A stretch of 64,000 nt of DNA from Candidatus Omnitrophota bacterium (GTDB lineage Bacteria > Omnitrophota > Gorgyraeia > Gygaellales > JAQTUX01), in the NCBI GenBank assembly GCA_028707125.1, contig JAQTUX010000001.1, positions 269,639 to 333,638 of the forward strand, written 5' to 3'. Made by a program: the position numbers and the translations under genes. Numbering within the stretch: the first letter of the stretch is position 1; every line of letters begins with the position of its first letter. The notes under the pieces were generated by a model that saw nothing but the letters and a program-made list of their open reading frames with translations, searched no databases and was not told where the DNA came from. Of this stretch, positions 1-64,000 are shown piece after piece.

Positions 1-2
1 TA

Positions 3-3000
3 GAGCTGTTTACCGACGACCCGGGGCTTTCAGGCGCGATAGGCGGCGGCGCGGCTACGCAGGAAAGCAGCGGCATCTATCCTCCGGGCCAGGGCTGGAA
101 CACCAACGGCAGCCAGGCAACGGTTACGATGTACACCACAGGCACATACGCGTCAACCGCTCCCCAAAACCGTTCGTATAAGGTGCAGATAGATACGGCA
201 GGCAATACATTTTCCTGGTGGTATATGGACGATACCACCAACTGGACGAATACCGTCGGCGGCAGCGCAGTGGCAATGTCCACCAATTCCGCGGGCACTG
301 ACTTAAACGCCGGGGTCAAGGTGTATTTCAGCGCGGCATCAGGCACTGCCAACGACAGCTGGTATTTCTCCGCCTCAAACGGGACCGCCTATGGCGGGTA
401 TGATTCCTATGCCCAGACAGCCGCCTATACCGCGGGCGAAACAAGGATTTACAAGGACGGGGACCCGTTTTCTCCATATTACAACAAGATGGTATTCCAG
501 AGCGGGGCGACCAAGGTTACCCTTGACCAGCTGGCAGGCACTGTCGCCACCAACGCCACCATCTATAATCCCGCTATTGTCGGCGCCAACTCAGGCGGGC
601 TTACGATGTACAGTTCGGGAAGCTATACCGGTTCCGAGAGCCGCGCGTATCAGGTAAAGATCTCTTCGCAGGGTGTTGCCGGCACAAGCTCTGATAAGTT
701 CCAGTTTAAATACGGCGTCAATGACTGGGGCCCGGTAGGCGGCACAAGCATAACCGGCTCGCAGCAGTCCTTAGGCGACGGTATTTTTATCAGTTTTTCC
801 GAGAGCAACTACACTAACGACGGCACGATCACAGGCGGCAGCTCCTCAAATCCCGACCAGTGGAGCTTTAACGTTGTCGCCGGCTCAACCTCTACCAGCG
901 CCGGCGGCTGGACGGATTCTGGTACAGATGTGTACAGCTCCGCGGTAACCGACAATGTCGCCATTGGTACCACTGTTCCCGGCGGATACAAGTTGAATGT
1001 CAGCGGCACAGCCAACGCCACCACCTTGACAGAAGGCACAAACGCCGTGCCCAACGCAACCGACCACCTCGGCTTCTTTGCCGCAACCACCTCAGCGCAG
1101 CTTGCCGGAGTGCTATCGGATGAAACCGGCTCAGGTGGTGTCGCAGTATTCGCCACATCCCCTACAATCGCCACTCCCATTATTTCAACCTCTGCCACAG
1201 TTCCTCTGGTTATAGGCGGCAGCGCGACCACCAGCGATCTTTCCCTTCAGACCACTTCAGCCGCTGGTGAGGCAGGCGCGGATATGCATTTCCTCGTCGG
1301 CAATAACGGACAGACAGAGGCGATGACCATACTTAATTCCGGCTACGTGGGCATCGGCTCAACTGTCCCCACAGCAGCCCTGGACATAAACGGCAATATC
1401 CAGGTCTCTGGTACCATCACCGGCACCGTTGCCACAGCAGGCGGCTGGACAGACGCGGGCACATCTATGTATCCGACCAATGTGGACGATAACGTGGCCA
1501 TAGGCACAACAGACCCCGGCTCCTACGACTTGAATGTCGCGGGCACAGCCAATATGGGCACTCTATCCATAGGCGGCACTGCAGTCACAGCCAGCGCGAC
1601 AGAACTCAACTTCGTTGACGGGGTAACATCAGCCATTCAGACACAGCTTGATTCAAAGAGCGCGGCAAGCGACACACTTACTGGTTTAGTCCAGTCCACT
1701 GCCGCGGGCACAAGCTACATTACGGGCGGCTCTGTCGGCATCGGGACGACGAGTCCTCAATATTTGCTTGATGTAGACAAATCAGCCACAGGAAACTATA
1801 TTGCTCATATAAAGAATAGCGGGACTGCATCTTACGGGCTTTTTATAGAAGCCGGGACTGATACGGGTGATTATATTGTGAGCGTGGCAAGTAAGACAGG
1901 AAGTAACAAATTTGTAATAAGGGGTGACGGCAACGTCGGTATCGGCACGGTTGCACCAACCGCGCTATTGGACGTCAACGGCACTGCCAATGTTAACACG
2001 CTTTCAATAGGCGACACTACGATCACCCCCACGGCAGCAGAGCTCAACTTCGTAGACGGGGTAACATCAGCCATCCAGACACAGCTTGACGCAAAGGTGG
2101 GCACAAGCACCGCCTTCATAGGCGACGTCACCGGCGCCTACAACGCCACAGTTGTCGGCAACGACTCCCACGACCACACTGCCTCTACCATCTCCGGCCT
2201 GGGCGTCTCTGACTTCACTTCAGCCGCTATCTCCCAGTGGACCAATGACTCCAACTTCATCACCGCGGCAAGCACCATCACAGGGCTCATCCAGTCCACA
2301 GCCGCAGGCACCTCCTACATCACAGGCGGGAGCGTTGGGATAGGCACAGCAGTGCCGGGTGGTAAACTTGATATTTACGCTGACCAAAGCACCGAATACG
2401 CGTTGGTGGCGAGAAACACCGCCGACGCCAACCAGATTACGCATGCCTTTGACGCCAGCGCCGGCAATGCCCTTTTTAGATTGTGGGATGTTAATGGAGG
2501 TTTGAATGTTAATCTAGCTGCCAGTGGAAACAGCTATCTTAACGGCGGCAACGTCGGCATCGGGACGGCAGTGCCGGGTAGCGCATTAGAGGTCCAGGGA
2601 AATGTAACGCTTAACGACCGTTTGATTATGAGCGGTGATAGTATTGGCGCAACTGTTGATACAGCATACAACACGATTAAGGGCGCCATAGGGCCAACTA
2701 TAAACGGCCTAACATTAACCGGGGCATTAGTAGATTCTAACTTTTCAGACGATAATGCAAATATTACAAATGTGTATGGGTTAAAAATAGCAACTGCGGT
2801 TACGGGTCAGTATACTACAACTAATGCCTATGGATTATATGTAGACCAACCCACAGGTGCTACAAATAATTATGGCGCATATATAAACGGCAACCTCATT
2901 GTCTCCGGCACCATCACAGGAACAGTTGCCGCGGCCGGCGGCTGGACAGACGCGGGCACATCTCTCTACAACACCGAGCTGACTGACAAGGTAGGCATAG

Positions 3001-6000
3001 GCACTGCCACTCCTTCCCAGCTCCTGGACGTCAACGGCATTGCTAATGTGAACACGCTCTCCATAGGCGATACCACCGTTACATCCACTGCGGCAGAATT
3101 GAACATATTAGACGGCGTAACAGCCACCGCAACCGAGCTCAACTATGTTGACGGCGTAACATCAGCCATACAAACACAGCTGAACGCCAAGGTAGGTACA
3201 GCCACTTCATTCTCAGGAGACGTGACCGGCGCCTACAACGCCACAGTTGTCGGCAACGACTCCCACGACCACACCGCCTCAACCATCTCAGGGTTAGGCG
3301 TCTCTGACTTCACTTCAGCCGCCATCTCCCAGTGGACCAATGACTCCAACTTCATCACCGCTGCCTCTACCATCACTGGACTGATCCAGTCCACAGCCGC
3401 AGGCACAAGTTACATCACAGGCGGGGATGTAGGCATCGGGACTGCAGTGCCGGGAGAGAAACTTCATGTTTACAAAGAAAGTTTAACTGATAATAGTCAG
3501 GCAAAATTACTCAAGTTAGAAGGGAAGTTTAATGATGCTAGCATAGATAGCGATGATGTAATAGGAATTTCAGTAAAGGCGGTTAACTCTAGTGGGGGAT
3601 CCGGAGAGAATATGATTATTGGTGGCTCATGGGGAGGATCAGCGGTCAATACTTTATTAGCAGTAGATGGCGGCAACGTCGGCATCGGGACGACGGTGCC
3701 CGCGGCGAAATTGCATGTCTCGGCCCCGGCGGTTATTGCCGGCGGGTTTTATTCGGTCGCGGCAAATGACGCTGACGCGGATATCTGGGGTATTTCAACG
3801 ACCTATTATCCATCTCATGGAACAGCAGCCAACCAGTGGGGTATCAAGTGGCAGTCCACGCCGAACGCATTCTCTTTTGTGGGGAATGGCAGCGAGAAAT
3901 TAAACATCGATGTGGATACGGCAGGGCATATTTCGATGGTCGTGAACGGCGGCAACGTCGGCATCGGCTCAGCCGTGCCAGTTGCGAAACTTGATGTTGT
4001 CGGGACTGCCGAAGTGGACGGCCTCTCCATAGGCGGTACAGCAGTCACTCCCACCGCGGCTGAACTCAACTACGTTGACGGCGTAACCTCTGCCATACAG
4101 ACACAGCTTGACGCCAAGGTAGGCACAGCCACTTCGTTCTCAGGCGACGTGACCGGCGCCTACAACGCCACAGTTGTCGGCAACGACTCCCACGACCACA
4201 CTACCTCTACCATATCAGGGCTGGGTGTTGCTGACTTCTCCTCAGCCAACATCTCCCAGTGGACCAATGACTCCGGATATTTCAATACCAGTAACGACGG
4301 CGCAGGCAGCGGTTTGGACGCGGATATGGTGGATGGGTTGCATCCTACGCAATTCTTCAACGCCCACGGTCAGAATCACGGCACATATACGGACTTCAAT
4401 ACGCCTACAGATTTTGGATTTAGATACATTGTGGGTACCACAAACGGCCCTGGCATAGCCGGCGCAAGCCAATACTATAATCTTGGCATAGGGTTAGGTA
4501 ATGATTATGCCTATACAAGTTACGCTATGCAACTGGCGATTCCGAGAAACTTAAGCACTCCATATATATCTGTGAGATATAGAGAGAATGGAGCTTGGGG
4601 GTCGTGGTATAAGATTTATGCCGGATATGCTGATACCGCGGCCGCGCTTTCCAGCATGAACATCAGTCAGTTTACCAATAATTCCGGTTACTTTAATACT
4701 AGTAATGACGGCGCGGGAAGCGGCCTGGATGCTGACCTGCTGGACGGCCAAAGCAGCGCTTATTATATGACTGCCGCAACCGACAATTGGGTGAATACGA
4801 CCGGGGACACGATGAGCGGGAATCTGTATTTCAATAATTATGGGCTGGGAGTCATCGGCACCTATAGTGATATAAGATATCAGGGCGTATTTGCCATGGG
4901 CGATGCTTATAAGCTCGCTCTGGACGGTACGACATCAGGGACTTTATATGGCATTGCCTGGACCCATAGCAATATCGGAGGCCAATCCAAGGCGGGGTTA
5001 AGTCATCAGGCATTGTTTATGACAAATGGCGTGACTCAGACAGCAATAGGAACGGGTATATGGACGCTTGGCGGCTATACGCAAAGCGGGACAAGCACGA
5101 ATGCTTTTATGGGCAGCGTCGGCATCGGCACAGTGGCGCCGGGAGCGAAGCTGCATGTGACAAGCGCCAATACCGGAGCAGGGTTGTTGAGGTTGGATAA
5201 TACCGGTGGTTCAGCCGGGGATGTAAACGGGGTAGATTTTTATCATAATAACGGAACGTATTTACAGGCGTTTATACGCGATGAGATTCTGAGCAGCTGG
5301 CCCACGAAATTACATTTCGGCGTTGCCTCAACGAGCAACAACGCCGCGACAAAGATGACCATACAGGGGTCAAACGGCTACGTGGGCATCGGCACAGTGA
5401 GCCCGGCGGCGCATCTTCAGGTCGGCACAGGCACTCCCGGCTCTGCCACAGGCGCGGGCGACCTGTATGTGGCAAGCGACCTCGAGGTTGATTCCACCGC
5501 CTATCTTGACCTGGACGCGCGGGTAGGCCGCGACTTTATCGGCACAGCCGCCACTTCGTATATGTATATGACCGGCACGCTCACGGTTGACCTGGACAAC
5601 GACAACAATGGTACGGACAAGTTTTCTATAAGGGACGGCGGCAATACCGAGATATTCTACGTGAATGAAGATAACGGAGGCGGAGGCAATGTTGTGGCAA
5701 AGGGAGTCACCGAAGGCTCATACATAGGGTTATTCAAGGGCTTGGGTTCGCTTCCGGGCTACGGCTCCAGCCGTTATCCGACGCTGAAGACGGATTACTC
5801 CTACTTGTATTTCTCCGTTGCCGGCGCGTACTCCGCGTATATGGGCTCTAACGGCGTCCTGACCGCCCAATCCAGCCGCGAGAAGAAGGAGAACTTTAAG
5901 GAGCTTGACTTTGATAATGTCCTGGCAAAGATTGATAAAATGCCGGTTATGGAGTGGAACTACAAGAACGAAGAAGATTCCATAAAGCACATCGGCCCGT

Positions 6001-6179
6001 TTGCCGAGGATTTCCACGCGCTTTTCGGACTGAACGGCACCGATAATACAATGATCGGCCACAGCGACCCTCCGGGCGTTGCCCTCGCCGGCGTAAAAGG
6101 GCTGTATAGGAAGGTGAAGGAGCAGGAGAGGGTGATTGAAGAGCTGGAGACAAGGATAGCGGCGTTGGAGAAGAAGTAA
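3..6179 (+). CDS. Giant Gly/Thr/Ser/Ala-rich fibre-like surface protein (5'-partial; frame open to window start), C-terminal intramolecular chaperone / peptidase S74-like auto-processing domain
   Basis: Single >2000-aa ORF with no stop back to nt 3. Recurring motifs GGWTD(A/S)GT, NVGIGT(A/T)xP, AAELN(F/Y)VDGVTSAIQTQLDAKVGT. C-terminal SSREKKENFKELDFDNVLAKIDKMPVMEWNYK...HIGPFAEDFHALFGL plus coiled-coil tail is typical of tail-fibre/endosialidase C-terminal chaperone domains. Confidence 0.75.
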   Translation, partial: ELFTDDPGLSGAIGGGAATQESSGIYPPGQGWNTNGSQATVTMYTTGTYASTAPQNRSYKVQIDTAGNTFSWWYMDDTTNWTNTVGGSAVAMSTNSAGTDLNAGVKVYFSAASGTANDSWYFSASNGTAYGGYDSYAQTAAYTAGETRIYKDGDPFSPYYNKMVFQSGATKVTLDQLAGTVATNATIYNPAIVGANSGGLTMYSSGSYTGSESRAYQVKISSQGVAGTSSDKFQFKYGVNDWGPVGGTSITGSQQSLGDGIFISFSESNYTNDGTITGGSSSNPDQWSFNVVAGSTSTSAGGWTDSGTDVYSSAVTDNVAIGTTVPGGYKLNVSGTANATTLTEGTNAVPNATDHLGFFAATTSAQLAGVLSDETGSGGVAVFATSPTIATPIISTSATVPLVIGGSATTSDLSLQTTSAAGEAGADMHFLVGNNGQTEAMTILNSGYVGIGSTVPTAALDINGNIQVSGTITGTVATAGGWTDAGTSMYPTNVDDNVAIGTTDPGSYDLNVAGTANMGTLSIGGTAVTASATELNFVDGVTSAIQTQLDSKSAASDTLTGLVQSTAAGTSYITGGSVGIGTTSPQYLLDVDKSATGNYIAHIKNSGTASYGLFIEAGTDTGDYIVSVASKTGSNKFVIRGDGNVGIGTVAPTALLDVNGTANVNTLSIGDTTITPTAAELNFVDGVTSAIQTQLDAKVGTSTAFIGDVTGAYNATVVGNDSHDHTASTISGLGVSDFTSAAISQWTNDSNFITAASTITGLIQSTAAGTSYITGGSVGIGTAVPGGKLDIYADQSTEYALVARNTADANQITHAFDASAGNALFRLWDVNGGLNVNLAASGNSYLNGGNVGIGTAVPGSALEVQGNVTLNDRLIMSGDSIGATVDTAYNTIKGAIGPTINGLTLTGALVDSNFSDDNANITNVYGLKIATAVTGQYTTTNAYGLYVDQPTGATNNYGAYINGNLIVSGTITGTVAAAGGWTDAGTSLYNTELTDKVGIGTATPSQLLDVNGIANVNTLSIGDTTVTSTAAELNILDGVTATATELNYVDGVTSAIQTQLNAKVGTATSFSGDVTGAYNATVVGNDSHDHTASTISGLGVSDFTSAAISQWTNDSNFITAASTITGLIQSTAAGTSYITGGDVGIGTAVPGEKLHVYKESLTDNSQAKLLKLEGKFNDASIDSDDVIGISVKAVNSSGGSGENMIIGGSWGGSAVNTLLAVDGGNVGIGTTVPAAKLHVSAPAVIAGGFYSVAANDADADIWGISTTYYPSHGTAANQWGIKWQSTPNAFSFVGNGSEKLNIDVDTAGHISMVVNGGNVGIGSAVPVAKLDVVGTAEVDGLSIGGTAVTPTAAELNYVDGVTSAIQTQLDAKVGTATSFSGDVTGAYNATVVGNDSHDHTTSTISGLGVADFSSANISQWTNDSGYFNTSNDGAGSGLDADMVDGLHPTQFFNAHGQNHGTYTDFNTPTDFGFRYIVGTTNGPGIAGASQYYNLGIGLGNDYAYTSYAMQLAIPRNLSTPYISVRYRENGAWGSWYKIYAGYADTAAALSSMNISQFTNNSGYFNTSNDGAGSGLDADLLDGQSSAYYMTAATDNWVNTTGDTMSGNLYFNNYGLGVIGTYSDIRYQGVFAMGDAYKLALDGTTSGTLYGIAWTHSNIGGQSKAGLSHQALFMTNGVTQTAIGTGIWTLGGYTQSGTSTNAFMGSVGIGTVAPGAKLHVTSANTGAGLLRLDNTGGSAGDVNGVDFYHNNGTYLQAFIRDEILSSWPTKLHFGVASTSNNAATKMTIQGSNGYVGIGTVSPAAHLQVGTGTPGSATGAGDLYVASDLEVDSTAYLDLDARVGRDFIGTAATSYMYMTGTLTVDLDNDNNGTDKFSIRDGGNTEIFYVNEDNGGGGNVVAKGVTEGSYIGLFKGLGSLPGYGSSRYPTLKTDYSYLYFSVAGAYSAYMGSNGVLTAQSSREKKENFKELDFDNVLAKIDKMPVMEWNYKNEEDSIKHIGPFAEDFHALFGLNGTDNTMIGHSDPPGVALAGVKGLYRKVKEQERVIEELETRIAALEKK
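2030..2345 (+). repeat. Intragenic long repeat copy A (~300 bp, near-identical to copies at ~3125-3440 and ~4050-4270; shorter relative at ~1595-1665)
   Basis: Long DNA stretches re-occur almost verbatim, e.g. caccggcgcctacaacgccacagttgtcggcaacgactcccacgaccaca...cccagtggaccaatgactccaacttcatcacc. Encodes the repeated AAELNFVDGVTSAIQTQLDAKVGT...SHDHTASTISGLGVSDFTSAAISQWTNDSNFITAASTITGLIQSTAAGTSYITGG module. Confidence 0.8.
3125..3440 (+). repeat. Intragenic long repeat copy B
   Basis: Same module as 2030-2345 with a few substitutions. Confidence 0.8.
4050..4270 (+). repeat. Intragenic long repeat copy C (shorter)
   Basis: AAELNYVDGVTSAIQTQLDAKVGTATSFSGDVTGAYNATVVGNDSHDHTTSTISGLGVADFSSANISQWTNDS at protein level; DNA near-identical to copy B. 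Confidence 0.75.
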
Positions 6180-6187
6180 GACCAAAA

Positions 6188-6308
6188 GCGTATATCAGAT
6201 TATCAGTGTGTCAGTTAGAGTTTATCAGTTTATCAGAATATCAGAGAGAATGACCAATGTCCAATTTACCAATGACGAATGAAATCACAATGACTCAAAT
6301 CCCAAATA
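6188..6308 (+). repeat. Left arm of long imperfect inverted repeat; contains a tandem tatcag hexamer array at 6191-6246 and overlaps the 5' end of the four-helix-bundle ORF
   Basis: gcgtatatcagattatcag...tcagttagag...tatcagaatatcagaga...ttaccaatgacgaatgaaatcacaatgactcaaatcccaaata matches the reverse complement of 6656-6769 (ctgcgtatatcagaacatcag...tcagttagag...aattaccaaatcccaatgacgaatgaatgtccaaatcccaatacccaa). Confidence 0.7.
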
Positions 6309-6655
6309 GAAAGTATGATTTGCGGGAGAGAACTGCTAAATTTGGAGAAAACATAGTTAATTTCGCGAAGAGCATACCTGAAAATAGTGTGAATAGGCCA
6401 TTAATAAGTCAGCTAGTAAGGGCAGGTACGAGCGTAGGAGCTAATTATTGTGAAGCAGACGATGCCTCAACAAGGAAGGACTTCTTTTACAAAATTGGGA
6501 CCTGTAGGAGAGAATCAAAAGAGTCTAAGCATTGGCTTAGGATGATAACGACTGCTGTGCCTTCTTTGAAGGCTGAAGCCGAACTGTTCTTAAACGAGGC
6601 TCAAGAGTTAAATTTGATATTTTCCGCCATTATTAATAGGGCCGGAAAACGTTAA
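6257..6655 (+). CDS. Four-helix-bundle protein (23S rRNA intervening-sequence protein family, TIGR02436-like)
   Basis: 132 aa. KYDLRERTAKFGENIVNFAKSIPENSVNRPLISQLVRAGTSVGANYCEADDASTRKDFFYKIGTCRRESKESKHWL matches the family hallmarks (sQL.RA.tSvgaN..Ea....kDF..k..i...E..Et..WL). True start may be one of several in-frame Met (6257-6290). Confidence 0.75.
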   Translation: MSNLPMTNEITMTQIPNRKYDLRERTAKFGENIVNFAKSIPENSVNRPLISQLVRAGTSVGANYCEADDASTRKDFFYKIGTCRRESKESKHWLRMITTAVPSLKAEAELFLNEAQELNLIFSAIINRAGKR

Positions 6656-6769
6656 TTGGGTATTGGGATTTGGACATTCATTCGTCATTGGGATTTGGTA
6701 ATTGTGGCTTAAGCTGATATACCGTTCTCTGATGTTCTCTAACTGATAAACTGATGTTCTGATATACGC
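6656..6769 (+). repeat. Right arm of inverted repeat flanking the four-helix-bundle gene
   Basis: Reverse complement aligns with 6188-6308 (see left arm). Confidence 0.7.
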
Positions 6770-6850
6770 AGTTAACCCTGATAACCTTTACTTATCCGTA
6801 ACCATAACCGATAAACGTAACCCAATACCCGTTCCCTCCCTAGATTTTCA

Positions 6851-6879
6851 TTGTAAAAGCCGCGAAAATATGATATAAA
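6851..6879 (+). promoter_or_regulatory. Candidate sigma70-like promoter (TTGTAA-N17-TATAAA) ahead of the ABC-transporter/rSAM super-operon
   Basis: ttgtaa aagccgcgaaaatatga tataaa, about 55 nt upstream of the 6933 start codon in the only sizeable AT-rich intergenic gap. Confidence 0.3.
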
Positions 6880-6932
6880 ATCAGTTATACACCGAGTCCC
6901 GAGCCCTCCCAGCAGGAGACAATTAATACAAG

Positions 6933-7709
6933 ATGTCCGGTTATTTTCTGAGGCTAATCAAGGCGCGGCATATTCTGCGAAGCATGGTCCTGAAGAACTT
7001 GAAGGACAAATATGTCGGCTCAACACTGGGTATCTTCTGGGCGGTGATAAACCCCCTGTTGATCATGTCGGCCGTATCCTTTGTTTTCACTCAGGTGATG
7101 CAAACCCCGATACGGCGCTACCCGCTGCTGGTATTAAGCGCCTACCTTCCCTGGAATTTCTTCGTTAACTCCGCCACTGAAAGCGCCGCCTGCATAAGGC
7201 AGAATCAAGGCATACTCTCTCAATACACCATCCCCCGCGAGGCCATACCCGTATCAGTCGCGCTCGCCGATTTCCTGAACTTTTTATTCGGATTCGCGGC
7301 GATGCTGCCGATATTCATCTTCATGAACAGGGGGGCCGCGGGATGCCTGTGGCTGCTGCCTTTGGTAATGGCCCTGCATCTGGCATTCACCGTCGGGATC
7401 TCCTTATTGTTCAGCATCATCAATATATATTTCAGGGATTTTTCCCAGCTCCTGGGAGTGGGAATGCTGTTCTGGTTCTGGGTCACGCCGGTCTTCTACA
7501 CCCTGGAGATGATGCCTGCCGGCCTTCGCGGGGCATTCCTGGCCAACCCCGCCACATGCTATACGGTTATTTACAGGGAATTATTATATAACGGCCGCTG
7601 CGGCGGCATATCCATGTGGGTATTGGCCGTTATCTTCGCTTTGGCGAGTTTGGCGGGTGGATACATCTTATTTGCCGCCAAAGAAAAGGATATCCTCAAG
7701 CATATTTAG
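6933..7709 (+). CDS. ABC-2 type polysaccharide/glycan export permease (Wzm/TagG-like)
   Basis: 258 aa, 6 predicted TM helices, ABC-2 permease signature region. Stop immediately followed by the ATPase gene start. Confidence 0.75.
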   Translation: MSGYFLRLIKARHILRSMVLKNLKDKYVGSTLGIFWAVINPLLIMSAVSFVFTQVMQTPIRRYPLLVLSAYLPWNFFVNSATESAACIRQNQGILSQYTIPREAIPVSVALADFLNFLFGFAAMLPIFIFMNRGAAGCLWLLPLVMALHLAFTVGISLLFSIINIYFRDFSQLLGVGMLFWFWVTPVFYTLEMMPAGLRGAFLANPATCYTVIYRELLYNGRCGGISMWVLAVIFALASLAGGYILFAAKEKDILKHI

Positions 7710-10421
7710 ATGATAACGCTGGAAGACGTTTGGCTGAAATACAGGATAGCGTTCAAGGAAGGCGCGAGGGCCGTTTGCGAGGATTTCTGGGCGCTTAAGG
7801 GCATAGACCTGAATGTCGGCAAGGGAGAGTGTTTCGCGGTCATCGGAGAGAACGGCTCAGGCAAGACCACGCTCCTGAGGGTGATCAGCGGCATGCTAAT
7901 GCCTGACAAGGGCAGGGTGCGCCTGGGAGGAAGGGTCGCCGGGCTTATGGAGATACAGGCCGGTTTCCATCCTGAACTGACCGGCAGGGAGAATATCTAC
8001 AATATCTCGGCGCTTTCAGGCCTGAGCGCCGATGAGACAGGCGCCTGTTACGCGGACATGGTTGAGTTTGCCGCCATCGGCAGGTTCATCAACGCCCCGG
8101 TAAAGACATACTCCCAGGGCATGCTTGTGCGCCTTGCCTTTGCCATAGCCATACACGCGCGCACCGACATATTGCTGGTTGACGACATATTCGCGGTAGG
8201 CGATATTTATGCCCGGCGCAAGTGCATTAATAAGATGTTTGAGCTGAAGGATAAGGGCCTGACCATTATTTTTGTTTCTCATGACCTGGATATTGCCAGG
8301 CGGCTGTGTAAAAGAGGCGTGCTGCTCAGGGAAGGCAGGGTTATCAGGGCCGGTTCAATAGACGGACTCGTCAGTTATTATCTTGAGACGGTAGGCAATA
8401 AGGAAGGTATAGCCCTGCTGCAAAAAGGGCGGCTGGCAATTATTTTTAATAACGGCAAGCTGATCATCAGGTGGAACGACTCCGCTCTTACCAAGGGCGC
8501 GGCCGGGCATACGGTGATGAGCTCTTCGGGCAGGACATATCAGTCAGATACCGCCTCCTGGATTATCCGGCAGCCGGCGGCAGCCGATGAGATCGTTGCC
8601 GTAGGCAGGTGGCCGGATATGCCGGCTGAGCTTATCTGGAAGATACGCTGCCGCGGCGAAAAGGAATTCAGCTGGGATGTAACTCTGCAGGCGCGCGCAC
8701 AGGCCCGGATAGAGGATTACACGGCCAGATTGATCCTGACCGACGAATACGAGGGCTGGTTTACATCGCAGGAGGAATACGTTTTTCCGGAGGCGTTCCT
8801 GCATGAGAACGAATGGCAGAGCCGCCGGATAGACGATCATCTTAACTGGCTGATAGGGTTAAAGACGGGAGCCGATAGCGGCGAAGGCCTGCCAACGCTT
8901 GTTTTAGACAGCTCAGGCGCGGATAAACAGGGCGCCTGCCAGATCGGCAATACCGGCATTGAGGCCTCTGCCAGAGGTATTCAGTTCAATTACGTTAATC
9001 CGGAACCAGAGCATGCCGCGGGCAGCTATAAGTTTTTTTCAACCGGCGTGAAGTTATTTGAGGAGCGGGACAGGCAGGATTTTGAATGTTATATGGCGCG
9101 GGCAAGGCAGGCCGGCAGGCGCAGGATCATCAGCCGCGGCCCGCTCGCCCTGTGTTGCGGGCAGCGCAAAATAGAGATTTTCCTGCGGGATGCGCTTTTA
9201 AGCAGCGGCGCGGGGCTGGATACGAAATTCATCTGGCAGGGCCGTACCTACAGCGCCGCCGGAGGTAACTGGTCCGTAGAAAAAGAAGGAGATAATTATC
9301 TTGTAGTTAATATCTTTTGGGGGCCCGAAGCGCCTTTTTTCCAGGTATGGAGAATGGAACTGCGGGATGAGTCCGCCATTTTCTGGCAGGCGGATATGGA
9401 AATAAGAGATGGGCTGGAGATCAGGAACAGGCAGGTTGAGCTTTTTCTCAGCGGCCGATATGACAGGTGGTTTACGCCTTCGGAAAACGGCGACTTTGGG
9501 GCAGTGGAAAAAAAAGGCAACACAGTCATACTAAGTAAATACATAAACGATTTTTCCGGCGTAGAACAGTCCTGCCTTATGCCGGCGGTTACCTTCGCCA
9601 ATCAAGACGGCCGCGCCAGAGTGTCGTATATTTCCCGGGGCCAGGACAAGGAATTAAATACGAAGCTGCATTATCTGGAGATAGATCCCGCCGCTGACGC
9701 GGCGCTTGAAGCAGGCAGGCACGCCTTTTTTAAGGGGGCCATAAGGATAGCGCCCAGGCAGGGACAAAAAGGCGTTGACGCGGTTGTCAATAATAACGGC
9801 GCGGCCGCGGCGATAAATTTTAACGGCGTTTCTCTGGATTTCAGGCACGGCAGGATGCGTCTTTTCTATGAAGGCGTTGAATTGACAAAAGGGCTGGGCC
9901 TTTACTCTGCGGTTTTGCATGAAGGCAACTGGCATGATTCTTCGCAGGGACTATGGAAGGTCGAGGCCTCGGACAGGGAAAGGTTCGTCGCCGTGGGCCG
10001 CTGGCCGTGGCTGCCTGTCAGGCAGGAATGGGAAGTAACGCTATTGGATGGCCGCGATATCATCTGGCGCATAACCAGGGATACCCGGGACGGCTTTGAT
10101 CCCGACAAGGAGCAGGTTAACCTGATGCTGTCGGATAATTACCGGGAGTGGTTTGTCCGGGAAAGGGCGCGGGGAAGGTTTCCCGAAGAGTTTGCCGAGC
10201 ATACCCGCGGCGGGTTCTGGGAGCGGTTATGGTCGGCGGCAGCGCAGTCGCCGGTCGGCGCCAAAGGGCCTGGGCTGCCGTCTGTCCTCCTGGACTGTTC
10301 AGAGAGCCCGGTTCCCGGCCGCCTGTGCATTGAGAACACGGACGCGTTATTCAAGGCCAGGGTCCTGCAGTGCGAATCGGCGCAGCAAAAACATTTTAGC
10401 GGAAAGATAAAGATATGCTGA
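7710..10421 (+). CDS. ABC transporter ATP-binding protein (Wzt/TagH-like) with ~650-aa C-terminal extension of repeated Trp-rich beta domains
   Basis: Walker A GENGSGKTTLLRVISG, signature-like YSQGMLVRLAFA, Walker B ILLVDD. C-terminal 650 aa carry three related ~110-aa units, e.g. VAVGRWPDMPAELIWKIRCRGEKEFSWDVTLQ...YEGWFT / FWGPEAPFFQVWRMELRDESAIFWQADMEIRD...YDRWFT / VAVGRWPWLPVRQEWEVTLLDGRDIIWRITRD...YREWFV. Confidence 0.8.
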   Translation: MITLEDVWLKYRIAFKEGARAVCEDFWALKGIDLNVGKGECFAVIGENGSGKTTLLRVISGMLMPDKGRVRLGGRVAGLMEIQAGFHPELTGRENIYNISALSGLSADETGACYADMVEFAAIGRFINAPVKTYSQGMLVRLAFAIAIHARTDILLVDDIFAVGDIYARRKCINKMFELKDKGLTIIFVSHDLDIARRLCKRGVLLREGRVIRAGSIDGLVSYYLETVGNKEGIALLQKGRLAIIFNNGKLIIRWNDSALTKGAAGHTVMSSSGRTYQSDTASWIIRQPAAADEIVAVGRWPDMPAELIWKIRCRGEKEFSWDVTLQARAQARIEDYTARLILTDEYEGWFTSQEEYVFPEAFLHENEWQSRRIDDHLNWLIGLKTGADSGEGLPTLVLDSSGADKQGACQIGNTGIEASARGIQFNYVNPEPEHAAGSYKFFSTGVKLFEERDRQDFECYMARARQAGRRRIISRGPLALCCGQRKIEIFLRDALLSSGAGLDTKFIWQGRTYSAAGGNWSVEKEGDNYLVVNIFWGPEAPFFQVWRMELRDESAIFWQADMEIRDGLEIRNRQVELFLSGRYDRWFTPSENGDFGAVEKKGNTVILSKYINDFSGVEQSCLMPAVTFANQDGRARVSYISRGQDKELNTKLHYLEIDPAADAALEAGRHAFFKGAIRIAPRQGQKGVDAVVNNNGAAAAINFNGVSLDFRHGRMRLFYEGVELTKGLGLYSAVLHEGNWHDSSQGLWKVEASDRERFVAVGRWPWLPVRQEWEVTLLDGRDIIWRITRDTRDGFDPDKEQVNLMLSDNYREWFVRERARGRFPEEFAEHTRGGFWERLWSAAAQSPVGAKGPGLPSVLLDCSESPVPGRLCIENTDALFKARVLQCESAQQKHFSGKIKIC

Positions 10422-13400
10422 AGGGCCTTTTATTTAATAACAGGAACAGGCGCGCGATAGAACGCGCCGGCATAAAAATAGATATTGATGAAGAGCGCCG
10501 CTTCAGGATCTACCATAACGGCAGCGAGCTCAGCAAGCTGCAGGGCATGCGCGTCTGTTTGTTTTCAGAGGGCAGATGGCACTATTTTCCCGCCAAAGAC
10601 AGTATCTTGAAGATAAGCAGGCCCGATGAAACCAGTTTTAGTTTGCGGCTTTACAATAGAACGCTGCCTGTTGTCCTGCATTGGGGAATGGAGCTGGGTG
10701 AGGGCAGCCGGTTGAAATGGAGCGTGGAATTAGAGCTAAAGGGGCCCATACGGCTGGATGCCGTGAAGGCCGTAGTGCTCCTCAGCCGTTCCTATAAAAG
10801 CTGGTTCTCTTATTCCGGCGCTAAAGAGGGCCTGTTCGCTGATAGCGCCGGAGAATTCCGGCAGGAGATCGGTATTGCCGATTCTGATTTTTTAAGCATT
10901 GGCGCGGACAGGCCGGAAATTGCCACGCTGCTGTTAAGGGCGGTTGATTCGCCTTTAAATGTTTCTTTGTGTAACACGGATGATCTGTCTTCCTCGCGTG
11001 AAGTTGATCTCTGCTGCAACGGGCAGAAGGAATTTTATGCCCCCGGCAGGCACTCTTGTTTTCAGGCGGTTATTGAACTCTGCGGGGATAAGTCCGCAGT
11101 AGAAAATATCATTCAGGATGTAAAAGGCAGAAAGAGGCGCGAAGAAGAAGAGGCGCTGCGTAAAAAGGAAGAGGAGCGCCTGGCGGAAGAAGAACAGCGC
11201 CGGCTAGAGGAAGAACGCCTGCGCCAGGAGGAACAAAGGCGCCTGGAAGAAGAGCGCCGAAAACAGGAAGAGCTCAAGCGCCTGGAAGAAGAGCGCCTGA
11301 GAATTGAGCGCGCGCGGGACCGGCAGCGGCGCACGCTTGAGGCGGGTGATTTCAGGATTTATTTTGACTACAATAACCGTTTCCATTTCTACCACAGGAA
11401 TGAGGAGTTTACCAAGGCGCATGGCCTGCATACGGGTATATTTTCAGAGGGCCGCTGGTATGGTTCGGCGGATTCAGAGGCCGCTATAGAGAATAGTGAG
11501 CCGGGTAGATTAAGGATCAATTTCAGGCACAGACATCTGCCCGTTATTCAATCCTGGGACCTGCGGTTAGATTCCGCGGGAGTAATCAGGTGGAGCGTTG
11601 ATATGCGGCTTGAGCAGCCGTTAAGGATAGAGCGCAGGAACGCCTGCCTGTTTTTGTCCCGCGCCTATGACAGGTGGCTTGCGCCTCCGGACGCGGGGGC
11701 GTTCCCCGCGGCATTCGGCCTGCAATGGCAGATGGCCAGCCCTTCGGAGAGCAGGCCGGGCTTTATAGGGCTGACGTCCGGGATGAAGCAGCTGCCGGGC
11801 ATAACATTAAAGGGCTCCGAAGACGGCGGCCGCCTGGCTGTTCATAACGCGGATATGGATGTCTCATCCCGCGTCCTTGAGGAGCGTTTTGAAGAGCGCG
11901 TAGAGTTTTACAAGGCAGGCGATTACTCTTTCTCGCGGGCGGTCATCCGGCTTTATAATGATAACGCGGCCATCGAGGGCGCGTTCAAAGAGGCGGAAGA
12001 AAAAGAGAACGCGCTCAGAGAGTTGCGCAAAGAGCGGCTGAGGCGCGCCGCCGGGCTAAGGCAGGGGAGAAAAGAATTTGAGGGGCTGCGCCTGCGCCCC
12101 GCGGCCTCGCGCGTCGTTATTTACGGCGATTCCCAGGGCCTGCACGATAAGATCAGCGGCGAGGCAGGCGGTTTTAACAGGGCCGTAGCGTGCATTAAGG
12201 CAGAAAGCGGCACAGCCGCGGTAGGTATCTCACGGTTTAATTTCTTCAAGATCCATGAGGTCGTCCAGTTCATCTCTACTTTGAGGAACGCGCGGATCGA
12301 TACGCGCCCTGTCTGCCTGCCGCTGTTTCCGGCAAGCGGTATTTACTCCAGTTTTCTTAATTACATAAAGGAGATCAAATCTCTCGTCGCAGGAAAGGGC
12401 ATCGAACTTTTCTTAAAAGACGTTGATCTGCTCAAACTCCTGCAGGCTGTGTCTTCGCAGTCCAATAGAGATAACGAGAGGGACCTGCTGCGGCTTCTGG
12501 GGCTGATAGCCGAGCATCCCTTTATCGGGCCGCAGACGCTGGTCCTCGACACAACGCATAAATGCAATACAAACTGCGCCCATTGCTGGATACACAACCC
12601 CCGCAGCAAGACGCCCCCCGCCGTGCTCGAATCAAAGATGGACGACCGCCTGTACAGGAAGATCATTGACGACGCGGCAGCCATTTTGAGCGACGAGGTC
12701 ATAATACAGGGCGACGGAGAGCCGCTTCTGGACGACCGCTTTATCGAGATGGCGCGTTACGCCAGGGACAAGGGGTTAAAGGTCCTGTTCTTTACCAACG
12801 GCATACTCCTGGATGAGGCGACGGCTAAATGCCTGATAGACCTGGAGGTCAATGAGATATTCTGCAGCCTGCCCGCCGGGACCGACCTGACCTACAGCTG
12901 GATAAATTCGCGGCAGTCAAAAGACACCTTCCACAGGATCGTCGGCAATCTGAAAAACCTGATCTCCCTGAGGAACGGCTCGGGCAGGCCCCTGCCGCTT
13001 TTGCAGATGACCCACGTGATACACAATATGAATTGCCATGAGATCGAGCAGATGTCCGCTGTTGACGCGGACATAGGCGCGGACAGGGCACGCTTCTACC
13101 TGGCCCGCCTTGACGAGAACATCGCGCATTTAAAGATACTATCTTCACAGGTAGAGGCGCTAAAGGCATCCCTGCGGAAGGCCGCCGCGTTGCTTAAAGA
13201 AAGCAAAATAGACCTGCAGGACAATATTTTTTTCCAGCTGGACAATTATCAGCCGGAGACCGGTTACTGGTCGCAGGGCCGTTTTCTTGAAACGGGCTGC
13301 CCGGTGGGGTGGTTTTTCGCGCTGATATTGGCTGGAGGAGAATTGAGCATGTGCTGCCATATGCGGGTGGTCGGGCGCCTGGGGGAAAGATCGCTGAGGG

Positions 13401-13588
13401 AGGCGTGGAATTCCCGGGAATACAACGATTACAGGGTCAAGGCCAAACATATGCGGGACAATATGGACGCGCGTTTCTCAAACGGCGTCAAGCTTTACGA
13501 TGATTTCTGCAATCATTGCGATACGCATCAGGTGATCTTAAGGATAAACGGCCTGCTGGAGCGATACGGGCTGAAGAAATTCTTATAA
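10415..13588 (+). CDS. Multidomain radical SAM/SPASM protein: Trp-rich domain - ER/K-rich single alpha-helix - Trp-rich domain - linker - radical SAM core - Cys-rich C-terminal (SPASM-like) domain
   Basis: CX3CX2C motif in LVLDTTHKCNTNCAHCWIHNP. C-terminal cysteines GCPVGW...MCCHM...FCNHCDTH. Two N-terminal domains (RWHYFP...LHWGMELGEGSRLKWSVELEL...YKSWFS; RWYGSA...QSWDLRLDSAGVIRWSVDMRL...YDRWLA) resemble the ABC ATPase tail repeats. Charged stretch EEEALRKKEEERLAEEEQRRLEEERLRQEEQRRLEEERRKQEELKRLEEERLRIERARDRQRR. Confidence 0.8.
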   Translation: MLKGLLFNNRNRRAIERAGIKIDIDEERRFRIYHNGSELSKLQGMRVCLFSEGRWHYFPAKDSILKISRPDETSFSLRLYNRTLPVVLHWGMELGEGSRLKWSVELELKGPIRLDAVKAVVLLSRSYKSWFSYSGAKEGLFADSAGEFRQEIGIADSDFLSIGADRPEIATLLLRAVDSPLNVSLCNTDDLSSSREVDLCCNGQKEFYAPGRHSCFQAVIELCGDKSAVENIIQDVKGRKRREEEEALRKKEEERLAEEEQRRLEEERLRQEEQRRLEEERRKQEELKRLEEERLRIERARDRQRRTLEAGDFRIYFDYNNRFHFYHRNEEFTKAHGLHTGIFSEGRWYGSADSEAAIENSEPGRLRINFRHRHLPVIQSWDLRLDSAGVIRWSVDMRLEQPLRIERRNACLFLSRAYDRWLAPPDAGAFPAAFGLQWQMASPSESRPGFIGLTSGMKQLPGITLKGSEDGGRLAVHNADMDVSSRVLEERFEERVEFYKAGDYSFSRAVIRLYNDNAAIEGAFKEAEEKENALRELRKERLRRAAGLRQGRKEFEGLRLRPAASRVVIYGDSQGLHDKISGEAGGFNRAVACIKAESGTAAVGISRFNFFKIHEVVQFISTLRNARIDTRPVCLPLFPASGIYSSFLNYIKEIKSLVAGKGIELFLKDVDLLKLLQAVSSQSNRDNERDLLRLLGLIAEHPFIGPQTLVLDTTHKCNTNCAHCWIHNPRSKTPPAVLESKMDDRLYRKIIDDAAAILSDEVIIQGDGEPLLDDRFIEMARYARDKGLKVLFFTNGILLDEATAKCLIDLEVNEIFCSLPAGTDLTYSWINSRQSKDTFHRIVGNLKNLISLRNGSGRPLPLLQMTHVIHNMNCHEIEQMSAVDADIGADRARFYLARLDENIAHLKILSSQVEALKASLRKAAALLKESKIDLQDNIFFQLDNYQPETGYWSQGRFLETGCPVGWFFALILAGGELSMCCHMRVVGRLGERSLREAWNSREYNDYRVKAKHMRDNMDARFSNGVKLYDDFCNHCDTHQVILRINGLLERYGLKKFL
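11140..11310 (+). repeat. 39-nt tandem coding repeats (x3-4) encoding the ER/K-rich helix
   Basis: gaagaacagcgccggctagaggaagaacgcctgcgccag / gaggaacaaaggcgcctggaagaagagcgccgaaaacag / gaagagctcaagcgcctggaagaagagcgcctgagaatt (11189-11305), preceded by a degenerate copy. Confidence 0.7.
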
Positions 13589-13593
13589 AAGAT

Positions 13594-15798
13594 ATGAAGA
13601 TATCATTGGTAAATCTGCCCTGGAGGAGTTTTGGCAGGGAGGGGGTGAGGGCTGGTTCCCGCTGGCCGCATTTGAAGGCCCGCTCGGAGAAAGAATATCT
13701 GCCTTTCCCCTTTTTTCTCGCCTACGCGGCGGCGCTGCTTAAAAAGAACGGATTTAACGCGCGGCTCATTGACGCCATCGCCAGCGGCCTGTCTTACAGG
13801 CGGTTTTCGCGCCGGATGCGCTCCAGCCGCCCCGACATCCTGGTCTGCGAGACGTCCACGGTGACCCTCAAGCATGACTTGCGGGTCCTGAAGGGCCTGG
13901 GGAGCAAGGCGGAGATCATCCTTTGCGGCCCGGATGTCAATATCCGCCGGCCGGATTTTCTCAGGGAGAACGGATTTATAAAATATGTGCTGTCCGGAGA
14001 ATATGAATTTACGCTCCTTGAACTGCTGCAGCATCTTGATGAGGGCCGCGGCCTTGATGAGGTAAAGGGGATCATATACCGCTCTAACGGCGGCGTGAAG
14101 ATCAATCCCGCGCGGCCCCTGGTTGACCTGGACCGCCTGCCCTGGCCTCTGCGCGAAGGCCTGCCGATGTCGCGTTACAACGATGCCCCGGGAGACATAC
14201 CCATACCGTCGGTGCAGATGATGGCCTCACGCGGCTGCCCGTTTCGCTGCAAGTTCTGCCTCTGGCCGCAGGTGATGTATCAGGGCAGCCATTACAGGGC
14301 CAGGAGCGTCGTGGACGTCGTTGATGAAATGGAATACCTGGTCAGGAATTCGGGATACAGGTCGGTCTATTTTGACGACGATACCTTTAACTGCGGCAAA
14401 GAAAGGATGCTCGGCCTCTGCGCTGAGATCAAGAAGAGGGGCCTGAATATCTTCTGGGCGATAATGGCAAGGGCCGACCTGATGGATGAGGAGATCCTGG
14501 TGAATATGAAAGAGGCGGGGTTGTTTGCCGTCAAATACGGCGTGGAATCCGCCGATAACTCCCTGTTGGACAATATCAATAAGGGTATGTCGCTTGAAAA
14601 AACAGAGGCCGTCATCAAGATGACCAGGGCGCTGGGCATCAAGACCCACCTGACCTTTACCCTGGGCCTTCCGGGAGAGACCAGGCAGACCATAAAAAAG
14701 ACGGTTGATTTCGCCTTAAAGGCCGATCCGGAATCGCTTCAGTTTTCCCTGGCTACGCCGTTTCCGGGAACGGAGTTCTACAGGGAGATGAAGGAGAACG
14801 GCCGGATAATCTCCGCTGATTGGGCAAGATACGATGGAAGCCGCAGCAGCGCGCTCGCCTATGACGATCTCTCCGCGGGCGAGCTTGAGCGCGCCATGAG
14901 GTCGGCTTACAGGCGGTGGGCAATGCACCGTTTGAAAAGGGCCCGTTTTGACCGATTGGGGCTAAAGGCGTATTGCCGCTATTCCCTTGTCAATTCAATA
15001 AATAGCAACGGAATTGTCATGACCGCTTATAAGGTTTCGCGGTTTGCTTTCAGGTACGCGCTTATGCACGTGAGGGAGGCGTTGGTGTCCTCGCCCCGTA
15101 AGATTGAAAACATCGCGCGGGAAAAGGGGTTGAAACTGGGAAGGATGTCCCTGGTCCCGGACGGCCGCGGCCTGAGTTTGTTCTGGGGCGGCCTCAAGTT
15201 GACCCGCGGACGCGGATTTTACAGCTTTCTAAATTTTGAAGGCGCGGATAACGGCAGCGACGGCGCGCTTAAATGGGACACGCAGAGGCCGGACGCGGGC
15301 AGCATTATATTGAGGCGCCTGTATGACGGCGCCGGCATTGAGGAGATATGGAAGATAACCGCGCTGGATGAAAAGCAGATCGGCTGGGACGTGGATATTG
15401 AAATAAAAAAAGAGACGGGTGTGCGGCAGGAAGATATCGGCCTGGCGCTTACGCGCAAATACCGCAAGTGGATAGAAGAATGGGGCGAGGGCAGGTTTCC
15501 CCCTTTGAACGATTACCGCGAAGTTGAGCTCAGGAACGCGCGCAGCGCCGTTGTCGGCGTAAGGGGCAGGAGGGCATTGAGGAATACTCTGCCCACGGTC
15601 CTGCTTGACCTGTCCGCCGGCAATAACGGTTTTCTCCCGTCGGTAGGGAACTCGGCAGAAGGGCATCACGGCCGCCTGCTCGGGGTCAGGCTCGCGCGAG
15701 GGGCCCGCGTCCGCAGATACGCCGCCGGAAGGCACAGGTTGTTGTCGGCCAGGATAAAGATAGTGGAAGAGGATTTCGCGAAGGGCGGGCGAAGATGA
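13594..15798 (+). CDS. B12-binding (class B) radical SAM protein with C-terminal Trp-rich domain
   Basis: N-terminal Rossmann-like B12-binding region (ISLVNLPW..., LIDAIASG, ILVCETS). Radical SAM MASRGCPFRCKFCLWP. C-terminal IWKITALDEKQIGWDVDIEIKKETGVRQEDIGLALTRKYRKWIEEW matches the Trp-rich domain. Start moved to the Met at 13594, just after the upstream stop (ORF track begins at 13516). Confidence 0.8.
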   Translation: MKISLVNLPWRSFGREGVRAGSRWPHLKARSEKEYLPFPFFLAYAAALLKKNGFNARLIDAIASGLSYRRFSRRMRSSRPDILVCETSTVTLKHDLRVLKGLGSKAEIILCGPDVNIRRPDFLRENGFIKYVLSGEYEFTLLELLQHLDEGRGLDEVKGIIYRSNGGVKINPARPLVDLDRLPWPLREGLPMSRYNDAPGDIPIPSVQMMASRGCPFRCKFCLWPQVMYQGSHYRARSVVDVVDEMEYLVRNSGYRSVYFDDDTFNCGKERMLGLCAEIKKRGLNIFWAIMARADLMDEEILVNMKEAGLFAVKYGVESADNSLLDNINKGMSLEKTEAVIKMTRALGIKTHLTFTLGLPGETRQTIKKTVDFALKADPESLQFSLATPFPGTEFYREMKENGRIISADWARYDGSRSSALAYDDLSAGELERAMRSAYRRWAMHRLKRARFDRLGLKAYCRYSLVNSINSNGIVMTAYKVSRFAFRYALMHVREALVSSPRKIENIAREKGLKLGRMSLVPDGRGLSLFWGGLKLTRGRGFYSFLNFEGADNGSDGALKWDTQRPDAGSIILRRLYDGAGIEEIWKITALDEKQIGWDVDIEIKKETGVRQEDIGLALTRKYRKWIEEWGEGRFPPLNDYREVELRNARSAVVGVRGRRALRNTLPTVLLDLSAGNNGFLPSVGNSAEGHHGRLLGVRLARGARVRRYAAGRHRLLSARIKIVEEDFAKGGRR

Positions 15799-17114
15799 AG
15801 AGCGGCTCACGCTGGGTGAAGTTCAGGGATAGGCTGAAAAACAGCGGCCTGAAGGATACGCTGAGGACGGCTATGCTGGAATTGAGGCCCGGGCGTTTTT
15901 TCGGGGATTATCTTGATGTGCTGGGGGTGCTGGACGGGCTGCACGCTTATAAAGGCCCGGAGTTCGCCCAGATAGACCTTACCAACGACTGTAATAATAA
16001 TTGTATCGGCTGCTGGTGCAATTCGCCGCTTCTCGGAGACAAAAGGATAAGGTCCGGTGATAAAAGGCGGACACTGTCCCTTAAAAGCGTGCTGAAACTT
16101 CTTGATGAGTTGTCCGCCATGGCCACGCGCCATATTTATTATGCCGGCGGCGGCGAACCGTTCATGCACCCCGATATTATGGAGATACTCAGATACACAA
16201 AGCGGAAAGGGTTTGTCTGTTACGTAAATACCAATTTTACCCTGCTTGACGAAGAGAAGATAAGGAAGATCGTAGATTTGAAGGTTGATCATCTGACCGT
16301 GAGTGTCTGGGCGGCAACGCCTGAGGCCTACTGCTTCACGCACCCCAACAAGGAGGGGGCGGATTTTCTGAGGATAAAGGAGATGCTTTCGCTGCTTAAC
16401 CGGATCAAGCGCGGATACCCGGTAGTCAAACTATACAATGTGATCTTCAATATGAATTACCATGAGCTTTCCGCCATGGTGGATCTTGCCGCGGACACGA
16501 ATTCAGAGGCGGTTGAATTCACGGTCATCGATACCATCCCCGGCAGGACGGATAAGTTGTTGTTGAACCCCCAAGAGCGCAGCGCGTTGTTGGAGGAATG
16601 CAGGAAGATTGAACAGCGCAGCGCGAACGCGCATCTTCGGCCGCGGCCGCAGATAATGAATTTGCGGCAGTTCGCGCGCCGGATCGAAAACGCGGCCTCC
16701 TCAAGCGCCGAATATGATTCAGATGTGATCGGCAGCATGCCTTGCTACGCCGGATGGGCGTTCACGAGGATACTGGCCGACGGCAGCGTGAATTCCTGCC
16801 TGAAATCCCACCGTTTCCCCGTGGGCAATATCCGCCAGGAGAGCTTCAAGAAGATATGGAACGACAGGCGCCAGAGGTATTTCAGAAGGAAGGCCTACCA
16901 TCTGGATAGATCGGACCCCTTTTTCAAGATCATAGGCAACGACCCTGATTCGGCAATGGGCTGCTATAAAAGCTGCGATAATCTCGGACATAACATGGAG
17001 ATGCACGGCAAGATGTCCGCTTTGAGCGCCCGCCAAAGAAGATGGCTTGAACGCGCGGCAGGGATCATGAAGTCAGGGCGCAGATATTACTACGGAATGG
17101 CCGGAGGTAAATAA
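15795..17114 (+). CDS. Radical SAM protein with Cys-rich C-terminal (twitch/SPASM-like) region
   Basis: IDLTNDCNNNCIGCWC (CX3CX2C); GGGEPFMHPD. C-terminal cysteines MPCYAGW...NSCLKSH...GCYKSCDN. Confidence 0.75.
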   Translation: MKSGSRWVKFRDRLKNSGLKDTLRTAMLELRPGRFFGDYLDVLGVLDGLHAYKGPEFAQIDLTNDCNNNCIGCWCNSPLLGDKRIRSGDKRRTLSLKSVLKLLDELSAMATRHIYYAGGGEPFMHPDIMEILRYTKRKGFVCYVNTNFTLLDEEKIRKIVDLKVDHLTVSVWAATPEAYCFTHPNKEGADFLRIKEMLSLLNRIKRGYPVVKLYNVIFNMNYHELSAMVDLAADTNSEAVEFTVIDTIPGRTDKLLLNPQERSALLEECRKIEQRSANAHLRPRPQIMNLRQFARRIENAASSSAEYDSDVIGSMPCYAGWAFTRILADGSVNSCLKSHRFPVGNIRQESFKKIWNDRRQRYFRRKAYHLDRSDPFFKIIGNDPDSAMGCYKSCDNLGHNMEMHGKMSALSARQRRWLERAAGIMKSGRRYYYGMAGGK

Positions 17115-18169
17115 TGGAAAAGCTGAAGCCCGGGTTCTGCTGCCCCGGGATAACCGATGACTGCATGCTGCGCTGCCGGATGTGCGACAAATGGAAGGCG
17201 GACAAGAACACCTACGGCAGGCCGCGCCCCACGCTCGAAGAGTGGAAGAGGGCGGCCACGCAGCTCAGGGAGCTGGTGGACGAGGGATTTGAGATAGATA
17301 TTGGTGGAGGAGAAGCCCTGCTGGTGGACTGGCTCTGGAGTTTTGTGCGGCATTGCGCGGACAGCGGTTTCAGGGCGACCATAGCCAGCAACGGATACCT
17401 GGTTGACGAGGAGATGGCCAGGAAGATCGCCGGCTCCGGGCTTTCCAGCATCATCTTTTCTTTGGACAGCTTGGACCACCGGGTCCATGATTATTGGCGC
17501 GGCAGGCAGGGCGTCTATGACCGGGTGATGCGGGCTATTGAGAATGTGGCGCGCTTTGCCCCTGATGTGCACATAGGCATTTGCAGCATCATAATGGAAA
17601 ATACCCTGGCAGGAATGGTCAAGCTGGCTAAATGGGTAAACAAGGACCCGCGGCTTAAATCGGCCTATTATATGGTGCCGATGCAGCCCAACAATACTTA
17701 CTGGGGCAAGGATGGTTTTGATAAATACTGGTTTAAGTCAAAGGAATACGGATTCTATTGGCCGCAGAATACCGCTAAGGTATTAAAGGTCATAGATGAG
17801 CTTATCCGCAGGCGCCGGGCAGGAGAGTTGATCGGGAATACCGTTGTCCAGCTTGAGGCCTATAAGAATTATCTGGCGCATCCGGAGCGTTTCGTGAAAA
17901 CCGCCCCCTGTAATCTTGACCGCGCCCTGCACATCAGTTCTGTGGGAGATATATTTTTATGTTATAACTGGCCGTCCCTGGGCAACATCAGGAATAAGGA
18001 AGACGACCTGCGCGAGATCTGGTTCTCGGAAAAGGCCGAGGCAGCAAGAAAGAATATCAGGGAATGCAGGGAAAACTGTCATTTCCTGTTGAACTGTTTC
18101 TTTGAAGGGGATTACCCCTTTACCACGGTGGATGAACATAAGCAGGCGTCAATTTTAGAAAAGACATGA
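17114..18169 (+). CDS. Small MoaA/twitch-like radical SAM paralog 1
   Basis: PGFCCPGITDDCMLRCRMCDKW; IGGGEALL; ASNGYLVDEEMARKIAGSGL; FSLDSLDHRVHDYWRGRQG; C-terminal CRENCHFLLNC. Confidence 0.8.
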   Translation: MEKLKPGFCCPGITDDCMLRCRMCDKWKADKNTYGRPRPTLEEWKRAATQLRELVDEGFEIDIGGGEALLVDWLWSFVRHCADSGFRATIASNGYLVDEEMARKIAGSGLSSIIFSLDSLDHRVHDYWRGRQGVYDRVMRAIENVARFAPDVHIGICSIIMENTLAGMVKLAKWVNKDPRLKSAYYMVPMQPNNTYWGKDGFDKYWFKSKEYGFYWPQNTAKVLKVIDELIRRRRAGELIGNTVVQLEAYKNYLAHPERFVKTAPCNLDRALHISSVGDIFLCYNWPSLGNIRNKEDDLREIWFSEKAEAARKNIRECRENCHFLLNCFFEGDYPFTTVDEHKQASILEKT

Positions 18170-19176
18170 TCGTGAAGCCGAAATTCTGCTGCGTGGCGGC
18201 TACGGATTACTGTATGCTGCGCTGTAAAATGTGCAATAAATGGCAGGAGAGGTCCCCCCGGCCCGACGAGGTCCCTTCCCTGGATGAGTGGAAGAACTTT
18301 ATCGCCGCTTTCAGGGAGCTGGTGGACGAGGGTTTTGAGATGGATTTCGGCGGCGGCGAGGCGTTGTCGCTGCCGGGCATCCTGGAACTTGTAAAATTCG
18401 CCAAGGGCAGGGGCTTCCGTACCACCCTTGCCTCCAATGGCTATCTTATAGATAAAGAGATGTCCAGAAGGATAGCCGACTCCGGCCTTGATGCGGTCAG
18501 CCTGTCTCTGGACAGCCCTTATCCTGAAGTCCACGATAAGATGCGCGGCGTAGAAGGTGTTTATCAGCGCGTAATGGCCGCGCTGGATAATCTCTCTTTA
18601 TATTCCCCTTCAACCAGAAAGGGCCTTTGCTGCATAATTATGAATGAAAATATGGACAGTTTGATACGGCTGGCTGATATGGCTGATAAAGACCCCCGCG
18701 TTGACTGGCTTTATTTTATGTCGGTGGTCCAGCCCAATTACAGCGGCCCGCTGGACAGCGCCTGGCGCGATGAATACAGCTATCTTTGGCCGCGGGATAC
18801 CAGGCGGCTGCAAGACATAATAGATGAGTTGATACGCAGGAAGGCTGACGGCTCAAAGGTGAGCAACCGGCCCGAGCACCTGCGCGCCTACAAGGCCTAT
18901 TTCGCCGACCCAAAGACGTTTGTGAACAAGGCGAAGTGTATCGTGGGCGGGGCGGCGATAAGTGTGAATACCTACGGCTTCATTCAGCTTTGTTTTTTCA
19001 TGGATTTTATCGGCAACATCAGGAAGGATGATATCCGCAAACTCTGGTATTCTCAGGGCGCGGAGTCGGTAAGAGGCAAGGTAGGCGCCTGCAAGGCCAA
19101 TTGCCATCTGCTTCTTAATTGCTGTTATATAGAAGACGATCCCGAGTTATATTCCGTAAATAATGAAAGCCGTTAG
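18166..19176 (+). CDS. Small MoaA/twitch-like radical SAM paralog 2
   Basis: PKFCCVAATDYCMLRCKMCNKW; GGGEALSLP; ASNGYLIDKEMSRRIADSGL; C-terminal CKANCHLLLNC. Confidence 0.8.
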   Translation: MIVKPKFCCVAATDYCMLRCKMCNKWQERSPRPDEVPSLDEWKNFIAAFRELVDEGFEMDFGGGEALSLPGILELVKFAKGRGFRTTLASNGYLIDKEMSRRIADSGLDAVSLSLDSPYPEVHDKMRGVEGVYQRVMAALDNLSLYSPSTRKGLCCIIMNENMDSLIRLADMADKDPRVDWLYFMSVVQPNYSGPLDSAWRDEYSYLWPRDTRRLQDIIDELIRRKADGSKVSNRPEHLRAYKAYFADPKTFVNKAKCIVGGAAISVNTYGFIQLCFFMDFIGNIRKDDIRKLWYSQGAESVRGKVGACKANCHLLLNCCYIEDDPELYSVNNESR

Positions 19177-20449
19177 ATTCTGGCTTGTGTCGCTATTTGC
19201 CGCCGCCGTATTGCTGGAGGCGGTATTAAGGGTTTCCGGGTCCGCGTATGCCGGGGCTCATTGGTTGAGGCAGGGCCTGTCAAGAGGCAGCCAGGGCAGG
19301 CCTTTTACCGTACTTTGCCTTGGTGATTCTTTTACCTTCGGCGTAGGCGCCGCCGCCAAAGACAGCTATCCGGCGCAATTGCAGCGGATGCTGCAGGGCA
19401 ACGGAGAGAAAGGATTCCTGATAATTAACGGCGGACGGCTGGCGAATACTTCTTCTCTGCTCCTGGAAAATCTGCGCTCCGACCTGGATACTTACAGGCC
19501 GGACTTGCTGGTGATCATGGTCGGCTGTAATAATTATTGGAATCTCCGCGGCAGCAGCTATTTCCATCTCAAGGGCGAAGGCGCGGGATTCCGGCAGAAA
19601 CTGGACAGCGTAATGAGCAACCTGCGTTTCTACCAGGCATGTAAGATAGGTTATTTGAATCTGAAGTCAAGATTGAATAACCGGCGCAGGCAGCCGGATA
19701 TTGCCGGCGTCCCCGATATGAAGGCGCGGCGGATAGACCCTGACGCTGACCGGCTGGTGGTGGAAGCGCAGAAGCTATACGAAACAGGCGAGTACGCGCT
19801 TTCAAGAGAAAAGTTGGACGAGGCGCTGGCGAGGGACGAATTCAGCCACCGCGCCCATTTCTTGTCGGCCATGCTGCTGAATATAGAAGGCAATGATACG
19901 GCGGCAAGGGATGAGCTCTGGCGGTCTCTTCAGGCGGCCAGGGAAACCGGCGAATGGGACGGCGGTTTCTTTTGCAATATTATTAATATTTGTTTACGGA
20001 TTGAGAAAGACATCCCCGCGCAGCGAAGGCAGTTGTCAAAGATGAGGGAGTTCGCGGCGCTGCACGCGCCGCCCGATAAGAAACAGGATATCCTTTCGCT
20101 CTTGGACGCGAAGGCAGGGCTGTTGGATGATAATAGCGATATGTATGAGGTCGCGAGGTTTGATATCGGACGGGTCGCCGGCCTGGCAAGGCAGCGTGGC
20201 TGCGCGGTCATACTCCAGACATACCCGGCAAAAAGCGATCTGAATTCAATGTTAAGACGGGTGAGCAAAGAATACGGCCTTGTTCTGGCAGATAATGAAT
20301 TATTCTTTGAAGAGAGAGGCAGAGAAGGCCCGTTAGGGGATCTTTTCGTGGCTGACGGCCACTGTTCAGCTGCCGGGTATAATTTGATCGCCGCAAACGT
20401 CTACGCGGCATTAGCCGATAATGGCTATATCAAAAATGCGAAAAGATAA
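19163..20449 (+). CDS. Membrane-anchored SGNH/GDSL-family hydrolase with inserted TPR-like helical domain (paralog 1)
   Basis: N-terminal TM helix. Block I LCLGDSFTFGVGAA; block III LLVIMVGCNNYWN; block V FVADGHCSAAGY. Central helical region with TPR-like periodicity. Confidence 0.7.
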   Translation: MKAVRFWLVSLFAAAVLLEAVLRVSGSAYAGAHWLRQGLSRGSQGRPFTVLCLGDSFTFGVGAAAKDSYPAQLQRMLQGNGEKGFLIINGGRLANTSSLLLENLRSDLDTYRPDLLVIMVGCNNYWNLRGSSYFHLKGEGAGFRQKLDSVMSNLRFYQACKIGYLNLKSRLNNRRRQPDIAGVPDMKARRIDPDADRLVVEAQKLYETGEYALSREKLDEALARDEFSHRAHFLSAMLLNIEGNDTAARDELWRSLQAARETGEWDGGFFCNIINICLRIEKDIPAQRRQLSKMREFAALHAPPDKKQDILSLLDAKAGLLDDNSDMYEVARFDIGRVAGLARQRGCAVILQTYPAKSDLNSMLRRVSKEYGLVLADNELFFEERGREGPLGDLFVADGHCSAAGYNLIAANVYAALADNGYIKNAKR

Positions 20450-21443
20450 TACCGCCTGCGTTCCACGTTATTGCTGCTGGGTGATAAATTACCGCTGTAT
20501 GCTCAGGTGCAAGATGTGCCATATCTGGAATACCGATTATGATCCGGCGCAGGAAACGACCATGGAGCAGAAGAAGCGGCTGGTGAGCTCGTTGAAGGGC
20601 GTGGTGGAGCCGGGTTTTGAATTTCATCTTTCAGGGGGCGAGCCCTTGATCAGCGAAGGCATACTGGAGCTGGTGGATTTTATCGCCGATCAGGGCTATA
20701 AGACAAACCTGGTTACCAACGCCTTCCTCATTGACGAGAGAATGGCGCGGGATATTGCCGCGTCTTCTCTGGGGACCCTGACCATTTCCCTGGACGGGAT
20801 AAAAGCCGAGACGCACGATTTTATCAGGGGCGTAAACGGCAGTTACGAGAGGATAATGAAGGCGATCGGATATGTTGATAAATTCAGGAAAGGCGATGCG
20901 CCGCGCATTTCTATCCTGACCACAATTATGGAGCGCAATATTGATGAGCTTTTGCGATTAGCGGATTGGGTGCAGAGCGACAGGCGGCTGGAGATGATCA
21001 GCTTTCAGGCCATAACCCAGCCGTTCTGCGAGGAGGCGGATCAGGCCTGGTTTACAAGGGAGAAAAACCGCGCGCTCTGGCCGCAGGACGCGGAAAAGAC
21101 AGCGGCCGTTATGGATAAATTGGAGCAGCTGAAGCGGCAGGGCCGCAAGATCGGCAACCACCCGGACCACTTCCGCCATTTCGGGGAATATTTCAGATCG
21201 CCCGATACGTTCTTGAAGAAGATAAAATGCAACCTCGGCGATTATGAGTTCCACATTGACCCATACGGCAAGGTCTTCTTCTGTTGCCTGGTTGAACCCA
21301 TCGGCAATATCAAGTCAGACGATACGGCGAATATCTGGTTTACTCCCAATACCGCCAGGATCAGGCAGGAGGTTTATAACTGCCGTCGTAATTGCCATAT
21401 CATGATCAACTGTTTCTATGAAGAAGAGAAATCCGCTGCTTGA
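20421..21443 (+). CDS. Small MoaA/twitch-like radical SAM paralog 3
   Basis: PRYCCWVINYRCMLRCKMCHIW; LSGGEPLI; VTNAFLIDERMARDIAASSL; ISLDGIKAETHDFIRGVNG; CRRNCHIMINC. Confidence 0.8.
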   Translation: MAISKMRKDNTACVPRYCCWVINYRCMLRCKMCHIWNTDYDPAQETTMEQKKRLVSSLKGVVEPGFEFHLSGGEPLISEGILELVDFIADQGYKTNLVTNAFLIDERMARDIAASSLGTLTISLDGIKAETHDFIRGVNGSYERIMKAIGYVDKFRKGDAPRISILTTIMERNIDELLRLADWVQSDRRLEMISFQAITQPFCEEADQAWFTREKNRALWPQDAEKTAAVMDKLEQLKRQGRKIGNHPDHFRHFGEYFRSPDTFLKKIKCNLGDYEFHIDPYGKVFFCCLVEPIGNIKSDDTANIWFTPNTARIRQEVYNCRRNCHIMINCFYEEEKSAA

Positions 21444-22488
21444 TTTATTATTTCCGGGAAAGATGAGGCCTGCTCCGGCATTCTGCCTTCTGGTCGTCTC
21501 CAAGGCATGCACGTTCAGATGCAAGATGTGCAATATGTGGAAGAGCGCTGGGCGCAAGATAGACAGGAAGGAGCTTACGCTTGATGAGATAAAGGGCTTT
21601 GTGGATGACCTGAGGAATGTCACCACCGAGCCGATATTTATCCACCTCATCGGAGGCGAGGCGTTGTTGAGGAAAGACCTGATGGAGATCATCGCCTACA
21701 TCAGGAAAAGGGGATTCAACGCCTCTATCACGACAAACGGATATTATATAGACGAGGAGATGGCCGGGAGGATCGTGGCCTCGGGCCTTACCGGCATATT
21801 CCTATCCCTGGACGGTTATAAGGAACAGACCCATGATTATCTCCGCGGAGTTGAAGGCAGCTACAAAAAGGTGATGGATGCCATAGAGCTGCTGGACCGG
21901 TATCGCGGGACCGATAAGTCCAACCGGCTGAGTATAGGGATCACCACGACGTTGATGAATAGAAATCTGGATGAGGCGCTTGATCTGGAGCGATGGGCAA
22001 ACGCCAACGACAAGATAAACGATTTTTTCATCAACGCCTGCCTGCAGCCGTTTGACTGCGACGGCTATGAGCGCGACTGGTATAAGAACAGCAAGAACAG
22101 CGATGTCTGGCCGCAGGATATAGCTAATGCCTGCGATGTCCTGGAAGAGTTGGCGCTGCTTAAGGAAAAAGGGCATAAGATCTGCAACCCCCCTGAACAG
22201 CTGCGCCTGGTAAAGGAGTACTTCCGCAATCCCTACAGGTTCATTCACGACAGCCGGCTGAAATGCCCGAGGGGAGACCTGGCGCCGGAGATAAACGCCT
22301 ACGGAGACATAAATATGTGTTTTTATATGGAGCCGCTCGCCAACATCAGGGACAGGAAATTTTCCGAGGTCTGGTCTTCCCGGATGATGGATAAGGCCAG
22401 AGAAGAGATCAACAGCTGCAAAAAGGACTGCGATATCGTAGTCAACTGTTTCTACAAAATAGAGAATATAGCCGATAGCCGTGCTTAA
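21418..22488 (+). CDS. Small MoaA/twitch-like radical SAM paralog 4
   Basis: PAFCLLVVSKACTFRCKMCNMW; IGGEALL; TTNGYYIDEEMAGRIVASGL; LSLDGYKEQTHDYLRGVEG; CKKDCDIVVNC. Confidence 0.8.
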   Translation: MKKRNPLLDLLFPGKMRPAPAFCLLVVSKACTFRCKMCNMWKSAGRKIDRKELTLDEIKGFVDDLRNVTTEPIFIHLIGGEALLRKDLMEIIAYIRKRGFNASITTNGYYIDEEMAGRIVASGLTGIFLSLDGYKEQTHDYLRGVEGSYKKVMDAIELLDRYRGTDKSNRLSIGITTTLMNRNLDEALDLERWANANDKINDFFINACLQPFDCDGYERDWYKNSKNSDVWPQDIANACDVLEELALLKEKGHKICNPPEQLRLVKEYFRNPYRFIHDSRLKCPRGDLAPEINAYGDINMCFYMEPLANIRDRKFSEVWSSRMMDKAREEINSCKKDCDIVVNCFYKIENIADSRA

Positions 22489-23479
22489 TAAGAAAGAGAA
22501 AATAGCCGCGCCAAGGACCTGCCTTCTGACGGTCACCAACCAATGCTGCCTGCGCTGCCGTATGTGCCGGCTTTGGAAGCTGGATACCATAAAAGACGAA
22601 GTAAACATTGAGGATTGCCGAAAATTCGTTGATGCGCTAGGCGGCTTCGGCCCGGGCCCCATGGAGGTGCACCTTATCGGCGGAGAGGCGCTGACCAAAA
22701 ATGGCATATTTGATCTTATCCGGCATATCAGCGCCAAAGGGTGGCGCACTGTAATGACCTCTTCAGGATATACCATAGACGAGCCGACAGCGCGGGCGCT
22801 GGTTGAGGCGGGCTTAAGCATGTTGAACTTGTCGCTGGAGAGTATGGATCCTTCGGTCCACGACCACTTAAGGGGGCAGGGCGGTTGTTTCAGCCGCCTT
22901 ATGGAGGCGATCCGGCATCTGGGCAGGCATAAGAATGATTCTTTTAAGCTGGGCATTAATTCCGTTATTTCCGCGGCCAATCTGGAAGATATCGCTGAGT
23001 TAGCAGAGTGGGTGCAGGGTAACGACATCCTGGATTCCATTTATTTTATGGCGGTTATGCGGCCTTTCGGCTCAGGGGCGGATTGGGATTGGTTTAAGCA
23101 GGAGGAATACCGCCATTTGTGGCCTTCAGACCCGGCAGGCGCAGGTCGCGTTCTGGACCGGCTTATCCGTTTAAAGGAAGGCGGCTCCTCTAAAATAGAA
23201 AATCCCGCCGGACAGCTGGAGTCGTTTAAGTCATATTTCCGCGACCCGTCCCATTTTATAAGATCCAACCGCTGCAATGTTTCGGAACAGGCGGTTAACG
23301 TCAACGCAGTAGGCGATATGTATATCTGTTTCTTCATGGAAAAACTCGGCAATATCAGGACCGACAACGTCGTTGAACTCTGGTATTCGGAAAAGGCCGA
23401 TGAGATACGCAGAAAGATGCGCGCCTGCAGGAGCAACTGCGAGCTGGTAGTGAACTGCTATTATGAAAATGAGCGTTAA
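22481..23479 (+). CDS. Small MoaA/twitch-like radical SAM paralog 5
   Basis: PRTCLLTVTNQCCLRCRMCRLW; IGGEALT; LSLESMDPSVHDHLRGQGG; CRSNCELVVNC. Confidence 0.8.
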   Translation: MLNKKEKIAAPRTCLLTVTNQCCLRCRMCRLWKLDTIKDEVNIEDCRKFVDALGGFGPGPMEVHLIGGEALTKNGIFDLIRHISAKGWRTVMTSSGYTIDEPTARALVEAGLSMLNLSLESMDPSVHDHLRGQGGCFSRLMEAIRHLGRHKNDSFKLGINSVISAANLEDIAELAEWVQGNDILDSIYFMAVMRPFGSGADWDWFKQEEYRHLWPSDPAGAGRVLDRLIRLKEGGSSKIENPAGQLESFKSYFRDPSHFIRSNRCNVSEQAVNVNAVGDMYICFFMEKLGNIRTDNVVELWYSEKADEIRRKMRACRSNCELVVNCYYENER

Positions 23480-24455
23480 AAAACCGGATTCCTGCTCCAT
23501 AGTCCTTCTTACAAATTGTCTCCTGAAGTGCAGGATGTGCCGGATGTGGAAGTCAACTGATGATCCGATGCGGGTCTCCACACAGCAGTGGAAGGCGTTT
23601 ATAAGTTCGCTTGACGGCCTGCTGGGAGGCCCGCGGGAACTTGTTTTCAGCGGAGGCGAGCCGCTGCTCAGGAAGGACATCCTGGAACTGATCAGGTTCG
23701 GGACGGACAAGGGCTTTAAGACGCTTATGCCTTCCAACGGCTATCTTATAGACGGGGATATGGCAAGGCGCATAGCCGATTCCGGCCTGAAAGAGATATT
23801 TATCTCGCTGGACAGCGTTGATCATGAAACGCACGACTTTTTAAGGGGCGTTGACGGCGCGCACAAAAGGGCGATGTCGGCATTTGACAATCTGCGCAAG
23901 CACTGCCCCGGCCTGAAAATAGGGATAATAACGGTGATATCGGGGCGCAATTATGCCGAAGTTGCCGGGGTGGCCAGATGGGTAAAGGATACCGGTTTTA
24001 TAAGCGGCGTATATTTTCAGGCCGTCGCAAAGCCGTTTTTTGCCACGTTAGGCGATGATTGGTACAGGCAGGAGCCCTACGCGTTACTCTGGCCCGGGGA
24101 TACCGCGAAGATGCTTTCCGCCATCGACGAGCTTATAGCGATGAGAAAATCGGGTTTTCCCATCCATAATTTCCCGCTTCAGCTGGAGATATTCAAGGCG
24201 TATTTTCAGGACCCGCAGAAACGCGCCAGAAGGTCAAGGTGTTATGCCGGCGACTATGTGGTCAATCTTAATCCCGCGGGAGACATATCTCTGTGCTGCT
24301 TTATGGAGCCGTTGGGCAATATAAGCAGCGACGACATCGGAGAGTTATGGTTTTCCCAAAAGGCGCAGGGTATGAGGCAGAGGATGCGTGAATGCGATGT
24401 CAATTGCAATAACATGGTAAATTGTTTCTTTAAAGAAGACGAGGAGGCCGGATGA
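23463..24455 (+). CDS. Small MoaA/twitch-like radical SAM paralog 6
   Basis: PDSCSIVLLTNCLLKCRMCRMW; SGGEPLL; PSNGYLIDGDMARRIADSGL; ISLDSVDHETHDFLRGVDG; CDVNCNNMVNC. Confidence 0.8.
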   Translation: MKMSVKKPDSCSIVLLTNCLLKCRMCRMWKSTDDPMRVSTQQWKAFISSLDGLLGGPRELVFSGGEPLLRKDILELIRFGTDKGFKTLMPSNGYLIDGDMARRIADSGLKEIFISLDSVDHETHDFLRGVDGAHKRAMSAFDNLRKHCPGLKIGIITVISGRNYAEVAGVARWVKDTGFISGVYFQAVAKPFFATLGDDWYRQEPYALLWPGDTAKMLSAIDELIAMRKSGFPIHNFPLQLEIFKAYFQDPQKRARRSRCYAGDYVVNLNPAGDISLCCFMEPLGNISSDDIGELWFSQKAQGMRQRMRECDVNCNNMVNCFFKEDEEAG

Positions 24456-25522
24456 AGCCGGGCAGCAGGGATTCTTTTTTCAGCCGGCTTAAGGAGCGGA
24501 TAGAAAAGACCGGCTCAGGAACGGGCAAGCCGTTTTTCTGCGACTTATTGATCTCGGAAAAATGCAATTCCCGCTGCAGGACATGTTATTTCTGGAAGAA
24601 TGGCATAGAGGAGCGTTTGACGCTTGAGGAATGCAAGGGCTTTATCAGCGGCTTGAGCGGCCTGGCGGCGGCGCCTTTTGAGATAAACCTGGGAGGCGGC
24701 GAACCGCTGTTGAATGAAGGCATTCTGGAGCTGGTTAAGCATTGCCGCCGGCTTGGTTTGCAGCCGACAATATCCACTAACGCGATGTTGATAGACGGAG
24801 ATATGGCCAGAAGGTTGTCGGAGAGCGGGCTGCACAGATTAAGCCTGTCCTTAAAGGGATTTAGTGAAAAGACGCACGATTTTCTCACTGGCGTAGACGG
24901 CTCATACCGTAAGTTTATGGCCGCGCTTGAACACCTGAGGCGGTATTGGCGGGGCAAGGATCTAAATATCCATACAATTATATTGGAACAGAATCTTGAT
25001 GAAATAATCGGGCTTACGGAATGGGTAAATAAAGACGATCTTTTTACCGGCATAGCTTTCCAGGCGCTTTCCCAGCCCTTCCGCACTGATCAGGTTGATA
25101 ACTGGCATACAGGCGGTGAATACAGCTATCTCTGGCCCGGGGACAGCCATAAAGTCAATTCCGTGTTAGACGCGTTAGTAGAATTTAAGTCGTCGGGTTA
25201 CCGCATCCTGAACCCGCTGCCTCAACTGCTGATCTATAAGAGGTATTATCAGGATCCCGGGGCATTCGCCCGGGTGCACCGTTGTAATTCCGGTGATTAT
25301 ATTTTTAATGTCAACGTGCTGGGGCTGGTGCATCTTTGCTGCTTTATGCAGCCCATCGGAAATATAAATAAGAGCGATATTAAGGCGATATGGCATTCCA
25401 GAGAGGCGGCCTCAACAAGAGAGGCGATGCATAACTGCCAGAAGAGCTGTAACAACATCTTGAACTGTTATTTTCAGGAAGAAGGCGATGAAGGCGCGGG
25501 AAGCGACGCTGAAAAGCTGTGA
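24452..25522 (+). CDS. Small MoaA/twitch-like radical SAM paralog 7
   Basis: PFFCDLLISEKCNSRCRTCYFW; LGGGEPLL; CQKSCNNILNC. Confidence 0.8.
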   Translation: MKPGSRDSFFSRLKERIEKTGSGTGKPFFCDLLISEKCNSRCRTCYFWKNGIEERLTLEECKGFISGLSGLAAAPFEINLGGGEPLLNEGILELVKHCRRLGLQPTISTNAMLIDGDMARRLSESGLHRLSLSLKGFSEKTHDFLTGVDGSYRKFMAALEHLRRYWRGKDLNIHTIILEQNLDEIIGLTEWVNKDDLFTGIAFQALSQPFRTDQVDNWHTGGEYSYLWPGDSHKVNSVLDALVEFKSSGYRILNPLPQLLIYKRYYQDPGAFARVHRCNSGDYIFNVNVLGLVHLCCFMQPIGNINKSDIKAIWHSREAASTREAMHNCQKSCNNILNCYFQEEGDEGAGSDAEKL

Positions 25523-26531
25523 TCTGATACTTACGCATTGCTGCAACTTGCGGTGCAAGATGTGCTATTTATGGGACCGCCGTGAGTACGGCAATAAAGA
25601 AGGGCAGTTGGGCTTAGAAGAGTGGAAACGTTTCATCGATGCCCTTGTCCCCTTTTCCGGAAAGGAGCCGATACGCCTGCATTTCGGGGGCGGTGAGCCA
25701 TTTTTGAAAAAAGGTATTTTAGGCCTTGTAAAACACAGCAGCCGGAGGGGATTTACCACGATGACCACCTCCAACGGGTTCCTGCTTGATAAGGGAATGG
25801 CGCGTAAAATAGCCGATTCGGGGTTGTCGCATATAACCCTGTCTTTAGACAGCATGGATGAGCGGGTCCATGACTATATACGCGGGACCAGGGGCAGCCA
25901 TTCCAGGGTCTTGAGGGCGATCGATGTGCTTAGCAGGCAACGCGGGCGCCCGACTATCGGGATAAATTGCATAATTTCGGACATAACACTGGATAGCGTC
26001 ATCCCTATGGCGGAATGGGCCATCAATGACGACAGGATTTCCGGCATTATATTCCAGGCGGTTGTCCAGCCGTATGAGACGGCGCCCGATGAGGCCTGGT
26101 ATGAACAGGAGAGGTTCGGGGAGCTTTGGCCTCGTGACGGCGGGAAGGTCGGCTCTGTGCTTGAAAAGCTTATCGCTTTAAAGATCCGGGCGCGCGCGGA
26201 TAGAGGCATAGGCGGGGGCGACGGCGATAAGATAAGCAATCCCGTATCCCAGATATCCGCTTTCGCAGAGTATTTCCGCCATCCACGGGAGTTTATACAC
26301 AACAGGCCCTGTCCGCTGGATAGTTCTTCGCTGCTTGTGAATTGGTCCGGGGAGCTGCATTTATGCGGAATGCTGCAGCCGGTGGGCAACGTCAGGCGCC
26401 TTGACCTGAAAGATATTTTGTTCTCAGGGGCGGCCTCGGAAAGGCGGGAGGAGATAAGGTCATGCCGCAGGGGCTGCAATAATAAGGTCAATTGTTTTTT
26501 TAAAGAGGCCGTTGCCGATGATGGAAATTAA
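25488..26531 (+). CDS. Small MoaA/twitch-like radical SAM paralog 8
   Basis: LKSCDLILTHCCNLRCKMCYLW; FGGGEPFL; LSLDSMDERVHDYIRGTRG; CRRGCNNKVNC. Confidence 0.8.
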   Translation: MKAREATLKSCDLILTHCCNLRCKMCYLWDRREYGNKEGQLGLEEWKRFIDALVPFSGKEPIRLHFGGGEPFLKKGILGLVKHSSRRGFTTMTTSNGFLLDKGMARKIADSGLSHITLSLDSMDERVHDYIRGTRGSHSRVLRAIDVLSRQRGRPTIGINCIISDITLDSVIPMAEWAINDDRISGIIFQAVVQPYETAPDEAWYEQERFGELWPRDGGKVGSVLEKLIALKIRARADRGIGGGDGDKISNPVSQISAFAEYFRHPREFIHNRPCPLDSSSLLVNWSGELHLCGMLQPVGNVRRLDLKDILFSGAASERREEIRSCRRGCNNKVNCFFKEAVADDGN

Positions 26532-27498
26532 AAAACCGATATTCTGCGATATAGGGATCACCGAAAGATGCATGTTCAGGTGCAGGATGTGCAGGTTCTG
26601 GGAGACAGCGGAGAACAGGCCGGAGCTCTCAGGCCGGCAGTGGATAGAGTTTATAGGGTCGCTTAAGGAATCCTGGGGAAACGATATCAGATTGCATTTT
26701 GCCGGAGGGGAGCCGTTATTAAAGGATGGTTTTCTGGATATATTGGACTTCGCCAATGATGCCGGCTTCAGGACTTTTATCGTGACCAATGGCTTTCTTA
26801 TGGATGAGAACATCGCCGGCCGGCTAACGCGTTCCGGCACGGAAGGCATCACGATCTCTCTGGATAGCCTGGACGCGCAAACACATGACTTCCTGAGGGG
26901 CACCAGAGGGGCCCATAGGCAGGCAATAACGGCGATCGGCCATTTAAGGGAAAAAGGCGCCAAAGGCATAACCGTACTCGCGGTGATCATGGGCTATAAT
27001 CTCGGCCATATAATAGAGCTTGCCGATTGGGCGCAGGCCAATGAGCATATAAGCTCCATATATTTCCAGGCGATATCGCAGCCCATTGCCACGGCTAAAG
27101 ACAGCCGGTGGTATGAGAAGGAAGAATTCAGCTGTCTCTGGCCCGGCGACCTGGCGCGCCTTGACTCCGTGATCGAGCGGCTGGCAGATTATAAAAGACG
27201 GGGGTATAAGATATCCAATTCAATAAGCCAATTGGAGATGTTCAAAACATATTTCCGGCAGCCTGAGAGGTTGTTTGAAGGCATGGTGTGCACACAGGGC
27301 GACTACGTGATCTATATCCGCCCCGGGGGCGATGTCCTGCTTTGCGGCTCTATGGCCCCCATCGGGAATGTGAGAGAAAACAGTATAAAAGACCTTTGGG
27401 ATTCCCCTGAGGCTTCCTTGAGGAGGGAGCAGATCCACAATTGCCAGGAGGCCTGCCTTAACGTGATAAATTGTTTCGTAGACAAAGATCTGCCTTAG
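26512..27498 (+). CDS. Small MoaA/twitch-like radical SAM paralog 9
   Basis: PIFCDIGITERCMFRCRMCRFW; AGGEPLL; ISLDSLDAQTHDFLRGTRG; CQEACLNVINC. Confidence 0.8.
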   Translation: MPMMEIKKPIFCDIGITERCMFRCRMCRFWETAENRPELSGRQWIEFIGSLKESWGNDIRLHFAGGEPLLKDGFLDILDFANDAGFRTFIVTNGFLMDENIAGRLTRSGTEGITISLDSLDAQTHDFLRGTRGAHRQAITAIGHLREKGAKGITVLAVIMGYNLGHIIELADWAQANEHISSIYFQAISQPIATAKDSRWYEKEEFSCLWPGDLARLDSVIERLADYKRRGYKISNSISQLEMFKTYFRQPERLFEGMVCTQGDYVIYIRPGGDVLLCGSMAPIGNVRENSIKDLWDSPEASLRREQIHNCQEACLNVINCFVDKDLP

Positions 27499-28494
27499 TT
27501 GATTATGCGCGCCGCTTACGATAGACCGCGTTTTTGCGACCTCGTCGTCACGGAGAACTGCATGTTGAGATGCCGGATGTGCAGGATGTGGCAGAGCAGG
27601 GCCGGAGGCGATGAGCTGCCCGTCGACGCATGGAAAGGGTTTATCGATTCCTTCGCGGATTTCGCGGGCGGCAATGCCCAGGTGCAGTTTGTCGGGGGAG
27701 AGCCGCTGCTTAAAAACGGGATAACAGGCCTTATCAGCCATGCCCGCAGCAGGGGGCTGGCAACCACCATGACCACCAATGCCTATCTTTTAGACGGGAA
27801 GGCATCCGGTGATATCGCGCTTTCAGGGTTGGGCACGCTGGTCCTGTCGCTGGACAGCCTGAAGGCGCAGGTCCACGATTTTCTGCGGGGACAGGCAGGC
27901 GTCTACGCGAGGGTAATGGCGGCACTGGATTTCTTCAGCAGGCACAAGGATGATCGCCCCCGCCTGCATATAGTCACCACCATAATGCAGCCGGATTTAG
28001 ACGGTGTCCTGGAGCTTGCCGAATGGGCAGAGGCCAACAGGGCGATAGACGCCATAAGTTTTCAGGCGGTGATGCAGCCATTTTTCATGCCGCCGGATGA
28101 TGCCTGGCATGAGAGAGAAGAGTTTGCCTTATTATGGCCGAAGGATGCGGAAAAAATTGACGAGGTCATGGACGGGCTTATACGCCGTAAACGTTCCGGT
28201 TTTAAGATAACCAACCCCGCGGCGCAGTTTGAGGTTTTCCGGTCTTATTTCAAAGACCCCCGGAGATTTGTGAAGGCCTCAAGATGCAATCTGGGGTATG
28301 ACTCGCTGACGGTGAATACGGCAGGCGGCATATTCCTGTGTAATTCAATGGAGCCCATAGGGAATATACGCGACGGGGCGGATATCGCGGAGTTATGGCA
28401 TTCAGAGAAGGCCGAACTCGTAAGGAAGCAGATCGGCGACTGCCGCCGCAACTGCAAGCTTATGATCAACTGTTTTTTTGACGATGAAGGATAA
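27499..28494 (+). CDS. Small MoaA/twitch-like radical SAM paralog 10
   Basis: PRFCDLVVTENCMLRCRMCRMW; VGGEPLL; LSLDSLKAQVHDFLRGQAG; CRRNCKLMINC. Confidence 0.8.
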   Translation: MIMRAAYDRPRFCDLVVTENCMLRCRMCRMWQSRAGGDELPVDAWKGFIDSFADFAGGNAQVQFVGGEPLLKNGITGLISHARSRGLATTMTTNAYLLDGKASGDIALSGLGTLVLSLDSLKAQVHDFLRGQAGVYARVMAALDFFSRHKDDRPRLHIVTTIMQPDLDGVLELAEWAEANRAIDAISFQAVMQPFFMPPDDAWHEREEFALLWPKDAEKIDEVMDGLIRRKRSGFKITNPAAQFEVFRSYFKDPRRFVKASRCNLGYDSLTVNTAGGIFLCNSMEPIGNIRDGADIAELWHSEKAELVRKQIGDCRRNCKLMINCFFDDEG

Positions 28495-30640
28495 TACCGA
28501 CGAATTCCAGCTGCACAAATTGATCCAGGCCCATCTTCAGGCCGGGGAATACGGCCCGGCCAGGGAGGCCTGCCGCCGGCTCTTGAAGATCAGGCCCTCA
28601 AGCATAGCCGCGCACCAGGAACTGGGCAACATACATCTTGAGGAAGGCGATCCTGCCGGGTCAATAAAATATTTCCGGAAGTCCCTGCGGCTGTGCGCGC
28701 GGCAGGGCGGCGGGGACGGGCCGTTAAATGTTTATATAAGGGAATCATATATCAATATGGGCCGGGCATATCTATCGATGAAAAAGTACGGCCGGGCGGT
28801 CAAGATGTTGAAGAAGGCGCTTGAATTAGCGCCGCGGGAGGAGAGGATATACAGATTCCTCGCCTCGGCATACCTTGAGGCGAAAGATTATGATGCGGCG
28901 GTAGATACCGCAGCCGGCCGTTTCAAATCCGCGGGAAAGATCAAGGCCTGCCAGGCGCAGGCCCGGATAAAGATGCTGCGCATCCCCAATTTTTACGGGC
29001 CCGATATCTTTTCCACGGAGATGAATTCCATTATGCTGCCGCCTCTGGCGCTGGGGAATATTGTCTCTTATGTCAGATCACGGGGGATCCCTATGGACCA
29101 GGACGATCTGCATATAAAAATACATCACGATAATTATTTCGGCGGCGGAGAGGAAAAGATAGACGAAGAGGTCTTCTTTGACGCCTCCAGGGTGGCCGGA
29201 TACGCCGGGGGAAACAGCGATCCGCTGATAGAAGGGATCATGGAAAGGGTATGCCGCAAAACCGGCATTGAAGGATACAGGATAATCCTTTTTTCTTTAG
29301 ACAGCTGTTCCATGAACGACAGCCATGCCTTGTTCGCCGTCTGCCTGGCAAGGTATCTAAAGAAGGTCTATGGCCCGATAATAATTTTAGGCGGGCTGAA
29401 TTATTTCCTGGACTTAACGCGCAAGATCGGCTGCCCGCGTTCGGACATAGATCATATAATAGGCAATGAAGGGGAGGAGGTTGTGGCAGAGTTGCTGGCT
29501 TCCTTATTGGATAACAAGGCATATTCAGGCACGGGCAGACAGGAGGGCGAGGGGGCCATTTATTCCCTGAAGGTCCCCGCTCCGGTAATGCCGGATTTTG
29601 AGGGGCTGCCCATTGACAAGTACCGCTATCGCGGCCTAAGGAGCGATTATTGCCCGGACGATGCGTTGAGCCGGGAAATAAAAGAATTCAACGATTCCCG
29701 GACATTGCTTCTGCCTTTCAGGTTCATAAAGGGCTGCACCAATAAATGTATATTTTGCGCCAGCTCCGCCGGCGGGCTGATCCATGTGGCGCCGCCCGCG
29801 GTCGCGGCCGAATGGCTCAAGCAGCTTCAGGAAAGATACGACCCGACAGGGTACCTTTTTCTTAACGATACTTTAAATATCTCCAAGAAATACGTTGACC
29901 GGTTTTGCGAAGAGGTGATAAAAAGAAAGATCGGGGCCCGCTGGTCTGATTGCGCGCGGGTGGACCGGCTGGATAAAGAATCCATATACAAAATGGCTGA
30001 AGCAGGATGCGTGCGGCTGGTATTCGGGATGGAGACCGCCAGCAGGCGGCTGCTGAAATATATCAATAAAGAAATAGACCTGGCCCAGCTGGAAAAGGCG
30101 CTTTACTGGGCTGACAAGGCCGGCATCTGGACAGGGGTGGAGATAATCAGCGGCCTGCCTTATGAGAAGGAAAGAGATGTCGAAGAGACGATCTCTTTCC
30201 TAAAACGCAACAGAGAGCATATTGACGCCTTTTACTATAACGCCTTTAATATAAAGGACACCTCCGCCATACGAGCGCACCCTGAAAAATACGGCATAAC
30301 CAATATATTTGAGCTATCCAGTTACGAAGAAGGGTTTTCCACATTTGTCAAATACGGCTTTGATGAAACGGGCGGACTGAAGTGGCCGGAGAAGAGGAGG
30401 CAGGTGGTCTCCAGTTTTAATAAGGTCATAGATGCCTTGGGGAGGCCTCCTTTTCCGGAACACGAATATGAAAGTTTTCTATTTTTCCTCTATTCCAAGT
30501 ACGCCGACAAGAGGGCCATAAGGGACATCTTTTATTCTGTAGGCAGGCACAAGAACGCATGCCTTGAGCTTTTCAGGAAGGCGAAGAGGAACGATCGGCA
30601 GCCCGGGCAAGCAGCCGAGAGGACACTGGTTTATGGTTGA
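28478..30640 (+). CDS. TPR-repeat / B12-binding-domain / radical SAM fusion protein (paralog A)
   Basis: N-terminal ~150 aa TPR-like (AHQELGNIHLEEGDPAGSIKYFRKSL..., YGRAVKMLKKALELAP). Middle Rossmann-like B12-binding region. Radical SAM FIKGCTNKCIFCASS. Start could be 28484 (Met two codons in). Confidence 0.75.
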   Translation: MTMKDNTDEFQLHKLIQAHLQAGEYGPAREACRRLLKIRPSSIAAHQELGNIHLEEGDPAGSIKYFRKSLRLCARQGGGDGPLNVYIRESYINMGRAYLSMKKYGRAVKMLKKALELAPREERIYRFLASAYLEAKDYDAAVDTAAGRFKSAGKIKACQAQARIKMLRIPNFYGPDIFSTEMNSIMLPPLALGNIVSYVRSRGIPMDQDDLHIKIHHDNYFGGGEEKIDEEVFFDASRVAGYAGGNSDPLIEGIMERVCRKTGIEGYRIILFSLDSCSMNDSHALFAVCLARYLKKVYGPIIILGGLNYFLDLTRKIGCPRSDIDHIIGNEGEEVVAELLASLLDNKAYSGTGRQEGEGAIYSLKVPAPVMPDFEGLPIDKYRYRGLRSDYCPDDALSREIKEFNDSRTLLLPFRFIKGCTNKCIFCASSAGGLIHVAPPAVAAEWLKQLQERYDPTGYLFLNDTLNISKKYVDRFCEEVIKRKIGARWSDCARVDRLDKESIYKMAEAGCVRLVFGMETASRRLLKYINKEIDLAQLEKALYWADKAGIWTGVEIISGLPYEKERDVEETISFLKRNREHIDAFYYNAFNIKDTSAIRAHPEKYGITNIFELSSYEEGFSTFVKYGFDETGGLKWPEKRRQVVSSFNKVIDALGRPPFPEHEYESFLFFLYSKYADKRAIRDIFYSVGRHKNACLELFRKAKRNDRQPGQAAERTLVYG

Positions 30641-32054
30641 CGGCAATAACGAGACAGGGATCCTTCTGGTGCAGTCCCCGCCCTGGGGCGTTTATGCCCC
30701 GCCGCTGGGGATCGCCTACCTTTCCGCTTTTCTTAGGTCCGGCAGGCCGGGCGCGATGATATACGACTTGAATATGGAGATATTCCGCGGCTGTCCCGAA
30801 CGGATCAGGGCAAAATGGGATACGGGAGATTTTGAGTTCTGGGCATCCGGAAAGGCGGCGCAGGAGTTACGGGGGTCATTGGACGGGCTGGCGGAGGGGA
30901 TAATTTCTTACGGCGCCTCCGTGATCGGGTTTTCCGCAACTTTTGCCTCCGCGCCGTTTCTGAACGCGTTTATCCCCATGCTCAGGAAAAAGTCGGACAG
31001 GAAGTTGACGATCATAGTCGGCGGCGGCGGCGCCAGCTATGCCCAGACACGGTCGTTATTTACCGACGGCACGATCGATTATTTTGTGATCGGAGAAGGA
31101 GAGCGCGTTTTATCCGATTTGTTGGCTGAGATACGCGGGGGCGGCTTTAACAGCGCTCCGGCGGGTTGCATAAGCTGGAAGGATGTATCCGGCAGCCACG
31201 CCGTCTGTATAGCGGCGGACAAAAACAATACCGATATCAACACAATACCGTTTCCTACCTTTGAGGAATTTGACTTGAGTTATTACACTCAGGACGACCT
31301 TATCCCGCTCATAACCAGCCGCGGCTGCATACGTAATTGTATCTTCTGCTGCGATTCACCGCTGAAGAGGCCTTATCGCTGCCGCCGGCCGCGGGCGGTA
31401 GCGGATGAGATGGCTTATCATGTGAAGCGATACAAAAGAAAAAGATTTGAATTCAGCGACCTGTTGATAAACGGAGACCTGGGCTTCCTGGATGAGCTCT
31501 GCGACTGCCTGATCGCCATGGATATGGGAGTCGCCTGGGGCGGCCAGGCGACCATCAGAAGAGATATGGGCCGCGGCTTGTTGGGTAAAATGAAGGCAGC
31601 CGGCTGCGGAGGGTTGACATTCGGTGTTGAAAGTTGCTCCGACAGGGTGCTGGAGCTGATAGGCAAGGGCGTCAGCGCCGCGGACATCCGCAGGGGCCTG
31701 GCGCGGGCAAAGGATTCCGGCATGCAGGTAGAGATAAACCTTATCGTCGGCTTTCCCGGGGAGGCAGAGGAAGATATTGATGAGACGATAGATTTCATAA
31801 GGAAGAACGCGCCGTCCATTGATAAGATAAACAGCCTGAATATCTGCACCATAGGCCCCGGCACGCATATTTATGAGCATCTTCAGGACTATAATATAGA
31901 TAAGGATATGATAACGGACTGGTATGCCTGGTTCACCAGGGATATGTCCAATACGCTTGAGGTGAGGATGGCAAGGCACCGCCGGATATTATCGCTTTGT
32001 TCGGAATTGAACCTCGCGCCCGCCTGGCAGAATGTGAAAAAGAGCGATGTTTAA
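30633..32054 (+). CDS. B12-binding (class B) radical SAM protein
   Basis: ILLVQSPPWGVYAPPLGIAYL (B12-binding domain N-terminus); radical SAM TSRGCIRNCIFCCDS; GVESCSDRVLELIGKG. Start set at the Met at 30633, just before the upstream stop (ORF track begins at 30564). Confidence 0.8.
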   Translation: MVDGNNETGILLVQSPPWGVYAPPLGIAYLSAFLRSGRPGAMIYDLNMEIFRGCPERIRAKWDTGDFEFWASGKAAQELRGSLDGLAEGIISYGASVIGFSATFASAPFLNAFIPMLRKKSDRKLTIIVGGGGASYAQTRSLFTDGTIDYFVIGEGERVLSDLLAEIRGGGFNSAPAGCISWKDVSGSHAVCIAADKNNTDINTIPFPTFEEFDLSYYTQDDLIPLITSRGCIRNCIFCCDSPLKRPYRCRRPRAVADEMAYHVKRYKRKRFEFSDLLINGDLGFLDELCDCLIAMDMGVAWGGQATIRRDMGRGLLGKMKAAGCGGLTFGVESCSDRVLELIGKGVSAADIRRGLARAKDSGMQVEINLIVGFPGEAEEDIDETIDFIRKNAPSIDKINSLNICTIGPGTHIYEHLQDYNIDKDMITDWYAWFTRDMSNTLEVRMARHRRILSLCSELNLAPAWQNVKKSDV

Positions 32055-33357
32055 AAAGGCGCTTTCTTTTATATTTATCACGCTCTCTACCATCTTTTTA
32101 TTAGAGGCAGGCCTTAGATCCGGCGGATACCTTGTTCTGAAGTTTAACCCGCCCTCGCAAAGCGGCCGCCTGAAACAAGGGGGAGAAACAGTCATTCTTT
32201 GTTTGGGGGATTCTTTTACCTTCGGAGTAGGCGCCGCCTATCAGGATAGCTATCCGCGGCAGCTGGAAGGCATGCTTAAGGAGAGGTTCCCCCGGAAGTC
32301 CATCAAGGTTTATAATCTGGGTATCCCCGGGAGTAATTCCTCGCAGCTTGAGAGCGGGCTTCAACGGGATATCGATAAATACCATCCGGACCTGGTAATA
32401 GTCATGTCCGGACGCAATGATATCTGGAATATGGCCGGAGCCGGCAGGCCGGTTTTTTTACTGAGCGGATCGCGTTTATATAAATTGATAAAGGCCGCGC
32501 AGGCAAATATAGCGGCCAAGATGAGAAAGATTGAGGAAAATGAACGCGCCTTAGCGCCGAGAAAGGCGCCGCCGGAGGCAAGCCGGTTGATTACGCAGGG
32601 CCATGACTTGAAGGAGCAAGGAAGGTATGATCTGGCGAAGGAGTGTTTTCTTGAGGCGCTGCGTATCGACCCGGGCAATCCCGACGCCAACCGGCAACTG
32701 GGCACTATTTATAGAGAGGGGGCGGAATACGAGCTGGCTGAGAAGTGTTTGACTGAAGCGGTGAGGCAGGGTTATGGCGGGGATGGGAATATCTATGTGG
32801 AATTGGGTATGGTCCACAGGATACAGAACAGGCCCGGGTTGGTCCGGGAGGAGTTAAGGCGGGCATTGGTGGACCCGCGCGCGGCAGCGCTTGCCTTTAT
32901 TGAATTTCAGCAGACCTGTGCCGACAGCAGCGAGTTTTATAAAGAGATGGAGGCCTTCAGCGCGGGGCTTAAGGACAGGGGGAGTCGCAGGATGATCAAG
33001 GCCATGATAGCATTGCACAGGGACAAAGAGGCGATAGCGGCAATAATGCGCGATAACTTCCTGAAGATATATAAGGCCTGCAGGGATAACGGTGTCGGGC
33101 TGATATTGCAGACATATCCGGAAACGGAGAACGTAGCGGAAGGTGTAAGGCATATAGCCGATAGATACGATATCCCCACGGTGGACAACCATCTGGTATT
33201 TGAGAAAGAATTGAATGGCCGCGATAGAAGGGAGTTTTTTGTAAGCGATGACCATTGCAATGCCGAGGGGTACCGGCTTATCGCGGAGGGCGTATACGAG
33301 GCCATGATCAGGGAAGGGATGATTGATGATACCGTCGCCATCGCCGCAAAAAATTAA
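32047..33357 (+). CDS. Membrane-anchored SGNH/GDSL-family hydrolase with TPR-like insert (paralog 2)
   Basis: N-terminal TM; ILCLGDSFTFGVGAAYQDSYP; LVIVMSGRNDIWN; FVSDDHCNAEGY; central TPR-like region (ECFLEALRIDPGNPDANRQLGTIYREGAEYELAEKCLTEAV). Confidence 0.7.
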   Translation: MFKKALSFIFITLSTIFLLEAGLRSGGYLVLKFNPPSQSGRLKQGGETVILCLGDSFTFGVGAAYQDSYPRQLEGMLKERFPRKSIKVYNLGIPGSNSSQLESGLQRDIDKYHPDLVIVMSGRNDIWNMAGAGRPVFLLSGSRLYKLIKAAQANIAAKMRKIEENERALAPRKAPPEASRLITQGHDLKEQGRYDLAKECFLEALRIDPGNPDANRQLGTIYREGAEYELAEKCLTEAVRQGYGGDGNIYVELGMVHRIQNRPGLVREELRRALVDPRAAALAFIEFQQTCADSSEFYKEMEAFSAGLKDRGSRRMIKAMIALHRDKEAIAAIMRDNFLKIYKACRDNGVGLILQTYPETENVAEGVRHIADRYDIPTVDNHLVFEKELNGRDRREFFVSDDHCNAEGYRLIAEGVYEAMIREGMIDDTVAIAAKN

Positions 33358-34357
33358 CGAGCCAAAGAGTTGCGTCATACTGCTCACTCTTGGATGCGTT
33401 CTAAGATGCAGGATGTGCCATCTCTGGAAGAACGACGAGGCAGGGATAAAAAAGCCCGGCCTGCAGGACTGGAAGGATTTTATTTCTTCCATAAACAGGC
33501 CGCGGGATCCCGAATTTACGGTCATATTCGGCGGAGGAGAGCCGATGCTGTTTCCCGATACCCTGATAGAGTTGATCCGCTTCTGCCGCGCAAGAGGATT
33601 CAGGACCTCTCTGGCGACAAGCGGATATTTCATAGATGAAGCAATGGCTAAACGCCTGGCAGATTCAGGGTTAAACTATATAGCCCTTACTTTATACAGT
33701 TTAAATGAAAAGACCCATAATTTTTTGCGCGGTATGCCCGACAGCTATGACAAGCTCATACGGGCGATCGGCTATCTTGCCGGACAGCGCGCCTCTCTCG
33801 AAACAGCCATAGACACCGTGATCATGGCGCCTAATCTGGGAGAGGTCTTAGAATTGGCGGATTGGGTAAAGGGCGACGGAAGGATATCTTCCGTTTTCTT
33901 CCAGTCGGTTGTGCAGCCGTTCCATACGCCGGCGCTGGAAGAGTGGTATAAGTCAGGGGAATACGGATTCTTATGGCCAAAGGACGCCGCTCAGGTGGAT
34001 TCCGTCATTGACGGATTGATAGAAAGGAAGGAGCGCCTGGGGGAGGGAAGGGGCAGGATCAATAATCCCGTTTCGCAGCTTAAACTTTTCAAGGCCTATT
34101 TCAGGGACCCGCGCAAGTTTATAAAACGTTACTCCTGCAACGTTATTAATGACAGCGCCTTTACCGTGTCTCCCGACGGAGGAGTGAATCTTTGCCCGTA
34201 TATGAAGCCCATCGGCAATATACGCGGCGGCTCCCTGCGCGATATCTGGCATTCGCAGGAGGCGCTGGCCAGGCGGGATGATATAGCGCGGTGTAAAAAG
34301 AACTGCCACCACATAATCAATTGCTGGTATGAGGAAGAAAAGGCGGTATGTGCTTAG
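33323..34357 (+). CDS. Small MoaA/twitch-like radical SAM paralog 11
   Basis: PKSCVILLTLGCVLRCRMCHLW; GGGEPML; ATSGYFIDEAMAKRLADSGL; CKKNCHHIINC. Confidence 0.8.
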   Translation: MMIPSPSPQKINEPKSCVILLTLGCVLRCRMCHLWKNDEAGIKKPGLQDWKDFISSINRPRDPEFTVIFGGGEPMLFPDTLIELIRFCRARGFRTSLATSGYFIDEAMAKRLADSGLNYIALTLYSLNEKTHNFLRGMPDSYDKLIRAIGYLAGQRASLETAIDTVIMAPNLGEVLELADWVKGDGRISSVFFQSVVQPFHTPALEEWYKSGEYGFLWPKDAAQVDSVIDGLIERKERLGEGRGRINNPVSQLKLFKAYFRDPRKFIKRYSCNVINDSAFTVSPDGGVNLCPYMKPIGNIRGGSLRDIWHSQEALARRDDIARCKKNCHHIINCWYEEEKAVCA

Positions 34358-36402
34358 ATAGTGAAAACGGCCATATAATATCCGGCAACCGGTATCTGGA
34401 CAGAAAGAAATACAGCCGGGCGCTGGAAGAATTCAATAAGGCGCTGGATGCTGACCCGCGCAACGAATACGCCTATCAGGGGCTGGGGCATCTATATCTG
34501 CAGCAGGGAAAATATGAGCAGGCATTAGAGGCATTCCGGAAGGGGCTGCGGATCAACAGCCGGAATCAGTATATACATCAGGGTTTAGGGTATATATACC
34601 TGGAACAGGGCTCATATGATGCTGCAGAGCGGGAGTTTGAGGTGACCCTGCGGCTGGGCGGAGATAATATGTTCGCCCGTAGGATGCTGGGATATATCTA
34701 TAAGAGAAAGGGAAAGGACGAGGCGGCGGCGTCGGAATTCATAAAGGCGACGGAATTATATCTGGGAAGAGAGGAAAATAATAAAAGGCCGGCTTCGGGA
34801 GACGGCCGCCGGGATTGGAAGGTCAAGCTGTTAAGGATGCCCGGCTTTCCCGACGAAAATGATATCGGCGGCAGGCAGCTGAATTACTGCCTGCTACCGC
34901 CTCTGGCGCTGGGCTGCCTTACCGGTTTTCTGAGGCAGAACGGGTTTGATATCGATCAGGATGACCTGAACATAAAGATCCATTACGATAATAAATATTG
35001 CGATGACGCCGGAGATAAGGTAGATATCTCCGTTTTTTACGATGAGGGCAGGATACTGAGGTGGCTGCGGGAAGGAGGAGACGGGTATTTAGATTCGGTT
35101 ATGGAGGCAGTCGGGCGCAAGACAGGGTTGAGCGGATACCCGGTCGTCTTATTGTCGCTGCCCGCGTTTTTCAATAATTCCGGCTGTCTTATGTTCACCC
35201 TGGCGCTGGCAAGATTCCTCAAGAATAGACACAATCCCGTCCTGGTTTTAGGGGGAGCCAATCAATCGGTTGAATTGTTGAGCAAGTATGACAGGCGTGA
35301 CATAGATTTTGTGATCTACGGTGACGGAGAGGTGGCGCTGCTTGAACTACTTGGGGCCATAAGACAGGATGCCGACCCCGGGGAGTGCCTGTATTCCTGC
35401 GTTAAAGAAGAGGGCAGGTTTATGGCAACAGAGGTCCATCCTCCGCTTAAGCCGGATTTTTCCGGACTGCCCATGGACAAATACAGGCATGAGGGGACGC
35501 TGCTTCTTTTGTTTAAGTTTATCAAGGGATGCGCCCATGAATGCGTTTTCTGCCCTGAATCCACAAACAGACTGGTTTATGTTTTGAAGCCGGAGAAGGC
35601 AGCCGGTTATTTAAAAGAGCTTCAGGAAAAATACAACCCCACAGGATTTTTCTTCTTAAGCGATACCATAAATATCTCCAGGGGTTTCCTTAATGAGTTT
35701 TGTGATGAGATAATCGGCAGCGGAACGGACATACTCTGGACCGACAGCGCGCGCGCGGACAACCTGGACAGGGATACGCTTTTTAAGATGCGCCGCGCCG
35801 GATGCATACGCCTGGTCTTCGGCATGGAGACGGCCAGCCCGGGATTGTTGAGGTATGTGGACAAGCGCATCAGTTTAAGGCGGCTGGAAGATGTATTGAG
35901 ATGGGCTGATGAGGCCGGGATATGGACGGGGGTGGAGATAATCTGCGGCCTGCCGCACGAGAAAGAAAGAGATGTTGACGAGACGGTATCCTTTTTGAAC
36001 AGGAACAAGGAGTTTATAAACAGCGCGTATTTTAATCAATTCGGCCTCAGGGACGGCAGCGTGCTTATGCGCAGCCCGGAAAGGTTCGGGATTGAAAATA
36101 TAAAAGAGATATGCCAATACGCGGACGGGGAATTTACCTATTTTCATAAATACGGATACGACGAGACAGGCGGCCTTCAATGGCAGGAAAAGAAGAGGCA
36201 GATCATTGCCGCGCATAAAAAGCTCATTAATAATACCTGCTGGCAGAGCGCCTTTCCCATCTATGAGTTTGAGCATGTTTTGTTTTCGCTTTATTCCAGG
36301 TTCGCTGATAAAAAGGCGGTTTCCGGCATATTCAATGAGATGCTGAAAGAGAGGAATTATCAGAGGCAACAATCTACAGACCATGCCAAAGCGCGGTATT
36401 AA
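34348..36402 (+). CDS. TPR-repeat / B12-binding-domain / radical SAM fusion protein (paralog B)
   Basis: N-terminal TPRs (YAYQGLGHLYLQQGKYEQALEAFRKGLRINSRNQYIHQGLGYIYLEQGSYDAAEREF). FIKGCAHECVFCPEST. Shares long collinear similarity with 28478-30640 (e.g. GIWTGVEIICGLPHEKERDVDETVSFLNRNKE). Confidence 0.75.
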   Translation: MCLDSENGHIISGNRYLDRKKYSRALEEFNKALDADPRNEYAYQGLGHLYLQQGKYEQALEAFRKGLRINSRNQYIHQGLGYIYLEQGSYDAAEREFEVTLRLGGDNMFARRMLGYIYKRKGKDEAAASEFIKATELYLGREENNKRPASGDGRRDWKVKLLRMPGFPDENDIGGRQLNYCLLPPLALGCLTGFLRQNGFDIDQDDLNIKIHYDNKYCDDAGDKVDISVFYDEGRILRWLREGGDGYLDSVMEAVGRKTGLSGYPVVLLSLPAFFNNSGCLMFTLALARFLKNRHNPVLVLGGANQSVELLSKYDRRDIDFVIYGDGEVALLELLGAIRQDADPGECLYSCVKEEGRFMATEVHPPLKPDFSGLPMDKYRHEGTLLLLFKFIKGCAHECVFCPESTNRLVYVLKPEKAAGYLKELQEKYNPTGFFFLSDTINISRGFLNEFCDEIIGSGTDILWTDSARADNLDRDTLFKMRRAGCIRLVFGMETASPGLLRYVDKRISLRRLEDVLRWADEAGIWTGVEIICGLPHEKERDVDETVSFLNRNKEFINSAYFNQFGLRDGSVLMRSPERFGIENIKEICQYADGEFTYFHKYGYDETGGLQWQEKKRQIIAAHKKLINNTCWQSAFPIYEFEHVLFSLYSRFADKKAVSGIFNEMLKERNYQRQQSTDHAKARY

Positions 36403-37993
36403 AGTCATAAGATTGCCCGGTTTTTTCAAGAAGCGGCAATTCTCTTCAGGGCCGAATTGCTGCCTGATACCTCCTTTGGGACTGGGGCTTATCAGCGCGC
36501 ACCTTCGCTCCAAAGATATGCCGGTAGAGCAGGCGGATCTCAATATTGAGATCCATCACAATAATTACTATTCCGATTCAGCCGCGGACAAGATTGATAC
36601 CGAGGTATTTTTTGACCTGCCGCGCGTAGAGAGATACGCGCTTGGCGGCAGCGATCAATATATAGATTCTATTATGGACAGGGCAGCCGGTAAGGCCGGG
36701 GTGGGCCAGGGGCAGTTTATGCTTCTTTCTCTGCCGGACAATATCGAGAATGAAACAAACCTTTCTTTCGCGCTGGCCTTTACGCGTTTTATCAAAGACC
36801 GATACGGCACCATAAACATATTGGGCGGGCAGGGGCCGTGGCTGGGCCATATGCGTTCCCGGTATGGCTGCCGAAATATAGATCATATCCTGCGCGGCGA
36901 CGGCGAATACCTTCTTGACCGGATTTTTGACGCGCCGGAAGCGGGCCCCGCGTTCTCCGGCGGGCCGTATCTGTCGGTTGAAGACGGCGGCAAGGTGATA
37001 ACTTCAAATAAGATATGCAGGCCGATCAAACCCGATTTCTCCGGCCTGCCCATGGACAAATACAGGTCCAGGCAGGAGGTGCTGGAGCATCCGCGGGAGC
37101 TTGGGGGTTTAATGGATGAATTCCAGAAAAATGGGGCGTTGCTTTTGCCGTACAGGTTTATCAGGGGATGCCCCTTTGAGTGCATCTTTTGTGTTTCCTC
37201 AACCCAGAGTTTAAGCCACGCGCTTTCTCCGGCGGAGATCGCCGGGCACCTGGAGTCCATGCAGGAACAATACCGGCCGGACGGGTTCTTCTTTTTGAAC
37301 GATACCATAAATATATCCAGGAAGTTCATAAATGAATTGTGCGATGAGATATTAAACCGCGGGCTTAAGGTCTTGTGGAGCGACTGCGCCAGGGCGGACA
37401 ACCTGGACAGGGACACGCTTTTTAAGATGCGCCGCGCCGGATGCATACGCCTGATCTTCGGGATGGAGACGGCCAGCCCCCGTTTGCTGAAGTACATAAA
37501 TAAACGGGTGGACCTGGCGCAGCTGGAGAACGTCCTGCGCTGGTCTGATGAGGCCGGCATCTGGACCGGGGTTGAGGTGATCTGCGGTTTCCCCCACGAG
37601 CGGGAGGAAGACATACGGGCCACGATCTCGTTCCTGAATAAAAATGAGGAATATATCAACCGCGTGTACCTGAATCATTTTGACCTGAGGCAGGGCAGCA
37701 TGCTTTACGATTCTCCCCGGAAATACGGCCTGAAGCGGGTCATTGAAGTCAATCAATGCACGCAGAGGGATTTCAGCAGTTATGTTCAGTTTGGCTTTGA
37801 CGAAGACGGGGGGCTGGCCTGGGAAGAAAAAGAGAGGCAGATGGAGCGTTCCCTGGGAATGGTCCGGGACAGCTGCGCGCGGGGCTCGAGGTTTTTTACA
37901 GACGAGCATCTTTTATTTTTTCTTTATTCCAGGTTCAGCGATAAGGAGAGGATAAGATCCATTTATCTCAAGATCCTCAAACAGGAGGGGTGA
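36383..37993 (+). CDS. B12-binding radical SAM protein (paralog of the C-terminal two-thirds of 34348/28478, no TPR)
   Basis: FIRGCPFECIFCVSSTQS; RAGCIRLIFGMETASPRLLKYINKRVDLAQLENVLRWSDEAGIWTGVEVICGFPHEREED is almost identical in pattern to the upstream gene. Confidence 0.8.
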   Translation: MPKRGIKVIRLPGFFKKRQFSSGPNCCLIPPLGLGLISAHLRSKDMPVEQADLNIEIHHNNYYSDSAADKIDTEVFFDLPRVERYALGGSDQYIDSIMDRAAGKAGVGQGQFMLLSLPDNIENETNLSFALAFTRFIKDRYGTINILGGQGPWLGHMRSRYGCRNIDHILRGDGEYLLDRIFDAPEAGPAFSGGPYLSVEDGGKVITSNKICRPIKPDFSGLPMDKYRSRQEVLEHPRELGGLMDEFQKNGALLLPYRFIRGCPFECIFCVSSTQSLSHALSPAEIAGHLESMQEQYRPDGFFFLNDTINISRKFINELCDEILNRGLKVLWSDCARADNLDRDTLFKMRRAGCIRLIFGMETASPRLLKYINKRVDLAQLENVLRWSDEAGIWTGVEVICGFPHEREEDIRATISFLNKNEEYINRVYLNHFDLRQGSMLYDSPRKYGLKRVIEVNQCTQRDFSSYVQFGFDEDGGLAWEEKERQMERSLGMVRDSCARGSRFFTDEHLLFFLYSRFSDKERIRSIYLKILKQEG

Positions 37994-38991
37994 TGGCCGC
38001 TGGCAATCCCCGTTTTTGCGATATCGTGGTCTCCAACCGGTGCCTGCTCAGGTGCAGGATGTGCAAGTCCTGGCAGTGCGGGCCTCAATCAAACGAGATT
38101 ACTCTTTCGGAGGCAAAGCGGTTCGTAGAGGGGCTTTCCGAATTTGTCAAGGAGCCCCTGGAAATAAACGTGATGGGCGGAGAGCCGTTATGGAAGGATT
38201 GGTGCCTGGACCTCTGCGCCTTTATTTCCAAAAAGGGCTTCAGGTCCATAATTTCCACAAATGCCTACCTTATAGACGAAGATATGGCAAGGCGCATAGC
38301 GGATTCGGGGTTGAACGTGCTGGCGATCTCGCTGGAAAGCCTGAATCCGGCGACGCATAATTTCTTAAGGGGCAGGGAAGATGTATTCTCCAGGGTGATG
38401 AAGGGCATAGAGAACATCCGCAGGTTCTGCGGCCCGGACCTGACAGTCACCATCCTCACCATAATAATGGAGAGGAATTTAAGCGAGATAATCGAGCTGA
38501 CGGAATGGGTGAACAGCGACAGGTTGTTCCAGAACATCTCTTTTCTGGCACTGCTGGAAACAGGCCTGGTAGAGGACAGGAATGGATGGTTCAGAAGCCC
38601 GGTGTACAAGGAGCTTTGGCCGCAGGACACGGAGAAGCTTTACCGCCTCATAGATGAATTAAAGGAGAAAAGAACGCGGGGTTACAAGATCTGGAATCCG
38701 CTTTCGCAGCTGGACGCGTTCAAAGATTATTATACCGAGCCGGAGCGGTTTATGAGAGAGACGCAATACCGCGTTCATGATTATATAATAGATTTAGATG
38801 AGAACGGCATTATCTACCTTAGCGGAGAGGCCCTGGGCAACATCAGGGATGATAATGTGCGGGGACTCTGGTTTTCAGATAAGGCGCAGGCGATCAGGGA
38901 GAAGATCGATGCGCGCGGCCCGGGGAAGAGGTGCTGCGTTATTAACTTTGTCTGCGCCTTCCCGCAGGACAGTGAATATGCCAAACGATAA
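37990..38991 (+). CDS. Small MoaA/twitch-like radical SAM paralog 12 (divergent C-terminus)
   Basis: PRFCDIVVSNRCLLRCRMCKSW; MGGEPLW; ISLESLNPATHNFLRGRED. C-terminus is GKRCCVINFVCAFPQD instead of CX3CX5C. Confidence 0.75.
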   Translation: MMAAGNPRFCDIVVSNRCLLRCRMCKSWQCGPQSNEITLSEAKRFVEGLSEFVKEPLEINVMGGEPLWKDWCLDLCAFISKKGFRSIISTNAYLIDEDMARRIADSGLNVLAISLESLNPATHNFLRGREDVFSRVMKGIENIRRFCGPDLTVTILTIIMERNLSEIIELTEWVNSDRLFQNISFLALLETGLVEDRNGWFRSPVYKELWPQDTEKLYRLIDELKEKRTRGYKIWNPLSQLDAFKDYYTEPERFMRETQYRVHDYIIDLDENGIIYLSGEALGNIRDDNVRGLWFSDKAQAIREKIDARGPGKRCCVINFVCAFPQDSEYAKR

Positions 38992-39961
38992 ATCCCATAT
39001 GATTGGAAGGCCGAAATTCTGCGTTATAGAGGTATCGCATAGATGCATGTTCCGCTGCAAGATGTGCAACTACGGAGTATCCGCGCCCGAGCCGGAGGTC
39101 AGCGTCGGAGAACTGATAGGATACGTATCGTCATTCAAGGATTTTGTGAACACGCCTTTTGAGATAAACATCTCCGGCGGAGAGCCGCTTTTAAAAGAGG
39201 GCGCGCTGGAATTGCTGGGGTTCATCAGCGGCCTGGGATTTAACAGCTCCATGGCCACCAACGCCTATTTGATCAACAGGGAAAACGCCAGGCGCCTGGC
39301 GGATTCAGGGGTGGGGGTTGTCCCCATATCCTTGGACAGTTTAGATGGGCGCGTCCACGACTACCTTAGAGGAAAGGATGGGGCGCATAAGAACGCCATG
39401 GATGCCTTAAATTATTTTATGGAATACAGGGGCAGATTGAGGGGGGTGGTTATCCAGTCGATCATCATGGAGCCGACGCTGGATGGGCTGGTGGAGCTTG
39501 CCGGATGGGCCGATCAAAGGGACATCTCGGTATCATTTATGGCGGTAATGCGGCCGAATATGGTCCCTGTTGATTTAAGATGGCATGAAAGAGAGGAGTT
39601 CAGCTTTCTCTGGCCGAAGGATACCGCTAAAGCGCATTCCGTCATTGATAAGCTGATAGAAATGAAACAGTCGGGCTGCCGCGTAGATACGCCTGTCGGC
39701 CAGTTGAGGCGTTTTAAGTCGTATTTCGCCGATCCGCTTCAGTTCGTAAGAAAGGCCAGCTGCGGCCTGGGCGAGGATATCGTCCATATAAATAACAAGG
39801 GCGACATTTACCTTTGCTGCGAGATGGAACCGATCGGTAACGTAAAAGACGCCGATATACGCTATACCTGGTTTTCGCCGAAAGCCGCGCGGGTCAGGCG
39901 GGAGATAAAAAAATGCCGGAGAAATTGCGCGGAGATGATAAACTGCTATCGGGAGGAGTGA
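38978..39961 (+). CDS. Small MoaA/twitch-like radical SAM paralog 13
   Basis: PKFCVIEVSHRCMFRCKMCNYG (conserved Trp replaced); SGGEPLL; ISLDSLDGRVHDYLRGKDG; CRRNCAEMINC. Start set at the Met at 38978 overlapping the upstream stop (ORF track begins at 38798). Confidence 0.75.
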   Translation: MPNDKSHMIGRPKFCVIEVSHRCMFRCKMCNYGVSAPEPEVSVGELIGYVSSFKDFVNTPFEINISGGEPLLKEGALELLGFISGLGFNSSMATNAYLINRENARRLADSGVGVVPISLDSLDGRVHDYLRGKDGAHKNAMDALNYFMEYRGRLRGVVIQSIIMEPTLDGLVELAGWADQRDISVSFMAVMRPNMVPVDLRWHEREEFSFLWPKDTAKAHSVIDKLIEMKQSGCRVDTPVGQLRRFKSYFADPLQFVRKASCGLGEDIVHINNKGDIYLCCEMEPIGNVKDADIRYTWFSPKAARVRREIKKCRRNCAEMINCYREE

Positions 39962-39965
39962 CGGC

Positions 39966-41636
39966 GTGAAGGCGGGGAAAATAAGCATTTTTTATAAAGA
40001 GCTAAGAAGCGCCTGCCCCAGGAATATAAAGGGGGTTTTCCGCAACCCGGGAAAGCTGCTGCGGTATGCCAGGGCATTTTTTAATTATGATATGGGGGCC
40101 GACGATAAGAACATGCGGCCTATGGATACGGCCAACGCATGCTGTTTATTCGGGGACTTTGAAGAGCTGCACGACAGGATCGCTGGCAGAGAAGGCGGCT
40201 ACAAAGATAAGATATCGAGCATCGGGTCCGCCTTGAGCCGGAAACAACCAGTGAAGATAAGCGTGGGGATATCGCGTTATAACTTCGGGCGGCTGCATAA
40301 GGTCTGCGAGCATGGAATGGCGCTTTTGGGAGAGAAGGCGGATCTATCAGGGATCGGTCTTGAGGTCTTTCCCGTCAAGGACCTGCCGCAGAATTTCATC
40401 GCTTATATTGAGGCATTGAAGCAGCGCCTTGACCCGCAAAAAATAGAACTCGTTGTCCACGACAATGAGTTGATGGATATCCTCAAGACCGTGGGGCTGC
40501 ACGCGCGGGTAAACGACGAGCGGGAGAAGGACCTCCTGCGGCTTCTGGGGGTCATAAGCGAACAGGTATTTATCGGGCCGCAGACGATCGTCTTTGATCC
40601 CTATCACAGGTGCAATACCAGATGTAAACATTGCTGGGTGCATACGCCCGGGGTCAGCCATCCCGAGGAGTTCCTTGACCGCAAATTTGATTTTGAGATA
40701 TTCAAGCGGATTATAGACGATGCTTCGGAGATGAAGGTGGACGGCATCATCCTGCAGGGTGACGGCGAACCGCTGATATACGACAAGTTCATGCCCATGC
40801 TCAGATACGCCAAGTCCAGGGACCTGGGTGTCCTGTTTTTTACCAACGGCATCCTCCTTGATAAGGAAAAATCAAAAGAGGTGATAGACCTGGGGGTCAA
40901 TGAGATATACTGCAGCTTTCCCGCCGGGACAGCCGTTACCTACGAAAAGATATCCTCTGTGCAGCCGGCGGAAACATTTTATAAGGTCCGGGATAACCTC
41001 AAGAGCTTTATGTCGTTAAGAAGGGGGATGAATAAACCGCATCCGCGGCTTATCATCAGCCACGTAATACATAATATGAATTATCATGAATTGACGGAGA
41101 TGGCCGGGATGGACGCCGATATAGCGCCCGACGCGGTCAGGTTCTACCTTATAAGGCTGGACGTGATGAACAGGTTCCTCCAGCTTGAGCCCCGTCAGAT
41201 AGAGGAGATAAAAAGGCAGGTGCCGGAGATCTCCAGGATCTTGAAAGAAAAGAACATAGAGTTCGTGGATAATTTCGGTTTCCAGCTGAACAATTATGAT
41301 GAAAAGACCGGCGCCTGGTCCAAGGATTTCTTCCTGAGGCACGGCTGCAATATCGGCTGGTATTTCAACCTTATACCGGCGAGATACGATATGAGCTTCT
41401 GCTGCCACCTGCGGACCGTGGGATACGTTGACAGGCAGTCATTCAAGGATATCTGGAACTCGGTGGATTACTGGCGCTGGAGAAGGCAGGCGAAATATTT
41501 AAAAGACAATAAATACGCGAAATTCGCCAACGGGCAGGTTCTTTATGACGAACATTGCGACCATTGCGATAATCACCAGACGATAATAAGGAATTTACGG
41601 GAGATCAGGAAGTATGGTCTGGATAAATACTATTAA
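39966..41636 (+). CDS. Radical SAM/SPASM-like protein; paralog of the C-terminal ~550 aa of the 10415 gene (no Trp-rich domains)
   Basis: EKDLLRLLGVISEQVFIGPQTIVFDPYHRCNTRCKHCWVHTPG vs ERDLLRLLGLIAEHPFIGPQTLVLDTTHKCNTNCAHCWIHNP. C-terminal GCNIGWYFNLIP...SFCCHLRTVGYVDRQSFKDIWNS...HCDHCDNHQ parallels 10415. GTG start assumed. Confidence 0.75.
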   Translation: MKAGKISIFYKELRSACPRNIKGVFRNPGKLLRYARAFFNYDMGADDKNMRPMDTANACCLFGDFEELHDRIAGREGGYKDKISSIGSALSRKQPVKISVGISRYNFGRLHKVCEHGMALLGEKADLSGIGLEVFPVKDLPQNFIAYIEALKQRLDPQKIELVVHDNELMDILKTVGLHARVNDEREKDLLRLLGVISEQVFIGPQTIVFDPYHRCNTRCKHCWVHTPGVSHPEEFLDRKFDFEIFKRIIDDASEMKVDGIILQGDGEPLIYDKFMPMLRYAKSRDLGVLFFTNGILLDKEKSKEVIDLGVNEIYCSFPAGTAVTYEKISSVQPAETFYKVRDNLKSFMSLRRGMNKPHPRLIISHVIHNMNYHELTEMAGMDADIAPDAVRFYLIRLDVMNRFLQLEPRQIEEIKRQVPEISRILKEKNIEFVDNFGFQLNNYDEKTGAWSKDFFLRHGCNIGWYFNLIPARYDMSFCCHLRTVGYVDRQSFKDIWNSVDYWRWRRQAKYLKDNKYAKFANGQVLYDEHCDHCDNHQTIIRNLREIRKYGLDKYY

Positions 41637-42825
41637 TTCAATGCGCCGATCTAAGGAAAGAGCCGCCTCAATAGCCTTCGGCATAGTGTTGTTTTTTCTG
41701 CTCCTTGAGCTTGGCATGCGCGCGGGAGCGGCCCTGCTGGCGTATTCGCAGGAACACAGGAACATAGTTTCCTTAAGGCAGAAACATACCTGCCGCATCG
41801 TCTGCCTTGGAGAGTCCACGACAGCCGGAGGGATGTATTCTTATCCGGCGCGGCTGGAAGAAGTCCTGAACAACGCCGGCATAGGCAGGGAATTCAGCGT
41901 GATAAATAAGGGCGTAGTTGGGATAGATACATCGGGAATACTGGCTGGTTTAGACGGCGTCCTTGATAAATATGAGCCGGATATAGTGATCGCGATGATG
42001 GGGGCAAACGATGAGCGGCCGCACCTGCTCTTTCATGTTGATTCCGGTTCGACGATAGTGGATCTTCTCGCCGGCTTAAAGACCGTTAAGCTGGCAAGAA
42101 TGCTTTGGTTTAATATCAATAGCAGGATCAGGCCGCCGCGGGCCATAAGGTCCGCCACGGAAAACAGCACGGTATATTTTGACCTGGGCCAGTTTTACAG
42201 GGACCGCAGGGAATATGTGAAGGCGGAGGAGATGTTCAGGGCCGCCGCGCAGGAGAATACGGCTGATTACAGGCCCTATTTTGAGCTGGGCTGCCTCTAT
42301 AAGAAAAGAGGGGATTTTTCCGGAGCGGCGGGGATGTTCAAGAGGGCGATAGAATTGGAGCCGGACAATGACAGGGCCTACAGAGGCATCCTGGCCATAT
42401 ATAATGAATTATCCCTTTATGGAGACGGAAAGGAATACCTTGCCTTGCTGTTGGAAATGAAAAAGAGGCACTATCGACCTTCGGCTATCATTACTCTGAC
42501 GCCCAATAACTACCGTAAATTGAAGGAGGCCCTGGAGAAGAGAGGGATACTGTTGGTCTGCGCGCAATACCCGATGCGCAGCATCGAGCCGCTGGAGGAG
42601 ATATTCGGCTCCGGGGAGGGCGTGATCCTTGTTGATAATGAAAAGATATTTAAGGACGCGGTCCGATCGGGAGGTTATGACAGGTATTTTACCGATACCT
42701 TTGGCGGTGACTTCGGGCACTGCACGGCAGAGGGTAACCTGCTTCTGGCGAAGAACATAGCTGATGTGATCATGGCCAGGGTGTTTGATAAAAATGGCCG
42801 GCTCGCTTATCGCAAAACCCATTGA
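41614..42825 (+). CDS. Membrane-anchored SGNH-family hydrolase with TPR-like insert (paralog 3; GES variant of block I)
   Basis: TM N-terminus; RIVCLGESTTAGGMYSYP; IVIAMMGANDE; FGGDFGHCTAEGN; TPR-like YRPYFELGCLYKKRGDFSGAAGMFKRAIELEPDNDRAYRG. Confidence 0.65.
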   Translation: MVWINTINSMRRSKERAASIAFGIVLFFLLLELGMRAGAALLAYSQEHRNIVSLRQKHTCRIVCLGESTTAGGMYSYPARLEEVLNNAGIGREFSVINKGVVGIDTSGILAGLDGVLDKYEPDIVIAMMGANDERPHLLFHVDSGSTIVDLLAGLKTVKLARMLWFNINSRIRPPRAIRSATENSTVYFDLGQFYRDRREYVKAEEMFRAAAQENTADYRPYFELGCLYKKRGDFSGAAGMFKRAIELEPDNDRAYRGILAIYNELSLYGDGKEYLALLLEMKKRHYRPSAIITLTPNNYRKLKEALEKRGILLVCAQYPMRSIEPLEEIFGSGEGVILVDNEKIFKDAVRSGGYDRYFTDTFGGDFGHCTAEGNLLLAKNIADVIMARVFDKNGRLAYRKTH

Positions 42826-42983
42826 CAGGGACAGCGGCCGCTATAGAATAAAATATACGTAGCAGAAAGGAAGGATGCGTTTTATACTGACGGTATTATT
42901 AACGATCGCGGCTTTGGGCATGGATTGTTTCCTGTGGCTGCTTAAGAGGATCAAAAAAATATGCGTTTTCCCCGGGGGGTAAG

Positions 42984-44177
42984 ATGAACATCCTGATGGT
43001 CCATCCTCATGATCTGTTCTCGGCGTCCGAACCTTGGACCATACGCATTGTTTCCATCGCCAGGGAATTTGTTAAAAGCGGCCACGGGGTAAAGCTGGTA
43101 TATTTTCCGCTGGAATGGGAAGGCCGTAGGCCGCGTAAACTTGGCCCCCATATTGACTGCTATCCCTTTTGCCGCAGGTCCGGCCCGCATATTTTAGCCG
43201 CCAATACCCTGCGCCTGTCAAAGTTAGCGGCCTGGGCGGATATCGTGCATTTTCAGAAGTGCTTCCATCAAGCGTCTATCCCCAGCATTATCGCGGCCCT
43301 GTTGAATAACAAGCCGCTTCATTATGATTGGGATGATTGGGAGGCCAAGATCTATGAGATCTCCACGCGGCCGGGTTTCTTAAGCTGCCTCATCCGGAAT
43401 TTCCTGGGTGCCCTTGAGGCATTTATCCCGCGGATAGTTGATACGGTGTCCGTTGCCAGCCGTAGATTAGAAATAGAGTGCAGGCGCCTGGGGGTAGGGC
43501 CGGACAGGATATTTGAGGCCCATGTCGGCGCAGATATTGACAGGTTCCGCCCCGATATTTCGGGTTCGGCGGTAAGGCGGCGCTATAATATAGGCAAGCC
43601 GCTTGTTTTGTATCTCGGCCAGCTTCACGGCGGCCAGTATGCCGAACTGTTCATCAGGTCCGCGGCAAAGATAACCCGCGGTTCCGGCCAGGACGCCGTG
43701 TTCATGATAGCGGGCGACGGATACCGGCGGCGGGAATTGGAAGAGCTCAGCCGCGGCCTGCGGCTTAACGGAAGCATGATCTTTACCGGGCCGGTCCCCC
43801 ATAGCGATGTCCCCGAATACATCGCCGCCTCCGACATATGCGTCGCCTGCTTTGAGAAGAACGACGTTACCTTGTGCAAGAGCCCTCTTAAGATAGCCGA
43901 ATATATGGCTTCGGGAAAGGCGATAGTCACCAGCGATGTGGGAGAGGCGCCGCGCATGGTAGGGCAGGCGGGGTTGATCACGGCCCCGGGAGACCCTGAT
44001 TCGTTAGCCGAGGGGATATTAAAGCTTCTGAGGCGGGAGGGTCTAAGGAAAGAGATGGCTTCGCGCAGCCGCCTGAGGGCGGAAGAGAAGTATAATTGGG
44101 CTGTAACGGCAGCGAATCTGATGCGGGCATACGGGAAGGCGGCGCGGATAAAAGGCCGCAAGGGAGGAAGGTCCTGA
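42984..44177 (+). CDS. Glycosyltransferase family 4 (GT-B, GT1-like)
   Basis: C-terminal EYMASGKAIVTSDVGEAPRMV (E-X7-E region); two-Rossmann layout; HVGADIDRFRP. Confidence 0.7.
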   Translation: MNILMVHPHDLFSASEPWTIRIVSIAREFVKSGHGVKLVYFPLEWEGRRPRKLGPHIDCYPFCRRSGPHILAANTLRLSKLAAWADIVHFQKCFHQASIPSIIAALLNNKPLHYDWDDWEAKIYEISTRPGFLSCLIRNFLGALEAFIPRIVDTVSVASRRLEIECRRLGVGPDRIFEAHVGADIDRFRPDISGSAVRRRYNIGKPLVLYLGQLHGGQYAELFIRSAAKITRGSGQDAVFMIAGDGYRRRELEELSRGLRLNGSMIFTGPVPHSDVPEYIAASDICVACFEKNDVTLCKSPLKIAEYMASGKAIVTSDVGEAPRMVGQAGLITAPGDPDSLAEGILKLLRREGLRKEMASRSRLRAEEKYNWAVTAANLMRAYGKAARIKGRKGGRS

Positions 44178-44179
44178 CA

Positions 44180-46561
44180 ATGAATACTACCGTTAAAACG
44201 CGGAGGCCGGCGGAAAGGATCATTTTCGCGGCCATCCTGCTTCTTATAATAACCGTGCCTTTGATCTTCAGCGGCAAAACCAGCCAGATATACGGGCTTA
44301 TCAAGATCGCCGCCATGGAATTCCTGCTTATCCTGCTTACGGGCCTTTGGGTCTTTAAGATGAACCGCAGGGGGGATTTTAAGATCATTTTTACTCCGGC
44401 AGGTATACCTTTGTTGATCTTCTCCCTTATTTGCGCGTTATCACTTTTGCGCGCCATAAATCTGCGGGAAGGGATAGTGCATCTGGCGCAGGTTTTATCT
44501 TACGTCGCCCTTTTCTTCATAGTAGTAAATAATATTGAATCTAAAAAAGAGGTCTCGCTGATAGTTAACGCCGCGATCTTGACGGCATTTTTGAGTTGTA
44601 TCTACAGCATGTACCGCGACCAGGGCCCTTATCTGTTTACCGCCATACGCCAGACATATATATCTACCTTCGGCCATCCGGTATTCTTCGCTCAGTTCCT
44701 GGGGCTTGTCGCGCCTGTGTGCCTGGCGGTTTTTCTGCAGAGCAAAAGCCTCCGGTCCAAACTATGCAGCGGCATCGCCCTGGCCACGCTCTTCTTCTTT
44801 TTATTATTGACCAAGGCAAGGGGGGCGTGGCTTGGCCTCATATGCGCCTCGCTTGTTGTCATTTTCATCCCGGCGGTTATGCATAAAGAGCGCAGATATA
44901 GATTCTTCCGCTTCATCCCCTGGAAAAGCATAGGCATATTCCTTCTTTGCCTTTTACTGCTTTTTTCCGGCCTGTCCGTATTCGCCCATTTCCGCGTCTG
45001 GCATAAGGAGATGGTAGAGCGTTTTTATTCGGCATTCAGCCTTTCCCATGTAACCAACGTAATGCGCGTTGAGGTATGGAAGAATACCTGGCAGATGATC
45101 ATGGGCAGCCGTTTATCAGGGGTGGGCGCGGGGAATTTTCCCGTTATTTATCCTGCTTACCGCAGCGTGGCCGAGATCTCGATCACGCCGGAAGGCAGGA
45201 CGTATTTAAGCGCCCATAACGATTACCTGCAGGTCCTGGCTGAGACGGGGATATTCGGCCTGGCCTGTTTTATGTTCATTATTTATTCTTTATTCAGAAT
45301 GGGCATATCTGTCCTGAAGAAGACCGGGGACAGGGACCTGTATTATATAACTCTGGGTATCCTGGGCGCGATCAGCGTGATCCTCGTGTACGCGCTTTTT
45401 AACCCTTCTTTTCAGATCCCTTCCACGGGAATGATATTCTGGCTTTGGGCGGGGTTGCTCGGCGTATTATACAAGAAGGAGTGCCTGTCCGCGCGCGAAG
45501 AGGCAGCTCCGAAGCCGAAGGGCCCTCTGGCCCAAAGCGCGATACTGGCGGTTACCTCAGCCGCGGCCATATATCTGGCCGCGCTGCTGATCAGGCATTT
45601 TGCCGCCGACTTATATTTTACCAAGGCAAGAGCATATAGAGAATCGGGGAGAGGGCTGGAGGCGATAAGTATCCTGGAAAGGTCCGCCCTGCTTTATCCC
45701 GGTAATTACGAAGCATATTTTTTGCTGGGGAACTATTACCAGGAACTGGAAAGGTTTAATGAGGCGTTCGCCCAGTATGAGGCCGCCCTGGAATTGCATC
45801 CGTACCAACCGATCGTTTTTAATAATCTGGGGACGGTATATTTTAAGACAGGGCAGTATCAGAAATCTGCCGTGGCCTTTAACAGGGCGGTAGACCTTAA
45901 TCCCCGCTACTTCGGGGCGTATTACAATCTTTATCTGGCCTATAACGCGATGGGGCAGCAGGAGAAGGCCCAGGAGTGCATACGCCTGATCTATGAGTTA
46001 AAGCCCGATTTCCTGGGCGGGATGTATATGGATCAGGAACAGTATGATGCCGCGATCGTGGCCTATGCCGCGGCTATTGAGAAGGATCCCGGAAATTACG
46101 GAGCGCATTTTAATCTGGGCCTGACCTATAAGATGAAGGGCCTGGATGATGAAGCGGCCGATGAATTCAGGAAGGCGATCGCGCTTAAGCCGGACCACGT
46201 GGGGGCTTACCGCAATCTGGGATTTCTGTTGTTTAAGAGTTTCAAAAGATATGATGAGGCAATAGAGATCCATAAGAAGCTGCTGGCCTTGGTGCCGGTG
46301 GATATAGAAGGCCACCTGAACCTCGGCCTGCTGTATACGGAGTCGGGAGATCACGCGCTCGCGGAACAGGAATTCAGGAAAATAATCGGGCTTAATCCTT
46401 ATTACGGCAAGGCCCATACCGCGCTGGCGGCGCTGTACCGCAGGCGGAATGATTTAGACGCTGCGGTCAGGGCGCTCAAGGAGGCGCTGGCGATAAGCCC
46501 GGAATCCTCCGAAATAAAAGTGATGCTGAACGATATTTATAAAGAAAAATTAATGCGGTAG
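44180..46561 (+). CDS. Wzy_C / O-antigen ligase family membrane protein (ligase or O-oligosaccharyltransferase-like) with C-terminal TPR domain
   Basis: About 11 TM helices; Wzy_C hallmark AHNDYLQVLAETGIFGLACFMFIIY. C-terminal ~350 aa has at least 8 TPRs (YFLLGNYYQELERFNEAFAQYEAALELHPY..., AYRNLGFLLF...). Start set at the Met at 44180, three nt after the upstream stop (ORF track begins at 44096). Confidence 0.8.
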   Translation: MNTTVKTRRPAERIIFAAILLLIITVPLIFSGKTSQIYGLIKIAAMEFLLILLTGLWVFKMNRRGDFKIIFTPAGIPLLIFSLICALSLLRAINLREGIVHLAQVLSYVALFFIVVNNIESKKEVSLIVNAAILTAFLSCIYSMYRDQGPYLFTAIRQTYISTFGHPVFFAQFLGLVAPVCLAVFLQSKSLRSKLCSGIALATLFFFLLLTKARGAWLGLICASLVVIFIPAVMHKERRYRFFRFIPWKSIGIFLLCLLLLFSGLSVFAHFRVWHKEMVERFYSAFSLSHVTNVMRVEVWKNTWQMIMGSRLSGVGAGNFPVIYPAYRSVAEISITPEGRTYLSAHNDYLQVLAETGIFGLACFMFIIYSLFRMGISVLKKTGDRDLYYITLGILGAISVILVYALFNPSFQIPSTGMIFWLWAGLLGVLYKKECLSAREEAAPKPKGPLAQSAILAVTSAAAIYLAALLIRHFAADLYFTKARAYRESGRGLEAISILERSALLYPGNYEAYFLLGNYYQELERFNEAFAQYEAALELHPYQPIVFNNLGTVYFKTGQYQKSAVAFNRAVDLNPRYFGAYYNLYLAYNAMGQQEKAQECIRLIYELKPDFLGGMYMDQEQYDAAIVAYAAAIEKDPGNYGAHFNLGLTYKMKGLDDEAADEFRKAIALKPDHVGAYRNLGFLLFKSFKRYDEAIEIHKKLLALVPVDIEGHLNLGLLYTESGDHALAEQEFRKIIGLNPYYGKAHTALAALYRRRNDLDAAVRALKEALAISPESSEIKVMLNDIYKEKLMR

Positions 46562-46567
46562 GTCGAT

Positions 46568-47398
46568 ATGTGCGTGAGCGTATATATCCCCGCGTACAAC
46601 GCGCAGGGCAGCATAGAAAAGAGCGTCAGGTCCATATTGAGCCAGTCCTGCCCCATAGATGAGATAATGGTCATAGACGACGGCTCCACCGACCGGACAG
46701 CGCAGATCGCCGCCGGCCTCGGCGTAAAGGTGATCCGCCATAGCCGGAACAGGGGGATCGCGGCGTCCCGTAATACCGCCCTCAAGGCCGTAAAGAGCGA
46801 GTTTGCCGCCTCCATAGACGCGGATTGCGTCGCCGAGAGCCGTTGGCTGGAGAAATGCCTGCGCCATTTTAACGACCCCGGCATCGCCGGCGTGGGAGGG
46901 GCAATGGCAGAGAGCGGGCGTTCTCTGCCGGACAGGTGGCGGGCGGTAAACCTGCGGCAAAACAATTGGAAAGGCGCTGACAGCGCGGTCCCTTTTCTTG
47001 CCGGCTGCAATACCGTGTACAGAAGAAGGGCGCTGTTGGATGCGGGGTTGTTCGACGAGAGGTTCAGGTCGCATCATGAGGACAGCGATATGGGCCGGCG
47101 CCTGCGCGAGAAAGGGGCTGTTTTACGTTATCTGCCGCATGCCATGGTCACGCATATAAAGGAAGATACGCTTTATTCGGTGATGAGGTCATGCTGGGGG
47201 TTCAGGCATAAGGCGGCGCCGCAGACATTGGCGGCGTTTACCGGAGATATCCTTGCCGATTGCAGGCATTACGTTTCAATTGTGCTCAGGGATGTCCGGA
47301 ACAGGGAATTGCGCCTTTTGCCGATAGACCTTGCATATTTATTTTTTCAGGCGTATTTTTCAATGAAATATTTCGCGCGGCAAGGCCGCATTAAATAA
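46568..47398 (+). CDS. Glycosyltransferase family 2
   Basis: VSVYIPAYNAQGSIEKSVRSILSQSCPIDEIMVIDDGSTDRT; DADCV motif. Confidence 0.8.
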   Translation: MCVSVYIPAYNAQGSIEKSVRSILSQSCPIDEIMVIDDGSTDRTAQIAAGLGVKVIRHSRNRGIAASRNTALKAVKSEFAASIDADCVAESRWLEKCLRHFNDPGIAGVGGAMAESGRSLPDRWRAVNLRQNNWKGADSAVPFLAGCNTVYRRRALLDAGLFDERFRSHHEDSDMGRRLREKGAVLRYLPHAMVTHIKEDTLYSVMRSCWGFRHKAAPQTLAAFTGDILADCRHYVSIVLRDVRNRELRLLPIDLAYLFFQAYFSMKYFARQGRIK

Positions 47399-48378
47399 TG
47401 ACAGCCAAACCGTTAGTGTCTTTATTGATCGTCAATTACAACGGGCGGCAGCTTCTTCCCGCTTTATTTTCTTCCATTGAGCGCCTTGATTATCCCCGGG
47501 AAAGGCTGGAGGTTATTTTTGTGGACGATAATTCAAGCGACGCATCGGTCGCCTTTCTGCGCGATAAATACCCCGGCATAAAAATAATCGAGAACAGGAA
47601 GAAGCTGGGCCCGGCCGGAGCAAGGAACGCGGGCATGCTTCGGGCGCGGGGAGAGTTTGTGGCCACGCTGGATAACGATGTGGTCCTTGACCCTGGCTGG
47701 CTGAAGCCGCTGGTGGAATTCATGCAAGGCGACGCGAACACGGGGGCCTGCGCTTCAAAACTGCTTTTTTATGACGATAAAGAGGTCATCAACGGAGCCG
47801 GAGGCATCGTGAACATATACGGCGACGGGATGGACAGAGGCATATTCCAGAAGGATTCAGGCCAGTATGATAAGCCCGAGCGGGTATTCTTTGCCTGTTC
47901 CGCGGCAATGCTGCTGCGCAGGAGCGTTATTGAGCGGATCGGCCTCTTTGACGGGGATTATTTTTATCTATATGAAGACCTGGATTATTGCTGGAGGATA
48001 AACCTGGCGGGATCCAAGGTCGTCTATGTCCCTTCCGCGGCCGCATACCACGGGTTTTCCCGGACGATGAAAAGGGATACCCTGCGGGTAAAATACCTCC
48101 TTGAGAAAAACCGGCTTACGACGCTCCTGAAAAATTACAGCTTATGGACGCTGGCGCGCCTTTCCGCGGGGCTGTTAAGGCACAGGTTTAGAAAGGCGTC
48201 TCTGCCCAGGGAGGGAGGGCATCCGGCCCTGGTCCTGTTCGCCGTCGGTTTAACCGCCTGGCTGTGGAATATCGCCAACGCGGGGCGGATCATTAAAAAG
48301 CGCTTATGGGTACAACGGCATGTGAGGAAGATAGGCGATCGCGAGATCGCCCGTCTAATGTGCGATGGAGCGATTTAA
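47398..48378 (+). CDS. Glycosyltransferase family 2
   Basis: VSLLIVNYNGRQLLPALFSSIERLDYPRERLEVIFVDDNSSDAS; LDNDVV; YLYEDLDYCWR. Confidence 0.8.
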   Translation: MTAKPLVSLLIVNYNGRQLLPALFSSIERLDYPRERLEVIFVDDNSSDASVAFLRDKYPGIKIIENRKKLGPAGARNAGMLRARGEFVATLDNDVVLDPGWLKPLVEFMQGDANTGACASKLLFYDDKEVINGAGGIVNIYGDGMDRGIFQKDSGQYDKPERVFFACSAAMLLRRSVIERIGLFDGDYFYLYEDLDYCWRINLAGSKVVYVPSAAAYHGFSRTMKRDTLRVKYLLEKNRLTTLLKNYSLWTLARLSAGLLRHRFRKASLPREGGHPALVLFAVGLTAWLWNIANAGRIIKKRLWVQRHVRKIGDREIARLMCDGAI

Positions 48379-49492
48379 GGACATAAAAGTAGCGATAGTC
48401 CACGATTATTTAAATCAATACGGCGGCGCGGAAAGATGCCTGGAGATATTCCACCGGCTGTTTCCCCGCGCCCCGGTATTTACGCTGTTATACGACAAAG
48501 ACGCGCTTCCTCAATACAGGGATTGGGATATCAGGACGTCTTTTATCCAGGGCATCCCTTTTGCCGGGCGTTCATACAGGAATTTTATGTGGCTTTTTCC
48601 GCTGGCGATGAGGCGCCTTGACTTGAAGGGGTTTGACCTTATCTTGAGCAGTACTCACGCCTGGGGCAAGGGCATAAGGACAGGGCAGGGCAGCTGCCAC
48701 ATCTGTTTTTGCCTTACCCCCATAAGGTATTTCTGGGATCTATATGATGAGTACAGGCGCAATTACCACTTTAGCCCGCTTATGCGCCTGAGCCTGCCCT
48801 TGTTTGTCAACTCTATCCGCAGATGGGACCTTAAAATGTCGCGGCAGGTAGATTATTTTATCGCTATATCCAAGGTGGTATCCGGCAGGATACGCAGGTT
48901 CTATGCGAGAGAGTCATCTGTAATATACCCTTCTATTGACACCTCTTTTTTTTCCCCCTCCAACACCGGCGCAGACGGCGGCTATTATTTAAGCGTGTGC
49001 CGCCTGAAGGAATACAAGCGCGTGGACCTGATAGTAGAGGCGTTCAACCGCCTGAAATTGCCGCTGAAGGTCGCGGGCAGCGGGGAAATGGCCGCGAGAT
49101 TAAAAAGGAACGCCGGGCCCAATATAGAGTTTGTGGGCCCGGTGTACGGCAACGGCCTGCGCGATCTTTATCAGGGCTGCCGGGCGCTGGTCTTCGCCGC
49201 CAATGAGGACTTTGGGCTGGTGCCGCTTGAGGCCCAGGCCTGCGGACGGCCTGTGATCGCCTTTGCCGGGGGCGGGGCGCTGGAGACGGTTATTGAAGGG
49301 GTGACGGGCACGTTTTTCCGGGAGCAGGACGCGCGGTCGTTGATAGAGGCGGTTACCAGGTTCCAGCGGATGAGATTTGATGCCGCCGCGATACGCCGGA
49401 ATGCCGCGCGTTTTGACAACGCCAGATTTGAGACGGAATTCCTGGATTTTGTATATAAGCGGTACGAAGAATTCAACAGGGCAAAGGCATAG
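48365..49492 (+). CDS. Glycosyltransferase family 4
   Basis: KVAIVHDYLNQYGGAERCLE; EDFGLVPLEAQACGRPVIAFAGGGALETV. Confidence 0.8.
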   Translation: MERFKDIKVAIVHDYLNQYGGAERCLEIFHRLFPRAPVFTLLYDKDALPQYRDWDIRTSFIQGIPFAGRSYRNFMWLFPLAMRRLDLKGFDLILSSTHAWGKGIRTGQGSCHICFCLTPIRYFWDLYDEYRRNYHFSPLMRLSLPLFVNSIRRWDLKMSRQVDYFIAISKVVSGRIRRFYARESSVIYPSIDTSFFSPSNTGADGGYYLSVCRLKEYKRVDLIVEAFNRLKLPLKVAGSGEMAARLKRNAGPNIEFVGPVYGNGLRDLYQGCRALVFAANEDFGLVPLEAQACGRPVIAFAGGGALETVIEGVTGTFFREQDARSLIEAVTRFQRMRFDAAAIRRNAARFDNARFETEFLDFVYKRYEEFNRAKA

Positions 49493-49494
49493 CG

Positions 49495-50121
49495 ATGCGA
49501 AGGCCATATCTATTGATCAAAAGATCCGCCGATATAATCGCCGCCTCAGTGCTCCTGTTGCTGTTTTCCCCGTTATTTATAATACTGGGCCTGTTGATCG
49601 GCATGGATTCCGGCGCCCCTGTTTTTTTCAGGCAGACGAGGATAGGCAGGAACGGACGGAGGTTTAACATCTATAAATTCAGGACAATGCGCGAAGGCGC
49701 GGACAGATCGCAGGATCAATATGCCGATCTTAATGAATGGCCGCGGCCTTTATTCAAGGTCCGCAATGACCCGCGCCTTACCCGCATAGGCGCGCTCTTG
49801 CGCGACACGAATTTAGACGAGCTGCCGCAGCTGCTCAATGTTTTAAAGGGCGATATGAGCCTTATCGGGCCCCGCCCCTTTCAGGCAAACGAGGTGGATC
49901 TTTCCGACCGGCGGCAGCGCGGGCGCCTGGAGATCCTGCCCGGCATGGTCTCGCTGTGGCACGTGTCGGGCCAATACAGGCAGGGTATGAGTTTTGACGA
50001 GTGGATGGAGAGCGACCTGCGCTACGCAAGGGATATTTCTTTGTTTCTGGACGCGCAGATCCTGTTGAGGACTATCAGGATGTTAGGCCGGCACATTATT
50101 TTGAAGTTTTCCCTACGCTGA
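49495..50121 (+). CDS. Undecaprenyl-phosphate sugar phosphotransferase (bacterial sugar transferase, WbaP C-terminal-domain type; initiating enzyme)
   Basis: [57 protein letters not shown]; [21 protein letters not shown]. Confidence 0.8.
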
Positions 50122-50134
50122 TAATCAACACATT

Positions 50135-51283
50135 ATGATAAGCAGGGCTTGGAAGGTATTTTTATTGCTGTTGGGCGTAAAGGCCCTTACTCTAGGGCAG
50201 AAATGCGTCATCCCCGCCGTATACGCGATGGAGAAGATCCATCTTAGCAAGCCCGGAGAACGCAAGGTCCTTTCATCCGATGTTGCCGTAGTCAAAGGCA
50301 TGGATATAGGCGCCTTGACCAGGCGCGCGATAGACCTGATCGGCGGCATGAAGTCAATAGTCAGGAAGGGGGACAAGGTCTTCATAAAACCGAATTATGT
50401 CACAGGGGGCCTCGACGGGCACGACCCCGTGGCTGCAGGCGAGATAGCCCACCCGGCTGTGGTGGCGGCGGTTGCCGAGGAATGCGTAAAGGCGGGGGCC
50501 AGAGAGGTGGTCATCGGAGAATGGGTTGAGCGGCCGGTAGCGATAAACTTCGGCGGCAGGGAGGGCAGGGAAGGGGCGCAGGTAAAGCACAGGATAGACC
50601 TGCTGAACAAGAAATACGGGAATAAGATCTATCTTGTCAATCTGATGAACCGCACTTCGTATTTCAAGTATGTGCCTTCGCAGACCTCGCTCAGGTTCTT
50701 AGCCATACCTAACCTGGTCGCCGAGGCAGATGTGATTATTTCGATACCTTCCCTGAAGACGCATCATAAACCCTGCCCGGTCAGCTTGGGGATGAAGAAT
50801 TTTATGGGGATCATGCCTTCCATCTTTTACGGCGAGCCGCGCAGGAAACTCCATGAGGCGGGCGTACACCAGATCATCGTAGATATCAATAATGCGCTTA
50901 AACCTGACCTGGTTGTTGTTGACGGCAGCTTCGGCATGGAAGGCAGAGGGGCTTCTGTTTTTCTGGGAGGGGAACCGGTTGACGTCAGCAAGCGCATCGG
51001 AGGATACCTTGTGATCGCGGGCACGGATCCAGTTGCCACCGATGCCACGGCAACGCGTATTATATCCAGAAACTGGACGCCTGTTCCGGAAGCCGGCGTG
51101 CTGGGCGCGCCCTGGTATGTGCATCATATCAGGATGGCCCATGAACAGGGGTTAGGCAACATAGGCGCCGATCTCATAAATATCAAAGGGGACACTTCTC
51201 TGGAAGGCGTATCCATGAATTGGAAACAGTCGGATGACGGGGTGTATCCGGAAAGGCCGGGCGATAAATATGAAGCGTGGTAG
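50135..51283 (+). CDS. DUF362-family protein
   Basis: VAVVKGMDIGALTRRAIDLIGGMKSIVRKGDKVFIKPNYV...SLKTHH pattern typical of DUF362. Confidence 0.5.
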   Translation: MISRAWKVFLLLLGVKALTLGQKCVIPAVYAMEKIHLSKPGERKVLSSDVAVVKGMDIGALTRRAIDLIGGMKSIVRKGDKVFIKPNYVTGGLDGHDPVAAGEIAHPAVVAAVAEECVKAGAREVVIGEWVERPVAINFGGREGREGAQVKHRIDLLNKKYGNKIYLVNLMNRTSYFKYVPSQTSLRFLAIPNLVAEADVIISIPSLKTHHKPCPVSLGMKNFMGIMPSIFYGEPRRKLHEAGVHQIIVDINNALKPDLVVVDGSFGMEGRGASVFLGGEPVDVSKRIGGYLVIAGTDPVATDATATRIISRNWTPVPEAGVLGAPWYVHHIRMAHEQGLGNIGADLINIKGDTSLEGVSMNWKQSDDGVYPERPGDKYEAW

Positions 51284-52211
51284 AAGGGCCGGACTGGCCG
51301 TTCTTTTCGCGGCCGCCCTGTCCAATTGCCTTGTTTTCGCCGGCGATCGCGGGTTGGTCAGGCATGCCGTTGAGGCAAAGGGGGGCTGGGAAAGGGGGAT
51401 AGTCTTAAAAAGGGCGGTGTTGTTGACGGATAAGAACAACGCCGGCGCTGCCATAGATTTTGAAGTGCCTGTTGACGGAGATTATCAGCTTTACGCTTAT
51501 GTTTATCACAACTGGAGGAAGTATACGCCGTTCATTCATTTTGAAGCGCGGGATGCGGCAGGGGTTTTGCATGCCGGCTATATGTTTTTTGAGCATTGCT
51601 GGTATCTGGACAAAAGCCAGCCGGGCAGATGGCTGATGCATTCTCCCAACGCCATGCCGTTTTGGCGGCTGCCTAAGGGCAGGCTTTCCTTGCGTTTCCG
51701 GGCTACGGGCAGGGATTCCATGTGGGATCAGGATGATTCCGGAATGGAAGGCGTCATTGCTTTGGAGACATTGATATTGGTCCCGGTATCGGACGGCTTC
51801 TCCGCAAGCCCCATGGACCCGGAGTTCTTGCAGGGAGGGGCGCGGGATATGGTATATTCTGAAGACCACGGAACAGGGATAGCCGTGATCTCAGAAAACA
51901 AAGTTTCTTATCGGGGGATCAAGCTCCCGGTATCGGGAAACTACGCGGCGCTGTTCTCGCTCTATTCGCAGGGGCCCTATAAGCTTGAGGTGTCGTTCAG
52001 CAAAGGCGGAGTTGATCGGAACTTTATCATTGAAGATCAGGCCGCTTCATCTTTATGGCGAAACGCGGTCTCCGGCCAGTTTTATATCGAGGCCGGAGAT
52101 TATACCGTGGGGTTAAGAGATATGTCCGGATCAGCTGCCGGTAATGGAATGGCGGTCGACTACTTTATTCTTATGCCGTTGCCGAAGGAGGCGCATGGAG
52201 AGTTTGAATGA
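51270..52211 (+). CDS. Secreted protein with two tandem beta-sandwich (CBM-like) repeats, function unknown
   Basis: Signal peptide MKRGRRAGLAVLFAAALSNCLVFAG. Two related halves (DGDYQLYAYVYHNW... / SGNYAALFSLYSQG...EAGDYTVGL). Start set at the Met at 51270, shortly before the upstream stop (ORF track begins at 51234). Confidence 0.45.
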   Translation: MKRGRRAGLAVLFAAALSNCLVFAGDRGLVRHAVEAKGGWERGIVLKRAVLLTDKNNAGAAIDFEVPVDGDYQLYAYVYHNWRKYTPFIHFEARDAAGVLHAGYMFFEHCWYLDKSQPGRWLMHSPNAMPFWRLPKGRLSLRFRATGRDSMWDQDDSGMEGVIALETLILVPVSDGFSASPMDPEFLQGGARDMVYSEDHGTGIAVISENKVSYRGIKLPVSGNYAALFSLYSQGPYKLEVSFSKGGVDRNFIIEDQAASSLWRNAVSGQFYIEAGDYTVGLRDMSGSAAGNGMAVDYFILMPLPKEAHGEFE

Positions 52212-53067
52212 CCAGATCAGATCCATAAAGAAGCGTATGCGGGCAGTACCAGGTTTAGTTATAGATAACTTTGGCCTGTCTTCGCATCTTGGGAAGCGGC
52301 TTTCCCCGGGATGCCGCGCCTGCAAGGAGAACAAGTGGACGACCGTCTTTATCGGCAAGGCCTGTAATTGTTCATGCTATTTCTGCCCTCAGCCGCATAA
52401 AAAGCCGGCCCTGGGAAGCAGGGAAGATAATGACGGTATGATCAGCACAAGTTTCTCAAGGGAATCTTTTGAGCATCTTTTAGTTAAGCTGAAGAACGCG
52501 GCCCATAACGGCTCCATACGCGCGGTGGGATACTCCGGAGGCGACCCCCTTCTTTATGCCGAAAGGATTATTTATTTTGCCGGAGAATTAAACGACTCCG
52601 CCCCATCTTTATATCAATATATTGAAACCAATGCCAGATCGCTGAACAAGAAAATGGCAGGGGAACTTCGCGGCGCCGGCATCAAAGAAATACGCTTTAA
52701 TCTTGCCGCCACGGATTATTCTCCGTCGATAATAAAGAAGATGAAATACGCGAGGAAGGCCATGCCTTTTCTGACGGTTATCCTTCCGGCGTTAAGGCAG
52801 ACGCCAAAAATGATCGCGAGGCATATCGGAGAATTTATTGACATCGGGGTAGACCAGATCACTTTATGCGAGATGGTCGTCAACAGCAACAATGAACGCT
52901 ATTTCAAAGGCGAGTCCTTTTACAGTATGGGTAATGAAGAAAGGTATCCGATTTTCAGCAGGCATGTGATATACGACGTTATGAGCACCGCCGCTAAAGA
53001 GAAGTGGCCAATTACCATTAACGAATGCTCCGCCTTGAATCATCAGAAACCCGGCCCGCTGTTCTAA
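52195..53067 (+). CDS. Small radical SAM protein (activase-like), extra upstream CXXC
   Basis: GCRACKENKWTTVFIGKACNCSCYFCPQP (CX3CX2C preceded by CXXC); GYSGGDPLL. Start set at the Met at 52195, just before the upstream stop (ORF track begins at 52144). Confidence 0.6.
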   Translation: MESLNDQIRSIKKRMRAVPGLVIDNFGLSSHLGKRLSPGCRACKENKWTTVFIGKACNCSCYFCPQPHKKPALGSREDNDGMISTSFSRESFEHLLVKLKNAAHNGSIRAVGYSGGDPLLYAERIIYFAGELNDSAPSLYQYIETNARSLNKKMAGELRGAGIKEIRFNLAATDYSPSIIKKMKYARKAMPFLTVILPALRQTPKMIARHIGEFIDIGVDQITLCEMVVNSNNERYFKGESFYSMGNEERYPIFSRHVIYDVMSTAAKEKWPITINECSALNHQKPGPLF

Positions 53068-53085
53068 GGGCCCGACAGGACTAAC

Positions 53086-54105
53086 GTGATACAGATCAAG
53101 CCAGAGCGGATAAAACGGCTGCGCGCGACGCTAGACGATATTTCTTACGATGTTATAAGCAGAGATGTCGGAGAGGCAGCGGCACACCGGCTTCCGGAAA
53201 AGATCAAGGTATTTATCGATCTTTTTGTTTTGGGTTCAAGTATCAAGCCGCCCTTGGTAAAAAAGGCCCTGGGAAGACAGTCCTTTGAGGATCTGTCGCG
53301 CCTTGGCCTTATCAGCTCTGATAAAGAGCGCGTAAAGCCCAAATACAGGATAAGGTCGTTTAATAATTATTACTTTTTATATGAAAAAGGCAGCAACAGG
53401 CATATAGATTTCGTGTACCTGGATCAGGATTCTTTTCATCTGGCTGAAAACCTTCCCTATAATTTCAAAGCTAAAAACGCGCTTGACCTGTGCACGGGAA
53501 GCGGCATACAGGCGGTCCTTTTATCAAAAACAGCCGAACGCGTCACCGCGGTTGAACTGTCTTCCAGAACCGCGGAGGTGGCGCGGTTTAATATCATATT
53601 GAACGGGCTTTCAAAGAAAGTATCGGTATTGCAGGGTGACATATACGCCCCCGTGGGCAGGCGCAGGTTCGACCTTATCGTTTCCAACCCGCCCTTTATG
53701 CCTGTGCCCGACAATATAACCTATCCGCTTTGCGGCAGGGGAGGAGAAGACGGGCTGCTGGTCAGCCGAAGGATAATCGACTCGTTGGACAAACATTTGA
53801 CCAGAAAAGGCCTGGCGGTCTTCTTAAGCATTACCTTTGGCGACAGATACGCCCCGTTTATCCTTAAGAACCTTGAATCTGCCGCCAAGAGGGATGATTT
53901 TGACGTTGACCTCATTTTATTCAGGCGCACCCCAAAACACTCCGAGATATCGGGAAGGGCGGCCACCTTGCGTAAAGATAACGGCGTAAACCCGCTGGAT
54001 GAGATGAGGCGGATCTACAAACAGGCGGGCGCTGACCACATTTACGTGTATCTTGTGAAGATTAAAAGGGGCAGCGGCTCTGTGAGGGTCATAGACCTAT
54101 GTTGA
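53086..54105 (+). CDS. Class I SAM-dependent methyltransferase with NPPF motif (HemK/PrmC-like N5-Gln / N6-amino methyltransferase family)
   Basis: Motif I ALDLCTGSGIQAV; motif IV FDLIVSNPPFMPV. GTG start assumed. Confidence 0.65.
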   Translation: MIQIKPERIKRLRATLDDISYDVISRDVGEAAAHRLPEKIKVFIDLFVLGSSIKPPLVKKALGRQSFEDLSRLGLISSDKERVKPKYRIRSFNNYYFLYEKGSNRHIDFVYLDQDSFHLAENLPYNFKAKNALDLCTGSGIQAVLLSKTAERVTAVELSSRTAEVARFNIILNGLSKKVSVLQGDIYAPVGRRRFDLIVSNPPFMPVPDNITYPLCGRGGEDGLLVSRRIIDSLDKHLTRKGLAVFLSITFGDRYAPFILKNLESAAKRDDFDVDLILFRRTPKHSEISGRAATLRKDNGVNPLDEMRRIYKQAGADHIYVYLVKIKRGSGSVRVIDLC

Positions 54106-54153
54106 AAGTCCTTATGCTTCAGTTATCCGTAACCGGCAGCGTTGTTTGATTAA

Positions 54154-55731
54154 ATGAATAAGGTACCCTATACAAAATCAATGTTCATCAAAGACATGCT
54201 TTTAAGCCGGAGAAAGCTGGCGGTTTATATCCATATACCGTTTTGCCGGCGCAAATGCGCGTATTGTTATTTCTTTTCGCGCGCCGGATCAACCCTGTCC
54301 GAACGAGACAGCTATATCCGAAAGGTATGCGATGAGCTGCGCATTTACAGCGAGGTATTCCGGAGGCGGCGCGACAGCATAGCGGCGGTGTACATAGGGG
54401 GCGGCAGTCCTTCTTTGCTTAATAAGAGGCAATTGAGATCCCTGTTGTCCTGCATAGATGAGGTTATAAGGCCGGCAGAATTCCCTTCCGTTAAACAGCT
54501 CACTGTGGAGGTGAACCCCGAGATGTTCGCGCGGCGGGAATGTGAGGAAAAACTGGCTATAATGAAGTCGTATTCGGTCAACCGCCTTAGTTTTGGCGTC
54601 CAGGCCTTTAACAATGCCGTGCTCAGAAAGAATGGGTGCATTCACCGCCTGTCGCATATATACAATGCGGTCAATAAGGCAACGCTTAACGGATTCAGTT
54701 ACAATATTGACCTGATGTTCGGCCTGCCGGGAAGCGATTTTGGGTCGTGCATTGATACCATATTTTCCGCGATAGGCATACTGCCGCCCCATATTCAGCT
54801 CAACGCCCCCATTCATTACGTGCGCGGCAACAGGCCGTCCGGCCGCGTGCTTAGCCCCGTAGCGCAGGGCCTGCTGGCCATGATCGCCAGGATACTGTTG
54901 TTGAAGCTGCGTTATGGCCATAGCCCGTACCGTTATTTAACAGAGCTTTCGTTAAAGCGCGATGACCTGAATGTATTTTCGCATCTCCAATGGACGGGGT
55001 CTTCAGACGTGATAGGGATCGGTTCTTCCGCGCGGTCAGTGTATATTAAACGCAATATTATCGCGCGGAATACGGCCGATACCCGCAAGTATTGCATGAG
55101 CGATAGGGAATTTACTTTTGACAAGGCGAACTTCAATTATAAGCGGCTGCTGAAGCAGGGAGTTATAGAAGAATTCTTTAAGGAGAGATTGATAAAACCG
55201 CCCCTGCCCCTGCGCCGTTGCGGCAAGGTTATTATACGCAAAAAGAGCGCGGCCTATGTTCTGGCAGTTTTAAAAGGCATAGAAAGCGAGGTCAACGGCT
55301 TAAGTGACGCGGCATTTTTCCATTACCGTCAGGCCATGGATATTATACCCGGTAATTCTCTCGCGTACTTTTGTATGGCTGACCTGTTCCTGCTCGAAGG
55401 CAGGCCCGGCCCGGCCCTGGAATATATCAGCGGCTTTCCCCTGAATAATAACAGCGCGCGGATGCTTTCAATCCTGTTCTTGCTGGCGAAGAATGCCGGA
55501 GAGGAAAGATGCGTAAGGATACTGGCAAAGAAACTAAAGGATGACGGGGTGGAAATTAACGGGCTGGATATAAGGCATTATCACTATGCAGGCCTTCGCC
55601 CTCCGATAAAGCGCATGCGCCGGCTATTTAAGGAGTGCAGAGCGCTGGCGCGGATGTGCGGGATGACATTAGATTTTAAAGATCCCCTTAAAAGGGAGCA
55701 TGAGGGATTAAAACTTATTAAATCATTATGA
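54154..55731 (+). CDS. HemN-like radical SAM protein with C-terminal helical (TPR-like) extension
   Basis: LAVYIHIPFCRRKCAYCYF; AAVYIGGGSPSLL; LSFGVQAFN are HemN/HemW-family hallmarks. Extra ~170 aa C-terminal helical region (FFHYRQAMDIIPGNSLAYFCMADLFLLEGRPGPALEY). Confidence 0.7.
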   Translation: MNKVPYTKSMFIKDMLLSRRKLAVYIHIPFCRRKCAYCYFFSRAGSTLSERDSYIRKVCDELRIYSEVFRRRRDSIAAVYIGGGSPSLLNKRQLRSLLSCIDEVIRPAEFPSVKQLTVEVNPEMFARRECEEKLAIMKSYSVNRLSFGVQAFNNAVLRKNGCIHRLSHIYNAVNKATLNGFSYNIDLMFGLPGSDFGSCIDTIFSAIGILPPHIQLNAPIHYVRGNRPSGRVLSPVAQGLLAMIARILLLKLRYGHSPYRYLTELSLKRDDLNVFSHLQWTGSSDVIGIGSSARSVYIKRNIIARNTADTRKYCMSDREFTFDKANFNYKRLLKQGVIEEFFKERLIKPPLPLRRCGKVIIRKKSAAYVLAVLKGIESEVNGLSDAAFFHYRQAMDIIPGNSLAYFCMADLFLLEGRPGPALEYISGFPLNNNSARMLSILFLLAKNAGEERCVRILAKKLKDDGVEINGLDIRHYHYAGLRPPIKRMRRLFKECRALARMCGMTLDFKDPLKREHEGLKLIKSL

Positions 55732-57464
55732 GGGCCAATTCAAATAACCTGATACTTGCCTCCGCGCTGATATTGGTCGTTATCGTCCGTTTTCAAGGTT
55801 TGGGCAGCGGGCTTCCTTTTCAGTTTGTCAGGGGCGAACCCATAGGCTTTACGGCAGCGCGCGTGCGGGGGCTGGATATAAAGTCAATGCGGGGCCGGTA
55901 TCCCAATTTCCTGCCGATAAGCATAAAGATCGCCGAAGGCGTATTGAGCTATCTAAAGCTGGATAAGCCGATCCTCGCCGCTTATGGACTTTCGCCCCGG
56001 GAAGAAAAAACGTCATTTTTCCTTTCTCAGATAATCTGCCGTTTTTATTCGGCTTTGTTCGGGATAATGGGGATCATCGCTGTATTTCTATTTTCTAAAC
56101 GGTATTTGTCATACACCGTGGGGCTCATTGCCGCGTTTCTGCTTTGCGTTCACCCGCTCCACTTTTTTTACTCCCATTTTGACACGCCCCATATCACGCA
56201 GTCATTTTTTATAATCCTGACCGCCTTTGCCGGATATAACGCGCTGCGAAGAATGAGTGTTGTTAACTTTCTGGCACTCGGCCTGGTTTCCGGCCTGACG
56301 GCTTCAACGCTGCAAAACGGCCTTCTGACATTACCCTTTTTCTGCTGGTTGTTTTTTTATTCTCAGAAGGGCAGGGCCTTTTCCGGGAAGGATTGGCGCC
56401 TTCTTTTTGCAGCGCTGGCGGCCTTCGGCTTATGCGCCCGCATGGTGGGTTATTCATCCGCGTCCACAGGGGGAGATTCGCTTCGTTTCGGTTTTCTCAC
56501 GAGCCCGGATATGCCGGCAATCGTCTTGAATAACGCGCACGAGATATTTTTAAGGGAGTTTGGATTCAAAGGGTTCCGGTTTATGGGATACATCTTGATG
56601 CGCACAAGCCCGGTTATGCTGCTGTTCGCCGTTTTCGGCGGCGTTATGATATTGCTTGACAAAAAAAGGCTTAAGTCGTATCTGCCTTTATTTGTGCTTT
56701 ATGGTCTGTTCATATTCGCTCACGGGACATATAATATGACCACAGAGCGTTATTTTACCGAACCGCTGCCGCTTATGGCGTTGTTGGCGGCGGAGACGGT
56801 CATATTTTTAAAAGAGCGGATAGTCCAGCGTTTCCCCATGAGGCGCGGATGGCTGGCGGCGTCTGTGCTGGTGGTTTTTATCGCTGCCCCCATGTGCCTT
56901 AGGGATGCCGGCATAAATAATTTCCTGAAAAGCAAGAGCACATATACGTTGCTATACGAATGGATGGTGGATCAACGACGGTCATTCGAAGGCAAAAGGG
57001 TGCTTTTTCTGACGAATGTCGGCATGCAGAATGAATCCCTGTTCTTTAAGGCGGCAGACATTATTTTTACCCACAGTAATGTATTTTCCGGAGACAGGCA
57101 AGGTCTGCTTAAGGCGGCTGCCGGGCAAAAGATAGATTATATTATTACTTCAGAATCGTCGTGTTCCTTGCAGCTGCGTGAGGGGGCCTTTCAGCTTCTG
57201 CCGGAGTTTCCTGGATTCGCCAAAATGATAAAGACATTTAACCCCTTAAGGAAGGCGCCTGTTTCAGCCGTGCCCATTCTTGAGGAATGCAGGCAGCTCG
57301 CCTATGAGGAGCGGCTTTACGGCGTGACATTGAAGCAGGATTATTTGTGCTCGGCGATGTTTTTTAGCGCCCTGAGCTATAATATGCACCTGTATTACAG
57401 GCACGCGGAGCGCCCCGGGCCGATGCTTGCCGTGTACAGGGTAACAGCGGAAGATAATGATTAA
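55728..57464 (+). CDS. Polytopic GT-C fold glycosyltransferase, ArnT/PMT_2 (GT39/GT83-like) family
   Basis: About 12 TM helices. LLCVHPLHFFYSHFDTPHITQ resembles the ArnT/PMT_2 HPPLYY-type first-loop motif. Large C-terminal soluble domain. Confidence 0.5.
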   Translation: MRANSNNLILASALILVVIVRFQGLGSGLPFQFVRGEPIGFTAARVRGLDIKSMRGRYPNFLPISIKIAEGVLSYLKLDKPILAAYGLSPREEKTSFFLSQIICRFYSALFGIMGIIAVFLFSKRYLSYTVGLIAAFLLCVHPLHFFYSHFDTPHITQSFFIILTAFAGYNALRRMSVVNFLALGLVSGLTASTLQNGLLTLPFFCWLFFYSQKGRAFSGKDWRLLFAALAAFGLCARMVGYSSASTGGDSLRFGFLTSPDMPAIVLNNAHEIFLREFGFKGFRFMGYILMRTSPVMLLFAVFGGVMILLDKKRLKSYLPLFVLYGLFIFAHGTYNMTTERYFTEPLPLMALLAAETVIFLKERIVQRFPMRRGWLAASVLVVFIAAPMCLRDAGINNFLKSKSTYTLLYEWMVDQRRSFEGKRVLFLTNVGMQNESLFFKAADIIFTHSNVFSGDRQGLLKAAAGQKIDYIITSESSCSLQLREGAFQLLPEFPGFAKMIKTFNPLRKAPVSAVPILEECRQLAYEERLYGVTLKQDYLCSAMFFSALSYNMHLYYRHAERPGPMLAVYRVTAEDND

Positions 57465-58497
57465 GATCACAGCGCCGTTTAACAGCAGGGATGAAGTGAA
57501 GATAATGGCCGGATACGGGGCGGATGAGCTTTACTGCGGCTATCTTGCGCCTGAGTGGGCCAGGCATTATTCAAACCTTGAATTTGAAAGAAAAGGGGGG
57601 GTGGAAAGCAATTTTACGGATTTGGACGAACTTAATAAATCGGTTGAGCTGGCGCACCGCTATAATATCCCTGTTTTTCTCGCCTTGAACGGGCTTTACG
57701 TAAGACATCAATATCCGCTCCTTTTGAAGATTATCGATAAACTCAGGCAGATTGATTTTGACGCCTTTATAGTCGCGGATATGGGCCTGATATTAACGCT
57801 GGTTGAGCGCGATATCGGCAAAAAGCTCCACATATCCACGGGAGGCACGGTATTCAATACGGACGCGGTGGGTTTCTACCGCAGGTTCTCTCCGGAGCGC
57901 GTCATTTTAGACCGTCAGCTTACAATCCGGCAGATCAGCGGACTGGTCAAGAGAAACCCGGGCGTGGATTTTGAGGCCTTCATTTTCAGTACGATCTGCG
58001 TTCACATAGACGGGTTTTGTACATTTATGCATTCATACGGCGCAAACAGGGAAGAAAGTATCGCGCACTGCTCAGGGCTGGATCCAAAGCTGTATTTCGC
58101 CACAACATACGATCCCGAGGCTTTTGAGGATGCCTGCTCTTTGCGCTACGCCGTTAAAGTTTATGAACAAGGTAGGGCGGCCAGCCGCAAAAATAATGTA
58201 ATGCCCGCTTTTTATAAACGTCAGATGGACGGTATGGCCTGCGGGATATGCGCGATGTACGACCTGAATAAGGCGGGGGTAAGGGCGGTCAAGGTGGTGG
58301 GAAGGCAGGTTGGCCGTATAAGACGGTTGAAGAGCGTGGAATTCGTCGCGCGGGCGCGCGCCTTATTGGATGCGGATCCCGCTATTAAACGGAAAGAATT
58401 TATTCGGCGCTGTAAAGATATGTATCGCGAAGTTTGGGAATATAAAGGCCGGTGCAAAGGGAACAACTGCTATCATCCTTCTTTTGCGCGCGATTAA
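57457..58497 (+). CDS. Peptidase U32-family protein (UbiU/RlhA/TrhP-like)
   Basis: MIKITAPFNSRDEVKIMAGYGADELYCGY...ELAHRYNIPVFLALNGL...DAFIVADMGLILTLVE follows the U32 N-terminal TIM-barrel pattern. Cys clusters STICVHIDGFC, CGICAMYD, CKGNNC. Confidence 0.65.
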   Translation: MIKITAPFNSRDEVKIMAGYGADELYCGYLAPEWARHYSNLEFERKGGVESNFTDLDELNKSVELAHRYNIPVFLALNGLYVRHQYPLLLKIIDKLRQIDFDAFIVADMGLILTLVERDIGKKLHISTGGTVFNTDAVGFYRRFSPERVILDRQLTIRQISGLVKRNPGVDFEAFIFSTICVHIDGFCTFMHSYGANREESIAHCSGLDPKLYFATTYDPEAFEDACSLRYAVKVYEQGRAASRKNNVMPAFYKRQMDGMACGICAMYDLNKAGVRAVKVVGRQVGRIRRLKSVEFVARARALLDADPAIKRKEFIRRCKDMYREVWEYKGRCKGNNCYHPSFARD

Positions 58498-58515
58498 AAC
58501 AAAGGGAACATCCGG

Positions 58516-59382
58516 ATGGAAAAAGCGGTTTATATAGCGGATAAAAGGCGGCTGAAGAGTTTGAAGAAGGGCGCGGCCACAAGGATCTATTTCGGGGCTG
58601 AGTTCTGCGAGCGGCTTATCCCTTCCATTGGGGAGTGCAGGGAGGTTATTTCCCGGGCGCGCGATAAAGGCATGGATTTCTCGCTGGTCACTCCTTATGT
58701 GACCGACACAGGTATCAGCCGCCTAAGGTGTTTATTCGATCTTATGTCCTGCCTGGATGTGCCCGTTGAGGTGATAGTGAATGATTGGGGTGTTTTGGGC
58801 CGGTTGCGTAATGAATATACCGGACTTGTGCCTGTTCTGGGGCGTCTTTTGACCAAGCAGAAGAGGGGGCCGCGCATAAGGCGGCTGCTGGAAAGGCGCC
58901 TTCCTTCAAAGATCATCCGGCCGAAAGAGCCGTCGCGGCAGGGCGCAATGATTATTGTCGCCGAGAAACTTCCTCCGGATACCGATTTTTATTACCGCGG
59001 TTCCAGTGTCACGAGCGTGCCCGTAATCCATAAATTTCTTAAAGAAAATAACGTATACAGGATCGAGATTGATAACCTTCTGCAGGGTATTTATCTGGAG
59101 ATGGAGAATTCAGGCATTTCGGTGTCCGTCTATACGCCCTACGCGTATATATCGACTACGATGTTCTGCCCTACTGTCGGCTGCGAACGGAAGAAAAAGC
59201 CGTTTTTAAGGGTGCGCCCCTGCGTGAAAGAATGCCGCAGGTACACATTCCGCCTGAGGCATAAAAGCATGCCGGAAGATATCATTTTAAAAGGGAACAC
59301 GCAATTTTACAAAAACGGCCTCGGCTCGATCAGAAAATTAGAGCAGGCAGGTATAGATCGTATAGTGTATCAGCAATTGTAA
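58516..59382 (+). CDS. Second U32-like protein (UbiV-like partner?)
   Basis: AATRIYFGAEFCERLIPS...ARDKGMDFSLVTPYV...VIVNDWGVL parallels the U32 N-terminal barrel. Cys-rich C-terminus MFCPTVGCERKK...RPCVKECRRY. Confidence 0.45.
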   Translation: MEKAVYIADKRRLKSLKKGAATRIYFGAEFCERLIPSIGECREVISRARDKGMDFSLVTPYVTDTGISRLRCLFDLMSCLDVPVEVIVNDWGVLGRLRNEYTGLVPVLGRLLTKQKRGPRIRRLLERRLPSKIIRPKEPSRQGAMIIVAEKLPPDTDFYYRGSSVTSVPVIHKFLKENNVYRIEIDNLLQGIYLEMENSGISVSVYTPYAYISTTMFCPTVGCERKKKPFLRVRPCVKECRRYTFRLRHKSMPEDIILKGNTQFYKNGLGSIRKLEQAGIDRIVYQQL

Positions 59383-59397
59383 TTTAAGGGTGGGGTT

Positions 59398-60798
59398 GTG
59401 ATCGTGACACGGATCAAACATAAGTTTTTCCTGATGTTCGGTGCTGTTTTAGTTTTCCTGCTCATGCTTGAGGTCGTATTTCGCATAGCGGGATTCATTC
59501 TGCTGTCGTTTCAGGAGAGGGATAACCCGGTTTTGCTGGATAAACAGGAGGAGCTCCGTATTGTGTGCCTGGGAGAGTCCACCACCGCCTTCGGCGGCAG
59601 GGATTCTTATCCTTATCAATTGCAGGAGGTCCTGAGCGCCAGGATCCCCGGGGTTAAATTCAAGGTCATCAACAAAGGCGTTGCCGGAGTTGATACGGCG
59701 TTTTTCCTTTCCAAACTTGATGAGAATTTGGCCAGATATAAGCCCGATATGGTCATTACGATGTTGGGGACCAACCAGAATGATAATTCAATGAAATTTG
59801 AGGAAACACTGAGATTCAGGATAAAGCTGCTGGTGTATGAAATCAAGGTCTATAAGATGGTACGCCTGCTTTTTGACAGGATGAGGGTTAAATCCCGCAA
59901 CCGCATCTACGATAGAATGTATATGCCGCCGAATGAGGCGGGCGCCGGAGTGGCCCCTGATAGCGACCGCGCATACACGGAGATGGGGTTTATGGAGAAA
60001 GAGCAGGGCCGCCGCATCAGGGCGCTGGGACATTTCAAAAAGGCGATCCGGATGAATCCTTCAAACAGCTGGGCGCGTGTCGGCCTGGCCATGGTTTATA
60101 AAGAGATGGGCAGATTGGATGAGGCAATAGGCGCGCTCAGGGCCGCTATAGAAATAAACCCTTTGAGCGAGGCAGGCAACAGGGAGCTGGCGTGGTGCCT
60201 AAAGAAACAAAAGAGGTATGATGAGGCGGGATCCATATATCAAAAGATCATTAAGGATATAAAACCGCAAAACGGCTTCCTGTATATGGAGGCGGGATTA
60301 TTTTATAAAGAGATGGGCAGGTACCCGGAGGCGATTTCCGCCTTTGAGCGCGGTTTTGAGCTTAACCCTGAGACGGAAAACTTCTACGGCGACCTCGCCT
60401 TTTGTTATGAGCAGGCCGGCAAAGACGACCTGGCAAAGAGGTGCTATAGTAAATTTAATAAGTCGCTTTACACAACTTATAACCCCGCCACGATCTACAA
60501 TTACAGGCAATTGCGTGACAGGATCCTGGCAAAAGGTATTTTGCTGGTTTGTATGCAATATCCGGTGCGTCCCGTGGAGCCGTTAAGGCGCATCCTTGAG
60601 GGGCGTGAAGTGGTCATCTTCGTTGATAACGAGCGGGTCTTCAAGATGGCGGTAGCCAGGGACGGCTATGAGGAGTATTTTTATGATAATTTCCGCGGCG
60701 ATTTCGGCCATTGTACCCGCAAGGGCAACCGGCTGCTTGCCGAAAACCTTGCCGGTGTGCTGGAAAGGGAATGTTTCCGGGAAAGGACGAAGATATGA
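59398..60798 (+). CDS. Membrane-anchored SGNH-family hydrolase with TPR-like insert (paralog 4; GES variant)
   Basis: TM N-terminus; RIVCLGESTTAFGGRDSYPY; MVITMLGTNQND; FRGDFGHCTRKGN; TPRs (YTEMGFMEKEQGRRIRALGHFKKAIRMNPSNSWARVGLAMVYKEMGRLDEAIGALRAAIEINP). GTG start assumed. Confidence 0.65.
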   Translation: MIVTRIKHKFFLMFGAVLVFLLMLEVVFRIAGFILLSFQERDNPVLLDKQEELRIVCLGESTTAFGGRDSYPYQLQEVLSARIPGVKFKVINKGVAGVDTAFFLSKLDENLARYKPDMVITMLGTNQNDNSMKFEETLRFRIKLLVYEIKVYKMVRLLFDRMRVKSRNRIYDRMYMPPNEAGAGVAPDSDRAYTEMGFMEKEQGRRIRALGHFKKAIRMNPSNSWARVGLAMVYKEMGRLDEAIGALRAAIEINPLSEAGNRELAWCLKKQKRYDEAGSIYQKIIKDIKPQNGFLYMEAGLFYKEMGRYPEAISAFERGFELNPETENFYGDLAFCYEQAGKDDLAKRCYSKFNKSLYTTYNPATIYNYRQLRDRILAKGILLVCMQYPVRPVEPLRRILEGREVVIFVDNERVFKMAVARDGYEEYFYDNFRGDFGHCTRKGNRLLAENLAGVLERECFRERTKI

Positions 60799-61784
60799 AT
60801 GTCGGATTGACGAACAGGTGTAATTTCAACTGTCCGTTTTGTTTTGCCAGGGACGCCATGTCCATCAGCAGGGCGATGAAGCAAGACAATGAGATCAGCA
60901 TGGACAGTATAAACAAGGTAATAAGATTCCTTAAAAAGTCGGGGCAGGATACCTTTAATATGATAGGCGGCGAGCCCACGCTGCATTCCAGGTTCAGGGA
61001 TATTTACGAGAAGATCGAGAATGAAGGCCTTGCCGTGTCGGTTTTTTCCAATGGCCTGATGCGCGAGGGCATAGCAGAGTTCCTCAGAGAAAGAAAAGGC
61101 CTCAGATGCGTCCTCATTAATATCCTTGAGCCGAGGCATTACACCAAGGAATTATGGGGCACGCTCAACAGGGCCCTGTCTGTGCTCAAGGATAAGGCCG
61201 TCCTGAGTTTCAGGATATACGAAACGGCCTTCAGGATCGATTTTCTCATTCCTTTGATCGACCGCTACGGCCTTTGCAGGGCAGTGAACCTGGCGCCGGC
61301 CTGCCCCAGCCTGAAAAGAAAAAACGTGTTTTTGCAAATAGAAGACCATAAACGGGTTTCCGCGAAGCTTCTGCGTTATTCATACAGGTTCCGGCAGCAC
61401 CGGATAAAGTGGTATTCCGATAACGGATTTATATATTGCGCCTTTACGCGTGAGCAGCTTAAGGGGCTGTACGCAAACACAGGGTTTATCCCGGCTTGCG
61501 TATGCCGCGCGCCCGTAGAGGTGGCGCCGAATCTTACGGTATTCAGGTGTTTCGGCATGGCGGAAAAATCCGACAGGGATATGAAGCTGACAGATTTCAG
61601 CGACCTGGCTTCGCTTGAGTGGTTTTTTGATAAAAAAACCTTTGTCTTGAAACGCGCCGGATTAAAGGACGAATGTCTCTACTGCGGCGATATGGAAAAG
61701 GGCAATTGCGACGGCGGCTGCGCGGTGCATATTATCAGAAGATTTCCGGGTTATAAGACGGCATCGGCACTGTATAAACAATGA
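60795..61784 (+). CDS. Radical SAM/SPASM-domain protein
   Basis: MNVGLTNRCNFNCPFCFARD; MIGGEPTL; C-terminal CVCRAP...FRCFG...CLYCGDMEKGNCDGGCAVH (SPASM-like Cys pattern). Start set at the Met at 60795, overlapping the upstream stop in ATGA (ORF track begins at 60711). Confidence 0.75.
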   Translation: MNVGLTNRCNFNCPFCFARDAMSISRAMKQDNEISMDSINKVIRFLKKSGQDTFNMIGGEPTLHSRFRDIYEKIENEGLAVSVFSNGLMREGIAEFLRERKGLRCVLINILEPRHYTKELWGTLNRALSVLKDKAVLSFRIYETAFRIDFLIPLIDRYGLCRAVNLAPACPSLKRKNVFLQIEDHKRVSAKLLRYSYRFRQHRIKWYSDNGFIYCAFTREQLKGLYANTGFIPACVCRAPVEVAPNLTVFRCFGMAEKSDRDMKLTDFSDLASLEWFFDKKTFVLKRAGLKDECLYCGDMEKGNCDGGCAVHIIRRFPGYKTASALYKQ

Positions 61785-62890
61785 TCGGGATAAACGTAAA
61801 CATAAACAGTTATTGTGATCTTGATTGTCCATACTGTTTCGGCAAGGAGTATATGCGCAGCAGCGCTCATAGGCTTGCCAGAAGCGAGATGACGTTTAAC
61901 GGATTCAGGAAGGCCGTTGATTTCCTGAGGAGGGCCAGGGTGAATATCTGCAATATAGGCGGAGGCGAGCCCACCCTGCATCCGAGATTCATTCAATTCG
62001 CCGCCTACGCCCTTTCGCAGGGCTGTTTTCCGGTACAGGTTTATACGAACGGCTTATTTTCCGAACGCGTCCGAGGCGCGCTGACAGATATTAAAGATAA
62101 AAGAAGATTATTCTTTCTTTGGAATATCAATCATCCGAAGTCATATTCAAAAGACAACTGGAGGCGGCTCAATGAGAACTTAAGCGTTATCGCCGCTCTG
62201 GGCACCTCCAGTTTCGGGGTAAACTTATATAAGAGACGGCAGGACCTGGATTATGTTTATGAATTAGCGGATAGATATTCGCCTTTGCAGCTGCGTTTAT
62301 GCGTTGCCCATCCGTCCGGTCCCGGGGCGCGCAATCGGTTTGTGGCAACCGGCGAAAGCCCGGCTGTGATAAAGGACGCCATGAAACTGATAAGGGGCCT
62401 GCGGCGTCGAGGGATGAGGGTTATATTTGACTGCGGCATAGTGCCTTGCCTGTTGAGTGATAAGGACCTCGGCTTCCTCACCAGGCACGGCGTTCATTTA
62501 GGCGCCTGCCGCAACCTCGCCGTGATAGGGCCCGATCTGAGCGTCTTTAATTGTTTTCAGAACGACAGCGTTACGGACAGGAGGACTCTTGGAGATTTTT
62601 CTTCTCTTCAGGAGATAGAAAAGCATCTTTCTGAAATAAGGTCGCGATTCGATATGGTCTTTCTTTTCAAGGAATGCCTGCGCTGTCCGATGTCGTGCGA
62701 CCTCGGATGCCTGGCTGAAAGGAAGATGATCGCCGCTGACTATGCCGGCTCCTTGCGGCGTACGCTCAAGAGGAAAGGCGCTGATCCCGGAGCCGGCCCG
62801 GCGATCGGGATGTTCCATTCCGGGCAGGAGAAAGAAGCCGGGGCGTATATTTACGGCAGCTCTTCCAGGGGCATTAAGGCCGGCAGATGA
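61781..62890 (+). CDS. Radical SAM/SPASM-domain protein
   Basis: NINSYCDLDCPYCFGKEYM; IGGGEPTL; C-terminal CLLSD...GACRNL...FNCFQ...CLRCPMSCDLGC. Confidence 0.75.
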   Translation: MIGINVNINSYCDLDCPYCFGKEYMRSSAHRLARSEMTFNGFRKAVDFLRRARVNICNIGGGEPTLHPRFIQFAAYALSQGCFPVQVYTNGLFSERVRGALTDIKDKRRLFFLWNINHPKSYSKDNWRRLNENLSVIAALGTSSFGVNLYKRRQDLDYVYELADRYSPLQLRLCVAHPSGPGARNRFVATGESPAVIKDAMKLIRGLRRRGMRVIFDCGIVPCLLSDKDLGFLTRHGVHLGACRNLAVIGPDLSVFNCFQNDSVTDRRTLGDFSSLQEIEKHLSEIRSRFDMVFLFKECLRCPMSCDLGCLAERKMIAADYAGSLRRTLKRKGADPGAGPAIGMFHSGQEKEAGAYIYGSSSRGIKAGR

Positions 62891-64000
62891 AGATGAAGCC
62901 CACATTCACGTTTATTTCCCTTTTCAATCAGCATGCCATCAGTTTAAGGCCGCTTTTGTCTGTCCTGGAAAACGCGGGATTCAGCACGAACGTTGTTTTC
63001 TTCAAGCGCAGGGAAGACCAGGGGCGTTTCACGCCTAAAGAGCTCGCCCTTCTTACGGCCGTGATTGATATGCTTAAGACCGATTACGTTATGATCTCGC
63101 TCGTCTCCGGGGCTTATCAGGCCGCCAAAGCAATATCCTTAAAGCTGCGGAAGGAAAAAAAGAGGCGGTTTATCGTCTGGGGCGGCGTGCATCCTACCCT
63201 GGCCCCTGAAGATTGCATTAGGTATGCCGATGCCGTGTGCATAGGGGAAGGTGAGGGGGCTGTCCTGGATCTGGCAAGGGAGTTTGCCACGGGCCCGTTA
63301 CGCAGAAAGACGATAAGAAACTTATGGGTCAGGGGCGGCGGAGACGGGGTCAAATGTAAGTTGCGCCCGCTTTGTGATCTAAACGCCATTCCGGCCTATA
63401 AACCCAGGGATAATATATACCTGATAAGCAACGACCGCATAGGCAGATATAGCGATGCCAGCGAACTGGTTATTATTTCAAGAGGATGCCCTTTTGAATG
63501 CGCCTTTTGCTGCAATGCGGCCGTCAGGGGTTTATACGGAAGGCCGAAGGGTTTTCACAGGGCGCTTACCGTTGAAAACGCGATCAAGGGCCTTTTAGAG
63601 ATGAAGTCCCGGGGGGTAAGGCGCCTTGTCTTCGTTGACCCGATATGGCCCTATAATGACATTGATATTATGAAGGAGTTTAAAAGGGATTATAAAAAGC
63701 ATGTCGGTCTCCCTTTTTCCTGCGCCGTGTACCCTACCATGGTAAACGAACATCTGGTGGAGGGGCTGGAGCAATGCGGCTGTAAGAGTTTATTTATGGG
63801 GATACAGAGCCCTTCGGAAGATGTGCGGCAGCTGTTCCGGCGGCCCTATTCCGATGACGCGGTCGTAAATGCCGCGCGCATTATCGATAAAAATAACATC
63901 ATCGGGATATACGATTTCATAGATAAGAACATATTTGAAGGGCCGGAGCATCTTTTGAGAAAGAAGCTGCTTATTGAGCGGCTGCCCGCCGGCTCCGTTA
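62887..64000 (+). CDS. B12-binding radical SAM protein (3'-partial, runs off window)
   Basis: FTFISLFNQHAISLRPL...YVMISLVSGAYQ...FIVWGGVHPTL (B12-binding fold); IISRGCPFECAFCCNAAV; MGIQSPSEDV. No stop before the window end. Confidence 0.75.
   Translation, partial: MKMKPTFTFISLFNQHAISLRPLLSVLENAGFSTNVVFFKRREDQGRFTPKELALLTAVIDMLKTDYVMISLVSGAYQAAKAISLKLRKEKKRRFIVWGGVHPTLAPEDCIRYADAVCIGEGEGAVLDLAREFATGPLRRKTIRNLWVRGGGDGVKCKLRPLCDLNAIPAYKPRDNIYLISNDRIGRYSDASELVIISRGCPFECAFCCNAAVRGLYGRPKGFHRALTVENAIKGLLEMKSRGVRRLVFVDPIWPYNDIDIMKEFKRDYKKHVGLPFSCAVYPTMVNEHLVEGLEQCGCKSLFMGIQSPSEDVRQLFRRPYSDDAVVNAARIIDKNNIIGIYDFIDKNIFEGPEHLLRKKLLIERLPAGSV

Follow-up and report, generated by a model that had tools for sequence, protein, structure and literature searches.

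What is a giant protein resembling a phage tail fibre doing in a bacterial genome, with no phage genes beside it? The question is raised by the 64,000-nucleotide stretch of DNA analysed here (the window), from a Candidatus Omnitrophota bacterium, which begins inside a long gene on the plus strand. The reading frame is open to the 5′ edge, from window base 3, and runs through 2,058 codons to a stop at 6177–6179. It represents the 3′ two-thirds of a single gene, residues 951–3008 plus the stop. The full product of 3,008 aa (GenBank MDD4909316.1), a precursor chain of ~290 kDa, is encoded on a 1,261,957-bp contig of a Candidatus Omnitrophica MAG and is a 100% match to the window translation. Protein residues are numbered as window residue plus 950. 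The NCBI name of the protein is already “tail fiber domain-containing protein”, and searches of the whole protein against PHROGs and NCBIfam gave no informative match.

The answer that we consider probable is a secreted, tail-fibre-like cell-surface protein of Omnitrophota, built on the plan of the S74 MAT fibres, that serves to grasp other cells. A preliminary description of this DNA had proposed one long tail-fibre-like gene in a cellular rather than prophage setting. That proposal is upheld by the two ends of the protein, the repeat between them, and the cellular neighbours of the gene and of its relatives.

The two ends of the protein

The C-terminus is, by HMM score, catalytic motif and fold, an S74 intramolecular-chaperone/autoprotease domain, with predicted activity. 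The Peptidase_S74 profile (PF13884) matches window residues 1957–2008 with 38 bits (E = 2e-9) when the whole fragment is used as the query. The last 159 aa alone, close to the ~150 aa that the preliminary description had singled out for this comparison, reach 42.5 bits (E = 8e-11), against a gathering cut-off of 22 bits. In an alignment with 12 homologues, S2907-S-R-E-K-K2912 falls on their SDxRLKENI motif. The Ser-x4-Lys motif is intact, in keeping with the S-[D/S]-x-x-x-K dyad of the family (PMC10769870).

AF2 models the domain with pLDDT values of 84–97 and shows the fold with a long terminal helix that is typical of the family. Every one of the top 11 Foldseek matches in the PDB is an ICA/S74 chaperone structure; 7DC3 comes first (E = 4e-4, prob 1.0), followed by 3GW6 and 3GUD. 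The TM-scores are modest (TMt 0.51–0.54 for 7DC3), a result of modelling a single chain. Among viral models in BFVD there are 42 matches at E ≤ 1e-3, mostly to S74 or tail-fibre proteins. Profile searches with the domain match the MyRF ICA (E = 1.3e-3) and the L-shaped tail fibre of phage T5, and tblastn gives matches in 25 phages. The domain thus stands much as first described. Its start falls exactly at SSREKKENF, while its size is 102 aa (S2907–K3008) rather than ~130, and the proposed final coiled coil is modelled as a single long helix (pLDDT 92–97) in what is a monomer model alone.

The other end of the protein lies upstream of the window, where the preliminary description had expected the true N-terminus and a secretion signal to be found. 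MDD4909316.1 opens with a Sec signal peptide, MNAKRIDLSKVFILSLLSLLLSSIFWNSSFA, followed by APP. The call is a direct reading of the sequence: the n-region is basic, the hydrophobic core is uncharged and spans 16 residues, and the predicted cut follows S-F-A. Directly behind it is an N-domain of ~130 aa that is present at 457 genomic loci, most of them in Omnitrophota and Patescibacteria, and always just behind a signal peptide. The family is concentrated in ultrasmall host-dependent lineages, namely Omnitrophota, Patescibacteria and two Nanoarchaeota. It had no matches in 50,697 phage genomes or in 2.9 million viral contigs (IMG/VR), and no Bdellovibrio locus was found among its best 80 matches. 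In two Patescibacteria proteins (L047 and L050), the complete architecture is present: a signal peptide, the N-domain, a GNVGIGT fibre and an S74 end.

A mosaic shaft

Most of the chain between the two ends is made of repeats and modules (Table 1).

Table 1. Features of the fibre gene within the window (nucleotide positions in the window, residues in the full protein)
Feature	Residues (aa)	Position (nt)	Strand	Basis
Fibre gene, distal part	951–3008	3..6179	+	Open frame to window edge; 100% match to P0001 (MDD4909316.1)
Two related beta-rich modules	986–1110 and 1150–1266	108..950	+	Internal BLAST, 27% identity, E 2e-6
Thirteen “capping-loop” motifs, G-x-V-G-I-G-T-x-x-P-x-x-x-L		957..5405	+	Regex vs shuffles; DNA repeat family D2
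Capping-loop core starts		957, 1347, 1494, 1734, 1935, 2334, 2553, 2991, 3429, 3678, 3957, 5118, 5382	+	
Four copies of ~130-aa shaft unit (ELNxVDGVT ... GNDSHDHT ... ISQWTNDS ... GGxVGIGT)		1560..4307	+	Protein self-BLAST; DNA repeat families D1, D3, D4
Shaft-unit copies		1560–1775 (partial, 41%), 1998–2387, 3054–3479 (82%), 4023–4307 (78%)	+	
Distal module A	2395–2500	4335..4652	+	Exhaustive HMMER search
Distal module B (GDTMSGNL...YGIAWTH...GIWT)	2545–2650	4785..5102	+	Exhaustive HMMER search
Conserved “neck” (GSLPGY..YPTLKTD..LYFSV.G.YSAYM), directly before predicted cleavage site	2845–2906	5685..5870	+	Homologue alignment
Peptidase_S74 / intramolecular chaperone auto-processing domain	2907–3008	5871..6176	+	Pfam, motif alignment, AF2, Foldseek, tblastn
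Predicted nucleophile	Ser2907	5871–5873	+	
Predicted general base	Lys2912	5886–5888	+	
Terminal long helix	2972–3007	6066–6173	+	

The full protein has 15 copies of the capping-loop core, [VLIA]G[IVL]G[TS]xxP, 11 of them inside the window. Two “VAIGTTxP” variants in the window bring these numbers to 17 and 13, against 0.016 copies expected from composition-preserving shuffles. At the DNA level, the repeat forms a 10-copy family with a 50-nt unit. Its form matches the MAT/MyRF consensus, V-G-x-x-T-x-x-P-x-x-x-L, and phmmer aligns the repeat stretches to Bd2133 (8OND) and Bd3182 (8OJN) with E ~2e-3. This motif is also given for Bd3182, Bd2133, Bd1334, Bd0884 and MyRF (PMC10769870, Suppl. Fig. 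18). The GxxVGIGTxxP repeat of the preliminary description is thereby confirmed. As for the likeness to phage fibre shafts, the shaft has short modules that are also present in phage tail-fibre and minor-tail proteins. The proposed beta-helix is of low confidence in the monomer AF2 models, where the modelled shaft regions have pLDDT below 50.

The two beta-rich modules fall within the proximal region, which other giant Omnitrophota homologues also keep; P0002, P0003, P0004 and P0005 align over aa ~200–1460 with 35–56% identity. A Pfam search of these modules gave nothing above threshold. The ~130-aa shaft units contain HxH. Stretches of them find matches among the minor tail proteins of mycobacteriophages and, at 52%, in the tail fibre of a phage. 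An exhaustive HMMER search with aa 2380–2660 gave 2,472 cluster representatives at E ≤ 1e-3, in which modules A and B match independently of each other and often in repeated copies. Module A, judged by its sequence matches, is widespread among large fibre-like proteins as a shuffled module and has no relative in the PDB or Pfam. Module B, for which a profile search gave no PDB relative, is 37% identical to tail-fibre proteins of the Vibrio phages Thalassa, VPG01 and VPT02; its AF2 monomer model (pLDDT 50) is unusable. Tail-fibre and minor-tail proteins in 79 phage records share shaft modules with the protein, each record covering 3–20% of the query. The neck is conserved in the closest S74 relatives (P0045–P0051), with 43–59% identity.

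Probable kinship with MAT fibres and a possible mode of action

Caulton et al. 2024 defined the “mosaic adhesive trimeric” (MAT) fibres of Bdellovibrio, 21 proteins with a signal peptide and a conserved beta-rich N-domain of ~130 aa (PMC10769870). Thirteen of the 21 have an S74 end, and in a MAT fibre the mutation S782A blocks cleavage. MAT fibres are displayed on the surface and bind glycans, and Table S3 of that work lists an S74-like MAT from Omnitrophica, A0A2H0LB00, of 713 aa (PMC10769870).

The fibre described here is probably an unusually long new member of this class of S74-ended MAT fibres. Like the S74 MATs of Bdellovibrio bacteriovorus (e.g., Bd3182; PDB 8OJN/8ONB/8ONC), it has a signal peptide followed by a ~130-aa domain, the likeness of the N-domains being one of position and size, then a long shaft studded with VGIGTxxPxxxL capping loops and an S74 end with S-D/S-x-x-x-K. 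Both are encoded by chromosomal, non-prophage genes, and Bdellovibrio lives off other cells. Unlike the MATs, which are typically ~1,000 aa long, the Omnitrophota fibre is three times longer, comes from a different phylum and adds a CBM-like insert, the four HxH-containing units and distal modules A and B.

The chaperone-ended fibres of phages (K1F endosialidase, 3GW6; GA-1 neck appendage, 3GUD; T5 pb1, 8HQZ) share the S74 fold and catalytic motif, and phage tail-fibre and minor-tail proteins have shaft modules in common with the protein. The Omnitrophota fibre differs from all of these in its Sec signal peptide, its N-domain and its genomic surroundings. The best match by both structure and sequence profile is the ICA of eukaryotic MyRF (7DC3), which also carries one capping loop, but MyRF is an ER-membrane transcription factor and is related through the shared domain only. 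Very large secreted or surface proteins with a proposed role in attachment to cells have been described in the same phylum (10.1101/2023.11.21.568195; PMC10066038). These differ in having 20,000–85,000+ aa, transmembrane helices and SecA-like, dockerin and peptidase C39/S8 domains. S74 or tail-fibre-like proteins are unmentioned in West-Roberts et al. 2023 (10.1101/2023.11.21.568195) and Seymour et al. 2023 (PMC10066038).

A possible working of the fibre follows from these parallels. The precursor, with its evident signal peptide, would be exported by the Sec pathway. The N-domain may then fix the base of the fibre to the producer's own envelope, since it holds a constant position behind the signal peptide in hundreds of relatives and has no match in the viral collections; for MAT N-domains, Caulton et al. 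state that the partner they dock to is unknown (PMC10769870). Following the phage and Bdellovibrio paradigm, the S74 domain would align three chains and nucleate folding of an intertwined beta-helical shaft, the edges of which would be closed by the 13 or more capping loops. It would then cut itself off at Ser2907, with Lys2912 as the base, to leave a mature fibre of residues 32–2906, a mosaic of phage-like modules. These modules may attach the fibre to structures on the surface of prey or host cells, glycans being the likeliest target, as suggested by the MAT fibres, by the resemblance of modules to phage receptor-binding proteins and by the lifestyle of the Omnitrophota, which are predicted to be predators or parasites with large proteins proposed as adhesins (PMC10066038). 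Trimerisation, self-cleavage and adhesion are all features that we infer from homology.

Alternative explanations and the adjoining radical-SAM array

Phage tail fibres share several shaft modules and the S74 domain with the protein, and it might itself be a virion tail fibre or tailspike, encoded by a prophage or belonging to a tailocin or contractile injection system. The window begins inside the gene and covers its downstream side, and the remaining genes of such an element would have to lie upstream. We regard this as extremely improbable. Assembly of virion fibres takes place in the cytoplasm, and they are not known to carry a Sec signal peptide, which this protein has. The N-domain, sitting where attachment to the virion would be expected, has 457 cellular relatives and is absent from the viral collections. 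The 58 kb downstream of the gene contain no phage genes for structure, lysis or integration, just as the preliminary description had claimed for its vicinity, and the genes found there are cellular, encoding transporters, radical-SAM proteins and glycosyltransferases. In addition, four relatives (P0045, P0002, P0033 and P0005) are located among housekeeping genes.

An enzymatic role is scarcely more credible. Endosialidases were the first S74-bearing proteins found, aa ~640–950 weakly resemble CBM_4_9 (E = 0.013, a sub-threshold 16 bits vs a cut-off of 25.9), and the giant Omnitrophota proteins are proposed to degrade cell-surface polysaccharides (PMC10066038), all of which would suit a tailspike-like depolymerase that degrades the surface polysaccharide of prey in the manner of an endosialidase. 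However, none of the Pfam, NCBIfam and PDB sequence searches, which spanned all 3,008 aa, detected a family of glycosidases, lyases or esterases, making such a function very unlikely. A general surface fibre for attachment to particles or a biofilm matrix, or a spacer or protective coat, would account equally well for the evidence of secretion and fibre architecture. No ligand is identifiable in Pfam and PDB profile searches, and MAT-like proteins are also found in bacteria not known as predators (PMC10769870, Table S3). Against it are the centring of the N-domain family on ultrasmall host-dependent lineages, the similarity of the distal modules to phage receptor-binding proteins and the binding of prey glycans by characterised relatives (PMC10769870), so that we consider a fibre not directed at prey or host cells unlikely.

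The fibre might also work together with the adjoining cluster, in which 25 radical-SAM genes are arrayed on a single strand and which also encodes an ABC-2 exporter, glycosyltransferases, a GT39 enzyme and a Wzy_C ligase-like protein. The product of this pathway would give the N-domain its docking site on the cell surface, or would decorate the Ser/Thr-rich fibre. PglL-type (Wzy_C) and PMT-type (GT39) enzymes can glycosylate proteins. The fibre gene is on the same strand as the cluster, with no terminator-like site on the plus strand between its stop and the exporter. In a second genome (L072), a small N-domain protein is encoded directly before a homologous pair of GDSL-TPR and rSAM-SPASM genes, and an N-domain gene thus precedes both arrays that have a visible upstream edge. 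Two cases are few, however, and the 10 kb around each of 83 other N-domain or fibre loci are free of array genes. The surroundings are also unrelated for the closest S74 relative and for the nearest giant homologues, and a 278-nt gap with a promoter-like site precedes the exporter gene. Overall, such a partnership appears unlikely. An equally doubtful extension is that signal peptide, N-domain, capping-loop shaft and S74 end together constitute a cellular “tail fibre” of ultrasmall host-dependent Omnitrophota, Patescibacteria and even Nanoarchaeota that sets which hosts can be grasped, perhaps coupled in this genome to a surface-polymer pathway with its 25 radical-SAM genes. As a separate observation, an array of 25 such genes on one strand is a more unusual feature than the fibre itself.

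The full-length fibre, its S74 domain and its shaft

The frame starting at base 3 of the window is open to the 5' edge and has 2,058 codons. A database search with its product returned one 100% identical match, MDD4909316.1, a protein of 3,008 aa encoded on a 1,261,957-bp contig, of which the window covers residues 951-3008. NCBI titles it 'MAG: tail fiber domain-containing protein [Candidatus Omnitrophica bacterium]'. Its N-terminus, as taken from the protein database, is MNAKRIDLSKVFILSLLSLLLSSIFWNSSFA followed by APP. Read by eye, this start has the look of a classical Sec signal peptide without a lipobox: the n-region is basic, the hydrophobic core spans 16 uncharged residues, and positions -3 and -1 are occupied by small residues. 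The secretion signal that the preliminary description had proposed to look for at the true N-terminus could be read directly from the full-length protein. There is no cysteine among the 3,008 residues, and glycine, threonine, alanine and serine together make up 45% of them. GC skew over the fibre gene (window 1-6000) is slightly negative to about zero (-0.05 to +0.05), and across the rest of the same-strand window it is +0.05 to +0.18 at a similar G+C content; the Thr/Ala/Ser/Gly-rich composition is the likely cause of the low skew.

The C-terminus matches the Pfam family PF13884 (Peptidase_S74, 'chaperone of endosialidase') with 38-42.5 bits against a cut-off of 22, starting exactly at the SSREKKENF singled out in the preliminary description. 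The S74 identity proposed there stands, and the length of about 130 aa is corrected to a measured 102 aa. Ser2907 and Lys2912 align with the catalytic serine and lysine in the S74 ends of 12 homologues (SDxRLKENI and similar). The 'SDxxxK' motif is the definition of S74 ends used by Caulton et al. for the mosaic adhesive trimeric (MAT) fibres of Bdellovibrio, and an S782A change in it blocks self-cleavage of the MAT protein Bd3182 (PMC10769870).

The fold agrees with the motif. An AlphaFold2 model of the last 258 aa, with 18 homologues as input, has the S74 part as its sole confident region (pLDDT 84-97, with a terminal helix of 36 residues), and the shaft part falls below 50. In a Foldseek search of the PDB, the first 11 places were all taken by structures of the intramolecular chaperone auto-processing (ICA)/S74 type, led by MyRF (7DC3, E 4e-4, probability 1.0), with endosialidase (3GW6) and GA-1 (3GUD) behind it. 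Among predicted viral structures, 42 matched at E<=1e-3, and most of these carry the names S74, ICA, endosialidase chaperone or tail fibre. The MyRF ICA and the L-shaped tail fibre of phage T5 were matched by a profile built from the sequence of the domain, and with tblastn the domain turned up in 25 phage genomes (27-40% identity).

The shaft carries the repeat earlier written as GxxVGIGTxxP, which proved real: the full protein has 15 copies of the core [VLIA]G[IVL]G[TS]xxP, compared to 0.016 in shuffled sequences. The window holds 11 of the core copies plus two VAIGTTxP variants, and the corresponding 50-nt DNA unit forms a 10-copy family. A phmmer search of the PDB aligned the motif to Bd2133 (8OND) and the 8OJN protein with E about 2e-3, the latter being Bd3182 according to Table S2 of the MAT study (PMC10769870). 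The supplement of that study lists a 14-residue 'capping loop' (NVGIGTTAPTAKLE and similar) in Bd3182, Bd2133, Bd1334, Bd0884 and MyRF (PMC10769870). Since this loop has the same form, the repeat is the edge-capping loop of the MAT/S74 beta-helix.

A larger shaft unit of about 130 aa is present in four copies with 41-82% identity, each with ELNxVDGVT and an H-D-H triplet. Nearer the C-terminus lie distal modules A and B, and a conserved 'neck' precedes the predicted S74 cleavage site. A query covering both modules (aa 2380-2660, window 4290-5132) drew matches at E<=1e-3 from 2,472 cluster representatives of large proteins; proteins as long as 4,810 aa were among them, and a single protein had as many as 16 copies. 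Between module B and tail fibres of Vibrio phages the identity is 37%. Neither module matches a Pfam family or, by phmmer and profile searches of the PDB, any solved structure at significance, and the AlphaFold2 model of module B has a pLDDT of 50. Matches to Pfam within the N-terminal 950 aa and the distal 527 aa all stayed below threshold (CBM_4_9, E 0.013; DUF5110), a PHROGs search with the fibre protein gave one meaningless short match, and NCBIfam nothing. Compared with 50,697 phage genomes, the shaft matched 79 records, annotated as tail fibre or minor tail protein and each covering 3-20% of the query. The fibre is thus a mosaic whose modules circulate among phage receptor-binding proteins as well. 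Four homologous proteins (P0002-P0005) have the proximal half (aa ~200-1460) in common with it at 35-56% identity, and not the distal part, which fits the 'tip swapping' known for MATs.

The N-domain and the genomic setting

Directly behind the signal peptide is a domain of about 130 aa, here called the N-domain, that contains the stretch INYQGKLT and, as conserved motifs, W-T-E and D-G-E-M-S-P-R. It has no match in Pfam. Protein searches found relatives only in Omnitrophota and Patescibacteria. A scan of 185,579 genomes, one per species, with the single pattern DGEM[ST]PR.. yielded 457 confirmed loci. The best 80 of these belong to Omnitrophota, many Patescibacteria classes, two Nanoarchaeota and a few others; in most of the 80, a signal-peptide-like start immediately precedes the domain, and the proteins range from 226 to more than 3,500 aa. 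Two Patescibacteria loci (L047 and L050) carry the complete order of signal peptide, N-domain, GNVGIGT fibre and S74. The same pattern found no N-domain relative in 2.9 million IMG/VR contigs, nor did tblastn in the 50,697 phage genomes. This breadth of the family in ultrasmall lineages seems to be the under-described part of the system.

Many Omnitrophota genomes also encode a conserved mini-protein of about 226-240 aa (L025, L037, L043, L045, L053, L054, L057, L061, L062, L067, L070, L072, L075, L076 and L080). The two that were read through (L072 and L075) are made up of nothing but the signal peptide and the N-domain, joined by a short linker to a hydrophobic helix at the C-terminus that ends in KKK. 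The mini-protein resembles a fibre base reduced to a membrane-anchored stump.

With its phage-shared shaft and S74 end, the fibre could be taken for a prophage product, a reading that the signal peptide and the cellular N-domain make very unlikely. The preliminary description had seen no phage genes nearby, which is borne out for the 58 kb of the window behind the fibre gene, where none was found (see table). The giant homologues P0002, P0033 and P0005 have cellular genes as neighbours, and the closest S74 relative (P0045), a secreted mini-version of 255 aa, lies between riboflavin-synthesis genes and a DNA ligase. The fibre end and the adjacent 23S_rRNA_IVP gene are also paired on contig L001 of Logan run SRR22315508, a run in which the same organism is present. 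The two neighbouring genes turned up only on short Logan contigs of this run; a full-protein search for encoding contigs and a contig scan with the N-terminal 950 aa gave no match. The ABC ATPase further downstream has a C-terminal extension of about 650 aa that has no Pfam match; such extensions in Wzt-type exporters recognise the polymer end.

Features of the fibre protein (aa) and of the window (nucleotides unless stated)
Feature	Position	Remark
Fibre gene, stop codon	6177-6179
N-domain	aa 32-160
Distal module A	aa 2395-2500	independent of B, often repeated
Distal module B	aa 2545-2650	independent of A, often repeated
PF13884 match	window residues 1957-2008
Four-helix-bundle 132-aa protein (23S_rRNA_IVP / TIGR02436)	6257-6655	78 nt behind fibre stop
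ABC-2 permease		downstream of fibre gene
ABC ATPase, TagH/Wzt-like, 903 aa	7710-10421	ABC_tran/TagH/Wzt match in first ~230 aa only
Radical-SAM array	10415-62890	+ strand, same as fibre
Other downstream genes		radical-SAM, GDSL-TPR, glycosyltransferases, Wzy_C-TPR, sugar transferase, GT39, U32 peptidase

Relatives and proposed working

Among known systems, the S74 subgroup of MAT fibres comes closest: it has a signal peptide, capping loops and an S74 end in common with the fibre. An 'S74-like' MAT of 713 aa from an Omnitrophica bacterium (A0A2H0LB00) has been listed among those of 'predator-associated lifestyles' (PMC10769870). The fibre is thus an exceptionally long addition to a class that the literature already describes and the NCBI pipeline already annotates automatically; taken alone, it is one long example more. 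Membership in the giant proteins of Omnitrophota (>20 kaa) is ruled out, as their domain content differs from that of the fibre, and the papers describing them do not mention S74 or tail-fibre-like proteins (bioRxiv 10.1101/2023.11.21.568195; PMC10066038). A literature search found nothing linking S74 with Patescibacteria.

The signal peptide, domain order, intact catalytic motif, S74 fold and cellular N-domain distribution are established by the analysis; beyond these, the proposed working of the fibre is modelled on the phage and Bdellovibrio paradigm. The precursor would be exported by Sec and anchored through the N-domain, and the S74 domain would drive trimerisation and folding of the shaft before cutting itself off at Ser2907, leaving a mature fibre of residues 32-2906. 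Bd3182 has been modelled as a fibre of about 550 Å (PMC10769870). By rough extrapolation, scaled from some 760 mature Bd3182 residues that are themselves inferred from the S782 cleavage site, the mature fibre may be about 0.2 µm long, approximately the cell diameter of these nanobacteria. Its most likely role is binding the surface glycans of prey or host, because Proteus O-antigen is bound by the MAT Bd2439 (PMC10769870), polysaccharides are what S74 proteins of phages bind or cut, and a predatory or parasitic life is predicted for Omnitrophota, with their large proteins proposed as adhesins (PMC10066038).

Omnitrophota and Patescibacteria, abundant nanobacteria of which most are uncultured, are believed to depend on other cells, living on them or off them. 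As a candidate for how they recognise a host or prey, a fibre family that combines a cell-specific base with swappable phage-like modules and a self-cleaving folding domain is concrete and testable; the cleavage assays, glycan arrays and tip structures of the Bdellovibrio studies can serve directly as the experimental model.

The adjoining radical-SAM array

Most of the window downstream of the ABC ATPase is taken up by an array with 25 radical-SAM (rSAM) genes, all with CxxxCxxC intact and with mostly overlapping stops and starts. Thirteen of them are rSAM-SPASM paralogues of about 330-390 aa with CxLRC[RK]MC and 36-45% mutual identity; the remainder include two B12-binding, two TPR-fused and two large ones (556 and 1057 aa). 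Four GDSL-lipase-TPR genes are interleaved, and a glycan block in the middle comprises GT1, GT2, Wzy_C-TPR, Bac_transf, DUF362, methyltransferase, GT39/PMT_2 and Peptidase_U32 genes. NCBIfam matches of the rSAM genes were sub-threshold only, to NirJ, AhbD, GeoRSP and peptide maturases, and a literature search found no description of such an array.

An Omnitrophota-like MAG (L072, 7345-12569) has the order integrase, tRNA-Phe, 238-aa N-domain protein (signal peptide, N-domain and C-terminal membrane helix), small membrane protein, GDSL-TPR and rSAM-SPASM, the last two being 35% and 41% identical to their counterparts in the window. The N-domain gene thus comes first in both arrays with a visible upstream edge. 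A general association is ruled out, since array genes of the rSAM or GDSL-TPR kind stand beside N-domain genes at one of 84 loci and are absent within 10 kb at the 83 others.

A similar array fills an 18.7-kb contig end to end in a groundwater metagenome from Hainich H43 (L086, 1-18691, ERZ1292640; see also L087), so the array evidently recurs in at least one other organism. That contig has eight ORFs of the 13-paralogue family in addition to other CxxxCxxC proteins, and its best match is 58% identical to window 27499-28494.

Follow-up and report, generated by a model that had tools for sequence, protein, structure and literature searches.

The gene for a four-helix-bundle protein at positions 6257-6655 of the window (the whole 64-kb stretch of Omnitrophota DNA that was analysed) lies within a composite element made of two nested hairpin-type repeats. 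The composite organization is well supported, as is the nature of its outer part (6188-6244 and 6714-6769), a hairpin of TATCAG octamers that has the cassette at its apex and belongs to a type also found with no gene inside. The inner part, from about 6250 to 6706, very probably belongs to a very large family of discrete cassettes with an arm-gene-arm layout. Because the arm-gene-arm unit recurs in many phyla, it looks like a widespread, largely undescribed, self-contained cassette.

Organization of the element

The features of the element, and of the spacer that follows it, are listed below.

6188..6244, + strand: outer left arm, about seven 8-nt units ending in TATCAG (gcgtatatcag attatcag tgtgtcag ... 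aatatcag)
6244..6249, + strand: purine-rich, Shine-Dalgarno-like GAGAGA, read from the sequence, 7 nt 5' of the ATG at 6257
6250..6305, + strand: inner left arm, AATGNC(N) heptamer or octamer units, 37 pairs with 6663-6706
6257..6655, + strand: S23p / 23S_rRNA_IVP four-helix-bundle gene, 132 aa, folded core at residues 19-132 (6311-6652)
6656..6713, + strand: inner right arm, complementing the inner-left units (...gggtatt gggatt tggacatt catt cgtcatt gggatt tggtaatt...)
6714..6769, + strand: outer right arm, CTGATA/CTGATG units, ending in ...CTGATATACGC
6770..6932, + strand: spacer 5' of the ABC-2 permease gene with degenerate GATAAC/GTAACC repeats, probably outside the cassette

The first-pass annotation had described this region as a gene within an inverted-repeat hairpin of about 115 bp. 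Its ORF, inverted repeats, TATCAG array and overlap of the left arm with the ORF start were all found where it had placed them, and the arms were confirmed, but the division into two tiers of differing repeat types had been overlooked. The units of the inner left arm read atgacc aatgtcc aatttacc aatgacg aatga aatcac aatgactca aatccca, and the overlap with the ORF is extensive, with the in-frame ATGs at 6257, 6272 and 6290 all lying inside this arm. A further ATG at 6250, also in the arm, opens a 10-codon out-of-frame uORF. The GAGAGA at 6244..6249 is a putative ribosome-binding site; close relatives carry GAGAGA, GGGAGA or AAGGAGGG at the same spot, just outside the first arm unit.

The element is AT-rich (35-41% GC vs ~50-56% in its flanks). 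An independent short-read assembly (Logan) matched the window sequence at 100% identity, and its contigs end inside the inner right arm, at 6677-6683. The rest of the 64-kb window contained no further arrays of either the heptamer or the TATCAG type, and Rfam at gathering thresholds returned neither a known RNA family nor rRNA in it.

The enclosed gene

Scores against PF05635 (44.9 bits, cut-off 33.8) and TIGR02436 (66.5 bits, cut-off 24) both exceeded the curated cut-offs, upholding the earlier assignment of the ORF to the rRNA-IVS-protein family. No other Pfam or NCBIfam family and no PHROG family matched it. The AlphaFold (AF2) monomer of the 132-aa protein is a confident four-helix bundle (pLDDT 88.8), in which residues 1-17, encoded by the arm, are disordered. 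Foldseek comparison of the model gave 2RLD as the best match (E 6e-6; TM 0.70/0.84) together with 2GSC, followed by Avd, and a PDB profile search with the protein likewise returned 2RLD (E 2e-18). Both 2RLD and 2GSC are five-chain entries, pentamers of the S23 family. As the only ORF in the cassette, the four-helix-bundle gene is accompanied by no transposase or recombinase. A role in anti-phage defence was considered and rejected, the PADLOC match being just a weak one to the candidate system PDC-S39 (E 0.002, 14.9 bits).

The ORF is under purifying selection, with dN/dS of 0.05-0.27 between relatives once pairs with indels in the core, for which the values are meaningless, were left out. The arms are conserved as well: they are 68-87% identical to the arms of relatives, compared with 20-53% identity at four-fold degenerate sites, so that arm sequences are more conserved than synonymous sites.

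Pairing of the arms

When positions 6180-6775 were folded as RNA, the minimum free energy was -185.4 kcal/mol compared with -141.0 +/- 5.8 for shuffled sequences (z = -7.6), and 0 of 100 shuffles folded as well. The long-range stem contains 83 predicted pairs, running from 6188:6769 to 6305:6663, of which 46 join the outer left arm to 6714-6769. The stable duplex envisaged in the first-pass annotation was thus obtained. Folded by themselves, the outer arms gave a dG of -56.8 (z -11.8). Complementarity is 83% over the 41 nt of 6188-6228/6729-6769 and complete at 6269-6283/6677-6691 (15/15) and 6296-6305/6663-6672 (10/10). The z of -7.6, together with the displaced-flank and shuffle controls, excludes a chance inverted repeat. 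The proposed geometry, with the gene in the loop of the hairpin, was borne out, and it closely resembles that of rRNA intervening sequences (IVSs) such as the Coxiella IVS (PMC4990558).

Pairing is preserved among relatives. In the inner stem, 83.5% of cells were paired across 11 relatives, compared with 24-52% when the partners were slid. The compensatory excess in this close clade of 11 was modest (covariation 0.131 vs 0.104, a value reached by 3 of 500 shuffles), and across 80 loci the left arm found its best partner in its own right arm in just 12. Free covariation of the arms as the main pattern was rejected on these grounds, the loci drawing instead on a common unit vocabulary. Pairing is kept mainly through sequence conservation of both arms. 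Since the arms are conserved in sequence and so few loci have their own right arm as the best partner, sequence recognition may outweigh pairing.

Recurrence of the arm-gene-arm unit across bacteria

Inverted arrays abut the gene in about 75 of 80 homologous loci, drawn from about ten phyla, and for this subfamily alone one search yielded over 7,000 relatives. Inverted-arm scores for the flanks of the 80 loci were 30-99, compared with ~17 for shuffled or displaced flanks. The arms share a vocabulary: the commonest distance between AAT triplets in the family is 7 nt, CTAAT, AATGAC and AATGTC are enriched 40-140-fold, and arms from different loci are complementary to each other at a score of 28.9 vs ~17 for random sequence. 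Polarity is fixed as 5'-(CTAAT/AATGAC)n...(ATTAG/GTCATT)n-3' and was reversed in none. The inner left arm of the window is near-identical in the close relatives L081-L086.

The unit is discrete. Paralogues in the same genome are alike solely over 432-444 bp (a unit of ~430-445 bp), with the similarity stopping at the arm ends; such copies have diverged by 16-21% and so give no sign of recent bursts. The cassette is also kept at orthologous sites, even where the flanks are just 67% identical. More distant relatives in cultured Nostoc and Aulosira (35-39% identical) have near-perfect heptamer arms, their plasmid-borne genes being flanked by inverted (AATTCAA)n or (AATTCGC)n arrays. The type of unit therefore shifts with the protein clade, AATTCAA/AATTCGC standing beside the Nostoc genes and TATCAG beside a different PF05635 subfamily.

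Among Nostoc plasmids the cassette is polymorphic for presence and absence. In one case a methyltransferase gene, complete in related plasmids, has had 328 bp replaced by a 466-bp cassette, and a clean insertion that simply interrupted the gene was rejected for this reason. No flanking direct repeat was present at 75 of the 80 loci, and long ones occurred in one Cloacimonadota lineage only; with arm ends as fuzzy as these, any short target duplication would escape notice. An exact-protein look-up aimed at an empty site of the window's element retrieved nothing but contigs from the same population, which are broken within the arm. The close subfamily was not found in IMG/VR, and matches to plasmids were to distant cyanobacterial relatives only. 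The earlier suggestion of an autonomous hairpin element gains support from the unit's presence at about 75 of 80 loci, from paralogues that share the unit alone and from the Nostoc plasmid polymorphism.

TATCAG hairpins with and without a gene

The outer tier sets the window apart. Of 81 loci, the window alone carries a TATCAG tier. The array is real, as had been claimed, with 4 matches to TTATCAGNNTATCAG vs 0.01 expected by chance. The terminus of the outer left arm, GCGTATATCAG, and the sequence adjoining the outer right arm, ACGCAGTTAAC, are both common to a gene-less hairpin in L104, which sits in a co-directional sugar-nucleotide operon. Gene-less hairpins built from the same heptamers are also found near cassettes.

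In a set of 120 metagenome loci with TATCAG arrays, none carried a close relative of the window's protein, and the idea that such arrays are the arms of the window's own subfamily was rejected; a distant PF05635 subfamily was present in 4. An inverted CTGATA array lay within 2.5 kb in 13 of the 120, mostly 20-113 nt away, forming gene-less hairpins, and the remaining 107 were without an inverted partner by the criterion used.

A possible RNA-processing mechanism

Cassettes follow the direction of the genes around them. In 61 of 77 loci both neighbours had the orientation of the cassette, and in 1 the cassette was antisense to both. Host genes come right up to the arms, at median distances of 75 and 89 nt from the core. 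Within the window's element, neither a promoter nor a terminator of any conviction was seen.

The nearest known arrangement is the IVS of 23S rRNA. In Coxiella burnetii the 428-nt IVS holds an S23p ORF and has a terminal inverted-repeat stem that is cut by RNase III; the Shine-Dalgarno region is lost on cleavage, and tandem heptamers precede the ATG (PMC4990558). The window and the rRNA IVSs of C. burnetii and Leptospira (PMC4990558) have in common a hairpin formed by terminal inverted repeats, with a PF05635 ORF in its loop. Unit size is also similar (428 nt in Coxiella, ~430-445 bp in the relatives, ~457 nt for the inner cassette of the window), and tandem heptamers lie directly 5' of the ORF start in both the Coxiella IVS (PMC4990558) and the inner left arm of the window. 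The location differs, rRNA IVSs occupying helix 25 or helix 45 of 23S rRNA and the window's element lying between protein-coding genes. The arms differ too, being ~115 nt in the window and arrays of ~55-60 nt in the relatives compared with a 28-bp stem in the Coxiella IVS. This protein family has been reported inside rRNA insertions of CPR bacteria (PMC11270868); copies inside rRNA, which the first-pass annotation had proposed to look for, were absent from the loci examined, and no rRNA lay near the cassettes at 8 of 8 loci with large flanking gaps. A second precedent is provided by the Correia elements (CREEs), hairpins in Neisseria transcripts that RNase III binds and either cuts or protects (PMC2649163).

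By analogy with these systems, the window's element may be processed at the RNA level, and we give RNase III action on the cassette stem an even chance of being the mechanism. The cassette, apparently having no promoter of its own, would be carried in the sense orientation within the host transcript. Once the right arm had been transcribed, both arms would pair into a long double-stranded RNA stem, burying the cassette's ribosome-binding site and start codons. RNase III would then cut the stem, as in the Coxiella IVS and Correia elements, which would limit expression of the cassette gene and excise the cassette RNA, so that the fibre RNA upstream and the ABC transporter RNA downstream would each be left with a stem-capped end. 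The protein itself would be a putative Avd-like, nucleic-acid-associated pentamer, probably binding the repeated arm units; nucleic-acid binding is a reasonable guess because Avd, which shares the four-helix-bundle fold, acts in a ribonucleoprotein complex. The Coxiella analogy is incomplete, since the Coxiella ORF is apparently decaying and unexpressed, whereas the window's ORF is strongly conserved under purifying selection.

Competing explanations

Arm mismatches allow the two nucleic-acid levels to be compared. Across 78 loci, 119 mismatches were G·U-compatible and 119 were A·C-type transitions, alongside 482 transversions; on the structure-defined inner stem the counts were 23 G·U vs 20 A·C; and sense and antisense stems were equally stable (78 loci). 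As neither strand test gave a G·U excess, a DNA-level mechanism stays a live rival, one that we hold to be possible rather than probable. The arms would then be terminal inverted arrays of protein-binding units recognised by the pentamer, and mobility or homogenisation of the arms would proceed via DNA hairpins, cruciforms or single-stranded DNA, much as at transposon ends or in REP/RAYT systems. Besides the symmetry of the mismatches, the discreteness of the unit, its unrelated flanks and its presence/absence polymorphism fit such an element, yet no transposase, recombinase or reverse transcriptase was found in the cassette or recurring beside it, and a 110-residue helical bundle has no known catalytic motif. 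The conserved unit vocabulary with its cross-locus complementarity, the fixed arm polarity and the change of unit type with protein clade also agree with a DNA-level element, while the lack of flanking direct repeats at 75 of 80 loci and the divergence of same-genome copies count against one. Gene-less hairpins in the same loci would be its non-autonomous derivatives. Sense orientation would merely reflect a need for host read-through to express the gene, but the 61:1 bias exceeds what would be expected of a purely DNA-level element.

Whether the hairpin serves the host was assessed from its surroundings. The element starts 8 nt after the stop codon of a large surface fibre gene and lies upstream of a promoter-like site at 6845-6874, within the spacer; it is followed by an ABC transporter and then by radical-SAM/SPASM genes. 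REP hairpins between malE and malF offer a comparison for an intercistronic regulatory hairpin. By extension, the element could be an intercistronic stabiliser, insulator or terminator that sets the ratio of fibre to ABC/radical-SAM products, the enclosed gene being incidental. We consider this unlikely. Similar positions do occur elsewhere, the L085 cassette separating an ABC operon's binding-protein gene from its permease genes and the gene-less L104 hairpin lying inside its sugar-nucleotide operon, and cassettes are kept at orthologous sites over long divergence. Against this, contexts differ even among close relatives, and the genes beside the cassettes at the various loci are housekeeping genes that span more than 100 unrelated Pfam families, so that no dedicated partnership is visible; the proposed link to the fibre gene and downstream operon was not sustained, and a functional connection to glycan or fibre genes was rejected. 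The downstream region had been described as a glycan super-operon, a description that does not hold for the genes right after the ABC transporter, which are radical-SAM/SPASM and not obviously glycan genes. Nor was a terminator role upheld: no U-tract follows the stem, the sequence after 6769 being AGTTAACCCTGATAACC, and a scan of the + strand over 5900-7100 found no terminator-like site. The strong purifying selection on the ORF indicates that the enclosed gene is not incidental, and in Nostoc the arm-gene-arm unit inactivates a methyltransferase gene.

It is extremely improbable, and effectively refuted, that the gene encodes Avd, the accessory protein of diversity-generating retroelements (DGRs), and serves to diversify the adjacent fibre protein. 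In its favour, the fold is similar to that of Avd (TM 0.65-0.78 to 4DWL and the 8UB7 complex), Avd has PF05635 as the Pfam family closest to it in kind (PMC10053308) and a large surface fibre gene does adjoin, but sequence identity to Avd is just 14-15%, the cassette is found beside unrelated genes, no template/variable repeat pair lies beside it, and no reverse transcriptase was found in the seven neighbouring genes or recurring beside 80 relatives.

Relation to other repeat elements

Outside rRNA, the cassette can be compared with several classes of repeat element. Like CREE/NEMIS and MITE-type hairpins, which are co-transcribed with the genes around them (PMC2649163), it is a short inverted-repeat element that lies between genes and would be transcribed with them, and the gene-less TATCAG and heptamer hairpins of L104, L094, L048 and L049 look like members of this class. 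CREEs carry no gene, have 26-bp inverted repeats of unique sequence and duplicate a TA target (PMC2649163); here, in contrast, each arm is a tandem array of 7-9-nt units, a conserved gene lies within many of the elements, and target duplications were not observed. The cassettes share with terminal-inverted-repeat transposons and MITEs their terminal inverted repeats and their occurrence in multiple copies with unrelated flanks. They also resemble REP/RAYT systems in having a gene flanked by inverted short repeats beside many gene-less intergenic copies. RAYT, however, is a Y1 (IS200/IS605-like) transposase and usually single-copy, whereas the protein described here is a small helical bundle without a known catalytic motif, and its gene-bearing units are multi-copy.

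The tandem-heptamer arms, for example those of the Nostoc and Aulosira plasmid cassettes, are like cyanobacterial STRRs, which are intergenic heptamer arrays of unknown function. To our knowledge STRRs have been described as repeats only, and no literature linking them to this gene family was found. According to the title of one paper, heterocyst-forming cyanobacteria have STRRs within their RNase P RNA gene. The window differs in its host, which is an Omnitrophota bacterium and not a cyanobacterium.

Discussion

In the literature, of which many subscription papers lay outside our coverage, we found no prior description of the arm-gene-arm architecture outside rRNA. The only described contexts of the family that we know of are a handful of rRNA IVSs and the distantly related DGR protein Avd. 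We tentatively suggest, as an idea that may well prove wrong, that S23p cassettes and hairpins of the same units form one widespread, unrecognised class of autonomous and non-autonomous elements that colonise the apical loops of transcribed hairpins. The targets would be rRNA helices, as in the classical IVS, further structured RNAs, and hairpins between the cistrons of operons; the window, with its cassette at the apex of a TATCAG hairpin, would be an example of the last. The Avd-like protein would serve the element as its own factor for binding nucleic acid, and STRR, together with comparable arrays in CPR, Omnitrophota and Planctomycetota, would originate from this class.

The cassette pattern may also account for the breaking of short-read assemblies at these genes. 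The family appears "CRISPR-associated" in large screens because cassettes lie between cas1 and cas2 in several cyanobacterial plasmids. Cultured Nostoc relatives with perfect heptamer arms make both the RNase III and the protein-binding hypotheses directly testable.

Of the bacterial families still uncharacterised, that of the four-helix-bundle / 23S-rRNA-IVS proteins is one of the commoner. If its members are generally hairpin-packaged within ordinary operons, the rRNA IVS would be a special case of a broader element, the STRR heptamers and CPR intergenic hairpins would have a candidate source, and the protein would gain a testable job, the binding or processing of its own repeat arms.

A composite stem encloses a four-helix-bundle gene

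All of the elements described in the first-pass annotation were found where it had placed them. Its ORF, assigned to the S23p family, exceeded the curated cut-offs in profile searches, and its long inverted repeat was recovered as imperfect terminal arms together with exact inner blocks.

Features of the window element
6188-6228 and 6729-6769: terminal arms, 41 nt, 83% complementary (inverted-repeat comparison)
6188-6244 with 6714-6769: outer tier, 46 pairs, 8-nt units ending TATCAG; alone, dG -56.8, z -11.8
6254-6305 with 6663-6706: inner tier, 37 pairs, AATGNC(N) heptamer/octamer units; alone, dG -44, z -5.8
6269-6283 and 6677-6691; 6296-6305 and 6663-6672: exact inner blocks (inverted-repeat comparison)
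7 nt upstream of ATG 6257: purine-rich GAGAGA
6257-6655, + strand: four-helix-bundle ORF, 132 aa; PF05635, 44.9 bits (cut-off 33.8); TIGR02436, 66.5 (cut-off 24)

Folding of RNA 6180-6775 gave the stable long stem that had been anticipated, at -185.4 kcal/mol compared to -141.0 ± 5.8 in dinucleotide shuffles (z -7.6). The predicted long-range stem runs from 6188:6769 to 6305:6663 and contains 83 pairs, just three of them G·U; two repeat types are combined in it. The element is AT-rich, with a lower GC content than its flanks, and its sequence was 100% identical in a second, independent short-read assembly. The contigs of this assembly (run SRR22315508; L207, L208) end between 6677 and 6683, within the inner right arm, and the same sample also contains P0013 (locus L082), a paralogue or relative with 79% identity. 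That many family proteins in the database come from contigs about 1 kb long suggests that such cassettes commonly fragment assemblies.

The in-frame ATGs at 6257, 6272 and 6290 all fall within the inner left arm. An AlphaFold model (pLDDT 88.8) places the four-helix bundle from residue 22 onward and leaves the arm-encoded residues 1-17 disordered; its closest structural matches are the S23-family pentamers 2RLD and 2GSC, and after them Avd, the accessory protein of diversity-generating retroelements (DGRs). The inner left arm also holds an out-of-frame upstream ORF of 10 codons (ATG 6250 to TGA 6280-6282, MTNVQFTNDE) that overlaps the main ORF start, and overlapping stop/start motifs (TAATG, ATGA) occur in arm units family-wide.

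The element belongs to a family of discrete cassettes

A protein search matched the window protein at 100% identity to P0001, encoded on a 1.26-Mb contig of a Candidatus Omnitrophica MAG, and returned more than 7,000 relatives at E <= 1e-5; a genome scan yielded 80 loci from Omnitrophota, Patescibacteria/CPR, Planctomycetota, Cloacimonadota, Margulisiibacteriota, Verrucomicrobiota and other phyla. When the 200 nt upstream of the conserved gene core were aligned as an inverted repeat to the 200 nt downstream, about 75 of the 80 loci carried an inverted repeat across the core, with scores of 30-99 compared to about 17 for shuffles and displaced flanks. The arms abut the core, are usually 55-60 nt long, and are arrays of short tandem units with a sharp AAT-spacing peak at 7 nt across the 80-locus set. 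CTAAT, AATGAC and AATGTC are enriched 40-140-fold in arms, and stop codons in all three frames occur in approximately 73% of arms compared to 3.6% of background windows. The nearest relatives (79-83% protein identity) have the inner arm near-verbatim as in the window and lack TATCAG arrays.

Between same-genome paralogues (L016/L018 and L060/L064), similarity spans 432-444 bp and stops at the arm ends, the flanks being unrelated, and the cassette is kept at orthologous sites whose flanks fall to 67% identity. We hold with high confidence that the window element is a member of this discrete arm-gene-arm cassette family. The left arm of L016 carries, about 40-60 nt upstream of the core, a nested palindrome (cccgac-ctgt-gtcggg) that is mirrored in the right arm (cccgac-aagt-gtcggg), as if an insertion in one arm had been copied to the other. 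In one Cloacimonadota lineage only (L018, L019, L045), a 45-75 bp direct repeat (…AAAGGTTAAATATGATTTTTTTAAGTAATTTCCA…) brackets the cassette outside the arms, its copies lying about 70-145 nt ahead of the core and 75-160 nt beyond it. Either a long target duplication or a separate repeat family could account for it.

The outer tier resembles gene-less hairpins found elsewhere

A substantial second inverted repeat of a different unit type, placed outside the heptamer arms, was present in the window alone among the 81 loci (score 47, z 12), so the two-tier build is peculiar to it within this set. A metagenome scan for TATCAG arrays gave at least 120 loci. Among those listed, none held a close relative of the window protein, four had arrays immediately on either side of a gene from a distant PF05635 subfamily, and 13 had an inverted CTGATA array within 2.5 kb, mostly 20-113 nt away, forming a gene-less hairpin; the other 107 listed had no inverted partner by the criterion used. 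One such hairpin (L104:2464-2599, z -9.2) has the same termini as the window element, GCGTATATCAG ... ACGCAGTTAAC, and sits within a co-directional sugar-nucleotide operon. The window therefore contains a family-typical cassette seated at the apex of a type of hairpin that occurs elsewhere by itself. The cassette may have inserted into the loop of a hairpin, or the arms may have grown.

On the 3' side of the L104 hairpin lies a GDP-mannose-dehydratase-like gene (L104:2957-5071), whose 704-aa product appears to be interrupted by an intein bearing a LAGLIDADG-type motif (…LYLLGLYIGDGY…). At L094:3524-5000 (reverse-complemented orientation), a PilT-like ATPase gene lies between two near-identical gene-less TATCAG hairpins, showing that these hairpins recur within one genome. 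About 11 gene-less hairpins near cassettes are made of the same heptamer words, always with the polarity 5'-(CTAAT/AATGAC)n...(ATTAG/GTCATT)n-3'.

Genomic context is variable and co-directional

Cassettes are co-oriented with both neighbours in 61 of 77 loci and antisense to both in one. Neighbouring genes end and start at the outer arm edges, and the median distances to the core are 75 and 89 nt. They span 108 and 114 different Pfam families, each matched at most three times, and include tRNA synthetases, MurB, MreB, DnaB, ATP synthase and pilus genes, with no recurrent recombinase or reverse transcriptase among them. Six more close relatives all lie in different contexts.

In the window, the gene on the 5' side (129-6179) encodes a protein of 2016 aa with several near-identical internal repeats (e.g., …TAAELNFVDGVTSAIQTQLDAKVGT…DSHDHTASTISGLGVSDFTSAAISQWTNDSNFITAAS…) and, at its C terminus, a Peptidase_S74 fibre-chaperone domain. 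A self-cleaving chaperone domain of this kind occupies the C-terminal end of phage tail fibres and endosialidases. The 3' side opens with an ABC-2 permease and an ABC ATPase, directly followed by four large, consecutive radical-SAM/SPASM proteins (10415-18169). The stretch labelled "glycan super-operon" thus opens with an export system and radical-SAM maturases, a combination that points more towards the modification of peptides or unusual sugars.

Scans of the element found no convincing promoter and no terminator, and no U-tract follows the stem, which speaks against its suggested role as terminator of the fibre gene. As neighbours are also unrelated across loci, the link to the fibre and glycan genes is incidental. 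The earlier interpretation is partly supported: it stands for the S23p-IVS-like anatomy and the discrete unit, and falls for the tie to these neighbours. The spacer at 6770-6932 contains degenerate repeats (GATAAC/GTAACC/CCGATAAAC) that look like right-arm units in decay, and a promoter-like TTTTCA-18-TATGAT lies at 6845-6874, upstream of the ABC-2 permease gene.

Distant relatives occupy plasmids of cultured cyanobacteria

The same architecture was found around distant relatives (35-39% identity) on plasmids of cultured cyanobacteria.

Plasmid-borne relatives
Nostoc flagelliforme: gene between (AATTCAA)x4 and its perfect complement; 31 nt, 100% complementary, 433 nt apart
Aulosira laxa: arms (AATTCAA)x5
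Nostoc sp. ATCC 53789 and strain N6: arms (AATTCGC)x4
Anabaena cylindrica pANACY.01 (L210) and Nostoc TCL26-01 (L215): gene between cas2 and cas1
Pseudanabaena galeata (L211): gene between csx2 and cas1

In ATCC 53789, a 466-bp cassette stands in place of 328 bp, PC catalytic motif included, within a DNA cytosine methyltransferase gene (L216:534-999 compared to L218:489-816), and the gene is intact in about 12 related plasmids. The site is therefore a presence/absence polymorphism; the 328-bp replacement rules out a clean insertion. The methyltransferase flanks would rejoin in frame after cassette removal. On N. flagelliforme pNFSY05, an 11-bp direct repeat, TGGAGTTGGGT (L209:1363-1386 and 1882-1905), flanks the cassette at about 17 nt from the left arm and about 5 nt from the right; it could have arisen by chance or be what is left of a target duplication.

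The cassettes between cas2 and cas1 are antisense to both genes, and the upstream flank of L211 is a run of 35-nt direct repeats. "23S rRNA IVP" has been listed among CRISPR-adaptation associations (PMC10910872), a listing that probably reflects these cas contexts.

Selection and the level at which the arms act

The ORF has a dN/dS of 0.05-0.27, which indicates purifying selection; between the window and L001/L002, synonymous sites are saturated and pN is just 0.12. Arm identity between the window and its relatives is 68-87%, compared to 20-53% at four-fold degenerate third positions, so the arm sequence itself is constrained.

In an alignment of 11 relatives, the inner stem was paired in 83.5% of cells compared to 24-52% with slid partners. 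There was a modest compensatory excess (8 pairs with double changes), and covariation was 0.131 compared to 0.104 in shuffles (reached by 3 of 500) and 0.03-0.08 in slid controls. The right arm of the same locus was the best partner in just 12 of 80 loci, and complementarity between loci was well above random; conservation of both arms accounts for most of the retained pairing. Tests for a sense-strand RNA signature were neutral, both across 78 loci (119 G·U-compatible and 119 A·C-type transitions, 482 transversions), where sense and antisense stems were equally stable, and in structure-defined pairs (23 G·U/U·G and 20 A·C/C·A cells).

That the sense bias is extreme and the cassette lacks a promoter of its own argues for its expression by way of host transcripts. 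Our analysis gives roughly even chances to a self-contained IVS-type cassette that would ride in the host transcript, where its arms would pair into a double-stranded RNA stem that would then be processed as in an rRNA IVS. The main rival, possible though less likely, is a DNA-level element in which the encoded protein would recognize the arm units. A regulatory hairpin in the service of the host is improbable.

Relation to known systems

The nearest described entity is the S23p-encoding IVS of 23S rRNA. The Coxiella IVS is 428 nt long, with two or three tandem heptamers (GACAGAT) ahead of its start codon, and RNase III cuts the stem of its terminal inverted repeats at mapped sites and thereby removes the Shine-Dalgarno region (PMC4990558). 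The S23p family has also been reported within rRNA insertions of CPR bacteria (PMC11270868). The window element fits this anatomy in all but rRNA location. No rRNA was found in the window or near any of the eight loci with large flanking gaps, and because this defining location is missing we do not class the element as an rRNA IVS; it is an operon-intergenic, array-armed cassette of the S23p-IVS kind.

A functional likeness exists to Correia/CREE hairpins, which bind RNase III in Neisseria transcripts (PMC2649163), and an organizational one to REP/RAYT. The absence of a reverse transcriptase separates the element from DGRs. The window protein had no PHROG match and just a weak PADLOC match, and no copy was found in the viral contigs searched. 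Within incomplete literature coverage, we found no published description of the arm-gene-arm architecture outside rRNA and no published link between it and STRR heptamers. The arm-gene-arm pattern generalizes across phyla, and it makes the function of a very common uncharacterized family testable in cultured Nostoc.

Follow-up and report, generated by a model that had tools for sequence, protein, structure and literature searches.

An uncultured Candidatus Omnitrophota bacterium, represented by a metagenome-assembled genome (MAG), harbors a conserved but previously undescribed locus, the probable function of which is the radical-based remodeling of a sugar polymer at the cell surface. In Pfam scans of all + strand ORFs in the window (the whole stretch of DNA analyzed, 64,000 nucleotides), 26 of the 42 genes between 10415 and 64000 matched Radical_SAM (PF04055) above the gathering score of 29.5 bits, with scores of 39.4-83.4 bits. 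All 26 proteins contain a CX3CX2C motif and 14 of them also match SPASM. The profile-HMM searches thus bear out the initial annotation, which had proposed at least 25 radical SAM genes in one + strand block. None of the NCBIfam models reached its cut-off, and no paper describing the locus was found.

A predicted 57-kb operon that opens with an exporter

All genes of the window lie on the + strand, and from position 6933 onwards they overlap or abut, with one 158-bp gap as the sole exception. The genes from 6933 to the window edge at 64000, about 57 kb, are predicted to form one operon that continues past that edge. The block had been thought to start at 10415; since an identical gene order opens the locus in a second genome, we place the start of the unit at the ABC-2 permease gene at 6933. 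This gene is preceded by a 277-bp gap that contains a weakly supported promoter-like site; from there to 64000, no other gap exceeds 160 bp.

6845..6874, +, promoter-like site (consensus scan only, 9/12 matches)
6933..7709, +, ORF3, ABC-2 (Wzm-type) exporter permease (PF01061, 42 bits; six hydrophobic segments)
7710..10421, +, ORF4, ABC exporter ATPase, 903 aa (PF00005, 67 bits; three C-terminal copies of domain X)

The same pair of ABC2_membrane and ABC_tran genes, with an ORF3-type permease in front, opens the related loci L097, L096 and L007-L013, and homologs of ORF4 carry the JGI name polysaccharide/polyol-phosphate ABC ATPase.

A rare domain shared by the exporter and two radical SAM enzymes

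ORF4 (P0121) contains internal repeats that are similar to parts of ORF5 and ORF6. A profile of this ~200-residue unit, domain X, for which there is no matching Pfam model, recognized three stretches of ORF4 (residues ~225-452, 470-680 and 695-896), two of ORF5 and one of ORF6 (residues 530-752, counted from 13516, where the longest ORF begins). Domain X is rare, with 631 matches among 1.84 billion representative proteins. In a sample of 50 domain X proteins, 24 carried ABC_tran, ten Radical_SAM and two PMT_2 (one of them also PMT), so that elsewhere the domain also occurs in GT-C glycosyltransferases. Structure modeling predicts a galactose-mutarotase-like, sugar-handling fold.

Core and class-B-like radical SAM enzymes

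Outside the array of small paralogs described below, the radical SAM genes are as follows; the start of ORF6 was taken from the public gene call (P0275/MDD4909321.1).

10415..13588, +, ORF5, 1057 aa, radical SAM/SPASM module preceded by two copies of domain X (residues 8-207 and 308-516)
13594..15798, +, ORF6, HpnJ-like class B radical SAM with C-terminal domain X (PF04055, 83 bits; B12-binding weak, 22 bits)
15795..17114, +, ORF7, radical SAM/SPASM, 439 aa, member of the conserved core (PF04055, 72 bits; SPASM, 40 bits)
28484..30640, +, ORF19, N-terminal TPR and class-B-like radical SAM (PF04055, 62.6 bits; TPR families)
30633..32054, +, ORF20, B12-binding radical SAM (PF02310, 39.9 bits, cut-off 32.1; PF04055, 56.9 bits)
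34348..36402, +, ORF23, N-terminal TPR and class-B-like radical SAM (Pfam)
36383..37993, +, ORF24, class-B-like radical SAM (Pfam)
39966..41636, +, ORF27, radical SAM/SPASM, 556 aa, paralog of the catalytic half of ORF5 (43% identity)
52144..53067, +, ORF37, small radical SAM with a CNCSCYFC motif (PF04055, 39.8 bits)
54154..55731, +, ORF39, HemN-like radical SAM (PF04055, 68.5 bits)
60711..61784, +, ORF44, radical SAM (PF04055, 55.9 bits)
61781..62890, +, ORF45, radical SAM (PF04055, 39.4 bits; 29% identity to ORF44)
62887..64000, +, ORF46, B12-binding radical SAM, cut by the window end (PF02310, 46.7 bits; PF04055, 63.5 bits)

ORF6 is closest to the HpnJ family (TIGR03471), with 272 bits against a cut-off of 577.6. 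Orthologs of ORF7 (43-55% identity) adjoin ORF6 orthologs in 11 genome loci and are in some cases fused to them, and ORF27 orthologs (61-78% identity) lie directly upstream of a GT4 gene on many contigs. ORF19 shares 39-44% identity with ORF23 and ORF24 and has sub-threshold matches to the ApyD and PhpK families; orthologs of ORF20 and ORF24 are present in L001 (54% and 55% identity).

The finer classification proposed initially was partly revised. Among six suggested B12-binding enzymes, ORF20 and the last ORF exceeded the PF02310 cut-off, ORF6 remained below it, and ORF19, ORF23 and ORF24 showed no B12 match, though they are class B homologs. Three of five supposedly SPASM-like larger enzymes (ORF5, ORF7 and ORF27) indeed match SPASM, and ORF44 and ORF45 match Radical_SAM only. 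ORF39 agrees with the single HemN-like enzyme expected, as it matches the HemW (134 bits), ChuW (116 bits) and HemZ families, all below their cut-offs. The putative activase ORF37 is a radical SAM protein of no recognizable family.

An ancient array of small radical SAM paralogs

The 13 small paralogs that had been counted by motif inspection were all recovered (320-356 aa; 11 pass the SPASM cut-off).

17114..18169, +, ORF8, small paralog 1
18166..19176, +, ORF9, small paralog 2 (SPASM score just under cut-off)
20421..21443, +, ORF11, small paralog 3
21418..22488, +, ORF12, small paralog 4
22481..23479, +, ORF13, small paralog 5
23463..24455, +, ORF14, small paralog 6
24452..25522, +, ORF15, small paralog 7
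25488..26531, +, ORF16, small paralog 8 (without ortholog in L001)
26512..27498, +, ORF17, small paralog 9
27499..28494, +, ORF18, small paralog 10 (structure-modeled)
33323..34357, +, ORF22, small paralog 11
37990..38991, +, ORF25, small paralog 12 (no SPASM match; three C-terminal Cys missing)
38999..39961, +, ORF26, small paralog 13 (start inferred from paralog alignment; longest ORF starts at 38798)

Within the window these paralogs share 31-45% identity. Eleven of the 13 have one-to-one orthologs in unchanged order in a second Omnitrophota genome (L001/L097), at 49-71% identity with ORF9 at the upper end, indicating that the array is ancient and non-redundant, and in a tree that included eight further loci they fall into separate orthogroups. 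ORF25 is among the best conserved (66-76% identity in L001, L016, L017, L019, L025 and L026), and its ortholog in L001 is fused to that of ORF26. The nearest structural match of the small paralogs, with ORF18 as the modeled representative, is the sugar-modifying radical SAM enzyme BlsE, followed by SkfB, anSME and SuiB.

Glycan assembly genes and related loci

The radical SAM genes are interleaved with what had been described as SGNH hydrolases and a complete glycan assembly and export set, and both descriptions agree with the Pfam matches. Besides the ABC-2 permease and ABC ATPase, the set comprises two GT4 and two GT2 glycosyltransferases, a Bac_transf protein, a Wzy_C protein with TPR and a PMT_2 GT-C enzyme. 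Seven proteins of the locus bear TPR domains, among them the four SGNH/GDSL proteins, each with an N-terminal membrane anchor.

19163..20449, +, ORF10, membrane-anchored SGNH/GDSL hydrolase with TPR (PF13472, 56.8 bits; N-terminal hydrophobic anchor)
32047..33357, +, ORF21, membrane-anchored SGNH/GDSL hydrolase with TPR
41614..42825, +, ORF28, membrane-anchored SGNH/GDSL hydrolase with TPR
42984..44177, +, ORF29, GT4 glycosyltransferase, conserved partner of radical SAM genes (PF13692, 95.9 bits)
44180..46561, +, ORF30, Wzy_C (O-antigen ligase/polymerase family) with C-terminal TPR array (PF04932, 71 bits; TPR families; twelve hydrophobic segments)
46568..47398, +, ORF31, GT2 glycosyltransferase (Pfam)
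47398..48378, +, ORF32, GT2 glycosyltransferase (Pfam)
48365..49492, +, ORF33, GT4 glycosyltransferase (Pfam)
49495..50121, +, ORF34, Bac_transf priming phosphoglycosyl transferase (PF02397, 202.6 bits)
50135..51283, +, ORF35, DUF362 protein (Pfam)
51234..52211, +, ORF36, N-terminal hydrophobic segment, no Pfam or NCBIfam match
53086..54105, +, ORF38, HemK-like SAM-dependent methyltransferase
55728..57464, +, ORF40, PMT_2 GT-C membrane glycosyltransferase
57457..58497, +, ORF41, peptidase U32 family, UbiU-like (PF01136, 96.8 bits; UbiU, 100 bits, cut-off 440)
58516..59382, +, ORF42, no match in Pfam, NCBIfam or PDB sequences
59398..60798, +, ORF43, membrane-anchored SGNH/GDSL hydrolase with TPR (35% identity to ORF28)

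ORF29 has 294 relatives on metagenome contigs, and where a contig reaches upstream of such a GT4 gene, ORF27-type or ORF7-type radical SAM genes usually lie directly before it; other loci have ORF32 homologs downstream of their GT4 gene. In L039 and L077, copies of ORF35 (72-74% identity) are followed by weak homologs of ORF36.

Judged by the synteny and one-to-one orthologs seen across many Omnitrophota genomes and contigs, the arrangement is a recurrent locus type of this phylum and not peculiar to a single genome. Many metagenomic contigs share a smaller core made up of the exporter, the HpnJ-like B12 enzyme, SPASM enzymes and the GT4 glycosyltransferase. Related loci also contain further glycan genes, namely a polysaccharide deacetylase, PMT_2 enzymes, a carbamoyltransferase and a polyprenyl synthetase. 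The initial annotation had allowed for a common, already annotated locus type; our neighborhood comparison found it to be recurrent but not annotated, the public label being merely "radical SAM protein".

Possible substrates of the radical SAM enzymes

Family memberships, gene order, conservation and domain sharing were observed, and folds were predicted; from these we infer what the substrate is, in which order the steps occur and which reactions take place. On balance we favor, with modest confidence, a model in which the operon builds a lipid-linked cell-surface glycan by an ABC-transporter-dependent route and the radical SAM enzymes tailor it in the cytoplasm before export. ORF6 and the SPASM enzymes ORF5, ORF7 and ORF27 would form the core acting on the sugar, with domain X as a sugar hold for ORF5 and ORF6. 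Of the small BlsE-like enzymes, whose divergence is ancient, at least 12 could each catalyze one site-specific reaction started by hydrogen abstraction, candidates being decarboxylation, dehydration, oxidation, epimerization and ring contraction, and the class-B-like and HemN-like enzymes might add C-methyl groups or rearrange sugars. The Wzm/Wzt-type pair ORF3/ORF4 would export the finished chain, with the three domain X copies of ORF4 probably recognizing the tailored glycan. In the periplasm, ORF30 may ligate or polymerize the chain and ORF40 decorate it, and acyl groups would be attached or removed by the four membrane-anchored SGNH-TPR proteins.

The domain X fold, the GT4 linkage and the likeness of the small paralogs to BlsE and of ORF6 to HpnJ provide independent, though indirect, support for a carbohydrate substrate. 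In line with this, all testable parts of the earlier interpretation were supported, and its proposed radical-based glycan tailoring system is backed by inference from fold, fusion and synteny. Several observations count against a glycan. SPASM domains are familiar chiefly from peptide maturases, Pfam scans detected no nucleotide-sugar synthesis gene in the operon, which is unusual for a glycan locus, the seven TPR proteins would suit a protein substrate, and the ORF6 score lies far under the HpnJ cut-off.

Some of these features would fit a RiPP-like system in which the SPASM/twitch enzymes cross-link, epimerize or alter in other ways a ribosomally made substrate. This could be ORF1 or the product of a gene beyond the window, and the glycan genes would then glycosylate that protein. 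Besides the 14 SPASM matches and the TPR domains, this explanation could draw on structural and sequence neighbors (SkfB, anSME, SuiB, CteB and PqqE), on the HemK-like enzyme, whose family comprises protein methyltransferases, on the Wzy_C fold, which is also that of O-oligosaccharyltransferases, and on ORF1 itself, a Ser/Thr/Gly-rich fiber of 2016 aa (about 22% Ser+Thr) encoded just upstream on the same strand. However, none of the related loci is flanked by an ORF1 counterpart (in L097, deacetylase and PMT_2 genes occupy the corresponding place), and, as noted initially, there is no plausible precursor-peptide ORF, the two gaps that exceed 100 bp being devoid of one; Pfam scans of the window revealed no RiPP hallmark such as PqqD/RRE, a leader peptidase or a C39-type ABC transporter. 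Moreover, the radical SAM motif of the small paralogs begins at residue ~17-38, too close to the N-terminus for a recognition domain to precede it, the exporter is of the ABC-2 polysaccharide type, and the module common to enzymes and exporter has a predicted carbohydrate-type fold, so we consider a peptide or protein substrate improbable.

Also unlikely is a lipid-tailoring system of the hopanoid, calditol, tetraether or ladderane type, in which the radical SAM enzymes would act on a membrane-spanning lipid or isoprenoid, or on its sugar head group, and the ABC-2 transporter would export the glycolipid. ORF6 is closest to HpnJ, several class B proteins match the "lipid biosynthesis B12/radical SAM" model TIGR04072 below cut-off, neighbors include GDGT-MAS/Tes, and, according to published surveys, some Omnitrophota MAGs contain Mss/Hbs radical SAM homologs and "ladderane-like" clusters. 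In L012, a Desulfobulbaceae MAG locus, a polyprenyl synthetase gene sits inside the core, between the ORF6 and ORF7 orthologs, an arrangement that an isoprenoid lipid substrate would explain equally well. Yet the scores against Tes reach no more than 40-50 bits, with a cut-off of 450, Pfam scans of the window found no fatty-acid, isoprenoid, squalene-cyclase or ether-lipid genes, and the glycosyltransferases (five with the GT-C enzyme), priming transferase and Wzy_C protein indicate a polymer instead of a single head group. Domain X, moreover, has the predicted fold of carbohydrate-processing domains. Should the enzymes act on a glycolipid at its sugar, the lipid and glycan explanations would overlap.

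We consider it very unlikely that the locus is a secondary-metabolite cluster whose diffusible product, an oligosaccharide or aminoglycoside/nucleoside-like compound with extensive modifications, would be an accessory trait and not an envelope component. Among characterized enzymes, those nearest to the small paralogs and to the class B group (BlsE, DesII, BtrN and AprD4) all belong to antibiotic sugar pathways, and L010 holds a carbamoyltransferase and an MFS transporter. In contrast, the polyprenyl phosphate priming transferase, Wzy_C ligase/polymerase, GT-C enzyme and ABC-2 exporter are hallmarks of surface glycoconjugates, and the conserved synteny across many Omnitrophota genomes and contigs is more readily explained by a housekeeping function in the envelope than by an accessory metabolite.

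A radical SAM operon with glycan assembly genes

Every ORF of at least 250 aa in the window lies on the + strand, and the GC skew is positive over nearly the entire window. Pfam scans covered 46 proteins (ORF1 to ORF46), i.e., 45 complete + strand ORFs and one truncated at the 3′ end. Between 10415 and 64000, 26 of these proteins score 39.4–83.4 bits against the Radical_SAM family (PF04055, gathering score 29.5), and each of the 26 carries the CX3CX2C motif. The profile searches thereby bear out the initial annotation, which had recognized a block of about 25 radical SAM genes at 10415–64000 from this motif. The start of the block at 10415 did not hold, however, as two exporter genes upstream belong to it as well.

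Exporter genes at the start of the operon

6933–7709, + strand: ABC-2 permease, ORF3 (Pfam)
7710–10421, + strand: ABC ATPase of 903 aa, ORF4 (Pfam), directly upstream of the initially annotated block

From 6933 on, the genes overlap or abut except at one 158-bp gap, and a promoter-like site lies within the 277-bp gap ahead of 6933. The overlapping and abutting genes, together with the exporter genes, thus confirm and extend the first observation to an operon that spans at least 57 kb and whose 44 genes include 26 for radical SAM enzymes. A hydrophobic 35-codon ORF, MRFILTVLLTIAALGMDCFLWLLKRIKKICVFPGG (42875–42982, + strand), which may encode a small membrane protein or be spurious, fills the only sizeable gap of the operon, just before a GT4 gene.

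Interspersed with the radical SAM genes, Pfam identified a glycan assembly set comprising two GT4 and two GT2 enzymes, a Bac_transf priming transferase, a Wzy_C membrane protein with 12 segments and a TPR array, and a PMT_2 GT-C enzyme. Four SGNH/GDSL hydrolase-TPR fusions (ORF10, ORF21, ORF28, and ORF43) all have an N-terminal hydrophobic anchor, and the remaining proteins include DUF362, a HemK-like methyltransferase, and a U32 (UbiU-like) protein. Pfam scans of the proteins encoded at 6933–64000 (∼57 kb) revealed no nucleotide-sugar synthesis genes, and no NAD-dependent epimerase/dehydratase, aminotransferase, or nucleotidyltransferase. An Rfam scan of the entire window detected no riboswitch, including the cobalamin and SAM types, and no other RNA family.

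Classes of radical SAM enzymes

Thirteen small paralogs of 320–356 aa (ORF8, 9, 11–18, 22, 25, and 26) form one family with pairwise identities of 31–45%. The GGE motif is invariant in the alignment of all 13, as are an extra cysteine eight residues upstream of CX3CX2C and several aromatic residues. Five further cysteines are conserved at the C-terminus (C-x16-C ... C-x3-C-x5-C), three of which are missing from ORF25. This set corresponds neither to the full seven-cysteine SPASM pattern (CX9-15GX4C ... CX2CX5CX3C ... C) nor to the twitch pattern of BtrN, and the Pfam SPASM cut-off (PF13186) is passed by 11 of the 13 paralogs as well as by ORF5 and ORF7, with ORF27 being borderline.

Among the five larger SPASM-like enzymes proposed initially, ORF5, ORF7, and ORF27 retain this assignment, whereas ORF44 and ORF45 are, like ORF37, radical SAM proteins of no recognisable subfamily. 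ORF39 is HemN-like. The class-B-like enzymes are ORF6, ORF19, ORF20, ORF23, ORF24, and ORF46. Six enzymes had been described as B12-binding, and for ORF20 (39.9 bits) and ORF46 (46.7 bits) this is upheld by the PF02310 cut-off (32.1), but not for ORF6, which remains below it (22.4 bits), nor for ORF19, ORF23, and ORF24, which have no PF02310 match. The latter three align over 250–450 residues with ORF20 and ORF6, and match class B families below the cut-offs of those families. None of the radical SAM proteins tested reached a curated NCBIfam cut-off, and an exact-sequence look-up of ORF9 gave no match. Likewise, nothing usable came from lenient Pfam scans of ORF36, ORF42, and the parts of ORF5 and ORF27 at the N-terminus.

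In public gene calls for the same organism (L002; 2296, 5326, and 9344), ORF11, ORF14, and ORF18 begin 21–31 codons later than the starts in the window (20421, 23463, and 27499), and the late starts fall within the overlap with the preceding gene. In ORF11 and ORF18, both of which were checked, this removes the first cysteine of CX3CX2C, so that automated annotation of the array under-reports the motif.

A rare domain shared by the exporter and radical SAM enzymes

According to BLAST searches within the window, three repeats of a ∼200-residue domain, here called domain X, make up the C-terminal 680 residues of the exporter ATPase. ORF5 has two further copies at its N-terminus, and ORF6 has one at its C-terminus. 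Domain X has no Pfam match even at E = 5 in a lenient scan and hence does not belong to the Wzt_C family; Wzt_C is absent from residues 221–903 of ORF4, which have no Pfam match at E ≤ 5. A profile search against PDB sequences returned only a chance-level match. The AlphaFold2 model is of high confidence (pLDDT 85, pTM 0.81) and all-beta, and its predicted fold resembles the galactose-mutarotase-like supersandwich of mutarotases and of accessory domains in glycoside hydrolases.

Among 1.84 billion representative proteins, searched exhaustively with the domain X profile, there are only 631 members, typically with 2–8 tandem copies each, and the named members come from Omnitrophota. Domain X is a previously unrecognised, rare domain family. 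Fifty sampled members included 24 ABC ATPases, 10 radical SAM enzymes (nine with SPASM, one with B12), and two PMT_2-type GT-C glycosyltransferases, one of them also matching PMT. A shared substrate-recognition module would be expected to look like this, as a rare domain with a sugar-handling fold common to an exporter, tailoring enzymes, and membrane glycosyltransferases. In E. coli O9a, the C-terminal module of Wzt binds the finished, capped chain, and we propose that domain X might take this role by analogy, the likeness being one of function and not of homology.

Conservation of the array

Homologs of ORF18 and ORF6 are overwhelmingly found in Candidatus Omnitrophota MAGs, and one such MAG encodes NCBI MDD4909321.1, a 100% match to ORF6 whose annotation does not go beyond “radical SAM protein”. 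Comparison of genome neighbourhoods revealed an array in the same order in GCA_028716965.1 (L001 and L097), and a smaller core that recurs on metagenome contigs. As in the window, the array of GCA_028716965.1 begins with permease, ATPase (940 aa), and ORF5-like (1061 aa), ORF6-like, and ORF7-like genes. Orthologs of ORF8 (twice), 9, 11, 12, 13, 14, 15, 17, 18, 20, 22, and 24 follow, and then come a fused 25+26, 27, and a GT4 gene. Orthologs in the two genomes are in identical order and 49–71% identical, far closer than the paralogs are to one another, and a neighbour-joining tree that included eight further loci placed nearly every window paralog in a separate orthogroup. The array is therefore old and each of its members has been kept. 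Such long retention of each small paralog argues for distinct, non-redundant roles. A basic 47-codon ORF in L001 was rejected as a precursor candidate; it has no counterpart in the window.

A scan of metagenome contigs with the conserved GT4 ORF29 found 294 relatives, and on most of the long contigs that reach upstream of GT4, radical SAM genes directly precede it. Two architectures recur. One is expanded and window-like, with small paralogs leading into 25-26-27-GT4. The other is the smaller core of exporter ATPase, ORF6, often ORF20, and either three ORF7-type genes or one triple fusion, continued by GT4, a second GT4, and GT2. The core is also present in MAGs labeled Planctomycetia and Desulfobulbaceae. 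Other glycan-type genes at related loci are a polysaccharide deacetylase and a PMT_2 gene in L097, a carbamoyltransferase in L010, and a PMT_2 gene in L065. In the Desulfobulbaceae MAG, a polyprenyl synthetase gene lies between the ORF6-like and ORF7-like core genes (L012 8944–9867).

Several loci carry gene fusions. The orthologs of ORF25 and ORF26 form one 686-aa protein (L001 15089–17149), three ORF7-type radical SAM/SPASM modules are joined in proteins of ∼1420–1460 aa (L004 8138–12406, L009 8153–12412, L011 8057–12436), and ORF6 and ORF7 orthologs are fused in proteins of 936–962 aa (L008 8534–11422, L010 8390–11200). Such radical SAM fusions in other genomes suggest that the enzymes may work as complexes, and the first of them predicts that ORF25 and ORF26 pair as a heterodimer.

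Comparison with known systems

The locus resembles ABC-dependent O-antigen and glycan systems (Wzm/Wzt of E. coli O9a, TagGH of teichoic acids) in having an ABC-2 permease adjoining a C-terminally extended ATPase, a polyprenyl-phosphate priming transferase, cytoplasmic GT2 and GT4 enzymes, and a Wzy_C family membrane protein, and in not needing a Wzx flippase. The gene set for ABC-dependent glycan export is present (PF01061, PF00005, PF02397, two GT2, two GT4, and Wzy_C). In contrast to these systems, the ATPase extension consists of three mutarotase-like domain X copies, a domain shared with radical SAM enzymes, instead of Wzt_C, and the window lacks nucleotide-sugar genes. We know of no ABC-dependent glycan pathway with even one radical SAM enzyme, whereas this locus has 26.

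Radical SAM chemistry on sugars is carried out by single enzymes in antibiotic and lipid head-group pathways, and is to our knowledge not known from surface polysaccharide assembly. Radical SAM enzymes acting on sugar rings rank first both for the small paralogs, by structure, and for ORF6, by family model, with peptide maturases as next neighbours. Compared with BlsE, DesII, and BtrN, twitch-type enzymes of antibiotic sugar pathways, the small paralogs are only 17–20% identical, have their invariant upstream cysteine and their own C-terminal cysteine pattern, and stand as 13 in a row instead of as a single enzyme; against the BlsE model (TIGR04466) they score 37–45 bits, below the cut-off of 400.

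HpnJ, which acts in hopanoid cyclitol-ether formation, belongs to the class B enzymes with a B12 domain. The alignment of ORF6 with its model TIGR03471 covers 417 of 472 positions (E 8e-81, 272.3 bits), without reaching the curated cut-off of 577.6, and ORF6 is, like HpnJ, paired with a glycosyltransferase. It differs from HpnJ in its extra C-terminal domain X, its exporter/glycan operon context, and the absence of hopanoid genes nearby; Pfam scans found neither a squalene-hopene cyclase nor other hpn genes in the window. Gene knockouts link HpnJ and the calditol synthase Cds to a reaction that turns a hexose or hexosamine bound to a lipid into a carbocyclic polyol, for which ring contraction is a proposed, not a demonstrated, mechanism (PMC13459092).

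Alternative substrates

The likeness of ORF6 to HpnJ, the polyprenyl synthetase inside one core locus, and the lipid radical SAM homologs reported in some Omnitrophota suggest a role in lipid tailoring. The window contains no lipid-synthesis genes, however, and Tes scores are far below the cut-off; were the substrate the glycan of a glycolipid, this role would merge with the glycan tailoring model. Radical SAM RiPP clusters (sactipeptides, ranthipeptides, streptide, PQQ) also combine several SPASM/twitch genes with an ABC exporter, and SkfB, SuiB, CteB, and PqqE are close structural neighbours. Nevertheless, we disfavour a RiPP or protein-modification system. The lack of plausible precursor ORFs noted at the outset was borne out, since the only two gaps of more than 100 bp hold the single hydrophobic 35-codon ORF and nothing precursor-like, although a precursor may lie outside the window. 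RRE/PqqD, leader peptidase, and C39 peptidase-ABC exporter families were matched by none of the 46 proteins in Pfam scans, and the small paralogs leave no room for an N-terminal recognition domain. Unlike RiPP clusters, the window encodes a polysaccharide-type exporter, glycan assembly genes, and a carbohydrate-type binding module. As to protein modification, related loci have no counterpart of the adjacent fibre protein ORF1 beside them. Envelope-type assembly genes, and a locus conserved throughout the phylum, make a diffusible secondary metabolite an unlikely product.

A proposed model for radical tailoring of an envelope glycan

We propose that the operon builds a glycan that radical SAM enzymes tailor in the cytoplasm before export. 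A bolder reading, which we consider less probable than even, is post-assembly rewriting of envelope-polymer sugars by an ordered line of at least 20 radical SAM enzymes, with export gated by a previously unrecognised carbohydrate-binding module common to these enzymes and the transporter. Family memberships, synteny, fusions, and folds are what the analysis provides; from here on we infer substrate, order of steps, and reactions. ORF34, the Bac_transf enzyme, would prime a polyprenyl-phosphate-linked glycan that the GT4 and GT2 enzymes would extend at the cytoplasmic face. The core enzymes ORF5, ORF6, ORF7, and ORF27 would tailor it in the cytoplasm, with domain X tethering ORF5 and ORF6, and the 13 BlsE-like enzymes could act at distinct positions of the glycan. 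The class-B-like and HemN-like enzymes would also tailor it, still in the cytoplasm. A Wzm/Wzt-type pump would then export the glycan, with the domain X copies of the ATPase recognising the tailored chain. In the periplasm, the Wzy_C-TPR protein (ORF30) might ligate or polymerise it and PMT_2 (ORF40) decorate it, and acyl groups might be attached or taken off by the anchored SGNH-TPR proteins. That the operon has no nucleotide-sugar synthesis genes fits a polymer that is diversified as such and not at the monomer stage. In the bolder reading, the rewritten units could be carbocyclic, C-branched, deoxygenated, or C-C/C-O cross-linked, and of a kind that ordinary glycosidases would not cut.

If correct, this bolder reading would amount to a new way of diversifying glycans, in which radical tailoring on the polymer replaces diversification of nucleotide sugars. 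It could also explain how these small and possibly predatory cells withstand hydrolases, both their own and those of their neighbours. Omnitrophota are widespread bacteria, most of them uncultured, with very small cells and suspected host-dependent or predatory lifestyles to which their envelope is central. A conserved operon in which radical SAM enzymes account for more than half of the genes implies glycan structures of a class not seen before.

The locus is not described in any text found by literature searches of 8 million full texts on Omnitrophota, radical SAM, polysaccharide, and O-antigen. These include two preprints from 2026 on Omnitrophota genomes, in which radical SAM figures solely as a Pfam domain of giant proteins. 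Curated family models name none of these proteins, and public records label them “radical SAM protein”. The component superfamilies and the export route are already known, but the domain X family had not been recognised before. The locus also contains at least 12 distinct orthogroups of small radical SAM enzymes of the sugar type to which no reaction is assigned. These orthogroups constitute a large pool for enzyme discovery, and domain X could serve as a handle for finding the substrate. Genome-mining tools likely label such arrays as RiPP or “ladderane-like” clusters, in which case biosynthetic surveys of anoxic environments would need correcting once the arrays are recognised as glycan loci.

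Neighbouring and accessory genes

Upstream of the operon, ORF1 (129–6179, + strand) encodes a protein of 2016 aa that has no cysteine but much Gly, Thr, Ala, and Ser, and contains many repeats of a “GNVGIGT..P..LDV” motif and a C-terminal Peptidase_S74 intramolecular chaperone domain. With a weak match to PHROG tail fibres, it looks like a phage-tail-fibre-like surface fibre. ORF1 was rejected as a conserved substrate component because no related locus has it. ORF2 (6257–6655) is a 23S rRNA intervening-sequence (four-helix bundle) protein. It is surrounded by an imperfect 41-nt inverted repeat of TATCAG/CTGATA units (6188–6228 and 6729–6769, 83% complementary), within which a perfect 15-nt inverted repeat is nested (6269–6283 and 6677–6691). 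The segment 6188–6769, located between ORF1 and the operon, thus looks like an inserted small cassette with flanking stems.

Within the operon, the DUF362 gene ORF35 (50135–52211 together with ORF36) has 72–74% identical counterparts on two metagenome contigs (L039 and L077), where it again follows GT genes and precedes an ORF36-like gene. This conservation within the locus type is unusually high for a protein of unknown function.

UbiU represents a family of O2-independent hydroxylases. The U32-family protein (57457–59382 together with the next gene) resembles UbiU at 100 bits (cut-off 440), and is followed by a 288-aa protein without a detectable family. The interpretation of ORF41 and ORF42 as a UbiU/UbiV-like pair was dropped, as ORF42 had no match in a lenient Pfam scan or among PDB sequences. 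The HemN/ChuW-like radical SAM enzyme (54154–55731) adjoins the HemK-like methyltransferase, and this pair and the U32/288-aa pair may provide additional anaerobic methylation and hydroxylation steps.
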